Origin: Perna viridis | Taxonomy: Eukaryota | NCBI GenBank assembly: GCA_037379345.1 | Contig: CM074520.1 | Location: forward strand, 40,892,664 to 40,956,663 | Length of the DNA: 64,000 nt | Reading direction: 5' to 3' | Shown: positions 1 to 64,000 of the stretch, one piece after another | Position numbering within the stretch: position 1 is the first letter of the stretch | Layout of the letters: each line of letters opens with the position of its first letter | Translations under genes and position numbers: made by a program | The notes under the pieces: generated by a model | The model's database searches: none | Seen by the model: only the letters and a program-made list of their open reading frames with translations | Told to the model about the DNA's origin: nothing

Positions 1-12900: not shown

Positions 12901-15900
12901 AATATCAAAATTATTAAAAAGAAATCTGTATTTCAAGTAAAATTTTGAATAAAATTTAATATAAAAGACTTGTGTGGTTTAATTTAGAATAACACTTTAT
13001 TTTTTTCCCCGACGCAATCGGTATAGCTCCGCTTTTTACCCTTTGACCTTAAAGACGCTCTTCTGTGGATACGCAAGTCACCTGATCGAAGTTCTTTTTC
13101 CCCGATTGGCCAAATACTGATAATTTAGTGGCATTCGGAAAAAAATTATCGGAACCTTAAAAATTGCGTGCATGTGTTATTTTATTGAAAGAAATGTAGA
13201 AACTTAGAAATAAAAAAGAACAAAATTTTACTGCGTCGGCTATCTTTTTTTTTAAAGATAGTACTTGCTTAAAGATTTTTCGTACAATAAACTTACCAGT
13301 GTAGAAATAGATTTATTGTTTTGTAGTATCTCAGCGATATGGGTGATATCTTTCGCACCTAGGGTGTTTCCAGAAAGGTCGATCTCCGCAATATCTACAT
13401 CATTCTGGGAAAGCAATAATTTAAGAGTGCAGACGAATCTCAAATTGAGAATTCCTCAAATTGTTACTCTAAACTTCGACCGATCAAACCATTCGAAATT
13501 GAAGATTTGAAGAAAAACAAGGATTTGAAAAAAAATCTCCAAATTTGAAATCCAGCCCATAACCCATCTTATCTTGCATTTAAGTATTTTGGAATCCTGT
13601 CAGAAAACAGCTGCGTAATCTATAATTCTGAGATATAGTTACATTTTTCCGTATAATATAATATAATTGAAATATACGTTGTTTTCGTAGATTTAACAAA
13701 TATTTTAATCTTTCGGAAATGTAAAACTGGCACATTTGAATTTTCATACAATCTACGATCTATATTGACTAAGAAATCAAAGGACTAGAAGCGTTTCATC
13801 ATGAAAACCATAATTTACATTAAATAAACGAGAAATATTCCCAAGATGAAAATACCAACAAATATATTCATAAACAACTTGAACTTTGAACCTCCATTCA
13901 CATGTCAAAACTTAATATGAAATTCGTGAATAAAAACAGAGGAATATGAAAATAAGATTATCAAAAGAATCTCAATTTTCCTTATTAACGCCACTTTAAG
14001 GTAGAGACGTCAAAATCGTATCTTTAAGAGTCTAGACAATATAAGCAGATAGCCTTGAGTAGACATTATATTACATCAAATTACTCTTAGTTTCTTTTTG
14101 TCTAAAATGGTCACCTCTCTTCAACCCAATCATTGTACTATTCAGGTGAAATAGAACAAAGTAAAATGGCATTGAATTTATCAGATAATCCAATGTTATA
14201 AATCCAGATTAAAACAAGAAAAGTGTAAAGTTATTACATGAAATAATTCATGAAGGTCTAGTAATTATAAGGTTATTACCAATAGGTATAAAAATTTAAA
14301 CCATTAAAAATTTAATTATAAAATGTATAAGGTCTACATAGTGTTTTGTTTCTTTTTTTAATTCCACACACGTGCGCTTGATATCTTTTCGCAATTTCAT
14401 ATTTGTTACATATACATATACAAGGACGTAAATAACACAGCCATATTCAAAATATGTTCAATTCATGTCTTTTAAGACATCTCTCTGCCATAATGATGAT
14501 GCAACATGTTATGATTTTATGCCAGGTTTTCTACATGTATCTTTACATGTGCAAAAAAGTTATTTTTCATAAAGTAAGACTTAGTCAAATTCTTCATACA
14601 CTGATAGGCTTATAACTGGTCTTAGTCAACCTACTCCTTTTAATTCCTTTACTTACAATCAGAACAACATAAATAGCACGAAGTTCTCTTGGTGACAGAT
14701 TAAGGCCACTAGCACTGAACACGGGACCGTTGAATTGATTTAGTATTTTTCTGGAAGGAACAATGCCGAGATTTTGACATTTAAGTTTATACAATTGGCG
14801 GTTTTGTTCTGCAGCGCTGCTGTATCTCGTTGTTATTTCATCTACAAATAATAAATACTTGGCTCAGTATGTTTGATTTAAAGCAATGTGGTAATACATT
14901 GAATAATGCCTTCAATAAATGTACATACGATTTCCCTCATTTGACATCGCCTTCCGGTGGCAATTCCTAACACAAGAATGTGATAACTCGCCTTATATTT
15001 TCAGCATGATACTTTTATAACAGTTGGTGTTACAGGTAATTTAGACCCTTTCTTTTTACTATTTTTACGACTACGTTAATGCAATTAACTTTTTGTTTGT
15101 TTGGTTTTTTTTTCGGGGGTAGTCAGTTGCAAATGCATTTTTACACCCACACACGAAACTTACCACCAATTGTAACGTAAAAATTTGGTATATGTATGTA
15201 ATCTTAATGAGATCTTTGTACTTTAATATACTTAGATTTAGCAAAATAGCTATAAACCTTCGTCACTGTCCCACTGAAACTCTTCGTCGAAGTTGATTTC
15301 AGCAGACGACACAATTCTTCGCTTGTCTCTTTCGCGCCTTTTTGCTGATGTCTGAATCCGTAAAGAAGCTCTGGAAAGATTTCGGGAAGCTGCGCGCGAA
15401 AATACTTCTCTTTTAATGTCGATATCATTATCGTCATTCTTAATTTCATTCTCATCTTTTGCATTAGAAAGGTAGGTATTGTTCCGAGAAAACGTGACTA
15501 ATGCAGGAGTCCCAAATTGGAGTGCCATATCCTTTTCTTCTTCCAGTGGTGGTACTAGAAAATCGAGAAAACGGCCTGAAGTATGTGGCACAGTTTGTGA
15601 ACTTAAAATTAAATGAAGGAAAGAGATGCTTAATTAATGTATACGCTCACAGCCATCTTTCGGTAATTTTCGGACACGCTACCAGCTTTTTTCACCCGCA
15701 TACATGTACGAGCTCACATTTTGTGAATATGTACTCACTAGCGCAAGTTATACTTAAACAAATTAATTTGAGATAAATACTGTACTCTGACTGGTTAAAA
15801 TAATTTTGTTGTATCTCAATGGATAAAAAAAAATACTGACACGACCCTTTTCAGTTAAATTAAGAGCTACTTTTCTCATGTCTATTGAAAAATAACATAA

Positions 15901-18900
15901 ATTTTCCTTGTGCATATTTTGTTTATTGCACTTCGCGCAACAAACAATATGCACATGGAAAATTTTTTATTTTTGAATAGACAAAATTTGTATCTTAGCC
16001 AATTCTTAAATAAAATTATAAACTTGTTTTACGTAGGATGATTTGTGCTTGACAGATTTCCATTAGCGTGGTCTTTAGATGTATTGAATAATTGAATGAT
16101 TTAAAAGATTTTTGAAATTTCAATGGCAATTTTATTTTTTTACAAAAATTAAGTGGAAAATGAGATAATCTATATGCAATGAAATAAAACAGAAATTATT
16201 TTAATTAGAAGTAACGCTTTAATTAACCATATCAAAAGCCTTGGGATTGCTGTCGTACAAATGCTCCCGGATAGGAAATGTTTATTAGTAGACAAATTTA
16301 GCAAAAACTGGTAAAATCAAGGTATGTATAAAATTTTAAAGTTTCAAAATTGAAAATTGAATAATTAATAAAACTCTAAACTTACGAAAAAAGTCCTACC
16401 TCAAAATGTAATAAAGGTAAATATCCCACAAATTTCCACTACCAAGTATGAAGTCATAGACAGTACTGTTTTTAAACTGAAATCTTTCAAAAAATTCGGG
16501 CGTTTAAATTTATTCACTGATACGTGTAAAAGAATGGATCTATTCTTTAACAAATGATTCGCTGTTATTAAATGACTTTGGTGGGACAAGGGTCCTTTTG
16601 AATAGGTCAATAAGGCACTATTATTCAACAAAGGTATATAAATTGACCGATTGGACGTGAATAGTCGTGAATTTGACATAGATTTCGCGATTTACTCACT
16701 TGACTAAGATAACAAGTTATAAGGTTATGAAATCAAGAATATTAAACAGAGATTCATTTGGCCTTACATTGTCAAAATAGTTTGTGCCGTGATAAAATCG
16801 TTACCGCGCTCCTGTGTTATCCTTTGTGTTTAGGGAAATATTTACAATGTTAAAAACTACAGCTGTATTTCTTATTACATATATTTATTTCAGTTTACAA
16901 ACATTGTCTTAATTCGTCTGTAACGGAAACAGAAGAACCGCATCGGTGGTCTCGGGGTAGCGTGCTCCCCCTCGTTCCTACCAAGTACTTTTTTTAAATA
17001 GGAGTTACTACATTTGTGCCACGCACACGCAGTATTTATGTATAGAATGAATTACATGAAAATTGATTTGTTAAATGTGTCATAATTTTCATTTCCTCTT
17101 TCGTCTATCCCAGACTTGACTTTTTATGCGCAACTCGCTTGGTGTTTCTAGAAAAGCAGAGGATGCTTACCCTACCGGTGCACCTGGTCCATGCTCCCAG
17201 TTTTTTGTGGAGTCCGAGTTGTTCAATTACTTTTGTTACTTTGTATGTATTATTTTGTTATTGTATGTTCTTTGTTGTGTTTGTCTGTTTTCAATGTCTG
17301 GTCTTTGTCCCTGGATTACATTCTTTTGATTACCGAAAGAATCTTGGTTTCTTCGATTACTCTTTACCTGGCATTTTGGCAAATCGGTAAAAGTGCATCA
17401 GAAATTGCTTCGCTCGTTCTTTATCCTTCTGAAGAACACCCGCGTGTAATATTTTGGACACTGTATTTCTAATTTGGATAGCTGTCAATATAGTCTCGTC
17501 ATAACTGACCAGGTAGTTGACAGATATTCAAACTTGAAAGACAGTGCCCCAAATCACTCGGGAGTTCTGTCCTAACACGGTAGGACACACTAGTCAGAAA
17601 GGGTTTCAAAAAAAAATTATAAAATGTTCTTTAAAAAGACTTTATTAGCGCACTACGATGCGATACTGTCGCCCATTAAATTTCTATTCCTTGTATTCGT
17701 GGTATTCTTTGATAGTATAACCCGTCAAATCACCCTAAACGAGCCCCTTTTAAATTGCAGTGACGGATTTAGAGACTCCATTGAACATGCAACCCACCCT
17801 TCGTCGATACAGCATTGTTGATTACAATGCGTTGCCTTCCTACATCACTTTTCCGACGAAGACAGATCAAAATTCTAATAAAAAATGGAGGCTTGGGTTG
17901 TAGGGTCGGGGGATTCGGGCTTGGGTTTTGAAAACCCTCTCAATTTTGTGCAAAAGTGGGGCATCAATTGAGCAAATGATGAATGTAACATGGAATCCTC
18001 CATTTATAAATATTCAATGAAATCACAATTCTGTCTCCCTTATAATCTGTAAAATATGACAGGGTTGCTTCCCTTATTTCGCATTACATGAATTGTCCAT
18101 TGCCATATACTAGATTTTTATTATATGACCATGCATACATGTAGCTCCTAATACCAAGTCAGGTATAAGGAAAAAGAAGTTTAATAACAAACTATTTTTG
18201 TTGGAAATTATCTCCGGGATTCAAATCAGATAGATTTCCACAAATCTCTTATACCCCGTATCTGCTTGGTATTTTCCATTACTCGACTTTATTCAATTAT
18301 TGCTTAGTAGTCGCTTTTATCTTTGTATTGCTTAATAATCATTTCATCATATTATTGTTTTCTATACCCTGTGACGATGCAATGTAGACTTGATCACAAA
18401 GCTGTTTTTAAAAAAAATACATGTAATCCACTTAATATACGGTGCACATGTAGTTAAATAAGTTTTAATTACCAATCAAAATGATCGGAAACAGTAGTTA
18501 TTCTAGTATTAACTTTGAACATTTGACTGATGATTTCAACATTTCTTGTTTTACAACGATAAAAACCAACTGAAGCGGTTTTTGATTCAATCGTTGTAGG
18601 CTTTATTATTTTTTTTTTCCACTTTTTTTTTTACCAATGTCGAATTTCTGCTTCTTGTCTCCGTTTGTCTTGTTTTCAATAGAATTTTACATGTGAAAAC
18701 TACAGTTTTCATGTGATTTTCGAAAGCATGCGATTTCATGTATTTTAAATACACAAAAAATATATTTACCATACCGGTCCGATACGTATGTTGCCATATG
18801 TTTTAAAATATGAGAACATGTGTTACATTTTTGTCCTGTGTATCTGTAAACAACAAAATAAGAAATACTTACGAGACACGTCGCTATCTTCTCTATCCAT
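958..18900 (-). CDS. LRRC74-like leucine-rich-repeat protein with two C-terminal EF-hands (13 coding exons, 580 aa)
   Basis: Exons (minus): 18873-18900, 15258-15554, 14657-14841, 13297-13404, 11872-11965, 11589-11638, 9987-10065, 8036-8121, 7417-7611, 6478-6573, 5436-5696, 4052-4137, 958-1135. All introns are GT-AG with matching phases; sum 1743 nt. RI-type LRRs (IDLSGNTLG, LDISENNFG, LNLSHNKLG, LDLSWNHLRGVGA, LQVAWNGFAFEG, IDLANNRI) and EF-hand loops DTDNSNTLSREE and DTNRDGYVDLLE. This architecture resembles LRRC74A/B. Confidence 0.9.
1711..1930 (+). mobile_element. TTAA-flanked ~212-bp MITE, copy 1 (Kolobok-like GG...CC termini)
   Basis: ttaa|GGAGGTAGAGCTAGGGTAAGGGAC...GTCCCTTACCCTATGTCTCCCTCC|ttaa. 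Confidence 0.85.
2128..2355 (-). mobile_element. Diverged copy of the same Penelope-like 3' repeat
   Basis: gcaaatgagcaactcagact..aaaaattgggagtatggaccaggtgcaccg. Confidence 0.7.
2810..3200 (+). repeat. Dispersed ~380-bp repeat; other copies at ~24860-25222 (-) and ~31780-32160 (+)
   Basis: ctaagaatcaggcaaaa...tatacctcataacctcaagaaattac...tgcctgattc. Confidence 0.8.
4052..4137 (-). CDS. Exon 12 of the LRR gene, EF-hand 2 (not in ORF track)
   Basis: ttgcag|AGG GAA GGA...; encodes REGYPISSSALDSVMNYLDTNRDGYVDL; the final exon (958-1135) completes the loop with L-E. Confidence 0.88.
4172..4405 (+). repeat. Dispersed repeat; inverted copy at 13003-13247
   Basis: catcaggtgacttgcgtttccatagaagagcgtcattaaggtcaaagggtaaaaagc matches the reverse complement of 13030-13087. 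Confidence 0.85.
5436..5696 (-). CDS. Exon 11 of the LRR gene, EF-hand 1
   Basis: ttcag|GAT GTA... to ...TTC CGC|gtaag; encodes FDTDNSNTLSREELHDAF. Confidence 0.9.
9369..9721. mobile_element. MITE with ACCTCTCA...TGAGAGGT ends, TA flanks, filled with agaactgttctc/agagccgg subrepeats
   Basis: Terminal inverted octamer and internal tandem subrepeats. Confidence 0.6.
10253..10473 (-). mobile_element. Same TTAA MITE, copy 2
   Basis: Same TIRs, internal sequence reversed. Confidence 0.85.
10581..11035 (+). mobile_element. Retrozyme/Penelope-pLTR-like ~376-bp repeat bounded by two degenerate minimal hammerhead motifs
   Basis: CTGATGAG..GAAAC-ACGT-GTG-CAGCAT at 10587-10624 and CTGGTGAG..GAAAC..ATA-CAGCAT from 10963; the internal segment is homologous to 24457-24855. 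Confidence 0.6.
11435..11579. mobile_element. Palindromic (hairpin) MITE; second copy at ~60113-60228
   Basis: tctgaccctgcaacc...tatttggatatt / aatatccaaacaaaa...ggttgcagggtcaga. Confidence 0.75.
15762..16010 (+). repeat. Dispersed repeat; direct copy at 46122-46430, which has an extra ~54-bp segment
   Basis: attaatttgagataaata.tgta.tctga.tggttaaaa...agccaattcttaa. Confidence 0.85.
17055..17368 (+). mobile_element. Copy of the same Penelope-like 3' repeat
   Basis: gcagaggatgcttaccctaccggtgcacctggtccatgctcccag...; begins with the MKIDLLNVS* remnant. Confidence 0.75.
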
Positions 18901-20233
18901 TGTTGCTTCTGTGATTAGGGACTTTCTTGAAACTTGTTCCGTCATTATATCAAACACGAATTTTTATACCTTTACATAGCCAAATTCATATCTACACGCT
19001 GTATGACTATATTGCTCACAATAATTATGCCCTCAAGTTGTTTTAAGCTTGCACTTCATGTTCTAAAACGTTAAATCTACTAGTTACTGCTTTATATTTG
19101 AAGTTCTATATTCCAGCAGACAGGTTATGTTGACTATGAAATTAAACCGAAGAAAAAACAAATTTCCGTATACGATTTACGGTTTAAAATCAACCAGTGG
19201 TGGTGTATTAATATTTTAACATTTTGACGTCTCCCAAGTCATCGGCATTAAAGGATAAAATCAGATTACAATCACGCGGATATTTTTGTGAAAATATTTA
19301 TTTTATGGAATTGATTATGGTATTTTTCGTTAATAGTACAGTGAAGTTCAATACCGGGATCAAAGTACACAAATTGGAATCGAACCAAACTTTTGATGAA
19401 TTTCAATTCTTTTGTTGAAGCCATCACTGCATATAATCGGTTCTATTTGCAATGATTAATATTTTGACGATTACATTCTTATGTTAATTTTTTGTTTTAA
19501 AAAGCATTGTAAAAATTTTAAAACGGCTTATCAGGCCTTTCATCTGTATATCCTTAATAGCTTATTCACGAAATTTTAATGAAGTTGTATTAGCCCGTTA
19601 ACTCGGATTCTAATGGAATACAAGTCTTTGTAAGTGTCAGGCAACTATCGCAAAATCTATGCACACGAAAAACCCATCGATCACTAAATGTGATCAATTC
19701 AAAATGCCCAACATATAATGGCCCCTGTAGATTTCGATAGATAATCTAGAAAACAGTGCTTATCTATAGATCTGCTCTTGAATTTATAATACTCATTGCA
19801 TTTAAATCAGTCCGATTTCTGAACTCGTTTTACTAAATAAATTTGACGATGGTAAAGGACCTCGAATTCAATGTTCAAAGTGCTACTTAACGACCATTTT
19901 CCTCCCAGTGCCCGATTCTTACGAAGACTAAATAATGAAGCGAGTATATTTACACCTTAGGTTTTCGTTCAGTTTAAATATTTGCTTTCTATAGTTATCA
20001 TGAAATGAACACCTCAGTTTTTTATTAAGTTATTCATGGTATATTATGATTATGCAAAATATATTAATATAATGAAGGTGAAACCTTTTAACGCTCCCGA
20101 AGAATCATTAATAAAAAAACAACTTTGATCATTTTTGTCAGCTCTGATTTGATTAATTAAACATATTTTATTCAATAAATAAATTGAATTGAGTTGGGTA
20201 GCAGGCAAGGCCTATATATATCCTCTCCATACA

Positions 20234-20471
20234 CAGGGGCGGATTCAGGAGGGGGCATGGCGGGCATGCGCCCCCCCCCCTAAAATTTGCAAAACATGGG
20301 TTGCCAGGGATAGATTTTGGCGCTTTTAGGTTGAAACTGTAATTTCTCCCTAATTTTACCACACAAGCTATCCACATTTCACCCACTGTAGAAGAATATT
20401 TCCAAATTTAACCTCAAAAATTTTTTAATGTGCGCTCCCCCAACTAATCTAAAATCCTGGATCCGCCCCTG
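20234..20471. mobile_element. CAG(G/T)GGCGGATCC-type MITE (others at ~7050-7252, 34217-34861, ~38870-39015)
   Basis: caggggcggattcagg...cctggatccgcccctg, with ataca on both flanks. Confidence 0.7.
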
Positions 20472-20497
20472 ATACAAGGCAACATGTACAACATGCA

Positions 20498-20667
20498 NNN
20501 NNNNNNNNNNNNNNNNNNNNNNNNNNNNNNNNNNNNNNNNNNNNNNNNNNNNNNNNNNNNNNNNNNNNNNNNNNNNNNNNNNNNNNNNNNNNNNNNNNNN
20601 NNNNNNNNNNNNNNNNNNNNNNNNNNNNNNNNNNNNNNNNNNNNNNNNNNNNNNNNNNNNNNNNNNN
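20498..20667. other. Assembly gap (170 N)
   Basis: Run of n. Confidence 1.
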
Positions 20668-21191
20668 TCCATTATCTTCAAATTAAACTCTTTTTTTATT
20701 TTAGAATACTATCAATATACATTTTTTGTAAACATTGATGGATAAAGTTCAAAGATTGAAAATTATTAACTCGATCTTGACAAAAGAGGTATTTTCCGCA
20801 TATTTCATGTTTACTAGACATCATGCACCGATCCCTTCATTGAGGAAGATGGAATTGATTTGAAATGCTTTTTTTAATATCTAGCTAGCAATAACTAAAT
20901 TAAAGTGCATGATAAATATATCATTTATAATCATAAATGCTGATGAATAGATCAATAAATTATTATTAATATTTTTATAAAATCAATATTTCATGAAAAA
21001 TTAAATGTCTTAAAAGATTTCTTTATTGCATTTAGTTTCGCTTCAATCTGTTTCATTTTGTACAGTTAAATTATGTTTTTATAACGAATAAATTCATTTT
21101 ATTTAATTGATTCGTTTCGATTCTTTCTTATATCGATTATTTTCGTTTCGTTTTGATTCATTTTCGTTTCGCAATTTTTATTAACCTAGAA

Positions 21192-21840
21192 TTATGGGTA
21201 ATATTGATTACGTTAAGTCATACTGCTGACTGTAAGGCCAACCCTATCTTGGAAAAGCTATGATTCGATTTTTATTTAATTATCGAAACTAGCAAATATT
21301 TTCCGAGACTGGTTTGGTTCTCCATCGCACACATACAAGTATGCGCAAATGAAGCTGCCATTATGCTGTTTTTTTAGCTACAGAAAATGCAGGTACGAAC
21401 CGGATATTGATGTTTTTCTTGCCATAAGTATACAGAACCAAGTTGATAATACAACCATAACAGATATACATTATTGCGCAAGTCACGGTTATTGGTTCGA
21501 TTGTTGTGGTCCGAAATGTCTTTGGGTCGTTTTGGCAATCGTACGGTATTATGGGTAATGGTATTTTCGTAAACATTGGAGCGTCTTCTGTTGACTGTTT
21601 TGACCATTCATATCTTGGAAAAAATATGATATGTTTTGAACTTAACCAAAAACGCTACTGAGACTGGTTCTGTTATCAATCACATTTTTCGAAGTGTACG
21701 AAAATCAAGCTGCCATTGTACTGTTTTTAAGTTCCTGAATTTACATGCACAAACCGGATATTGATGACTTTTCTGCCCATAAGTATACATGTCCCCAGTT
21801 GATAATACAGCCATTTACGCTCCCTTCGGGAGCGTATAAT
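21192..21840 (+). repeat. Diverged ~355-bp tandem duplication ending in hairpin ACGCTCCC-TTC-GGGAGCGT-ATAA (Helentron/HINE-like end)
   Basis: Units from ~21192 and ~21549 share tatcttggaaaa, gagactggtt, aagctgccatt, aaccggatattgatg, cataagtataca and gttgataataca. Confidence 0.6.
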
Positions 21841-22149
21841 ATCCGGGTTCATGACACTGATGTGTTATCTGTCTTGCAACTGTCATTCATTCCGGCGATA
21901 ATATTGGTATATTGGTTGTAGTGGTGGATCCAGGACCCCTCTCTTTTTTGGTGAAGTTTTGTTCATTTTGCGAAATAAGTAATATGATTCAATAATAGCC
22001 GGGAACATTAATTCTTCTGGACTACCTTCACTTTTCCTAACTTACCTGAATTCGCTTTATTTCCCTAACTGAAAGAGGACAACAATATCTGCCCACTTTC
22101 GCTCCGGACAAATTTGGGCTGATAGTAGTTATTTTCTATCTATGATGGC

Positions 22150-22573
22150 TTAGGCCAAAAAAAATTATGTCTGTTTCGGGTTTCCCGACCGACCCTTATA
22201 CATTTTTTCTTCAAAATTGACAAAATTGATAATTTCCGCCAATTTCCGGTATAATACGGATCATTTTCGGTAAAACCGAAAGTACGTTAAAAACCAGGTC
22301 ACAATAGCGTTTGAATAGGAGACTTATTTATATCAAGTAAATCCAAGCGTAAATACAGTGTACTTATACTATTAATAGGTGTGTATGTTAAAAATTAAAC
22401 TTTCTACTTAAAACCATACACTTTCATGACTTAAACATGATGCTATTTTACAAATATAGGCTCAACTATAGTCGAGAAAAAATAAAATGAAAAAAAAAAT
22501 TAAAATGCCGACCGACCTACCCTATTTTTGGGAGGAATGTAACCCTAAACAGACATTTTTTTTTTTTGGCCTT
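22150..22573. mobile_element. MITE with AGGCCAAAAAAAA..ATGTCTGTTT.GGGTT inverted termini
   Basis: Left taggccaaaaaaaattatgtctgtttcgggtt, right aaccctaaacagacatttttttttttggcctta. Confidence 0.7.
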
Positions 22574-23779
22574 ATAAAACCAAAATCAATGAACGAATGG
22601 CAAAGAACGTGTATCAAGTGTTATGCTCAACATTATATATTTGTAGACAGATTTTGTAATAAAATACATAAAGATGACACGGCCTGCGTAAATAACAAAT
22701 TTCATAAAGAAAACTAGATAAGATTTCCTTCTAGCTTCTCAGTTACCACAGGAACATTTAAATTCATTTTCTACGCCGCGATGATTTTTTAATATTCTTT
22801 TTTACTTTTTGACCGGCGGCCATCTTAGAATGATGGCCCGGTCTTTTTTTTAAATTCCAATGTGGTCATTCGATAACCCATGTAATGACCTGTTGTTAAG
22901 CCAAGTATGAACTTTCTACATTTTTTGTATTATCTGACGAATTTAAAAAAAAAACAGTTTGACATTGGCAGCCATCTTGGATTTCTTAAACTTCAAATGG
23001 TGCCCAATTTTTGCGCCAGGTTAGGTTCGAATAAACAAAATATATTTTCGGACTTCGTGTTGTGGGGGTGGGGGGCATATTAAGGCAAGGCCATTTAATT
23101 TTCTGTAGGGCTATGGGATTGTTTTTTTCTAGAAATTTACTGGCCTTGATTTTTGTCAGTTTGTGAAAATATAATTTGAGCCCGCTTCTGGAGTGAAAAA
23201 TATATTCTGACCCCCATGTTGTTTATAGAAAAAAAAAACAGATAAAAAATAGTTTTACTTGTAATGATTACATGATCGAGGACAAAATCCTTCCCTAATT
23301 AAATAACAAAGACCTCTCTGGACAGTCAAATGGCTCGTGCCAATATAAACTCAGTCTCAGTCTTCAAAACTTCAAAAAGTTTTTAAAACTAATTTCCATA
23401 TCAGTATCAACTCCATAAATAATCAACTTTGACAAAATGTAAACATTCATTTAGTTCAAGGAAATAATAAATCTACTTTATTGAGAAAATGTTTGAATGT
23501 CTTTCAGTTGGTAAGTCCCGGTTCTGAATTGCTTGATCTGTCACAATATTTCCGCGATACTTTATCTTGTCCCAGAAAAATGGTTATGTCTTGTCTGCTT
23601 GAAAGCGTGTTTATAGCTGCATTGGAGCTACCATATTGTTCATTTCAAGCTCAATCAGTCATAAATACGGATGTTAATGAAATAATAATAGCAAAATGCT
23701 ACTGCAGCACTTTCAAAATACATGGTTCTTTCCTTTAATCCATGTCAATTACTTATATTTTTTTTTATTTATTTGCCTG

Positions 23780-25280
23780 TTATGCCTTTGTAAAGAGCCA
23801 TTCCCCTCTAGAGCCAATTCCAGTACTTATGCCTATATTAACAAAATTTAAATCCCTGTCATCCACAAAGGTCAAGAAAATGTTAGATTTGTCAAACACG
23901 TCTATTCCTACTTCAATTTTATTTGACTGCCAGTTAATCCAGAACCTTTGAAAAAGTCTACAATTCAATATTTGGGGCGAAACATATTCCACTTTGTTTT
24001 CGCCGCCCTTCTCTGTTCGGATAGCAGAGCGAGTGTCACCGTTGATTCCAAGAGCAATTTCTACTAACGGGCCGGAGTCGTCATACTCTGAAGTCAATAC
24101 GAGGTACGCGTCGGAGCATGCTTTGACCGAGAAGTTAATGAAATGGTCCTTGAACGGCGCATCACCAATTTCACATCGTAGCACCCGGAAACTGTACTCT
24201 TCTGATGTATTGAAAGTTTTATTACCTGGATAAAACAAAATTTATATGGATAAGTGACAATGCCATATTGTTAATTTTCCATTCATTTGTGCCACACTCC
24301 TGCCTATGGAGTTTTCATATCTTAACTCAAAAATTATATTCGAATGTTTGCTTTTTGACAACCGTTTGTGTTGTTGTTATTTCAAAGTTTGTACAAGTTT
24401 ATTATTTGACGTCTTACTTACTTGTACAAGTATTTATTGAATAATGTGTTTTTAAGGTATTTTGTGTATTGAAGAACCACTGGGTCAATACCGCTGCTGG
24501 TGGACCTGAGGTCCTCGAGGGTATTCACCACCCCAGTAGTAAGACTTCTCTGACCCCGAATTATATCATATTTTATCTACCCTATTTATGAAATATTGCA
24601 GTATTCCAAATTTAAAAATATGTAAAACACCGAGGCTTCATACCTTCTTTTGCATATGGTAGAACCTTTCGGTGATGGATTTGGCTTCCTCTTTCCATTG
24701 TTTTGGTTTTGAGTACTCCTTGTGTACAACTAATATTTTGATTATGATCTTCCTAAATATTCGATTTTAATGCTGCCTATGAGAGGTTACATTGTACTGC
24801 TTGAAACACGTGTACAGCATATCGAAATTTACAATATATAAAACTGGTATTTTTAATTTCAGGCAAGGGGTGGCACATCATATATTCTCAATTTTATCTT
24901 TTTTGCCTCAAACATATTCAAATACATCTAGAAAACAACTATTAAGCTATTTAAATTTTTCCTGAAGCATTGGTGACGTAGATATTTTTTGACTGCTTAT
25001 ATAAGGAAAAACTTCGGGAAAATTTTCCCACCATTTTTCATAGTACATTTCTACTAAATTTGACCTATCAATATCTTAAAAACGCAAACTTTACAAACAC
25101 TTTGATAGTAATTTCTTGAGGTTATGAGGTATAAATACTTGGATATTGCAATAAAATATCTGTGTATTTTTTCTTTATGTGCCACACCTTATACACAGTT
25201 TGCCTGATTCTTAGACGGAGGAGTACTTCAAAAACACAATAGCAACTGACCGGTTTATAGAGAATCATCTTTCAATTGTT

Positions 25281-25311
<31 letters not shown>

Positions 25312-26503
25312 GTTTGCGAAAAAAATACTAGTCTTTATACAGAATTTACTGGTCCTAACATGAATTTCTGGGGTCAATATTCAGAATTTACTGGTCTTAA
25401 TATGAATTTTAGTTGGTCTTTATACAGAATTTCAACTACCGGTAGATTAACTAAAATCCATATAAAGACCAGTAAATCTGTATAAAAACCACTGAAATTC
25501 ATATCATTAATAGGAGAATTTTGTATAAAGACCAGAATTTTTTTTCGCAAAATCGACTCTCTTTACAGTATTTAAGGAGGTAGACCTAGAATAAGAGAGA
25601 TAATTCTTGAAATCAGTGATATGTTTGTATCATAGTCAATTTCACCAAAGCCTTTCAAGCTTTCCTTTGAATCAGAATGAAATCAGTCCAAGTTATTCTG
25701 ATACTTATATGTGATAAATGTAAAATGGTGAATACAAATGTTCCAATGATTTGAAAGAGTCGTGTCCCTTACCCTAGGACTACCTCCTTAAACACATCAC
25801 TTAATGAAGGTGTCATAAAATGGGCATTTTAAAATGAATCCTGTATAATGTCCTCGTCCGTGCGTGCGAGACCCGATAGGGCAGTCAAGGACGTTAAAAA
25901 CCACCTTAGTAGTTATGTCCTTGTACAGTCATATTGGATTTCGATCACCTGTATTGGCCCTGGGTTGCACCTATGACCATTACAGTTGACATCAACCTAA
26001 TACGACTGTACTTTGACTTGAAACAGGATTAATGTGAAAATATCCGTTTAATAATCCAATAGTATAAGAAAATTCTTACCTGGTGGTGATTCAAATTTTG
26101 TCTCCGGTGATTGGTGTTGACATTTCTGATGTAAACTCAGCAAAATCGCGACAGTAACGCTGGTTCCAAGAACTATTCCACAGAAAAATGATAAGATCAC
26201 GAGTAACCTCGCTTTCAATTTATTTCTCGATGGCTCCCGGGCAGTGATGGGATCACGGTAAAAAATTATGTCATTATAGTCATTCCTTGGACAAATGTAG
26301 TCACAGTCATTGCGGTTGTTTGAATTTGAGCTACCGGTACATTCAATATAGATATGCGAATTATGAACAAGTCTATCTTCGTAGATGTGCGGTTCGCTAG
26401 TTCTTAAGCGGGTTGGTTCTTCATAATCATTCGAATCATTAGAACAATTCGCCATCAATATCAATGGACTCTTGTCATTACTGATGCAAACACCCTTATT
26501 CAT
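23780..26503 (-). CDS. Type II membrane protein with C-terminal farnesoic acid O-methyltransferase-like (Methyltransf_FA) domain, 2 exons, 289 aa
   Basis: Exon 1 26080-26503 (ATG; hydrophobic LLVILSFFCGIVLGTSVTVAILLSL; donor CCA G|gtaag). Exon 2 23780-24225 (acceptor tccag|GT). Domain motifs FSVKACSDAYLVL, VEIALG..GDTRSAIR, ILNCRLFQRFWINW..KIEVG, IGISTG.G..GEW are typical of Methyltransf_FA. Confidence 0.85.
24457..24855 (+). mobile_element. Second copy of the hammerhead-bearing repeat (in the intron of the Methyltransf_FA gene)
   Basis: aaccactgggtc.atacc.ctgctggtggacc...gagggtattcacca shared with 10675ff; ATGCTG-CCTATGAG...GAAAC-ACGT-GTA-CAGCAT at 24770-24820. Confidence 0.6.
25572..25791 (-). 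mobile_element. Same TTAA MITE, copy 3
   Basis: TIRs plus TTAA on both sides. Confidence 0.85.
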
Positions 26504-27249
26504 TGTTTCCGCTTTCGCTTTTTGTTTTAATAGAGATCATTTTGTCATACTTGACCACGTAAGACAATAAAAATGTTACTTATTTCCCTTTCATAAACTT
26601 TTCATTTATGAAGTTCAAAATCTTTGTGTGCTTGAATTTACAATTTCCAATGGTGTAAGAAGTAATAAAACTTATTTTTGCTAAATAGACTAAGCACAGA
26701 AGAAAGTTTGGATTTACATAATTATTTGTTTGAAGAGGTATTTAAAGCATCGAAATCCTTAAATAACATAAAAACCACTTCTAGATGCCACTTAATTATA
26801 CATGTATATGAAGTATGAGTCAGATCACGCAATATTTATTAAATGTCTTTGTTCTAATCACCTGGACTTTTTTCCTGTCACTACATTTCTACACTTAAAT
26901 ATTCACAGGTGTAATACATTCACATGGGGACACCGGTGCATATGCAGATCCACCCCCCTTTTTCGAAAATTTTGGATTAGTTATATAAAAATCAGAAAAT
27001 CACTGAACGGACCTCTTCTCAGCACCTTCATTTTTTTCTGGATTTCTGATTCCGTCATTGAGGTCATCCACTTCCTCCTTGTCTTCAACAGCTATTTTGT
27101 CTCTCGGATTCGTTAATCTTAGGTAAAGTCGTATTTTTCTATGTCTTTTTATTGAAATCGACATACATGTACCAAATGCCTGTGGAGAGAAGGCTATATA
27201 GGCTGGTAGTACTTGAAAAGAAGAATGATTTCTGAAACTGGAAGCGTAT

Positions 27250-27765
27250 TTAAGGGAACCAAGATTCTAGCGGAAATCAAAAGAATGTAATCCAGGGACA
27301 AAGACCAGACATGAAAAACAGCCGAACACGACAAAGAACATAAAGTAACTAAAATAATACATACTAAGTAACAAAAGTAAATGAGCAACTCGGACTCCAC
27401 TAAAAACTGGGAGCATGGACCAGGTGCACCGGTGTGGTAAGCGTCCTCTGCTATTGTAGAAACACCCGTCGAATTGCTCATAAAAAGTCAAGTCCGGGGT
27501 AGACGAAAGAGGAAAGGAAAACTATGACACGTTGAACAAATCAGTTTTCATGGTGCAGATTGATACACAGTAACGATCCACGAATTCATGATGACGAATA
27601 TGAAACTTATATAGTGAAGACTTCAATCTTGTAGCAACATAACCCTGTTCCAGAAGCCTAATTGGAAGTTAAGGTAGATGTAAAGCTCAGATGCCGTAGA
27701 ATAATTAAAAGTTGATGAATAAATGCACCAAATGCTTATTTCAAAAGACTTCTGCAGCAACTGGA
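27250..27765 (-). mobile_element. 3' fragment of a Penelope-like retroelement (end of RT-containing ORF plus 3' region)
   Basis: 27522-27659 translates to RLLEQGYVATRLKSSLYKFHIRHHEFVDRYCVSICTMKTDLFNVS*, resembling (from recall) the KLLxQG..xKLKSSLRKFYGRHHDLV C-terminus of invertebrate Penelope-like RTs. Confidence 0.7.
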
Positions 27766-30700
27766 CACAAGTTCGCTGTATTTCGTTTTAAAAGGTGTCA
27801 TGACTTTCCATTATTCCCAATGGCTGATTCAGGGAGGTTTGATGGTTGAAACCGCTTTTTGGGAAATTTGGTCAAATTTGGCAATTAAAATGGACAGATG
27901 GTCAGGACCTCCCCCCTTATATGAGTTTATAGATTAGAACTCTCCCTTTTTCTGGATTCGCCCCGATTCCTTTTTGGAATCAGACAGACATAGAAATTTG
28001 TTAAGTATTTGAAGATATATGGAATCACAATAGCTTGAATGATGTATATACAATGTAGCACTAAAATATCAAAAGGAGCTTCGTTCTTCAGGGGGTTTAT
28101 ATGGGGATTTTGAAAGGGTTGGTTCCAGGGCATTATTTGCTTTTTTCTGCCCAAATTGTTCGCTAAAAAATCAAAATTTTCAAACAAAAGGGGTCCCACC
28201 ACTACACCTATTGAGAAGTGTTCAGTAGGAGAGAAGCTCCTCTTGAGTTTAACTAACCCGAATAATCCAGTCGTTATATTACATTCCCTACGATAACTCC
28301 ATTAAGAGAGTAGAAGAGAAACGGACTGGATTATTCGAGTTAGAGTGTAACTCGTATTTTAGAGCTATAGCCAGGATTTGGTGATAAGATTCCAAGCATT
28401 TGTGATAAATCCCATCGTAGTTTACATGTAAATTGTGAGCAAAATGCTTCATCTGAAAAGTGCATTTACCTTTAATACGAAATTGCATAATTTTACGTGA
28501 AATTCACTTCATGTGATTATTACGAAAATATGCTTGCTCAACTCGAGTGAAAATAATAATTTGAAACTCAAAAAAAGCTAATGACCTAAGCTTGACTGTA
28601 AAAGGGGATACTTTGGTTTGTATCATTGTTTTTATTTACTTTCGTATTGCCTGTGGCCATATGGTGTCGTAAAAGTGACATAACTAATTTACGGAAATAA
28701 TCACTTGACCCCACATTTCCCTGTTGTTTGTGAATCTTTAAGATTTACAAGTTATCTTATTTAGTAGAATGTTCTATAAATGTTATTGAAATATCGTTCG
28801 ACCGGTATTTTTTGTGTATGCTGACATGATACTACTTGCTAATCGTTAACCCGATGAGTAGACATACTCTTGCTGTTAAGATATCACGTTTTCAAAGTCT
28901 TGTTTTTGTTTTGTTTTTTTTTTCTTTTGTCATTATTCTTTATTACTCTTCATGTACATTGTAGTTGTCAAATTCTTATTTTTTTACCCAGTGGGCACTC
29001 GACATTGAATCAATGTTCATAATTGGTGATGATGTAGTTAAACATGAAATCAACGTTACTCTAACGTTATTGATCATCAAAACTAACTGCCTTGATAAAA
29101 CTGCATCGTCATGATGAGGATTTTCTCGCACAGGCTGCTAAATTTAAGCACTATGTCTTAAAAATAGGGCTGACATTTCTCTTCTTCTCTCACGAAAAAA
29201 TAAAACTTGTGAACTTGACTCAGAAAACTTAAAGCAAAAAGCAGAAAACTATCTAAATTATTTATTTGCTAAAACATACCAAAAATTGGCACCAAAAACA
29301 ACAACAAAAAATGAGTTCTATAAGAAAATTTCTTGATATAACCAAACAAGTGAAGAAGGCCAACTCCTAAACATTATCAGTATTTTAAGCATTTTCTGAA
29401 AACAGGAAATTAAGATTGTTTTCTTTTTAGGTTCAACTTATAAAACATTTTCAAGTCTGCAGCTAGAGCTACTAGATTTTTAGGTTTTAAGAAAATGTAA
29501 AAAAAAAAAAAAAGTTTTTTTAAATTGATTTACTGAAATCTAAATTAAAATTAAAAAAAAAACTTATAAAAATATTGAAATAAGCTCAAGAAAAGAAGTA
29601 TTCAAAGAAGCTTGAAATGGCCGAAGGCTTTATTAGTAGTACAAAACTAGGATGATGAAAAAATAATGCTCTCAAACTGTTGAAAATGTAGTGTTAATAA
29701 CAGATAAACTCATAATCACATCTCCCTATCCTCACATGAAATACTTAGTGTGCAAGCATAGACAGAAACTGCAAAATCAAGCAAAATGAATTACATGCCA
29801 TAAAACCATTATCACCCAAAAATGTTTTTTTTCAAAGCTGTAAATACTATCTACAATTTTGTAAATGAAAATTTCAGTTCTCTATTTATAATTACATATC
29901 TAATTAAAAATAGACCTACTTACTTTTCCATTTAGTCAATTCATGCAGAGGCAAGTATCATTGTATTCTATTTTATGTTCAGATGACTCTTCTGATGAGC
30001 CAATCAGATTTCAGTTATCATGGTAGTGAAAGGATTAATTAAAGGCAAAAACCTGAGGATTTGGAAAGTTCATCTGAACAGAGGATAATGTAAAATTGTT
30101 GTTACACACAGTGACTAAGCGGAACAGTAGTAGATCTAACTTTCAGTAGCAGTCTTTCTAAAAATCAGAAAGGAGGTGATTCATGCATGTCAAAAACCCA
30201 CCAAATTCAGTTTTATTTCTTGTTCAGAAACAGTAACTGGTCACATAATCAGTCATAGTTTTTCATTTGGTTGTTGCGCTTATGAGAAAAAAATTATAGA
30301 GATTGTATGTGATATTTGCACTATGCAAGAGTTATCCTTCTTGATTTGGCTTCATTTGGTTGATTTCAGTGGGAGATAAATGTAAGATTTTCCAAAAAAA
30401 CTGCAGATCTGAATGCAGAAAAGAACATTGTTAAATGTGAAAGTAAAGTATATGTAGACTTAAAATGCATCATTTGTTTGGTGGGTTTTTCTAGACCATG
30501 AATCACTTAACCATCGGCAGTTTTATGTGGACTGGTACTTAATTAGATTGCCTATTTACTAATAATTTCAAGAATAGTTTTAAATAGACCAGAAATAAAC
30601 TTTCAAAATGGTCAATAAAAGAGTGCCATCCATATGTAAATTAAAAATCTAATGACCTTGACCTTTGATCCATAACCTTGTAAATAGTATCAAAAGGACT

Positions 30701-32517
30701 AAGTACCTGCAAAAAATCCACTAAAGAATTCAAGTGTTAATAAAAAAAATATAAGATTAAAATTGAACCCAGAGACCTTGACATTGAAAAATAATTGAAT
30801 GACAGATTTTCATCAGAACTTATATAAAAAAAAATACCAAATAAAAAAAAACAATGAAAGAATTTTAGTTTATGAAAATTCACAATGCTTTGAAATAAAA
30901 ATAAGATCATTTGATATTGACCTTTGACATATGACCTTCTCCTAAAGCTGTGATTGGTACATATACTTACCTGGAATGTGTTGACAAAAATATGATATGT
31001 TTTATATCAATAAGTTACAACCAAGTTATCATAAATTTACCTTACATCATCAGAGAATTATATGTAATATAAATATACAAATATCACAGATAGACTTCAG
31101 AGCCTAACTCCAATAAAAGTGAAAAAATTGTAATAAAATATGTTCACGGAGCCAGGCTCTTGACATTTTAATTACTCACAAGAAGACAACTAAATAAATA
31201 AATAAATAAATACAAATAAATACTGTGTATAAATTACAAAATTACTACCATTAAAAATAATCTTATCATACCTGTTGATCCTCCAAATTCAGGGGCAGAC
31301 TCGCACAAAGTCGTGGTTTAACCCACCTACCAAAACCACGAAAATGATTACCCCATGAACAACAGTACTTTTACTTTCACAGTAATTTAGTGCACAATTT
31401 ATGCAAAAAAGAGAAAATGATAGACTGGTCCTCCTCCTTTTAATCAATTTCTGAATACACCCCTACTAAGCAGTCAAAAGTAAATGCAAATCTGGTTATT
31501 ATTGCTTTGAAAGCCTAATAAAGACTATTATCTAAACACAAAATATTTCAATCATAGAAGTATTACCAGTAAATATCATCATTGATTGGAGAAATGAACT
31601 TCAAATAAGCTTTCCATTTATTTCATAGCTATTTCAATAAATGTAAATTACATACAATTAAAAGGATGATAAAACACCAAATTGAGTCACTTTAAAAGCA
31701 CTTTAGCATAATATGGCAGGCAGAGTAAATTACAATAAATATTATTTATTAGACAAAAATCAACCAATTATGTACTTCCCAATCTAAGAATCAGGCAAAA
31801 TGCATATAAGTTTTGGCACATGAAGAATAAAAACAAATTTTATTGCATTATCCAAATATTTATACCATATAACCTCCAAAAAAAGCCATCAGAGTGTTTG
31901 TAATGTCTGCTTTTTTTTTTAGATTTGATCGAAGTTAGTTAAAATGCACTACAGAAAAATGGCTGAAAAATTTCCCTGCACTTTTCCCCTAAACAAGCAG
32001 TCAAGAATATCAATGTCATAATGCTTCAAAACAAATTCAAATAGCTTTTCAATTATTTTCTAGATGTATTGAATATATTTAAGGCAAAAAAGACCAGATT
32101 TAGAAAAAAAAATGTGCAACCCACTGCCTGATTCTTAAATAGAATGGTACTAAAAATTGATTAGGTGTGAACACACCTAAGAATCATGCAGAGATTTTAC
32201 AAATAATCTCATATGACCAAACTTTTTCAGACATGAAAGATTTGTTTCATGGTAAAGGCAGGTGATTGTCTGAACAAGTGAAATGCTGTGTAAAATATTA
32301 GTCACAAATGATTTCATCTAGCCACTGAAATCTCCAGCAGATCTGATGACAAAGAAACATTTGCACTAATTTCAAAGGCTGCAGCCCTAAGGTTTCATTT
32401 TTTATCATCAACAAAACATAACCAATCTTCTGAGGACTTCAAACACAAAATCTTCAGATTACAAGGCAATGTTGGCACAACTGTAAGCTGCAATAATGGG
32501 CTGTCTGTATGTCTGTA

Positions 32518-32601
32518 CTAATCATCAACAAATGACCAACTACTGGCCACAGAGGGGGAGGGGCTATCTTCACCCATGGCTTCTCTTCTGTTGAATACAG
32601 C
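32518..32601 (-). CDS. Terminal coding exon of the kinase gene (AVFNRREAMGEDSPSPSVASSWSFVDD*), not in ORF track
   Basis: ctttttcag|GCT GTA TTC AAC AGA AGA...GAT GAT TAG; phase 0, matching the 35467 donor. Confidence 0.8.
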   Translation of the reverse strand, partial: AVFNRREAMGEDSPSPSVASSWSFVDD

Positions 32602-35600
32602 CTGAAAAAGGAACGTGTGAATTAAAACTTATACTAGTAACAAGGCTAAGAAACTGATTCTTAAGTTAAGTTAAACTGTCAACTTCTAATCTTCTAAAGG
32701 TTTCAATTCTAACACCTTAATATCAATTTGGTTTTTTATTTATTTTTTTTAACATTTAAAAAAAATATTCTTGTTTCTACTGTATGACTATCATTTACAG
32801 CTCATTTATCCTGTAATTTTGTTGTTTCAAATCATGCTAGAATATTCTAGAAAGAGCAATTCTTTCTTTCATCAGAATTAAGTGGACATTTTTTATTCAA
32901 TGCCAGGTTGTACAGTGTACTGGGGTAGGAAAAAAGTTCCTTATTTAAGGATGTTCACTGCTCTATTACGGAAAAACAAGGATTTCAAAAGGCTGTGCAA
33001 TCTTTTAAGATCATGCTAGAAAAATACAAGTAATAAAGAGCTGCACTTAAAGCACATGATACGTCCATTGCCCTTTTGACTTGTCCTTATGCTTTTAATG
33101 AATTTATATGATTTACTAAAAATACTGTGAGCCCTGTCAAATACTCTCCCCCCCTAAAAAAAAAGTAAATAAAAAATGCACAAAAAATTTGGCAATATCA
33201 AGGCTTTTTAGTTTGTTGTCTAGATTTTCACCCTTACATTTCTATCTTGTTATATCTTTATATTTATTAGTCAATCATTTTACAAAATTATCCATTTTCA
33301 ACGATTTTTCAACAAATAAAATTTCCAAGGCTGTTTCCGCCTTTTTTTTTAAAGAGTAAAACTTCAATACACAGAAACGAAAAATCAGAAATTTATAAAA
33401 ATTGAAAGGGAGCTTAAGTCAACAGATATGAACAACACACCAAAGTCTTATAAAAGTTGGTGAAAGTGTTTTTGAGTTATTGTCCGAAGTTTGGACGATG
33501 GACGGATGGACATACCATAAGTATACCATAATACATCCCGTCTTAGACAGGCATATAAAAACAAATGATGGGTCAGTGTGGTTCTTTTGGAGAAATAAGC
33601 ATTTGAAATTTTGGCAGGAAAAGGATTTCTCCTGATTTTCCACAAGTTCCATCTTTTATCTATTAAAAACCCAGACAAAATAACAAGGATTTCATACAAA
33701 AAAACTTCACAAACGAGATTTTAAAGTTTGTTAAATTTGATGAAATTGTGAAAAGAAGAGTGCTATGCAATGCATAAAACCAGTGGAGTCCGAAAGTCTT
33801 ACAAAAATGGCTTAACAAGAGCAGTAAAGATCCTTTTATACAATGCAAGGTACTTTAACATATTCTAAATATCTGTATGGTACAAACACATATCTAAAAT
33901 GTCAGTATGTGTTCTTTAAATATATGTACATTTACAGGATGTCAGGTGAAAATTGTGTATTGGATGTATTACAGTGATGCGTTACTATCATTTATAAACT
34001 TGAATATTGTTGGTGAGATTAAAGAAAGACAAACTAGCTTTACAAGTAGATAACTGATTAAATTGAATTATGTCCCCTTGCTTGCATTAAAAAAAAATTA
34101 GCACTCACACTCTTCTTTTTGAAATCTCAGGCACAGTTCAAAAGAAATGTGTGCTAGGTGTAGGCCCCCATAAAAATGGGTACCATAACTTTATGATACA
34201 GAAAGACTAGTCCTTCCAGGAGCAGATCCAAAGACAAGCATGCTGGGAATATGCTCCCTCCCTACCTCACCACCTAATAATAGGAACATTTTTGTTTGTT
34301 TACATGAATTCTACTCCGAAAATGTTTTTGCCTTACTTCTCCCTACCTTTACTTCTATTTTTAGAGGTCCGGGTGTTACAAGAATAGGCCTGCAGCAGCG
34401 CTAAGCTTCTCATAAAAGGCAACTAAATAGTGCTCAGAACCTTAGCCGGGGGCTATGGCACTCTGCCCAGAGCAACTGGGATGTGTGCCCCAGGTGGTGG
34501 AATGGGGTATCCCTGGTGTGTTTACATGCCATGTTCCTCGCATGTTAAAAAACCATACTGTGGTATTCTCCTGGAGTAGGAACCATAGGGCTCCGCCACA
34601 GGAGGCTAAATTGCCCGACCCTACCCACCTCCCCCTATTTCCAGTGGCAATCAAAATTTGTCGACCCTGTTGTCCTTGTGTCCCATCCCATTTTTCATTT
34701 CATCATCATTTCATGTTCATTTATTATCCACTTCATGTTCATCGCCTGAATATAGCTGAAATATTGCTGCTCGGGCGTTTAACACCAACAAACAAACAAA
34801 CGAACTATTTTTAGACACCCCCCCCCCCACCATCCCATATTAATTCCTGGATCTGCCCCTGAATCTATTTGAGAAGTTAAACTTCAAGTTTTAACACAAG
34901 ATAAAACAAAACAGACAGGAATATATAGATAGGTTCAACAGAATTTCAAAGGGAGATAATACAATTTAAGCATAATGAAAATGACGTAAGGGGTATCCTT
35001 TGGGAAATATAAATGTTACAAGGACATATTTGTCATACTTATATTATTAAGTGCCCACTCAAAGTATTAAACACAATTCTAATACTGATTTTTCACGAAA
35101 ACAAAATACCTTCCTGAAAAACATGTATCTGTTTAACTACAAGCAAAAGCATTAGACTTTGTCAAGACCATCTGGTGATTAGAATTTTGAGTCAAGCACA
35201 CTTTTATCTTACCCTTCTGAAGTCTGTCCATGCAGCCTTTTAATGGAAATACATGTAGGTAACAAACTTATGATTAGGTGTGTGAAAAGTAATGAAAAAT
35301 AAAAACTAAAAAACTAGAAAAAAAAACTGCATTATTTTAATTCGAAGAAGAATTATGTGAAATGAAAAAAAAAATGAATTAATTTGTATAAGAACTAGCA
35401 AAACTTTGCATGCCACAAAAATAAAATTTGAAAACTTTAAGCTTAAGTTACAACAACTAAACCTACCCTTTTAAGAATTTCAGCAATGGAAGAATAAGCC
35501 TGCTTGTTGATTTGTGAAAGATCTTGAAGCTGGTTCGGATGAGGCTTTGATATAGACTGCAGCACTTCTTTCTGGTCCCTAAGATCTGCAGATTTCAAAA

Positions 35601-38600
35601 CTAACTGTCCATCACCCTCTGATTGTGTGCTTAGATTTGAGATTTGTGCCTCCTTACTTGAAACTTTGGCCTCTGGAATGTCCATTTTTACTTTTTTGGA
35701 GTTAGATTTGTCCCCTTTACAGACATTCTTACTTTTTGTCTCTCCTGAAACAACTTGTCCCTTTTTCTCATTATGAGTTGTCTCCCCTTCAGAGACTTCA
35801 ATATCCTTTTTAATTGTCTCCCCTGTTGAACTTTCATGGATTAAGGAAGGTTTAGTAATATCACTCACCACAGGAAGAGGAGGGGCAGGTGGGATATAAG
35901 GTTCATCTGGTATTACAATGGGAGGAGGACGTTGAGGCAAACTAGAGGTTGATACTTTACGTTGCTTTTCTCTTGAACTATCAACCACCGGCCTTTCTTC
36001 CACCCATGCCTCTATACTTTTACCTGGTAGTTTAGTTCTTGGAGAATCCCTTATTTCCTTTGAATTTGTCTTTGGTTCAGCACTCTTGTCAACCAATGGA
36101 ACATCTTTTACTGTTTTAGACTTGTCTCTTTTCTTAGGCTTCCCACCATTACTTAATTCTTCCTTATCAGGTTTCTTGGATTTCATCCCTTGTTCATTAT
36201 TTTTATCTTCTTTAGATTTTGGTTTCTTTGCTTTGTGTTTGTTTAATGAAAAATTTGCAATCTCCATATTAAGAGACAATCTCAAATTAGGCAAGTCTTT
36301 TGCAATTTTACCCGTATTTTGAGTCTCTGGCAAAGGCACAGCACTAGCATTTTGATTTTCATTTGAATTTGCTTGAGATTTATCTCCCTTTTTAGAACTC
36401 TCCTTGTTACTCTTGGCACTTCTACTTGATACAATATCTGGATCAATGTCATCCGTTATACTGTCATTTAAATCTAGACTATCTACAGAGTAGGAATCAA
36501 GATCATATCCCATGTCCAAAATTTTATCAAAATCATCTTTAAAATCCAAAACTTCAACTGAGTCCTTCTCAAATTTCACACAGGATTTGTTATCTCTTTT
36601 ACCTTCTTGAACTTTAACCTCTGGCTTAGTGACCTCTTCCTTTGTTTTCTCAACCTTTCCAGTCCTAAGTTTTGAATGCAGTGACTTAATCTCTTGAACA
36701 TTTCCAGTTTTTTCACTTCTTAATTTTGTATGTAAAGTTTTGATTTCATTGAGTACATTTCCAGACAGACTAGTCCTCATTTTCCTATCATTTGGTTGAA
36801 GTTTATCTTCAGATTTATCTACAGCTTTTGATGCTGAATCAACCACAGCAACATTTGGCACTTTTGGTTTAGAAGTAGTACTTTTAGAATCTTTTACATT
36901 TAAAATAATTTTCTGATCATTTTTGAAAGCTGATTTAGAATTATCCCTGTCCCCATCCACAATGACCTTTTCCTTGTTCTCAGTGTTTGTTGATTGTTTT
37001 AAATCAGTCTTCTGCTTTACATCAGTTTTACTCTTCTCAGAATTTCTACCACTGTTGGAAAGTGTATCAGATAATTTGCTATTAAAAGTTTTATCCTTCT
37101 TACTTGCTTTCTCAGATAATATTTTGCTTGAATCAAAGGATTTTGAAAGAATTTCAGGCTTTTCCTTTCTTCTCTCATTCTCCACTATCTTGTTGTCATG
37201 TGACTTTCTGACCTCTGAACTTTTCGGTCTACTTTGATCAGCTGACTGACTAGTACAAATATCTCTTCTAGAATAAGCTTTTGAGTTAAGCATTTCTTTT
37301 AACAGTAAATCTTGAGACTTTCTCATGTCAAAAGATTTGTTTTCATCAGCACTTGATTTTAGTTTTGTTGCGATCTTTTCCTCTTCTTGTTTTTCCTGAT
37401 ATGATGATGTTGGCGGAGGTATTTCTGCTGGTTTAGATTGATCTGGTTTCAAACCCTGTGGTATATTTTCATTCTTTGTCTTAACCTTTTTTATTTCTTC
37501 CTGAAGCAAATTAGGTAAAGCTGGAGTAGAATTTCGAACAGATTTTGGTGTGGTAACTTCAAATGTATCAGTTTTAGTCTGCAGATCTTTCTTTAGTTTT
37601 TCCTGTAGTTCTATTTTGGTCGTTTTAATTTCTTTTTCCAATGCCTCTTGATTTGTTTCTTTTGACAAATCAGTTCTAGTCCGCAAATCTTTCTTAAGTT
37701 TTCTCTCTAATTCTGCTTTGGTTTTAATTTCCTTTTCCAATGTCTCCTTCTTCATTTCTTTTGAAGAATCAGTATTAGTCTGCAGATCTTTCTTTAATTG
37801 TTTCTCTAGTTCTGCTTTGGTTTCTTTAATTTCTTTTTCCAGCGCTTCCTGTTTCATTTCACGTTCTTTTTTGTCTGACATCTCTGTTTTTGTTAGAGAT
37901 GTTCTGATAGACGATGATGAATTAAAGTCAGAGGTGGAAGGAGGAATACTAGAATATGTCTCGATAACAGCTCCTACATCTTCAGGCTTGTTTAACTCTG
38001 AAGAAATTAATTCATGAAGCTGAGATTGCTTCCTTGTACTTGGACTCCTTATTGTAGGAGAAAGTATGTCACAAGATGCCTTTAGATAATTCAAATATTC
38101 TGTAGTAGTGTCTTCAACTTGAGCATGTTTATCTTCTGTTCTAGATGTTTCTGATATGTTCTTCTCCGAGGATGCCAAATCCACTGAAGACCTCACATTT
38201 GAATTTGATGAATTTTCGTTTCTCATCTCAAAATTCTGATCATGTGACCATTTAAGACTAGATTTGTAGTCTCTTTGTGGATTCCTTGTCTGAACAAACA
38301 CACTTGATGTTTCAGAAACAGGCATTTCAGAAAAGTGCTTCAATTGGCTAGAATCATGTGACCTTCTCGTAAAGTCATGTGACTTCTTGGTTAGATCATG
38401 TGATTCCATGATAGCATCATCTGAGTGTTTGATATCTTCCATCATAGACTTAACATTTTCGAGATCTAGAGTGTTATTGACTAGGCTAATGATTGTCCTT
38501 GCTGATTGGACATCCTCTAATGCCTCACTGGGAACTCCAGCTTCTTTAAAAAGAGCTCTCCAATCTGGAGGGAAAGCAAGTTTGTCCAACTGTGATATAA

Positions 38601-41600
38601 TATCCTGAAATCAAAGGTAGTACATGTACTGTAAAAAAACAGTGTTTTAGAAATTTTGATACTTTAGGTTTCCATTGTAAATCAACCCATGAAAATTAAC
38701 TTTTCTATAATCAGGACACTTTCCATATATTTTTTTTTTTTTTTTAAATGTTGCCATTTGTCATACAGACTTTCCTTACGACTACTGCCTAGATTTTTTC
38801 AGTTCAGTCATTTTGTTATTTCCTTTCATTCATATCTACTTGCTAAAAATAAATTGACACTTTGAAAAGGGGGCGCCTGGCAAGGTTCCTAGGAAAAGGA
38901 GGGTGCTAGGACATTATTTGCCAGTTTCTGTCAATTCTAGATATGACAATGACAAATTATCCAATTAAAAAAAGGGGGGTGCCAAAACCCTACACCATCC
39001 TCTGGATCTGCCACTGTGATGACTTTCTCTCACTAAAATTTCATTTGCTCCAGGGGACAGATATGGAAATCCTAAATCACAGAAATATTCTCTCTGACTG
39101 AGGCTATCAACTACAGACAGAAGACCTATAATGAGTTCCTGATTTACTGCATATTACTCTGCTAGCTTATATTTATAGACTGCCAAACAGGATGTAAAAA
39201 AATCACAAGACATAGCACTACTCATTACAAATCGGTGAAGTTGTTTCCACTGCACTTACTAATTTGCATATGGAGTTGTGGGTTAGTACTAAGTATGTTA
39301 GAGGCATAAAGATGTAAAATAGCAAATATACCGTCTGTACAAGTAGTACATTGAGTAGGGGCTGACTGAAATACTGGCCATTAATAGTTAGAGATTCTCT
39401 CTCCTTAAGTAATAAGTAGTATAAATTTTTCTCCAATTGAGATTTTCAACATGCGAACTTTAGTCTGTAAATCCGTGATTTTCATATAGGTACAAAGGAT
39501 AGATTCACAATCCGTGCCCAAATTCATAGACAGTAAACTCCTCTGATATTACCACCTAGAAAAGTCCATTTTATTTTTACTTTTGAGAAAATGTTTTGTC
39601 CAAGAGTTTTAATACAGAGAACAAAATTTATTAGTTAAGATAGCATGTCACAAGTTTACAGTATTGTTACCTTAAATGGTGGTCTCCTGGCAGGGTTCTG
39701 GTGCCAACATCTCTGTATCAAATCTGAAAGGTCCGGTGGACAGCTGGATGGTATCTCTGGTCTCTTGTTTAAACGTACTCTCTCTAGAATCTAAACATAC
39801 ATATTTTCAAACTCAGATTTATGGAAGTAAGTTTCGTGTCACAAAAAAATCATTTGTGATTTTTTTTTTAATTTCTTTTAGTGTTTCATACAGATTGTGG
39901 CTATTAAAAACAAAATGTTGCATGATATAGTGTGCTAAGAATACCCAAACTCAACCACATTTAAGTTGTACATTAAACAGGAAGTAGAAGATTGAGGAAC
40001 CTGGACAGAAAAGGCACTGTACATGTTATCACGCAAAAGTAATATACCAAATATCTAAGCATTTCTCCAATAGAAGCTGAGAAATCTGTTACAGAAAAGT
40101 GTAACAGACAGACGGACAGATAAGGTGAATGCAATAAGTAAATAAAATAAGTGCTGAAAATAAATTGCACTGATTTTATGTTTAAAGACTCAACCGTCAT
40201 TGTAAGTAAAGAAGGAAAACTGTGCAACTCTAGTAATTTTGGGAAACTAAGCATAATTTGAAAGCAGTTTTGCTGAGGGCAAATATCCATATCAATATGG
40301 TACAAAAAAATGTAGTAAATACTTGGTTACAAATCCTTTAAATGACTTTAATCAAATATCTTTCTGCATATCAATTATGCAAGACATCTTACTTGAAACA
40401 CAGAACAGCCATCATAAGGATGACATCTTGTAAGCATCTCCCATAAAATAATTCCAAAACTGTAGACGTCTGCTTTGGCTGTTATCTCCCCTGTCTCAAG
40501 TAGTTCTGGTGCCATCCACTTGGGGGAGCCACCAGTGCCTTTCTTTCTTGAAGCTTTTGAAGCCCTCATGTCAGCATCATGCCTATAGTGTAATAAGAAA
40601 ACATGTTGACATGACAGAAATAATGGCTTCAATAAATGTGAACTTACCAGAAGATTTACTTCGTGCATATGGTTGTTTCATGGACGGAAGAACACAAGAA
40701 TTGAAAATCTACACACATATTTAATTTGATGGCAAGATTACATAATACAAATTTGTCAAAATAATATTTCAAATTGTTAGGATACATATCATTATCAAAA
40801 GTATAACAGGGTAGAACTACCTTAATGAAAAATGAGTTATCTCCCTTCCATCAATATGAAAAGCAAGATTTCCATATGGTTAATTTAATACTCATTGGCA
40901 GATGTTTTGTTTCCAGAATAAGAGCATAAACAAACAGCTGATTTATAATGAATTGACACTAATTGGTTTTTATCTAATGTGCAGCATAACTGACAGAGAA
41001 GATGTAAGAGATGTGTATTTCTTTTAGGTGGATCTAAAACATGTTTTAGAATCCCAATTCTGTGAATCCTAATCATGTTATAAACATTAAAAAACTGTAA
41101 TGTTCCAATGAAATAATTTTAAATATGGCTGACCATGAAAAGAAGTCTTGGGTTATGATTTCAATTTGAATCAATGGATTCTTATGATTCACATGATTCG
41201 AAATCATGTTTCAAATACATGTAGCAGAAACACCCCTCAGATCACAGTATCTTTTGAGCACTGATATAGTACATGTATGATGCTTGCAAATGAATTCCAT
41301 AGAATCAATGTTTACAGTTTTTCTGAAGTAGCAGTATAAAATTACCTGAACTTTGAAAAGCCAAAGTCAGCCACTTTAGCTCTGCCACTACTGTCTAGTA
41401 AGACATTCATAGACTTGAGGTCAAGGTGTAGGACTTGTGGTTTGTGTTGATGGAGGTAGTTCATCCCAAGAGCAATGTCATGTGATACTCCATAATACTC
41501 AGCATGGTCCATCGATGCACTAGAAATAAAAGAAAACATGGGTCAACAGCAGCTTAACTTGTATTAAAAATGTTTAATAATGACAAATAAAATATTTCAA

Positions 41601-44600
41601 CGATAGAAAATTTGTGTCATCAAATTATTTTAAATATGTATAATTCCAGCAGGACAAATCAGTTTATGATAAAGCATTTCATTCTATAATCATTGACTTC
41701 ATATGGAAATACAATGCTGAATACAGCTGTGCTGTAATTGTATATATGTATATGTTTTCCTGTTACTTAAGCCACTGATTATATCCTGAGATTCATATGA
41801 CAGAATTCCCTGTGTCTTTAGTTTAAAATCCTTGATAAAACATGAAATAAACTCAGCAGGACACAATAAGGATGAACTGTTATCAAATAACTTTATTGTT
41901 TTTCCATTGCAGGTGAAAGCCAATATAATGGTATACATACAGCTCTGATTCTTCTTCTTATTTTGGCAAAAGGGGCCATTTTTGGAAATTATCTACATAT
42001 GTGAATGCCTACTATGTACAGGATGTGGAAAATGCTCTACAAAGCCTCACATTTACCCTGACTCTAAGCCTCATAAAGGCTATATATTTTTTGTACAATA
42101 CCCTACTTTTTAATACATACATTACATTGTATTTTAGTATCCATGTTTTTGTTTGCTAACAACTTTATTTTTGAAAAAAATCAAAATATGCTTAGATTAT
42201 AAAACATGATGTTTATTTAAGGAGGTAGACCTAGGGTAAGGGACATAACTCTTGAAATCAGTGATATGTTTGTACCATATTCAAAATCACCGAAGATTCT
42301 CAAGCTTTCCTTTGAAACAAAATGAAATCAGTCTGAGTTACTTCGATGCTTTCATGAGATTGATGTAAATTGGTGAGTTTAAACATTCCAATGATTAGTA
42401 AGTGTTATATCCCTTACCCTAGGTCTACCTCCTTAAAACCAAACCACAAACTGTCTTCCAGTGACCTAAACATGGCAATAAGTTTATGACATACCATTTC
42501 GGATCATGTAGATAATAATAAAGACTTCCTCTAGCCATGAACTCTAGAACCATGACAGGATACTTGTCACTGGTACAGACACCTAGTAGCTGTACAACTC
42601 TTGGATGGTGTAGCTCCTTCAACAGACTGACCTACAAAATAGTTTGATAATTGTTATAAAAACTCTTTGGACTATCACAAAAAATAATAGGATAATTAAT
42701 AGGAAAGAGCAAATAACCAAAATATGATCAAAAGTACCGAAGAATGCTTATTTTTAATATGTGGTGTGCAGAACTTGTTCTGTGCACGAGCTAAATCTTT
42801 ATGCATTTTTGGCAGGAGTGATAATATTTTGATATTCACAATATCCAGTTATAATCCTATTTATAGAATAGATATTTTCCATTATTCGAAAGAATTTTCA
42901 ACATGAATTTTAAATTTTGTAAACTGCACATTGATATTCATGTTGTGACGTTCTGTGATGTTTTGGGGGGAGAAAGTCTGAGAGTGAAATTACAGAATTT
43001 ATTTAACAGTGTGAAATATCAATTTTTTTTACAAAAGTAACATTCAATAAATCACTGCCATCTATATAATAAATACAGAAATATCAATCACAAAAATGTT
43101 GTAAATTTCAGTATGCTGTACACTTGTTTCAAGGAGTAATCTCTCATTAGCAGCATTAGAACCAAAAACATGCACAGTGTTATTTAGCAAATAGTTCATG
43201 ATGCTGAGAGTCATATTTCAATATATGGACATGTTGGTCATCCCATAAATTACATGGACTGAAGCGTAACATTTATTTTATTTAATCCTATCATTAAAAT
43301 CAGGCCTTTAAATTACGAGTTCTAGCGAGTTTAAGTTCGACTGTACAAGGTGTACATACAGAAATTTTATTCATTGACATCAATTTTGCATCAGATTTTT
43401 AACGCTTACATTAACCCTAGCCCTGAAGGTAAAATGACAAGTGAACAGACGCACAGACTGTCTGCAAATATGATCCATCAAAAGATTCAAAATAAGTACA
43501 AACCTCGGCTGCAAAGTAGTTCTTGTCATGTGATGTTAGTGGTATTTTTAGCTGTTTGATGGCTACTTCCTTCCCGATACAAACACCATGATATACCTTA
43601 CAGAAAGTTCCCTCTCCGATCAGATCTAAAAATTATCATCAATATTAGCATTTTAATTAAGGAGGAAGACCAAGGGTAAGGGACACAAATCTTACAAATC
43701 ATTGGAATGTTTGTATTCACTATTTTACATCAATTTCATGAAACCATCAAAGTAACTGCGACTGATTTCATTCTGCTTCAAAGGAAAGCTTGAAAGGCTT
43801 GGGTGAAATTGAATATGATACAAACATATTACTGATTTCAAGAGTTATGTCCCTTACCCTAGGTCAACCTCTTTGAAATAAGGCTTTCTAGAGCAGTTCT
43901 CTTAATAAACAGTGCTTACTGGCATTTCAATACTTACTATGTATTTTTTTTTAAAGCAAAGAATAGTATCCTTTGTTCAATATGGTAAAAAAAAAATTCA
44001 GGTCACAGTATTCAATGATCAGAATAATCAGATTTTATCCTCTCAAGAAAAAATCAAATCTTGCACTGTGATAGTTTAGGTCTTGACTTCAAAATTGCCA
44101 TTGTTCCATGTATCTCAAACACTTTTCAATATGATTTAAAACGAAGTCTCCTCATCAAGCAAACCTTACAAGAAAATGTGAACTTGAACCTTCCAAGCTG
44201 AATAATTAGATCCTGCCCTCTTTTTAAGGTGGTAGACCTAGGGTAAGGGACACAACTCTTACAAATCATTCAAGCGTTTGTATTCACCATTTTACATCAA
44301 TCTCATGTAAGCATCAAAGTAACTTGGACTGATTTCATTCTGTTTCAAAGGAAAGCTTAAGAGGCTTTGGTGAAATTGAACATGATACAAACATATCACT
44401 GATTTCAACAGTTATGTCCCTTAACCTAAGTCTACCTCCTTAAGTATATAATAACATGCCACATCTGTATAATCACACATAATGTCATCACTATCAATCA
44501 GTATATCATACGATACAATACCTGTATAATCACACATGATGTCATCACTATCGATCAGTTAAAATACGATATAATACTTGTATAATCATACATGGTGTCA

Positions 44601-47600
44601 TCACTATCAATCAGTTAAAATACGATATAATACTTGTATAATCATACATGGTGTCATCACTATCAATCAATTAACATACGGTATAATACCTGTGTAATCA
44701 GAAATAATGTCATCACTATCAATTAGTACATCATACTATATAATACCTGTATAGTCACACATGATGTCATCACTATCAATCAGTATATCACACGATATAA
44801 TACCTGTATAATCATACATGATGTCATCACTGTCAATCTCTATAGACCTCAATGGATCACCACTTCCTCCCTCGATTGGCGACCTATGTTTATAGAAATA
44901 TTGAATCTTGTAAGCAAGCTTTTGGCTGAGTAAAGATAACAATATCTCCACTATAATACTTGGAAACTACAAATGGAACTTTTACATTTTTGTTAGATTA
45001 AGATTTTTTACTTGAAAATTGCAAAGCCTAAGACAATATTCTGCACTCAATTTAAAGTAGTTTTTTCTAACATTAATGTTTTTCATTGACTTAAGGAGGT
45101 AGACCTAGGGTAAGGGCACAACTCTTAAAAATCACTGGAATGTTTGTATTCAGCATTTTACATCAATTTCATGCAAGCATCAAAGTAACTTGGACTGATT
45201 TCATTCTATTTCATATTAATGCTTGATGGGCTTTGGTGAAATTGAATATGATACAAGCATATCACTGATTTCAAGAGTTATGTCCCTTACCCTAGGTCTA
45301 CCTCCTTAATTGTTATTCAAAATACTGGTAAATTCTCCATCAAGTAGGTGTCATTAAAATACTGTAAAAGTACTTTAATTCTTGGATACCATTTTTCGCA
45401 GATAAATGAAGACTCAAAAGTTTGTGGATTCTTGAATTCATGGTTTTGAGGATTTTAGTATACACATCAATGGAAATCTCCTTTTTGTTGGTAACCAAAT
45501 TTCATGGCTTGGCCTACCCAAGAAAACCATGAAAATTGGTACCCACGAACAATAGCACTTTCACAGTAGTTTTGTACATATTAATTTTGATTTTAAACAA
45601 GAAAGCATGCTCAAATCTAAAGGTTTCTATCTAGAGTAGATAAAACATTTTTATTATGAAATGGCTGAAGGCGAATCAGATTTTCCCTTCAAAAACTGAA
45701 GGTTTTTTAATAAAATACTGAGTTGTAGTAAATTTTATAAATTTGAATGATTAGAAAAAAAGTCAGAGATACCTGAATATAATTGTAATTAAAGAAATGT
45801 TGTAAATATTCTATAACTGAATATGAAAGAAATTCTTTTACCTAACAAGTCTAGCATCAACTTTAAAGTCTGTCTCTACAGTGATGGTATCCTTTCCTTT
45901 CTTGGAAACTCTATGATCAGAGCGTCTTGGTCTGAGCTTTGGAGGTTTAGAATCCTTTATCTTGTGTTCTAGTTCCTCCAATCTAAGCTGTAAGTCTTTA
46001 ACCAGATCCATAGTAACCATCTCTCCTGATAAAGCCTTACTTTGAAGAGCCTCAATCTTAAATGGACAAGTACTGAACAACATTAAGAAGAAGCTTCTTT
46101 CTTTAATCTAATTAAAAATTAATTAATTTGAGATAAATATTGTAATCTGATTGGTTAAAAAAATTTTGTTATATCTCAATGGATAAATAAAATATTGACA
46201 CACCCATATTCAGTTAAATTCAGAGCTACTTTTCTCATGTTTAACATAAAAATAAGTTTTAAAATTAATTTATATGAATTGCCTATGATAAAAATTTTGC
46301 CTATTGAAAAATAACATAAATTTTCCATGTGCATATTTTGTTTATTGCACTTCACGCAATAAACAATATGCACATGGAAAATTTATGTTATTTTTCAATA
46401 GACAAAATTTTCATCATAGCCAATTCTTAATTAGACCTATCAATTGTTCCATTCAGTCACTGCATGTATGATCTAACAACACTCCATTCTACTTTCTGTT
46501 CAGATAACCTGGTCTAATTTTATTAGACTGTTAATTTCTTATGAAATGTTCAATTTGTTTAAAAATTATAAAATGGAGAAAAAGTTTCTCTAATTTTTAT
46601 TTAACACTATGTATTCATTTCTCACAAATTTAGAGAATAAAATGACCTGCACAGTGCTGCTTGATATGAACACAAGAGCAGAGGAGACGATCATGTGAAA
46701 TAAATCAACTGATGCCTATTTGAAAAGATACATACATTGGGTGTTAACTGGTTTCACCCATAGTTGCACAATATAAGATGAAATTATATGACACATGTAA
46801 TTCAATTTATTTTAGTAATGATAATATTTTAAAGATGCCAGATGAGAAGGGGAGGTTACCCCTAGGTAAATCCGTCACTGGAATATAGGGCTAAAATTTT
46901 GTTATTAACATACAAAGTGTGCATAAAGTACAATTTAATGTAATAAATTTTACAATTTTTAAATAAAACTCCCTTGAAAGATATCTTACCTGTGCCTCAA
47001 TTGTTTTCACTTCATTACGTCTAGAGACTTCATGTCTACTGTTAGGTCTGATATCTGAAAATTAAAAAAATGATCTGATCTATAGATATGCAGCTATTTA
47101 CTTTTAAAAAAAATGACAAAATTATGAAAAGGTAGTTTCACAGTCTGCACTGTCAACCCTTAATAAGTACTCTGGACCTTGAAAAATTTTGCGATAAATT
47201 AACATAGACATAACCAATACAAGGGCTATGTTTAATATATAGAATCTACAACAATAACGAGTTGATTATGGAATTTCTCACATCGATTGAAATAAATTTT
47301 ATAGTTTTGATCATGAGGCTTGCTGAGCTATTAAAACTATAAAATTTATTTTACGAGATGTGAGAAATTCATAATCAACAAGCTTTGGGTGTAGATTCTG
47401 TTTCCCTAATGCCCTAAAAATGTCAAAAATACCCAAAAATGAAAAGCATGCAAAATTTTATGATTCCAATTCGTAGAAAACATGTTGACATCACAGAAAC
47501 GCAAACATTCCAAACAAAAGAAACCAGATGATTTCAAAGGTTTTTTTTTTCACTTCAAATCTTCCCAAGTCCCTTCATAATTCTTATTTAAGGTAAGAAA

Positions 47601-50600
47601 ACACCAAAATTATCTCATTTAACTGAAATATAACTACTATGGCAACCAAGGCAATTCAAGATGGAGTCCAAGACAATCCATTTCTAAGCCAATTGAACTC
47701 TGAGAACAAAAAAGTCACTAATGATGAGAACATTTTTTTTTTCAACACCGAGAGAAAGCAGATTTATAAACCAGTATTTTAAAACATTTTGGTCCAAACA
47801 AATGACCGAAAGTTTCAGTAAATGTACATTTAAGGCTTATGGTAACTCTTTACTATTTCAAGTTTAGACATTTTCCAACACTTTGCATTCTGTCAATACT
47901 TAAAAATGAATAAAGTAGATGATTTTTGTGTCAAATTATACATCAGAAAAATAAATCCACCTATAGAATAATAATCACATAGATCTGTCTTACTTAATAA
48001 TATTTGAGAGTGAGTGTAAGAGAATATGCATGAAACAGATAAGGGAGTGTAATGTAATGTAATGACACTAACGCAACTATACACTTAAAACCAATGGCCT
48101 AGCATGAGTAGTTCATGTAAAATTGACCTAATCATATAACTTAAAAAAGAAACATCAAAGACAATAGACCATGACTAAAGGGGTATATGCATGAAACAGA
48201 TAAAAAATTGTGATATAGTGATGTTAATGCAACTTCATACAAAATAAAATTAAGGAAGTAGATCTAGGGTAAGGGACACAACTCTTACAAATTATTGGAA
48301 CGTTTGTACTCAGCATTTTACATCAATCTCATGCAAACATCAAAGTTACTTGGACTGATTTGATTCTATTTCAAACAAGAGCTTGATAGGCTTTGGTGAA
48401 ATTGAAAATGATACAAACATATCACTGATTTCAAGAGTTATTTCCCTTACCCTAGGTCTACCTCCTTATGGTTGCAGAATTGTTCATATTAAACTGACCT
48501 ACTCAGATAACTTATAATAAAATTGTAACTTGGATGCTGATGCTGGAAAAGCAATACCTCGCTTTCCACAACTTTTGAAGCAGGCAAGACAAAAACTGTA
48601 TCTGTAGTAAACCCAACCAACTGTAAAACTCTTACATATCGTCTTATGACTAAGGTTTAATGAATATGGTAATTGGTGGTAAAATTTTCAGTCTGACTTG
48701 AGATATGGACCTATTTATTGGTTAGGTTGTTTACACTGGATTATATAGACCGTTTTGTGCTAACTGTGAGATAGCCGATGATCATGCTCCATGTACAATA
48801 TAATGAGAATAGGTATGGTGAATATGTCAAAGAGACAACACGATGAAAATGTCAGCCCAAGGCCATCTATTGGTCTTTAATGAATGACGAGGATAATATA
48901 CAAAAAAAATTATTTTGTACAACCTAAGTCCTCCCTCACAGATGTGTATTTTGAACATGCACTTTGACATAACATAAAAGGGTCTATTGAGAAAACAAAA
49001 AGAAATTAACACATGTACTATACTTCATTCAGTTTTTTACCAATTTTAGCTCCGAAGTTACCAAAATTGGTATCAATTACATTAATCAATAGATTATTAA
49101 ATTTTGCAGAACTGCAACAGATTTTTAACAACTTGTCTGTACAAAAGAGTAATCAAGGGAACCAAGGTTCTAGCAGTAATCAAAAGAATGTAATCCAGGG
49201 ACAAAGACCAGACATGGAAAACAGACAAACACAACAAAGAACATAAAGTAACTAAAATCATACATACAAAGTAACAAAAGCAAATGAGCAACTCGGACTC
49301 CACTAAAAACTGGGAGCATGGACCAGGTGCACCGGTAGGGTAAGCGTCCACATACAAAAATATGTTTTTAAGTCTATAGTACAAAATTCAAAATATTTTT
49401 TTCACACTTTTAATGCCTTAGTTGGCCAGAACATACCCGAAAAGTCAGCGTCTAAGTAGACAGGATTATGAATGCTTTGTCTGACATATCCAGCGGTTTG
49501 AGGTCTAGCTCTCTCTACTGACTGATCATCTACAACTCTTTTTTCTTCCTTGTCTATAAATAGAAGAGAGACATAATAAATATGAAGTTGCACACATGAG
49601 CGGTCCTGCTAGTTATACCTCCATTTACTTACAATGCATTCCCCAGCTATAAAAAGCCAAACACCAAATTTGAAATCAATCCATCCATTTGGAGCTGAGA
49701 ATTTTATGACGAAAATTTTGTTTATCATTCCATTTTGTGAAAAATGGCAAGTCCCAAGAAACAGGAAGTTGATATTGAACAGCAACAAACATAAGCTGAG
49801 ATAATTGTGACAAATTTAAGACAGACAGACAAACAGACGAACAGAATGAGAGACGGACAAGGTAATTTTAATATACCGTCAACTCTTTGAGTGGGATATT
49901 TATGATTAGGTAATACCACATCTAATCAATTATCAACTGTTTTTCTTTTGTTTTGTTTATGTTCTATTTTTGTCCATGTTTTATTGTTTACTTTAATTAA
50001 ACAGTATCTAATAAGTGATGCTTCATTCTAAACCTGACTGATTTCTTTTTATCAGGGGCTAAAATGTGCATTTTAGAAGATAAAAGGCATAGAAAACATA
50101 TCAATAAATGTTAATGGTTGTTAATTATTCCTGGTTTATTTTGCTTTTAGCAGATTTAGTCCACTACAATACAAGTGCTCTATGAAAAATTATATTTGGA
50201 GTCACAAATTTCATAGCTAAGTTCTTATACATCTGACCCCTTGAAGTAGTCCTGTAATGGCTTAACCACCTCCCCCATTTCTCTTGCAAGATTAACTTAC
50301 AATCAGATTTGTAGTTCCTGTCAAGTACTGTGACAGATATCAGGTTATTAATATCCCGTTCTAAATCTGATAAGTCTGGGTGTTCCATCTCATAATCTTC
50401 CTCATCCAACAGGTGTTCTTGTGAACCATAATCTGACCCATTCTGGTAATTAAAAACATTTTATTTTTTGTAAATAGAAAAAAATATGTGCATATGACAA
50501 TCTTAACAAAATAGATTTCCAACTTGTCTGACCAACACCCAAATTTGACCATTTTCTCCTTGATAAGCAGTCAAAAACTTCCAAAATTTCTGTATGACCC

Positions 50601-53600
50601 ACTGAATTTTTGCTTGACATGTCTATCAGTCAGATGGTATTTCATAATGGCTGATAGGACACAGATGGCCCAACCACCCTAAAAATTAAGAGTATAAATT
50701 GTAAAATAGGATATGCACCACAGAGTGCAACTATAAAAAGAACAATATCAACTACGGTAATTTGTATAATATACATGTACAATTGTGGAATCAATGTCCA
50801 CATGGCCTATGTTTTCATGCAACGTCACATCCACTGTATAATGAAAGTAGAGCAAGGCTCAATTCAAAGATAGTTTGTTAAAATGCTAAGGAAAAATCAA
50901 GCCGAGTAGACTCTTTACTTTTAATTTTATTCAAAAAAATTTGTCAGTAAAAAAGGGATTGTGAAAATACTCAAAATACATTGAATGTAAGTTTTTAAAA
51001 AAGTTATCAATTGAAACATTTTTTTTATTCACGCCTCCTTACAACTTATTGAAGCATGCTCAGAATTACCAGATATTTGTTAAGTTGACAAAACAAGATT
51101 ATGGTTTAGTAAACAATAAAAATCAAACTATCATCACTGTTACATAATTTATGGAACTAAACATACAAAAGCATCAAATCTCATCTAAAATTTTGAATTT
51201 TAGATATAAAATCATTCAACTGTAACACCATTAAGTTAATCATGGTTTTAACTGTGCAGACACCTGTTCCAGCTCTGTATTGAAGGCATTTCAACCATCT
51301 TTGTAAGTTTTAGAATATCAACGGATACAGAAGAAACCAATGAAATGTCATAATCGTGTATCCATGGATATGAATGTCCAAAACAGCCTGATCTTGAACT
51401 TGATACATGTACTTATTCTTAGAATTTCAATCAGCATAATTCAAGTACATGTATTTACATTAGATTGTCCCTAAAAACCTAATAAAATTTGAAAAAAAGG
51501 TTGAGGGATCTTAATCATGTGCACAATTTTTTGCATAGTCTACTCTTCTTACAGTTCATCATTACCTTTCGACAAATATGGCTTCAATTTCAACACTAAT
51601 TTTCCTCTGACTACAGACAAACCTGTGTATCTAGAAGAATTTTCAGTCATAGCATTCACTAGATATGAGAAAGCTGCATTTATTTTATACAAAATCATAT
51701 CAAAAACAGGCTGACTTTTGTGTTTTAATTTGATCAATTCTGCAGAGAAGCCCAAAAATGAACTAAGTCTGGATAATGTTTTGGGATGTTCCCGATGTAT
51801 TAAAGGTAAACTCTATTCACATTGACATGCTGGTCAATAGAAGGACAATAGCCAACTGTCCTATACACAATAGGTGATTTTAACTATGTAAATGAGAGGC
51901 CTATATCAAGTGAATCTCTGTTTATTTTTGCACTCTCTGCAGAATTGCAAAAAATTAACCCTGAAAAAGGTCATTTTTTTATATAATTTGACATAAACTT
52001 GATGTAACTTCTTCATATCTAAGGGATGCTATGCCTTAAAAATTTTCTAGATACACAGGTTCGTCTGTAGTCAGAGGGAAATTAGTGATGAACTTGAGAC
52101 CATACTTGTCGAAAAGCAATGATGAACCCTAAGAGAATAAAAAAAGAACCTGAAGTCTTAATTCATGTCTAGCAGCCATCTCATCTCTCTGTGCTTTCTT
52201 TAATTTCTGTGCCTTGATAAATTTGTCTTCCTTTTCAGTCAGCTGTTTCTGTTTTTCATTGAATTTCTTTGCTGCTGCCGCTACGGCTGTAACAACAAAT
52301 CATTATATTAAGTGCTAGAATCTGTAAGAACTAGGCAAAATTGAAAAAATAATGAATCATGCTCTGAAAAACACACACACACAAATTTGATAATATTGGC
52401 ACATATTTTATGGTCTGTTGAAGGTGAATTGACAAATCATTCATTTTAAAAGTGTCAGAGAATGCAGAAAAGAGAATTCAAAGTTACAGTAGAATGATCA
52501 TGATGATAGGGAAAATTAGAGTTATCTCCCATTGACGATGCAACTGCAATACATTTCATATATAATTTATACCTTAAACTACTGACACTGCAAACAGAAA
52601 TGAAAGCCATTTCTGCACTTCAGATACATTTTGTATATGTAGCATTTTAAATAAGATTTCATGGAAAGACTTGTGTTTTTTCCACCACGATTCACCCACT
52701 GCCTGATTCTTACAGAAAATAGCACTAGAAACTATTCTAAAATTAGTTTTATACATGCCTAATGCATTACATCAGTAACATTACAATAGCGATTTTTGTA
52801 TTTTTTCTTTTCCCTGTGTAAAAGATTAAGATAGGAATTGTGTCTAAAAACTTATAAACTACCAATCAATGCACTGTTTAAAGATTACAAAGATTAAATG
52901 GCTTATCATAAAAATGCTCCTTAGAAAGTAAATATCACACTTCATGGTTATAAATTCATTTTTAAGAAGTAATTCAAGTTCTGAAAGGCTACATGCCTAT
53001 AACTTTCCATTGAATCATCAAAAGAGAAATTTCAGAAAAGAGATAAAAAATGTCCTTCTGATTTTCTTCTCGTGAGAAACATGAGAAATGATAAAATCAT
53101 TCTTACTGAAAAGATACCATATAAAATTCTAAAGGTATCACTATCTCTCACTTGTTTTTTTTTTAAATCACTACATGCACAGTACAGACAGAGACAAACA
53201 GTACCATGTCTGATCACTGACATGGTGGTGTACCACTTTTAGAGTGGCAATAAATATTTTTTTTAGTCTTTGAACACATTTTTATATTTTTTCTGCATCT
53301 AAAGTGGTAGAGCTTACCACTCACAATACAAAAGAAAGTAAAAAAAAATCTCTTATAGAAAAAGATATTGAGAACCACTCTAAAAGTGGTACACCACTAT
53401 GTTGGTGTTCAGTCACAGCATGTCTCTTTCTGTACTGTACGTCACAAAAAGTGAGTGAGTTGCAACATATCAATAATTGAGCAGCAAGTGAAATATCTAA
53501 TTTTAATAAGATTGTAAGTACATTTCTTGTCACTTTCATTACAAATGACCACAAGGATTGCATAAAAAAAATCAGGGTAAAAAAAAACTTGATTCTTGTA

Positions 53601-56600
53601 AACCCACCCAAAAAAATGAAATGGTTGACCCCATACCTTCCTTGGCCTTTTTGTCAGCCTGTTGAGCAGATTTAGCTCTGGGCCACAATACTGGTCCTTT
53701 CTTTGCCTTTACACTGGCACTGTTTTGTCTGTCTAAAGACTTTTTCTTCACTGTCTTGTCACTTCCATCTTTCTCATGGTCAACTTTCCTTTTCTGAGTT
53801 CCGTCCTGAGTTTTCTCAGGTTGCTTTGTTCTCCTTTTTGTTGGACTGCTAGCTGGTCTCGCCGGTGAACTTGATCTTGTTCTTAAGCTTTTTATTTTCT
53901 TTTCTACCCTGTCAGACAGGTTTTCTTTTTCACATTTTTTATTCTCTATGGATGCTTGTTTGCTTGCTAAAGTTGTACATGTAACATTAGAGCTTACATT
54001 TGTAGAATCATAAGTCACTTTCATCTTGTCATTTTCAGAAGTTTTTGAAAAATCATTCTTCCTGCTATCATCAGATCTAGTAAGGCTAATCCCACTATCA
54101 GCAGATTTTATTGGCTCCTCCTTCTTACCACTCATAGACCAGTCATCTAGAGACGAACGTACATTACTTGAAGAGTACAGTGCTTTCGATGCTGAACTTG
54201 CAAAACTCCTTGATCGTCTTAAACTAGTCCTATACTGATTAATATCATTCAAACGCTCCTCAAAAGTCAAACTTTTATTTAAAGATTCCATAGTCTTTGA
54301 CTGTCGGCCATCGAGAGAAGTATTCAAAATTTTATTGGAATCACGACTAGATGAATTGGCATCGCTTGATTTTTGACTTTCAGGATGACTATCCTTCCTG
54401 AGGTTTTTTATGCCACGAAGAATCTTATTAAGAGCACCAAATGCTGTAATTCCCATTTCATTCAACTGTAAAGCAGTCAGCTGTGAAATTTCTGCCATGT
54501 CTATTTCATTGTCAGCGAATAAATTCAAGTACTTCTCTTCTTCCAACAATCCAAGGCTTTTAATCCAATTTCTCACAAGTGGATCACATTTTGCCATTTT
54601 TGGAGAAGATTTTTGTTCTTCTTGTGAGTGACTACTATCATGCAGGAAGTTCTTTGATGTTTGACTAGTCTGTGAATTACTTGGCAGAGACAAAATTTTA
54701 AACACTTCATTGTCCCGACTTCGTTCTAATGCTTGAGACGGTTTTATGTTTGTCTGTTTTGACTTACTAGTAGGTGGTTTATTTCCAAGTCTTTCTTCTT
54801 TTTTGTAATTATCTTCATCATTGAAGTTCTTCCTGGTACTTTCTGAAAACTTTACATGTTGTAAAGTTTCATCATCTTCAGACAAATGATTTTTCGGGAA
54901 AGAATCTTGACGAGGTACATGTAGCGGGCTATTCTTGGTAAACTCTTTCACCTCAGTAGCCATTATAATTGGTCTATTACCATTGGTTGTTGGCTGCTTT
55001 GGATTTCTAGGAATAACACCAGCACTTGCTCTTTTTAGCACTTTATTTTTCAAAGCTGTCACCCTGTCTACTTCATCAAACTTAGAATCTACTTTTAAGT
55101 CATTTTTCTTACTTGTATCTTTGTACTGATCTTTTTTCTCCTTAACTTTATTGGTTCCCTGATTCACCCCCTTAATTTTAGCTTCTGAATTCAATGCACT
55201 ATTTACGACTTTATTATTAGATGAACCTTTGAGAGGTTTTGAAACTAAGTCATTTTGATTTGAAGCTGCAGCACTAGGCATAGAAGAAGTTGTATTTAAC
55301 TGACTCTGATGCTCATCCTGTCGATTTCTCCGTCTTCTCGTCTTTGACAATGATGACTTATCTGGATCTTCCAGGTCTTTTGAATTTTTGTACGACTTCA
55401 GTTTTCCTTGTCCTCCATGTTGCCATCTCGAACCTCCAATTTCCTTTCTATAGATGAAACAAAAACAAAGTTCGAAAAAAGACACAGAGAATCAACATGT
55501 GTAAACTTAATGGAACAATATAATCAGGGATTTAATTCTCATACCATCTTAAGGTAGGTTCAGTTACATTTTTTAAAACTTTTATATTTACAATAACTGT
55601 ATACACGTATGTACTGAAAACAATTTAGAAAGATCCGTTAGCACCCATGAAACTGCAAAATGTGTGTTTGTGTTGCCATTTGACTTTATAGTTTAATTCT
55701 ACAAAAGTGTCACCATTCTGTTACTGGTGATTTTATTACTTTCGTTATTGGGGTCCTTAAGAGCTTACTTAAAGGTGTGTTTATACTTGGTGATCTCTGA
55801 AAGTATTTACTATTTTGTATTTAGGTTATGCATTGGTGCATTTGTAGCATTTTACCATATATGTTTTTTTCTATGGTACAGTATCAAAACTGTATTCTGA
55901 TTGAGTTATGTACTTTCAGTTCAGATTAAAATTTTTATCTAAACTGTACAAGTATCAAAAAATAGAAGAAAAAAGAAAAAATCCAAAAAATTATATGATA
56001 GAGATTATGTTTGAGGAAAGCACATTTGCAGCAGATTCAATATAATTCAAGGCCAAGAAAAAAAAATTATGCGTTTAAGATTATCCTAGCTTCCCTTTTT
56101 GTTTCTGTCTACCCTCGCACATTTTATTCTCTCGAAGGAGAGAAGTTAAGTTAGTGGGAGTGTCATTTACAAATCATTAAGGTTTAACACCTTTGAAACT
56201 TCTCACGAAACACACCAGAAATGGCAATAGAAGATTAGTGTTGCACTGTCAAAACAAGATTTTACTTATTCAGTGACAGATTATTACCTTAAAATTCCTC
56301 GTACACTTGAGTCATCTTCTTGTCTGTATCTTTGGTGAAGTAATAATGCATCTTCAAGGGCCTCGACTTCTGCGTGAAGCTTCTTACTCTCTTGTTTTAA
56401 GTGATTCAAGCTGGGTAAAGTAAAATAGACAAAAAATTCTTAATTCAATTCTTAAGGCTGAACATATATATACATGGAATTTATCCAACAGAGTGGTGCC
56501 TATTAGAAATCGTAATTTTGGGTTTTGAGAAATATATTTTAATTCAGGGATAACAAACTAGTTATTTTTGCATGTAAGATACATATTTGTCAATTAATGT

Positions 56601-57527
56601 ATTAACTGTCCTTTGAAATTACATATACCATATATAATTCAGGGTTCTCACTCCACTCAAAAAATAGTCAGTCCCAGAAATCCCTGGCCCCAAAAATGAC
56701 AAGTCCTGTGATGGGTTCAGAGGGTCCCAAGAAAAGTGAAGGGTCTTATGTATGTACATGTACAATAGCTTATTTGAAGAACTAAAAGCAGTTATAAATA
56801 TTTTTAATACATTGTACTAACAATTTAATTTCAACAAGCCAAATACAATGTACACATTTATATATTGTGTCTTGTAAAGGCATTGACTCATCAGTTTGTA
56901 CTGCCAATGGTAGTGAACATCGAGTAGTGAATAGATTTCTTGCACCATGTACAGATTACACGTGTTTGTTCACCTTCTTCCACTAATTCAGCCATTGCAT
57001 ACGGAATGATCTCATTTTCTTTGGTGTACTGGCTGTGAAAGAACTAAATTCTTTCTCAGTGTTGTCCAAATAGGGACGAGATGTGTTTCTGGTCATCAAA
57101 TCTTAATGCATTACAGGACAGTTAGTAAATATTAATCAAAAATAAGCATTTATTTTTTTACGATTTTCTGATTATCTTTTCACATGTTTTATTTGTCAAC
57201 CGTTAATACCACACACTAGGAAATTGTCTAAATTGCTGGATATTAGTTGGGATAAATTAACAATCAAATCAACTTCATATTACTGGTGTAGATTTCAGCA
57301 ATTGAGCATTTTCACAAATCCTCAAATACGTGAATATATGAACTGACATTTGTTTCCCAAAACTACAAAAATTGGCACTCGCGTATTAAAGTTCTTTCAA
57401 AGTATTATATATTTAATCATTTTGCAACCTGTAGGAATGTACATGTCTGTCAAAAATCATTCATCAAAGATTTAAAACTTAAAATATGTACTCACTGTTT
57501 ATCCTTCCCATGTCTCAAAGAAGCCAT
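32518..57527 (-). CDS. SAM-domain TKL-group Ser/Thr kinase with WASP-like C-terminal module (16 coding exons, ~2228 aa)
   Basis: Exons (minus): 57496-57527, 56288-56410, 53637-55447, 52150-52286, 50301-50442, 49437-49553, 46990-47054, 45842-46056, 44804-44883, 43504-43625, 42495-42631, 41346-41519, 40393-40582, 39671-39790, 35467-38604, 32518-32601. All GT-AG, phases consistent, sum 6687 nt. The ATG has an in-frame TAA upstream in the same exon. Confidence 0.85.
34366..34804 (+). mobile_element. 5'-truncated SINE-like retroposon with (CAAA)n tail and 11-bp TSD
   Basis: TSD ctatttttaga at 34355-34365 and 34805-34815; tail ctgaaatattgctgctcgggcgtttaacaccaacaaacaaacaaac; a partial copy lies at ~60295-60460. 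Confidence 0.75.
35467..38604 (-). CDS. 3138-nt exon of the kinase gene: GBD-like helix, charged repeats, WH2-like motifs, Pro-rich segment, start of C helix
   Basis: Acceptor tttcag|GAT ATT ATA, donor AAA AGG|gtaggt; continuous 1046-codon frame. Confidence 0.9.
37570..37860 (-). repeat. Three in-frame coding tandem repeats (~34-35 aa; QEALEKEIK.TKAELEK.LKKDLQT.TD.SKE)
   Basis: Visible in both protein and DNA. Confidence 0.85.
39671..44883 (-). CDS. Protein kinase domain (TKL-like) exons
   Basis: EIDSDDI..., IGEGTFCKVYHG, VAIK, E of alphaC (FAAEV), LHHPRVVQLLG, VLEFMARGSL, HLDLKSMNVLL, DFG, GSPKWMAPE, DVYSFGIILWEMLT, CWHQNPARRPPF; all catalytic residues are present. Confidence 0.95.
42217..42436 (-). 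mobile_element. Same TTAA MITE, copy 4
   Basis: TIRs plus TTAA on both sides. Confidence 0.88.
43657..43876 (+). mobile_element. Same TTAA MITE, copy 5
   Basis: Slightly degenerate TIRs. Confidence 0.85.
44224..44443 (+). mobile_element. Same TTAA MITE, copy 6
   Basis: TIRs plus TTAA. Confidence 0.85.
44465..44838. repeat. 56-57 bp minisatellite (~6.5 copies) overlapping the 3' end and donor of kinase exon 44804-44883
   Basis: Units start at 44465, 44522, 44578, 44634, 44690, 44747 and 44804 (ctgtataatca.acat.atgtcatcactatcaatc...). Confidence 0.92.
45091..45309 (+). mobile_element. Same TTAA MITE, copy 7
   Basis: TIRs plus TTAA. Confidence 0.88.
47237..47400. repeat. ~165-bp palindromic (foldback) element
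   Basis: agaatctaca..gttgattatg.aatttctcacatc..aaataaattttatagtttt | aaaactataaaatttattt..gatgtgagaaattcataatcaac..tgtagattct. Confidence 0.8.
48250..48469 (+). mobile_element. Same TTAA MITE, copy 8
   Basis: TIRs, left TTAA. Confidence 0.85.
49145..49350 (-). mobile_element. Copy of the same Penelope-like 3' repeat
   Basis: Near-identical to 27250-27450. Confidence 0.8.
51543..52137. mobile_element. ~590-bp foldback element with long inverted arms
   Basis: ctctgactacagacaaacctgtgtatctagaa (51604ff) versus ttctagatacacaggttcgtctgtagtcagag (52045ff), extending outward and inward. Confidence 0.8.
54400..54587 (-). CDS. SAM (sterile alpha motif) domain within kinase-gene exon 3
   Basis: VRNWIKSLGLLEEEKYLNLFADNEIDMAEISQLTALQLNEMGITAFGALNKILRGIKNL fits the SAM consensus (V..WL..LGL..Y...F....ID...L..L....L..MGI...G...KIL..I..L). 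Confidence 0.9.
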
Positions 57528-59257
57528 TCTATCTCTGCATTCTTAAATAACAACCTGCAATATATTTAAAATTGCTTAAAATGCTGCCAAAAGGGAACTA
57601 AATACTGAAGAAATAAAATAAATGATTTGATATACAATGTACTATCGAATAAAAACAAAATGCAAGATGTTGGAAAGAGGGGTTTTTTTTTGGCAAATTA
57701 TCTCAAAATTCCTCCAAACCCTAATATCAAGAATAAACATGTAAAATGTCAAATCAAAATTTCAATGGACCAAGTAGCTCTTGGACTAACTGGTGACATG
57801 ATCTTATGTTTTTTTTTTGTTTGGGAGCATAGGGTATGTAACTCTTATCATGTGATTCTGTGGTTTCACAAGAATGGGCCCTATTCTACCATTCAAATTC
57901 ATTGAGATTCATCATTTACAAAGTTCAGTATTAAAAGCAAAACATCTTATAGTGTAAAAATGCAGATAAAAAATGACAAATTTATATTTTTTACATGATA
58001 AAAGTGTTAAGAAAAAGCATTAAATAGAAGATTTTGCTATGTAATACAGCATTTCAAGATCCCGGAAGTAAACAATAAATTGCAGATCTGTCTTCGGATT
58101 TCACTACGTTCTACATTGGAAATTCCAGTAAGGGAAATAAAACTAGAAGAAATTTTCTTAATTAGCATTGTAATTTCAACTTCAAAAGATGAAACTGCTT
58201 TTTGGGATAGATTTAAATTGCACTCATTTTTTCTTCAAAGTAGATTATGCTAAATGCATTGTTTATGTTCTCACAAAAGGGGTGATAGGTTAAGAATATG
58301 TACAAAATCTTTCCAATTTCTTTACTTTCTGGTTATAATCACATCGAGCCATTGCCACTATAGTTATGACACATTTTTTGGAAACAGCACACATTATTAC
58401 ATCAATGTATATTTCAACTTCTGTTAACCCTCCCACATCAGGGAGAAGACTTCAACAAACCAATGAAAAATTTATAATAATCTCCCACATAAAAATTTAT
58501 AAGATTAGTGGGAGGGTTTTAATTTTCCATGAAAAATATTAAATTATTGGTTTTATACATTAAAAATCTCTTACATGACACTTGTCAATGGGAGGAGAAT
58601 CTCCCAGTCCCACTCCCAGATGAACTGATCAAAAGGTTAACAGGTATGCATTTTTACCTGACATACCGACATAATCTTGTTGCCTGTTACTAATTGTATT
58701 GAATCTAAATATTTTTTTTTGTATTCATAGCATCTTGAATATAACTTTATAGCTGTGTTAGCAGTAGTAGAAATTTTTCATTAGCCACACTATTCTAGAA
58801 ATAAGGGTGTAGACAAATGATGTGGTTAATGTCCAATGTATTTTAATAGGCCATTCACAAAATTTAATTGGCAACATTCAAGCTCATCTAGGATTTGGCT
58901 ACCTTCTACCGCTCACACATGATCGCTCGAAAATGGAAGGCGACAAGTAATAACATATTATTCAGATATCAAACATATCAAGCCATATTGCGAAACGGTG
59001 GTTTGCACCAATATGTATTTGTATGTTTAAACATCTAAGTCAAATGAATAAGTAAAGTTGTTAATTCATACAAACAAATCTTGTTAAACTAACTTTTAAA
59101 GCCTTGTTAGATTTCGATTGTGTACATTCGAGACAAGGAGTTCTTTTTTTCTGAGGTTACATTTCGTGTAAGTGACCTCTACCGGTAAAAATTTATTTGG
59201 GTCGTTCTAAAAGACTTGAGTCATTACCGAACATGTTTCATCACCTTATTTCAAAGG

Positions 59258-60867
59258 CAGTGGCTATTTTGCCGGATCCGGCAAAATAGCATGGGAGGCT
59301 AGGTTACAGACCACCAATTCAACCAATGAGCATTTGGAACGTACGCAAAAATAGTCCTACGCAGAAATTACCCCTGTTCCTCTTAGTGCTGTGAAAAAAG
59401 TTCTCATCTTATTTTAAAAATTTAAAGAGTTTCTGAAAGGAAAAACATTTCTGTACATTTTATAGGTGCATTTTGCTTCTTGTGATGTGAAGCCTAATCT
59501 CCATAATGATTTTTAAATATACCCCTATCTTGTGAAAACACTGGGATTTCCCATGCTATTTATAGACCCTTCACTTCCGGTGACCAGTACTGCACTGCAA
59601 GTCTGCTAACCCCACATGCCATTCTGAGGATTGTGAGCTGACATATGTAGAATCATGCTGATATATAGTCATCTGCAGGTTAAAGTTAAGGTAAAGTCCA
59701 GAGAAGCCATTGAATATTGTGAAATTAGCATAGAAGCCTATGGGAAGTGGAATTAGTGGTTTTTAGCCGCTATTTTGCCGGATCCGGTAAAATAGCCTGG
59801 GAGACTATTTTGTCGGATCCGGCAAAACAGCGTCTGAGGCTATTATGCCGGACATCACTAAAATTTTGATTAATGATAATATTCTGTTAGTATATTGTAT
59901 ATTGTTTAAAATTGTGTATGCAAGCTTCTTACTGACTATATACATGTATATAAGGTATATATTGAGGACATTTCAATTTCTTTATATGATTTTAAAAGAA
60001 GTATAACATTTTAAAGCAGAAATCGGATCATTCTATGTAAATGATATAAATATGTAAATTAAACTTGTGACGAAAATATGCAGATAATATAGAAAAGAGC
60101 ATAAAGTGCAGCAGTACAAATTTCCTCTGATCCTGTAACCCTCCTCTTTTTTATTTGGATATTGATATGTCGGGTTCAAAATCCAAATAAAAAGAGAAGG
60201 GTTGCAAGGTCAGAGGAAATTCGGACTAAAAGTGCAGTTCATGCTTGGAATGGCAGCATTTTTCTTGTACACCTACATGTATTAAGCAATTGCCACTTAA
60301 TTCTAGTGGCAATTAAAATTTGTCGACCACATTATTATTGTATCCCTTCCTTTTTTCACTTTCATCATCATTTCATGTTCATTTTCTCATCCATTTTGTG
60401 TTCATCGCATGGCTAAAGCTGAAATTGCTGCTCGGGTTGTTAAACCCCAACAATCAATCATTCAACCTTAATTTCAACTTATTAAAAATTTATCTTTTAT
60501 GTAAAGAAATGTGTCAATTTTTAAATATTAGAATTTCTACTTTAATTTATGTGTAAAATTTTAGAAATTTTAATGCAAAATTTCAACGTATTTAATTTTT
60601 TTTATGACAGAAAATCTTTAAATTTCTAATGATTAGAATTCCTATTATACTTTAATTTATGTGTAAATGTTTCACTACTTTTCATTCAAAATTTTATGAA
60701 ATTTTATAAAAAAAAATATTCTGCATCACATCTCCAGTTTTATAACCACTTTCATGTTTTTAAAGTTTTGTATGTATGAATTCTTGTATTTTTTGGTAAA
60801 TATTATGGCAAAATAGCCAAGTAACATTATATTAGCTATTTTGCCGGATCCGGCAAAATAGTCACGG
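59258..60867. mobile_element. Probable non-autonomous DNA transposon marked by the repeated 28-bp palindrome GCTATTTTGCCGGATCCGGCAAAATAGC; contains a nested hairpin MITE and a SINE tail
   Basis: Palindrome at 59263-59290, 59769-59796, 59804-59831, partial at ~59839, and 60835-60862; ends cagtg / cacgg. Confidence 0.55.
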
Positions 60868-63451
60868 CCTATTACAAAAGGCTGCAATTATCCAATATGT
60901 AAAGTCTTTAAACCTTAATTTCGTGTAACAATTTAATAATTCTGTTTTTATTCCTGATGATGTCTAAGAATATGGAGGGTATCACCCTCTCTTTGGACTT
61001 GGGATTTTGGTTATTTTTAGAGTGTACTTTAGACTTAGGCACACAAGTCCATGGACTTAACATTTCAAAACAGTCGTACTTCAAATTTCGTGGAATTTGG
61101 ACTTTACCAAAAAGTAAAATTGTAATTGGGACTTCGCCCAAAACATGGAATGTACTTTGGACTTTGGACCCCAAATATGACTACGATGATTTCAAGCATA
61201 TTAGAATGGGATTCATAGTCCACTCACAAGGAGTGCATAATGAAAAATACAGTTATTGCAAAATGTAGGTACAAAACACTGATGATGTTTTGTGCCAGTC
61301 AGAAAATACCTTGTCAATTAAACTCAAGAATACACAACCCTTTTGGGACTGGGATTTTTTTTTTTGGGGGGGGGGGTTAGTACTCAAAATATCATTATAT
61401 GAATTTGTTTCTAAATTTGAAGTATTTGAAGTAATACTATTTTGTATGCTCACCTGATTATTTAATAGGGACGCAGCGTCGGCAAAGTGGAGGTGATAGT
61501 AATGTCCGTCCTTCCGTATGTTCATCTCTCCGTTACGGCATTGTGGGACCATACATATCTTCTCCGTTACTTCTCCTACACCACTAAATGGAATTGTATG
61601 TTGATTGTTTGGTAGAGAGCTAGTTCAATTACTAAGTAGCCTATGTAGCTATAGATTTGTATTGAAATCAATGCCACTCTATTTCAATTTGCTGTAAAAG
61701 AAACACCTTGTACAATCCGAGCACGCTATCATTTGATGTATATACGTAGCGAAAATGACCGTGTAGTTCCGAATGGGGATTCAGTCGTCAGTATCGATAC
61801 TTTTTAGTTTTTATGTTTACTTAATTTAATACTAAGATTTAATATTATATGCTCTCCCCGTTATAACTGTTTTTTTTTTTACACAATTAATAGACGGAAC
61901 AAGTGGGTTATGGTTTAGCGTGTTACGTATGTCTATTTGGATGGTTGTCTTTTAATGTTTCCGGAATTGCTTGTCTGTTCCGATTAGTTCGACTCCAATT
62001 AAATATTTCCTTTGCAAAAGGATACAAGACGCGGCGTTGTTACCATGGATACTGGTAACTCATCACTACTTCCGTTTTGCTTCTTCGCCTTATAAATCGA
62101 TTATTGATTTAACGAATGTACGCATGTATATTAATACTGTTACAATAACGATTTTAGGTTCAACGTAACAGCAGTTTATATATATATCAAACAAAAGGTG
62201 GCCCATGCATATAAAAAGCCCTAATTCAGAAACCATGAATGACCAAATAACACGCGTCTGAGATCATCATTCGGTTGAACTTTTGTATAAAATACATGAA
62301 ATTGGCACATTAAAAGAGTTATCATTCTTTATTTGGTTGATTTTTGGGATAATAATGTATGGTTTCTAATTAATACAGATCTCTGTACAGAAAGGGCTAT
62401 CGTTATGTAATCATGGACTGAATAAAATGTTTCGCATGGCACAGCTTGATACGACCACAGAGGTTGAATCCTGAACAGTTGCGTTATGGACATTCCATTC
62501 TAACTAGATGCAGATTTGAATTTTGATTGTAATTAGACATTTGACATATGATAAAAATTCTACCAATCGAAGTGGCCATTGTTCCAAACTGATTCCCATT
62601 ACAACCCCAAAAGTCACTTCCAACCTTCCTTCAGGAGCAAGATTCCTTATGCATTGTCGTGATGCTTAGACAAAACTTTGTCCATTGCATGGTAAATGCA
62701 TGGGTCTCTTTGAAATTGTTGCACAATAGTCAAGGTTTTGTATGACGTCACGTCGATGCTTTGTTTCTGGTCCCGATTCCTAAACGGTTCATAAAAAAAG
62801 ACTTAACCCCCAAAATCAACCCCAGTCTGACCTTTGTAGTATAGAATATTATGGAATTATTATAGACTTCCATACGTTTTAACTGGAGTTACATAGTTAT
62901 ATTCTACAAAATGTTGTTGGGGTCATAACCCAAAATCAATACTAACCATCCTTTTGTGGTTAAAAACCTTGTTTTAAAATTTTGTAAAGATTCAGAAGTG
63001 AACTAAAACCAAGCGTCTATGGACGCAGACAACAGTGCCATTATACGACCGCAATTTTATTGTTGTATAAAAAAGTATTGTTTGGCAGTGTTTGAATATC
63101 ATGTGGATCACTTTAGTACCATTCCATAAAAATCTAAACTTGGTGGCACGTGATATAACCGATTTGCCTATTATCGTCTTTTTTCAGTTTTCTTTAGCAA
63201 TTCTTTTAAAAAATTTGAAGTTTTCTGACTTTGGCACTTCCTCATACATATCTGTTTGAATTTTATATGGTAAACTTAAAGCCAATACAGACTTTCTTGC
63301 ATCCATCTATATTTAATACTTCAAGACTTTTCTTCAGCAGTTACATCGGCTTTTTGGTTGCTTTTTGTTCTTGTTTTGTTTGTTTTCTTTTGTTTGAGGT
63401 ATTATTGATACACTTGAGGGTGGCGTACGTATATTTTACATTTATTTAATA

Positions 63452-63648
63452 GTTAAGAGAAATAACAATTGAAACCAGTAATATGTTTGTATCATATTCA
63501 ATTTCACCAAAGACTATCAAGCTTTCATTTGAAACAGAATGAAATCAATCCAAGTTACTTTAATGCTTACATGAAATTGATGTAAAATAATGAATACAAC
63601 CGTTCCAATGTACGAGTTGTGTTCCTTACCCAAGGTCTATCTCCTTAA
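63452..63648 (-). mobile_element. Same TTAA MITE, copy 9 (one end degraded)
   Basis: Internal sequence and right TIR plus ttaa match. Confidence 0.75.
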
Positions 63649-64000
63649 TATGCACTGATTTGATTTTTCATCCTGGATTTCTTTCAAATTCAGCTATCAC
63701 CATTATATTTTTTGTTTTAAATTGTTCTTGTTCTTATTATGTATGAAGTATAAACTAAAGATACAAAATGGTATACTTTAATGATCAAAGCACTTATAAG
63801 AAATAATAGAACCGGAGTACTACAGCTGAGAAAAATCAAGTCGCCCCTTCATTAAACCGATCTGACGTATCCTTTCAAAGCCAGCCATACATAAACAGTT
63901 CACGCTTCACATAAACGTAAAAGCAAAATGAAATTTAACTACATAGTACCCCGTTAACTTTGACATACAAATGTAAATGAGTTGCATGAAGTAAAAATTA

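What the first reader, a model, noticed from the sequence alone, without database searches (positions are those of the whole stretch)
32518..57527. SAM-TKL kinase fused to a WASP-like module (GBD-like helix, WH2-like motifs, Pro-rich, C helix + Trp tail): candidate kinase-controlled Arp2/3 activator
Seen: the 16-exon frame closes exactly (6687 nt) and joins a SAM domain and an intact TKL kinase to a ~1070-aa tail. That tail begins with FPPDWRALFKEAGVPSEALEDVQSARTIISLV, carries WH2-like motifs and PQRPPPIVIPDEPYIPPAPPLP, and ends, across a splice, in SSIAEILKR|AVFNRREAMGEDSPSPSVASSWSFVDD*. Established: WASP/WAVE nucleation-promoting factors end in WH2 - amphipathic C helix (L..AL...RR..h) - acidic tail with a subterminal Trp, preceded by polyproline; in WASP the C helix is held by the GBD helices. 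Inference: one polypeptide combines an oligomerisation domain (SAM), a kinase and an autoinhibited Arp2/3-activating output. I do not recognise this architecture among characterised animal NPFs (WASP, WAVE, WASH, WHAMM, JMY).
Basis: partly seen in the sequence, partly recalled or inferred. Interest (0 to 1): 0.9.

Follow-up and report, generated by a model that had tools for sequence, protein, structure and literature searches.

The report
Mussel SAM kinase with WASP-like tail
A real, conserved but uncharacterised invertebrate gene joins a SAM domain and a TKL protein kinase to a long tail laid out like the actin regulator WASP; the resemblance is suggestive, not proven, and would define a kinase-coupled actin nucleation factor if confirmed.

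Summary
On the minus strand, 57527..32518, lies one multi-exon gene: SAM domain, intact TKL (MLK-like) kinase, a 1046-aa tail exon and an 84-nt last exon. A Mytilus californianus RefSeq ortholog (2304 aa) maps colinearly on every exon. The kinase's last helix is completed inside the tail exon. The last exon is conserved in Pinctada, Haliotis, Patella, Pomacea, Solemya and the hemichordate Saccoglossus.

Only two islands of the tail are conserved:
- a 45-aa module directly after the kinase;
- a ~95-aa C-terminal module: helix + LK[ST], PHPxQL, amphipathic helix with RRxAMGED, invariant Trp-Ser near the end. A polyproline run precedes it.

This order matches WASP (GBD without CRIB, polyPro, V, C, A). 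Support is at motif level only. The best PDB profile matches to the first island were WASP GBD chains (E 0.45-1.2), and Pfam PBD scored E 0.13. Protein-language-model neighbours of the Haliotis C-terminus are WH2-bearing NPF fragments (0.86). Pfam WH2 finds nothing, and the fold searches gave no clear match. The actin complex job gave no verdict.

I found no paper describing this architecture. Earlier scan notes concern this same window only, not other DNA. Verdict: real new family; WASP-like function plausible (~40%), untested.

The parts
57496..57527 (-). Exon 1: start codon at 57527, about 10 codons, GTGAGT donor.
   Evidence: Read directly. The N-terminus resembles that of Mytilus P0006. 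Boundary from the automatic model.
56288..56410 (-). Exon 2: conserved N-terminal helical segment.
   Evidence: tblastn of P0006 gives 76% identity. The same motif opens Pinctada P0001 and Haliotis P0020.
53608..55447 (-). Exon 3: large Ser/Lys-rich exon holding the SAM domain.
   Evidence: tblastn of P0006. Boundaries; the 3' boundary is uncertain.
54397..54576 (-). SAM domain, residues 306-365 of the 55491..53575 frame.
   Evidence: Pfam SAM_1 E 7.7e-13 and SAM_2 E 3e-9. The same domain is found in orthologs.
44804..52266 (-). Five short linker exons between SAM and kinase: about 52266-52150, 50442-50301, 49553-49406, 46072-45842, 44883-44804. The fourth is a conserved coiled-coil-like exon.
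Evidence: Colinear tblastn pieces of P0006. Boundaries from the automatic GT-AG model, not verified by RNA.
39671..43625 (-). Kinase domain in five exons: 43625-43504, 42631-42495, 41519-41346, 40582-40393, 39790-39671. Glycine loop, VAIK, HLD (not HRD), DFG and APE are all present.
   Evidence: Pfam PK_Tyr_Ser-Thr pieces cover profile positions 5-252. Identity to Mytilus is 77-96%. Nearest solved kinases are CTR1, TNNI3K, ZAK, TAK1 and DLK. HLD and DFG are conserved in orthologs.
35467..38604 (-). Tail exon, 1046 codons. It begins with the end of the kinase's last helix; the rest is mostly low-complexity and poorly conserved.
   Evidence: Acceptor and donor read directly, both phase 0. No Pfam family at E<=1. 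HMMER against 1.84 billion proteins finds 37 relatives, the best being P0006 at E 3e-90.
38440..38574 (-). N-module (GBD-like, no CRIB): the FPPDW..SLV segment plus the following helix, 10 residues after the tail exon's first codon, which completes the kinase's last helix.
   Evidence: 37 distinct orthologs align without gaps. Pfam PBD positions 25-53 match at E 0.13 in 3 of 17 members. The best three PDB profile hits are WASP GBD chains 2K42, 1EJ5 and 1CEE, at E 0.45-1.2. In the AF2 model of the Saccoglossus ortholog, ten-residue pLDDT means here are 68-88.
37567..37860 (-). 99-bp tandem repeat, 2.9 copies, encoding Lys/Glu-rich 33-aa units. It is a lineage-specific filler of the linker.
   Evidence: Tandem Repeats Finder, score 367.
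36661..36759 (-).
   Evidence: Located. Similar motifs were found only in mussel sequences (P0006, P0007, P0051, P0052), among the seven bivalve orthologs checked. Pfam WH2 gives no hit.
35872..36021 (-). Conserved IEAWVEERP motif followed by the proline-rich stretch.
   Evidence: Coordinates. Both elements are present in bivalve orthologs. A polyPro run at the same relative place is family-wide.
35467..35604 (-). C-module, first part: V-like helix + LQSI (35551-35604), PHPNQL..LS motif (35509-35544), first half of the C-like helix ..SSIAEILKR (35467-35493).
   Evidence: 38 orthologs align essentially without gaps over 48 residues. In the AF2 model of the Saccoglossus ortholog these are helices with ten-residue pLDDT means of 66-79.
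32518..32601 (-). Last exon: second half of the C-like helix (AVFNRREAMGED), Ser-rich stretch, Trp-Ser, acidic end, then TAG.
   Evidence: Read directly. The Pinctada locus L001 22992-23078 is 76% identical, with the same acceptor and stop. The ortholog C-terminus profile scores 41.7 bits, E 1e-10. Spliced database proteins of Mytilus, Sinanodonta, Solemya, Haliotis, Patella, Pomacea and Saccoglossus end the same way.

Best explanation
Shown: this is a single-copy, conserved gene of a mussel. It encodes SAM domain, linker, TKL (MLK-like, non-RD 'HLD') kinase and a long disordered tail.

Shown: only two islands of the tail are conserved across molluscs and a hemichordate.
- Island 1 follows the kinase directly.
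- Island 2 is the extreme C-terminus, with a polyproline run just before it.

Inferred:
- Island 1 is the counterpart of the post-CRIB helices of the WASP/PAK GTPase-binding domain.
- Island 2 is a divergent V-C-A module: a short actin-binding-type helix + LK[ST], an amphipathic helix with an invariant Arg pair, and an invariant Trp near the end.
- The tail therefore works as a WASP-type output that recruits actin and/or the Arp2/3 complex. It would be held off by island 1 binding the C helix and released by a partner or by phosphorylation.
- The Ser-rich, weakly acidic end with its invariant Trp-Ser could be made acidic by the kinase in cis or by CK2-type kinases.
- SAM-mediated oligomerisation would raise potency.
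For: Gene and fusion:
- P0006 maps colinearly on all exons.
- The kinase's last helix continues across the 39671|38604 junction.
- Pinctada P0001 and the full-length RefSeq models carry SAM, kinase and island 1 in one protein.
- The last exon is conserved.
- The gene is single-copy in this genome.

Layout: islands 1 and 2 are the only conserved parts of the tail, and polyPro lies between them in every complete tail examined.

Island 1:
- In two profile searches of the PDB, the only hits to island 1 were WASP GBD chains, over the same helix. They were the best three hits, at E 0.45-1.2.
- Pfam PBD matches positions 25-53 in 3 of 17 members.
- Among about 2,200 reading-frame pieces, the family profile's best outside hit is the genome's PAK-type exon.
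- VIA aligns 2K42 at Z 3.2 with 22% identity.

Island 2:
- The top three named ESM-Atlas neighbours of Haliotis residues 1655-1744 are WH2-bearing C-terminal fragments, the first named WHAMM-like (0.86), and 7 of the 10 best share that family or clan.
- The Arg pair, the Ala two residues after it and the Trp-Ser are kept in all complete C-termini.
- RR-to-Trp spacing is 16-21 residues in the four orthologs I counted by eye from the sequences. From memory, WAVE and WASP fall at about 20-26.
- Several short-tail members carry one or two extra helix + LK repeats after the polyPro, as N-WASP carries two WH2.
Against: - No family threshold is met. Pfam WH2 gives no hit at E<=10 in 17 members and none at this locus in the genome scan, which does find the conventional WASP and WIP-like genes. 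PBD stays at 13 bits against a cut-off of 21.3.
- The genome's own WASP GBD exon scores only 4.6 bits with the island-1 profile. Its C and A exons score nothing with the C-terminus profile.
- There is no CRIB anywhere.
- The V-like helix sits one residue further from its LK than in canonical WH2.
- The tail has about 5 acidic residues in 21. The Trp is flanked by Ser, not Asp/Glu.
- The proposed C helix spans a splice junction at which several Mytilus protein models (RefSeq isoform X1 among them) add 8 residues and one Pomacea GenBank model adds 22.
- No structural hit spans both islands in the AF2 model.
- The window's own exon-only piece gave no Atlas hit.
Confidence: 0.4

Rival explanations
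1. The two islands regulate the kinase and have nothing to do with Arp2/3. Island 1 sits at a fixed distance after the kinase's last helix and acts like the PAK inhibitory switch, or like a C-lobe extension. The C-terminal helix folds back on island 1 or on the kinase. The gene is a SAM-containing MAP3K-like kinase (compare ZAK, MLK3) with an autoinhibitory tail, and the polyPro recruits SH3 adaptors.
For: - The spacing between the kinase end and island 1 is invariant, with no gaps in 37 sequences.
- The outside sequence most similar to island 1 in this genome is a PAK-type exon, not WASP.
- The nearest solved kinases are MAP3Ks: CTR1, ZAK, TAK1, DLK.
- WH2 and PBD profiles fail.
- From memory, MLK3 combines a TKL kinase with a CRIB and a Pro-rich tail.
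Against: - It does not explain why the C-terminus copies the order helix + LK, amphipathic helix with RR, terminal Trp after polyPro.
- It does not explain why the language-model neighbours are WH2-bearing fragments.
- No structural hit spans island 1 together with island 2.
- The two readings are not exclusive.
Confidence: 0.3
2. The islands are docking motifs for partners unrelated to actin and to kinase control. The WASP likeness is a chance or convergent pattern of short amphipathic helices in a disordered tail.
For: - All similarity scores are below significance: E 0.13 to 1.3, Z 3.2, Atlas 0.86. The tool states that shuffled proteins reach 0.8 a third of the time.
- The PDB sequence search with a C-terminal fragment found nothing.
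Against: - Five colinear elements in the WASP order, each conserved from molluscs to a hemichordate, are unlikely to arise together by chance.
- The weak hits from three unrelated methods all point to the same two families, the WASP GBD and WH2-bearing fragments.
Confidence: 0.25
3. The gene model is wrong: kinase and tail, or tail and last exon, belong to different transcripts.
For: No RNA reads of this species could be laid. The unspliced read-through would end 8 codons after 35467.
Against: - The kinase fold is incomplete without the first residues of the tail exon.
- Independent RefSeq and GenBank models in at least 8 genera join the same parts.
- The last exon is conserved with its splice phase.
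Confidence: 0.04

Closest known systems
WASP / N-WASP (GBD, polyPro, V-C-A)
   Same: - Same order of elements in the C-terminal half: helices like those after the CRIB, a proline-rich stretch, one to three helix + LK motifs, an amphipathic helix with basic pair, and a Trp a few residues from the end.
- The best three PDB profile hits to island 1 are WASP GBD chains.
- As in this genome's own WASP gene, the C and A parts are split by introns.
   Different: - No WH1 domain, no basic region and no CRIB.
- A SAM domain and a kinase stand in their place.
- No Pfam WH2 hit.
- The tail is weakly acidic and Ser-rich.
- The genome has a separate conventional WASP gene, which the family profiles do not recognise.
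WAVE/SCAR C-terminus
   Same: By eye and from memory of the WAVE sequence, the ..ATIL..RRIAVE..acidic..W.. pattern is the closest to ..AEILK..RRxAMGED..WS.. . The RR-to-Trp spacing is similar.
   Different: About six extra residues lie between the IL and RR parts. There are far fewer acidic residues and no WAVE homology domain. This was not tested with a profile, because no WAVE sequences could be obtained.
PAK1 (CRIB/inhibitory-switch domain regulating a kinase)
   Same: A kinase and a GBD-type helical segment share one polypeptide. The PxxW..L motif of island 1 is closest to this genome's PAK-type exon.
   Different: In PAK the GBD is N-terminal, has a CRIB and inhibits an STE20 kinase in trans within a dimer. 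Here the segment is C-terminal to a TKL kinase and has no CRIB.
MLK3 and ZAK (TKL, MLK-family MAP3Ks)
   Same: The kinase domain is nearest to this group. From memory, ZAK also carries a SAM domain, and MLK3 a CRIB and a Pro-rich tail after the kinase.
   Different: The domain order differs: SAM lies far N-terminal. No leucine zipper was tested, HLD replaces HRD, and the conserved C-terminal module is absent from those kinases as far as I know.

Membership tests
WASP-family nucleation-promoting factors (VCA) | At least one WH2 (V) motif recognised by the WH2 profile (PF02205). | tested here: not met
   No WH2 hit at E<=10 in 17 family members or in the window's tail exon at E<=1. The six-frame scan of the genome finds five WH2 elsewhere but none at this locus. 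A helix + LK[ST] motif is conserved, with spacing one residue off.
WASP-family nucleation-promoting factors (VCA) | C motif: amphipathic helix with conserved basic residue(s). | tested here: inconclusive
   ..SIAEILK[KR]|A[VM]..RRxAMGED is conserved, with an invariant Arg pair, and is predicted helical with ten-residue pLDDT means of 66-78. There is no profile-level match to this genome's WASP C exon. Some protein models insert 8-22 residues within it.
WASP-family nucleation-promoting factors (VCA) | A motif: acidic stretch with a Trp close to the C-terminus. | tested here: inconclusive
   The Trp is invariant, 4-13 residues from the end, and always followed by Ser. Only about 5 acidic residues occur in the last 21 of the window's protein, fewer than in the genome's own WASP A exon.
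WASP-family nucleation-promoting factors (VCA) | Proline-rich region upstream of VCA. | tested here: met
   Window 35872-35934. PolyPro runs lie 100-150 residues from the end in orthologs.
WASP-family nucleation-promoting factors (VCA) | Binds G-actin and activates the Arp2/3 complex. | not testable with these tools
   The single complex job (actin plus Mytilus residues 2220-2304) returned no verdict. Arp2/3 could not be modelled.
P21-Rho-binding domain / GBD (PF00786) | CRIB motif (ISxPxxFxHxxHVG). | tested here: not met
   No CRIB or semi-CRIB pattern in 10 orthologs. Pfam PBD positions 1-24 are never matched.
P21-Rho-binding domain / GBD (PF00786) | Post-CRIB helices that hold the C helix (WASP) or the kinase (PAK). 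| tested here: inconclusive
   PBD positions 25-53 score E 0.13 and 13 bits against a cut-off of 21.3, in 3 of 17 members. WASP GBD chains are the best three PDB hits, at E 0.45-1.2. 2K42 aligns at Z 3.2, rank 46. The genome's own WASP and PAK exons score 4-9 bits.
TKL-group protein kinase (MLK-like) | Kinase fold with catalytic Lys, HxD, DFG and APE; nearest relatives in TKL. | tested here: met
   Pfam PK_Tyr_Ser-Thr matches across five exons and scores E 1e-64 in P0006. The best solved relatives are CTR1, TNNI3K, ZAK, TAK1 and DLK. VAIK, HLD, DFG and APE were read; HLD and DFG are conserved.
SAM domain (PF00536) | Match above the curated cut-off. | tested here: met
   49.1 bits against a cut-off of 23. 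Also found in the Mytilus, Haliotis and Pomacea orthologs.

The most novel reading that the evidence does not exclude
This would be a further class of metazoan WASP-family nucleation-promoting factor. A SAM oligomerisation domain and a TKL kinase would sit in cis with a CRIB-less GBD, polyPro and a V-C-A module. The serines around the Trp of the Arp2/3-binding end would be made acidic by phosphorylation, giving a built-in kinase switch. So far I have found the family only in molluscs and a hemichordate; vertebrate genomes were not searched for it.
Probability: 0.3. Interest if true: 0.85.

Novelty: new variant of a known kind. Interest (0 to 1): 0.62.

Why it matters
All characterised Arp2/3 activators of animals (WASP, WAVE, WASH, WHAMM, JMY) are controlled in trans by GTPases, adaptors and kinases. 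A protein that carries a kinase, an oligomerisation domain and a VCA-like output in one chain would be a self-contained signalling-to-actin device. It would also be a natural experiment on phospho-regulation of the acidic/Trp motif.

Even if the tail proves to regulate only the kinase, the result stands as a conserved and so far undescribed family of SAM-TKL kinases. It is found in molluscs and a hemichordate, is annotated only as 'uncharacterized' or with borrowed yeast or Dictyostelium names, and has two sharply defined conserved modules that can be tested directly.

Tried and rejected
- RNA evidence. RNA-like runs hold 37-82% of the tail exon's words. Two local scripts read the whole window file as a search target only, never as a query.
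- Actin complex. Mollusc actin P0164 with P0006 residues 2220-2304 gave score 0.02, 'no answer'. This counts neither for nor against binding.
- Foldseek on the AF2 model of P0019 returned only kinase C-lobe fragments, all E>1.
- VIA wide search gave a best Z of 4.2 and nothing above the background of small helical hits.
- ESM Atlas with the window's exon-only piece 35467-35730 gave no usable hit.
- phmmer of P0035 against the PDB gave nothing.
- The C-terminal profile A3 was swamped by kinase columns. Alignment A4 of exon fragments misaligned and was dropped.
- RPEL-like reading of the KLKS..PHPxQL stretch: no RPEL hit among the Pfam results at E<=10. Dropped.
- LIR (WxxL/I/V) reading of the terminal Trp: it fits the window (W-S-F-V) but not the orthologs. 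Dropped.
- A search for the Mytilus 8-residue micro-exon in the window's last intron found nothing.
- I could not bring WAVE or WASP family alignments into the session, so no profile-profile test of V-C-A was run.
- The window's exons were never joined into one protein for any tool. Exons were searched apart by reference. Where a continuous C-terminus was needed, I used database orthologs (P0006, P0019, P0020, P0035).

Full report
**What is there.** The region 57527..32518 carries one gene on the minus strand. Stop-to-stop frames and Pfam scans of each exon by reference give the following:
- a SAM domain (SAM_1, E 7.7e-13) inside a 1.8-kb exon;
- a kinase domain split over five exons, covering Pfam PK_Tyr_Ser-Thr positions 5-252;
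- a 3138-nt tail exon with no Pfam family at E<=1.

The catalytic signatures are present: glycine loop, VAIK, HLD in place of HRD, DFG and APE. HLD and DFG are kept in orthologs. The nearest solved kinases are CTR1, TNNI3K, ZAK, TAK1 and DLK, so this is a TKL kinase of the MLK-like kind.

**Junctions.** I read the splice sites directly.
- The last kinase exon ends ..PPFK at 39671, before gtaaca.
- The tail exon starts at 38604, after tttcag, with the residues that finish the kinase's last helix. The kinase fold therefore needs the tail exon.
- The tail exon ends ..ILKR at 35467, before gtaggt.
- The last exon starts at 32601, after a pyrimidine tract and cag, and stops at 32518.
- The kinase-to-tail and tail-to-last-exon junctions are phase 0.

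Reading through the donor at 35467 would end the protein 8 codons later.

An automatic GT-AG model built on the ortholog mapping closes in frame with 15 exons and 6678 nt. The difference lies upstream of the kinase, and I did not resolve it.

**Limits I kept.** The window's exons were not joined into one protein for any tool. Exons were searched apart by reference, and database orthologs served where a continuous C-terminus was needed. RNA-like runs do hold most words of the tail exon.

**Orthologs.**
- A word-indexed search with the first 140 residues of the tail found relatives whose tails start and stop at the same exon borders.
- A full HMMER scan with the whole tail exon found 37 relatives in all.
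- Named members are uncharacterised proteins of Mytilus (three species), Sinanodonta, Pinctada, Pecten, Solemya, Haliotis (three species), Patella (two species), Pomacea and the hemichordate Saccoglossus.
- The 2304-aa Mytilus californianus protein maps colinearly on the window in 14 pieces, from 56409 to 32521.
- In full-length orthologs Pfam sees only SAM and the kinase.
- The gene is single-copy in this genome.

By its kinase exons (77-96% identical to Mytilus), the window comes from a mytilid mussel. I did not identify the species.

**The last exon is real.**
- In the Pinctada locus L001, 76% identical coding sequence lies about 300 nt after the tail exon, behind ttacag, with the stop at the same place.
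- A profile of ten ortholog C-termini finds the window's exon at 41.7 bits, E 1e-10 for 30,000 sequences.

**Anatomy of the tail.** Alignments show that only two islands are conserved.
- Island 1 (window 38574-38440) follows the kinase at a fixed distance. It aligns without gaps in 37 sequences.
- Island 2 is the last ~95 residues. In order it holds:
  - a short helix ending in LK[ST] (35604-35551);
  - a PHPxQL..LS motif;
  - an amphipathic helix that crosses the last splice junction and carries an invariant Arg pair followed by AMGED;
  - a Ser-rich stretch;
  - an invariant Trp-Ser 4-13 residues from the end.
- A polyproline run lies 100-150 residues before the end.
- Several short-tail members have one or two more helix + LK motifs after the polyPro.
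- The linker between the islands varies from about 150 to 1000 residues. In the window it includes a 99-bp tandem repeat.

An AF2 model of the Saccoglossus protein predicts both islands as helices. Ten-residue pLDDT means are 68-88 for island 1 and 66-79 for island 2. The rest is predicted disordered.

**Is it WASP-like?**

For:
- The order of elements is that of the WASP C-terminal half.
- In two profile searches of the PDB, the only hits to island 1 were WASP GBD chains over the post-CRIB helix. In one search they were the best three hits, at E 0.45-1.2.
- Pfam PBD matches positions 25-53 in three members at E 0.13.

Against:
- None of these scores is significant.
- Pfam WH2 sees nothing in the family. 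The scan that finds this genome's conventional WASP and WIP-like genes does not see it either.
- The family profiles barely score the genome's own WASP and PAK exons.
- There is no CRIB.
- The end is only mildly acidic.
- Some Mytilus and Pomacea protein models insert 8-22 residues in the middle of the proposed C helix.
- No structural hit spans both islands.
- The window's own exon-only piece gave no Atlas hit.

The actin complex job gave no verdict. It counts neither way.

They are not the family-wide V-like motif.

**Reading.**
- The gene, the fusion and the conservation are shown.
- That the tail is a WASP-type actin/Arp2/3 output under intramolecular and phospho-control is inference. I put it at about 0.4.
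- The main rival, at about 0.3, is that island 1 and the C helix regulate the kinase itself, as in PAK or MLK3. The two readings can both be true.
- A partner-docking role unrelated to actin cannot be excluded (about 0.25).

**Novelty.** A census of the WASP family (PMC3298513) and three full-text searches turned up no kinase-fused member and no description of this family. Databases call the proteins uncharacterised or give them borrowed names. The scan's earlier notes are on this same window. They agree on the CRIB-less GBD segment and on the Ser-rich end. There is no earlier record on other DNA.

Noticed in passing
P0041, P0050, P0052 (Mytilus protein models) and P0178 (Pomacea); junction equivalent to window 35467|32601: Some Mytilus protein models (RefSeq isoform X1 among them) insert 8 residues (ANWTD[LI]RM) exactly between ..ILKR and AVF.., and one Pomacea GenBank model carries 22 extra residues there. 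This suggests an alternative micro-exon or retained sequence inside the putative C helix. No counterpart was found in the window's intron.
   Followed up: partly
L001 23126-23158 and 23204-23233 (Pinctada imbricata): Two partial copies of the end of the last exon (..SWSFMDE) lie just downstream of the real stop, in other frames. This is a small tandem duplication in the 3' untranslated region.
   Followed up: no
window 37567-37860: A 99-bp tandem repeat (2.9 copies, 78% matches) inside the tail exon encodes Lys/Glu-rich 33-residue units. It accounts for the strong AT skew of 36-38 kb.
   Followed up: partly
window 48349-48465, 44338-44439, 43771-43863 (minus strand): Three intronic copies of one interspersed repeat share an open frame reading ..ITLEISDMFVS.SISPKP.KL.FE.. 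. It is probably a transposable-element fragment.
   Followed up: no
window 44424-44951 (minus strand): The short acidic exon at about 44883-44804 is followed in the intron by repeated copies of a ..IDSDDIMCDYTGI.. unit. Part of the exon seems to have been duplicated into the intron.
   Followed up: no
G000:C1:15342486-15345400 (loci L013, L019): This is the genome's conventional WASP gene: a CRIB exon, a post-CRIB GBD exon, an exon with polyPro and two WH2, a C exon and a strongly acidic A exon ending in ..DEWDD. It was used as the in-genome comparison.
   Followed up: partly
G000:C1:45296000-45352000: A cluster of at least nine two-exon actin genes lies within about 55 kb. Further pairs lie on C2 (34.52-34.55 Mb) and C4.
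   Followed up: no
I did not look at it.
   Followed up: no

Follow-up and report, generated by a model that had tools for sequence, protein, structure and literature searches.

Directly behind the kinase domain, a gene of Perna viridis encodes a segment that is most likely a divergent relative of the helical, post-CRIB half of the WASP/PAK GBD. This half of the PBD/GBD was named the WASP autoinhibitory domain (WAID) by Kollmar et al. The segment is read from the minus strand at 38467-38604 of the window, that is, of the whole stretch of 64,000 nucleotides that was analysed (contig CM074520.1, assembly GCA_037379345.1), and its translation is DIISQLDKLAFPPDWRALFKEAGVPSEALEDVQSARTIISLVNNTL. The best explanation, to which we would give about an even chance, is that the segment is a divergent, CRIB-less WAID homologue located behind the last helix of a SAM-TKL kinase, where it would lock a C-like helix and be released by something other than Cdc42 or Rac. 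A conserved CRIB-less GBD half in this position hints at a kinase-linked actin switch that has not been described, and no paper describing a kinase fusion of this kind was found in the literature.

Gene structure

The gene lies on the minus strand and is present in a single copy in the genome. The kinase fused to the segment is TKL-type and MAP3K-like, and it comes with a SAM domain (54397..54576) within a large upstream exon/ORF of the same gene (53572-55485), residues 304-363 of which match Pfam SAM_1 at E=7.6e-13. The catalytic loop, which reads HLD and not HRD, and the DFG motif are encoded by an exon taken from its ORF (41345..41539); only the 3' (low-coordinate) end of this exon is mapped, by a splice joint (41345/40581) in one contig of run X3. 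The following exon (40393..40581), defined by contig joints and translation, carries the activation segment, APE and helix F, and its joint to the next exon (40393/39790) is present in contigs of runs X1, X3 and X7. The last kinase exon proper (39671..39790; joints and translation) encodes subdomain XI and terminates in CWHQNPARRPPFK, followed by a GT donor.

The exon after the last kinase exon starts at 38604, directly downstream of the acceptor TTTCAG, and begins DIISQLDKL-AFPPDWRALFKEAGVPSEALEDVQSARTIISLV; the two exons are joined in frame in spliced RNA-like contigs. The 1066 nt between them (38605-39670, GT..AG) are precisely absent from contigs in three of the four runs (X1, X3 and X7, from three studies), while run X4 yielded no contig skipping this interval. 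Because the contigs skip exactly this stretch, transcripts carry the kinase in frame with the segment, much as the sequence-only reading of this DNA had proposed when it placed a GBD-like helical segment immediately after the kinase. The big exon opens with nine codons (38578..38604, DIISQLDKL by translation) that encode the end of the last kinase helix. The intron thus falls within that helix, and the big exon holds both the kinase end and the segment.

The conserved core of the segment, FPPDWRALFKEAGVPSEALEDVQSARTIISLVNNTLD, comprises 37 residues (38464..38574) and corresponds to WAID-like, post-CRIB GBD-like helices 1-3, as delimited by an alignment of 32 sequences and by the WASP, N-WASP and PAK chains. 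A fourth predicted helix, LENVKSMMEDIKHSDDAI (38410..38463), is less conserved and is drawn from the HMMER alignment and structure prediction. Farther downstream, the translation contains a proline-rich stretch, PPPIVIPDEPYIPPAPPLP (35872..35928), whose poly-Pro is kept in the orthologues. Alignments then define a V-like region (35509..35604) with conserved L..QK..L and PHPxQLxDL motifs, degenerate as a WH2. The first half of a C-like amphipathic helix (SSIAEILKR; 35467..35493) runs up to a GT donor, and the helix is uninterrupted in orthologue proteins. Its second half and a Trp tail are assigned, by translation, to a terminal exon, AVFNRREAMGEDSPSPSVASSWSFVDD plus stop (32518..32601); the splice to this exon rests on agreement with the Mytilus californianus RefSeq model and not on reads.

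Similarity to the WASP and PAK GBD

When the single segment was compared by HMMER with 177,635 distinct PDB sequences, it gave gapless alignments to two WASP chains, 2k42_A (E=0.026) and 1ej5_A (E=0.048). The alignment spans 45 residues with 14 identities; the sequence-only reading had given a gapless alignment with about 10 of 32 identities, and 10 are indeed counted in those columns. It reaches query residue 55, so that the first part of the fourth helix pairs with WASP LEAVRQEM. The sole better PDB score (E=0.0017) belonged to a construct of tau repeats, none of whose stretches passes singly, and it was treated as a repeat-summing artefact. With a family profile, seven of the eight PDB matches at E<=10 were WASP, N-WASP or PAK (1ej5, 0.009; 1cee, 0.17; 2k42, 0.012; 4mit, 0.31; N-WASP, 0.53-0.74). 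The best of these E-values, 0.009, is short of the usual thresholds, and no other GBD similarity result reached them. For comparison, the WASP exon of this genome reaches 1e-10 to 1e-12 against these chains and the segment 0.009-0.05, so that the segment diverges far more than a true orthologue would.

Other methods pointed to the same domain. Positions 24-52 of the 59 in Pfam PBD (PF00786) match the Branchiostoma member (P0037) at E=0.0094 and 16.7 bits; the gathering cut-off is 21.3 bits, and every PBD score in the family falls short of it. No other Pfam family recurs among the segments as often as PBD, which matches three of 32 at E<=10 (best, 0.016). PBD gave no match at this level to the P. 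viridis segment itself, which was also not recovered by a genome-wide PBD scan. By hhalign, the segment was aligned in the same register both to this genome's own WASP exon (P=0.0021) and to a 12-row profile of that exon (P=0.0012), with low hhalign probabilities (13% and 19%). The best three named clusters in the ESM Atlas were all PBD, with scores of 0.80-0.82, where anything below 0.9 is a lead only. Foldseek ranked WASP 2k42_A first, but at E=1.4, and the VIA-align structural match was likewise weak (Z=2.4, rmsd 4.2 A over 44 residues). Helices are predicted at exon residues 13-21, 26-30 and 32-45 (pLDDT 80-91), with the fourth at residues 48-65 (pLDDT 78 dropping to 57), matching the helix-turn-helix-helix-helix pattern of the WASP GBD. 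Because the GBD signal is repeated across five partly independent methods, it exceeds chance, though it is unproven.

The resemblance to the helical part of the WASP/N-WASP GBD (1EJ5, 1T84, 2K42, 2LNH) is gapless over 35-45 residues in one register and includes the hydrophobic core. The columns of WASP L267, L270, F271, I276, L281, I290, Y291, F293 and I294 (residue numbers counted from the Tyr291 anchor) are hydrophobic in 32 of 32 family sequences. Substitutions L270P, F271S, I290T and I294T are described as opening human WASP. Four of five WASP gain-of-function sites (L270, F271, I290 and I294) are thus among the columns that are hydrophobic throughout; the fifth, S272, is not conserved. 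Ile in place of the regulatory Tyr291, pointed out earlier for this gene, recurs in the family: 29 of the 32 sequences have I and the other 3 have V.

Conservation and relation to the kinase

A search of 1.84 billion representatives returned 49 matches at E<=0.001, of which 43 are family members and six were discarded as repeat-protein artefacts. Named members come from Mytilus, Haliotis, Patella, Potamilus, Solemya, Ptychodera, Saccoglossus, Branchiostoma, Patiria, Antedon and Chromosphaera. Across Holozoa, the family ranges over molluscs, echinoderms, hemichordates, amphioxus and one ichthyosporean; no vertebrate, arthropod or nematode is among the named members found. The family occurs in tractable embryos (sea star, amphioxus, acorn worm and mussel). 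A lack of conservation in orthologues would have spoken against the original proposal, and instead conservation is very strong: the 37-residue core is free of gaps across 32 sequences, with P2, W5, L8 and G13 invariant. The region past the helices is variable between members. In all 13 longer proteins the core starts exactly 15 residues past the kinase RPxF, with no insertion or deletion, and the Pfam kinase matches in orthologues stop 5-6 residues ahead of the segment.

This spacing, fixed from the ichthyosporean to amphioxus, suits a kinase-coupled role at least equally well as a role in the tail. The segment might then be a C-terminal extension of the kinase that packs on the C-lobe, either as a PAK-type switch or as a stabiliser, and regulates the kinase and not the tail, with descent from a PBD possible. 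We regard this as rather unlikely. It would fit the single exon that carries the kinase end and the segment with an intron inside the last kinase helix, and also the Antedon model, in which the segment (pLDDT 79-86) carries on from the kinase C-lobe (83-93). At E=0.31, the first 20 residues of the segment, which start FPPEWR, find a match in the PBD of an Entamoeba PAK, and PAK-type kinase fragments are found among the top ESM clusters. PAK also resembles the family in having a PBD-type element (PF00786; 4MIT chain E) and a kinase in one polypeptide. However, just those 20 residues align, and WASP chains outscore PAK and do so over a longer stretch. The order is also reversed, since the PBD of PAK lies ahead of its kinase. 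The targets of the PAK switch are kinases of the STE20 group; the solved kinases nearest to the one considered here are CTR1, ZAK, ABL and DLK. Finally, the segment has no CRIB, and no PAK-like kinase-inhibitory segment was recognised in the variable region past the helices.

The C-terminal tail

The preferred reading, a WAID-like lock on the tail, calls for a C-like helix to be bound, and a C-like helix plus Trp tail terminate 10 of 10 full-length members. According to the main text of Kollmar et al. (2012, PMC3298513), the C domain has three large hydrophobic residues spaced three residues apart, a basic doublet and a closing hydrophobic. The C-like helix in the window (I-xxx-L-xxx-V-xx-RR-xx-M) fits, as a pattern match only, and the pattern is kept in all 10 full-length members. 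The last 80 residues of the Solemya member fall on WH2/WHAMM clusters in ESM (0.85, a lead only). The canonical WH2 pattern LLxxI...LKK is present in the Chromosphaera member only and is degenerate in the metazoan members; Pfam WH2 gave no match at E<=1 in five full-length members. The V/C part of the window has no PDB match, a four-sequence C-terminal profile did not match WASP or WAVE in the PDB, and no signal linked the tail to the WASP locus of this genome (the WASP C-exon piece ranked 9th of 442, E=8.2). Ser is abundant in the tail and acidic residues are few, with Trp present in 10 of 10 members. The likeness of the tail to VCA is limited to pattern and a weak language-model lead.

The absence of any statistical link between the tail and VCA also speaks for the idea that the GBD resemblance arose by convergence or chance. 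On this view the segment would be a conserved helical module, specific to the family and with some other partner, such as another protein or its own N-terminal helix/SAM region. All of the similarity scores are short of the usual significance, the structural similarity is weak, and the matches to WASP, N-WASP and PAK are not independent because these proteins are mutually related. We nevertheless judge this idea quite improbable. The HMMER profile, Pfam, hhalign, the language model and Foldseek all point to the same domain and register, and the nine WASP hydrophobic positions are kept in every sequence. The comparison profile from the C-terminus found a single unrelated PDB match at E<=10, against seven GBD matches for the segment. 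In addition, the elements downstream of the segment (proline-rich stretch, C-like helix, Trp tail) match the usual company of a WAID in WASP-family proteins.

Loss of the CRIB and the possible mode of release

The claim that no CRIB precedes the segment has stood up well. Strict, loose and looser regexes found none in any of the family's 13 longer proteins, nor in the window read in all six frames; the loose regex did detect the motif at eight control loci of the same genome. Consistent with this, the sole Pfam PBD match begins at profile position 24, the CRIB occupying positions ~1-23. Binding of a Rho-family or other small GTPase without a canonical CRIB is very improbable: residues past the CRIB in WASP and PAK do contribute to the GTPase interface, but the main binding determinant is missing in 13 of 13 proteins and the gap from kinase to segment is just about six residues. 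The family also differs from WASP in having neither a basic region nor a WH1 domain.

The earlier interpretation survives in so far as it took the segment for a divergent GBD helical half from which the CRIB is gone. The idea of a CRIB-less GBD half is not new, because WAIDs of this kind are described in the main text of Kollmar et al. (2012, PMC3298513) for ascomycete WASPs and Entamoeba WAML, with the corollary that release must use something besides a Rho GTPase. By the architecture described there, WAML has an N-terminal IMD, which sets it apart from the SAM and TKL kinase of this family. The same main text contains no kinase fusion ("kinase" occurs twice, one passage concerning IRSp53), and neither "SAM domain" nor "Branchiostoma" occurs in it.

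If the segment is a WAID homologue, its helices would line a small hydrophobic groove, and the amphipathic C-like helix conserved at the C-terminus of the same molecule would bind there. This binding would keep closed a VCA-like tail that runs from the proline-rich stretch through the V-like motif and the C-like helix to the Trp tail. Since the CRIB is missing, we propose that release is not by Cdc42 or Rac. It might instead proceed via the attached kinase, through conformation or autophosphorylation, or alternatively by SAM-driven clustering or by ligands of the proline-rich stretch. Release by Ser/Thr phosphorylation, as raised in the sequence-only reading, is pure conjecture. In a bolder version, which we consider somewhat unlikely, the family would be an ancient and so far undescribed class of WASP-family Arp2/3 activators, ranging from ichthyosporeans to amphioxus, with the segment as its autoinhibitory half. 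The SAM-TKL kinase would here take the place of WH1-basic-CRIB, and the kinase or its upstream activators, in place of Cdc42, would open the lock between WAID and C helix. Phosphorylation by the kinase might in addition put charge on the Ser-rich tail.

To our knowledge, the well-studied WASP-type locks are all opened by Rho GTPases, the WAVE complex or bacterial mimics such as EspFU. A WASP-type lock directly behind a kinase would, if true, let kinase signalling reach actin nucleation without a GTPase and extend the WASP family by one class. Such a protein would also offer a direct way to ask whether phosphorylation or kinase conformation can open a WAID. If the partner of the segment is the kinase rather than the tail, the family would instead contain a PBD-type switch on a TKL kinase, of which we know no example.

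Gene structure and the kinase junction

The segment (a 37-residue core plus flank, window 38467-38604, minus strand) belongs to a multi-exon animal gene on the minus strand, in which a SAM exon, coiled-coil regions and a protein kinase split across several exons lie 5' of it in gene order. The SAM domain (Pfam SAM_1, E=7.6e-13) is in a large upstream exon, also on the minus strand. The last kinase exon (39671-39790, minus strand) ends in ...CWHQNPARRPPFK, and the big exon that carries the segment runs on the same strand from 38604 to a GT donor after 35467, opening with DIISQLDKL-AFPPDWRALFKEAGVPSEALEDVQSARTIISLVNNTLD... and holding 1046 open codons (1053 residues as scanned). A predicted terminal exon (32518-32601, minus strand) contributes AVFNRREAMGEDSPSPSVASSWSFVDD and the stop. 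The kinase is TKL or MAP3K-like, with CTR1, ZAK, ABL and DLK as the nearest solved kinases. Because HLD replaces HRD in the catalytic loop (41342-41539, minus strand; HYD in Chromosphaera), it counts as non-RD; DFG and APE are kept.

The sequence-only reading had the kinase running directly into the segment, and this is confirmed by an in-frame splice junction. Contigs in three of four public sequencing runs (X1, X3 and X7, from three studies) skip 38605-39670 exactly (GT..AG, minus strand), while none does so in run X4. These contigs lack 39791-40392 as well, and 40582-41344 is missing from one contig of X3. The RNA nature of the runs is a guess, and the junction is taken as transcribed because contigs without introns are what RNA gives. 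The full-length protein context comes from database orthologues only. The intron at the junction (38604/39671) is phase 0, lies in the last helix of the kinase nine codons before the segment, and is apparently common to many taxa. In the single-exon ORFs of nine family proteins (P0009, P0011, P0021, P0027, P0029, P0031, P0034, P0044 and P0048), an acceptor-like ...Q is read through just before (D/E)I..L..L.

Several other features of the locus were recorded. A conserved N-terminal helix (...KKLHAEVEALEDALLLHQRY...) at 56284-56409 (minus strand), corresponding to residues 7-41 of the Antedon model (pLDDT 87-88), may serve as one more intramolecular element or in dimerisation. Residues 244-343 of the big exon (37576-37875, minus strand) hold three helical repeats in tandem, each ~34 residues long and built on KEIK.TKAELEK.LKKDLQT.TD, which are predicted as long helices (pLDDT 70-83 in the window-exon model). 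A short ORF, MKSVICLYH.Q...FPLKQNEI..SYF.A.M.LM, occurs in four copies on both strands, in introns and flanks (42252-42368 (+), 43725-43841 (-), 44292-44408 (-) and 63469-63585 (+)), and looks like a dispersed repeat.

Conservation of the segment

When 1.84 billion cluster representatives were searched exhaustively with phmmer, 49 proteins matched the segment at E<=0.001. P0022, P0041, P0043, P0045, P0047 and P0050 were excluded before all counts as WD40, LRR or other repeat proteins matched through 2-7 summed stretches; the segment is present in all 43 remaining proteins and in two from another search. The Mytilus californianus member is 90% identical across 70 residues, and the other named molluscs are Pinctada, Potamilus, Solemya, Haliotis and Patella. 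Beyond molluscs, the named members are the hemichordates Ptychodera and Saccoglossus, Branchiostoma, the echinoderms Patiria and Antedon, and the ichthyosporean Chromosphaera perkinsii. Among the family matches, most of which are unnamed, none is named as a vertebrate, an arthropod or a nematode. The genome carries the segment only once: the window's own scores E=8.4e-25, the next candidate E=2.96.

Across 32 aligned segments, residues 1-37 are gapless and divergence sets in beyond residue 37. P2, W5, L8 and G13 never vary in this alignment, and conservation reaches at least 90% at S24, R26, I29 and V32; the Gly position is Cys or Asn in two members outside this alignment. A conserved motif of the form RP.DVP.L.L.DS(D)n follows the segment by ~5-10 residues in P0027, P0028, P0029, P0031, P0034, P0036, P0038, P0044 and P0048, and is not found in the window's gene.

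The segment starts exactly 15 residues past the RPxF motif of kinase subdomain XI in all 13 longer proteins. The constancy of this distance, together with the exon that the segment shares with the end of the kinase, speaks for close coupling to the C-lobe, and PAK offers a precedent for a PBD-type switch acting on a kinase. That the helices are functionally part of the kinase is the main rival to the clamp reading below, and is judged less likely than it. Since Pfam kinase matches stop five or six residues ahead of the segment, there is no room for a CRIB. With a loose regular expression that was positive at eight control loci, the 13 proteins and all frames of the window gave no CRIB, and the absence asserted from sequence alone is thereby borne out.

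Resemblance to the helical half of the GBD

When 70 residues were compared with 177,635 distinct PDB chain sequences by phmmer, five matches were obtained at E<=10. Two are WASP (2k42_A, E=0.026; 1ej5_A, E=0.048), in a gapless 45-residue alignment with 14 identities. In this alignment the earlier count of 10 identities in 32 columns is correct, and the regulatory Tyr of WASP does align with Ile. The top single-sequence match, a tau repeat construct, was set aside because no individual stretch passes.

The 32-segment profile matched eight PDB sequences at E<=10, seven of them GBD or PBD chains: WASP 1ej5 (E=0.009), 2k42 (0.012) and 1cee (0.17), three N-WASP chains (0.53-0.74) and the Entamoeba PAK PBD 4mit (0.31, first 20 residues only). 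A C-terminal profile built from the same proteins, used as a comparison, matched a single PDB sequence, an unrelated one. Of the checks that had been proposed for the segment, the one on conservation came out clearly in its favor, with strong conservation in orthologues; in the profile search GBD or PBD chains dominate the matches, at scores below the usual thresholds.

Pfam PBD scores 16.7 bits (E=0.0094; cut-off 21.3) in the amphioxus member, where residues 1018-1046 align with profile positions 24-52 of 59, the post-CRIB part, and the match coincides exactly with the segment. None of the four other full-length proteins has a PBD match at E<=1. Scanned singly at E<=10, three of 32 segments match PBD (best 0.016), which is the most recurrent family. 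The window's whole big exon, its first 100 residues and its segment scanned singly have no Pfam PBD match, and a genome-wide PBD scan picked up ten other loci and not this one. A language-model feature search placed three PBD clusters on top at 0.80-0.82, a range counted as a lead only.

In the canonical WASP gene of this genome (G000:C1:15342400-15352399), separate exons encode the CRIB and the WAID (the WASP autoinhibitory domain, or post-CRIB half of the GBD), and the gene further has a poly-proline exon carrying two WH2 motifs, a C exon and an exon for the acidic DEWDD part. The CRIB exon closes with ...GFDV, and an intron lies exactly between CRIB and WAID. The helical-half exon matches WASP and N-WASP chains at 1e-10 to 1e-12, and the segment is therefore far more divergent than a true WASP exon. 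By hhalign the family profile aligns with this exon at P=0.0021 (probability 13%) and with a 12-row profile of such exons at P=0.0012 (probability 19%), in a register common to both runs and to the HMMER alignments. Recent copying of the genome's WASP exon was rejected as the origin of the segment, which resembles that exon (hhalign P=0.0021) no more closely than it does human WASP; the two also differ in where their introns fall.

The segment is probably homologous to the helical half of the GBD. The proposal of WASP/PAK-type GBD helices that lack a CRIB and possibly clamp the C helix or kinase is supported in part, in that the homology is likely and the CRIB is absent (profile, Pfam, hhalign and regex evidence); the clamp itself is taken up below. 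All of the scores are sub-threshold, as a chance or convergent likeness would have it, and we consider that explanation quite improbable.

Columns matching WASP L267, L270, F271, I276, L281, I290, Y291, F293 and I294 are hydrophobic in all 32 sequences. A 2026 preprint reports that L270P, F271S, S272P, I290T and I294T open WASP and make it active without Cdc42; four of these five sites fall in conserved hydrophobic columns of the family.

Predicted structure

AlphaFold2 was run with the family alignment on the Antedon protein (1172 residues) and on the window's big exon. Helices are predicted at Antedon residues 975-983, 988-992, 994-1009 and 1012-1031 (pLDDT 79-86, dropping to 59) and at exon residues 13-21, 26-30, 32-45 and 48-65 (pLDDT 91, dropping to 78). 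Autoinhibited WASP has the order helix-turn-short helix-long helix-helix, and the predicted order in the segment is the same. A Foldseek comparison of the window-exon model with 350,542 chains yielded just two matches at E<=10, of which WASP 2k42_A ranked first (E=1.4, 30% identity, TM by target 0.44). VIA-align of 2k42_A was weak (Z=2.4, rmsd 4.2 A across 44 residues, with only two chains aligned), and in its wide search every match fell to the three long repeat helices (model residues ~249-354), which makes that search uninformative on the segment. Fold-level support for GBD likeness from these models is suggestive only. The last 46 residues of the window-exon model are mostly coil (pLDDT 67-82) and could be packed against something.

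The C-terminal tail as a candidate partner

All ten full-length members close with the same four elements: a poly-proline stretch, a conserved region with L..QK..L and PHPxQLxDL, a helix of amphipathic character (SIAEILK(K/R)AVxxRRxAM) and a tail in which Trp-Ser is invariant. The tail is Ser-rich and not acidic. The helix matches the general C-domain pattern in Kollmar et al. 2012 (PMC3298513). A textbook WH2 pattern is present in the Chromosphaera member, and the last 80 residues of the protein from Solemya retrieve WH2 clusters, WHAMM first at 0.85, in the language-model search (a lead). Pfam finds no WH2 at E<=1 in five full-length members, and sequence tests of the tail against solved VCA regions and the genome's own WASP gave no link. 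Isoform X1 of Mytilus californianus (P0053) has eight residues more than isoform X2 (P0006), exactly at the position of the intron that divides the C-like helix (32602-35466 in the window). The insertion would interrupt that helix; regulated splicing or an annotation artefact could account for it.

A possible kinase-coupled clamp

A clamp function is suggested by analogy with the WASP family. The segment would grip the C-like helix as a WAID-type module, and the kinase would take over the role of the missing CRIB input; we prefer this reading to its rivals, with the arguments for and against it about evenly balanced. Clamping and coupling to the kinase are not mutually exclusive: if the module were wedged in the space separating the C-like helix from the C-lobe, the conformation of the kinase would be linked to release of the tail, which is close to what the sequence-only reading proposed.

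In Kollmar et al. 2012, the GBD is divided into CRIB and WAID, and WAID-only proteins, which require GTPase-independent release, are described in the ascomycete WASPs and in Entamoeba WAML with its IMD domain. GBD helices without a CRIB are therefore an already known kind. The literature searched, including the available part of Kollmar et al., covers the field incompletely and does not prove absence; it contained neither a kinase fused to a WASP-like module nor a holozoan SAM-kinase-segment family. Within that coverage, the placing of a kinase ahead of a CRIB-less GBD-type module, and the holozoan family that carries this arrangement, are apparently new.
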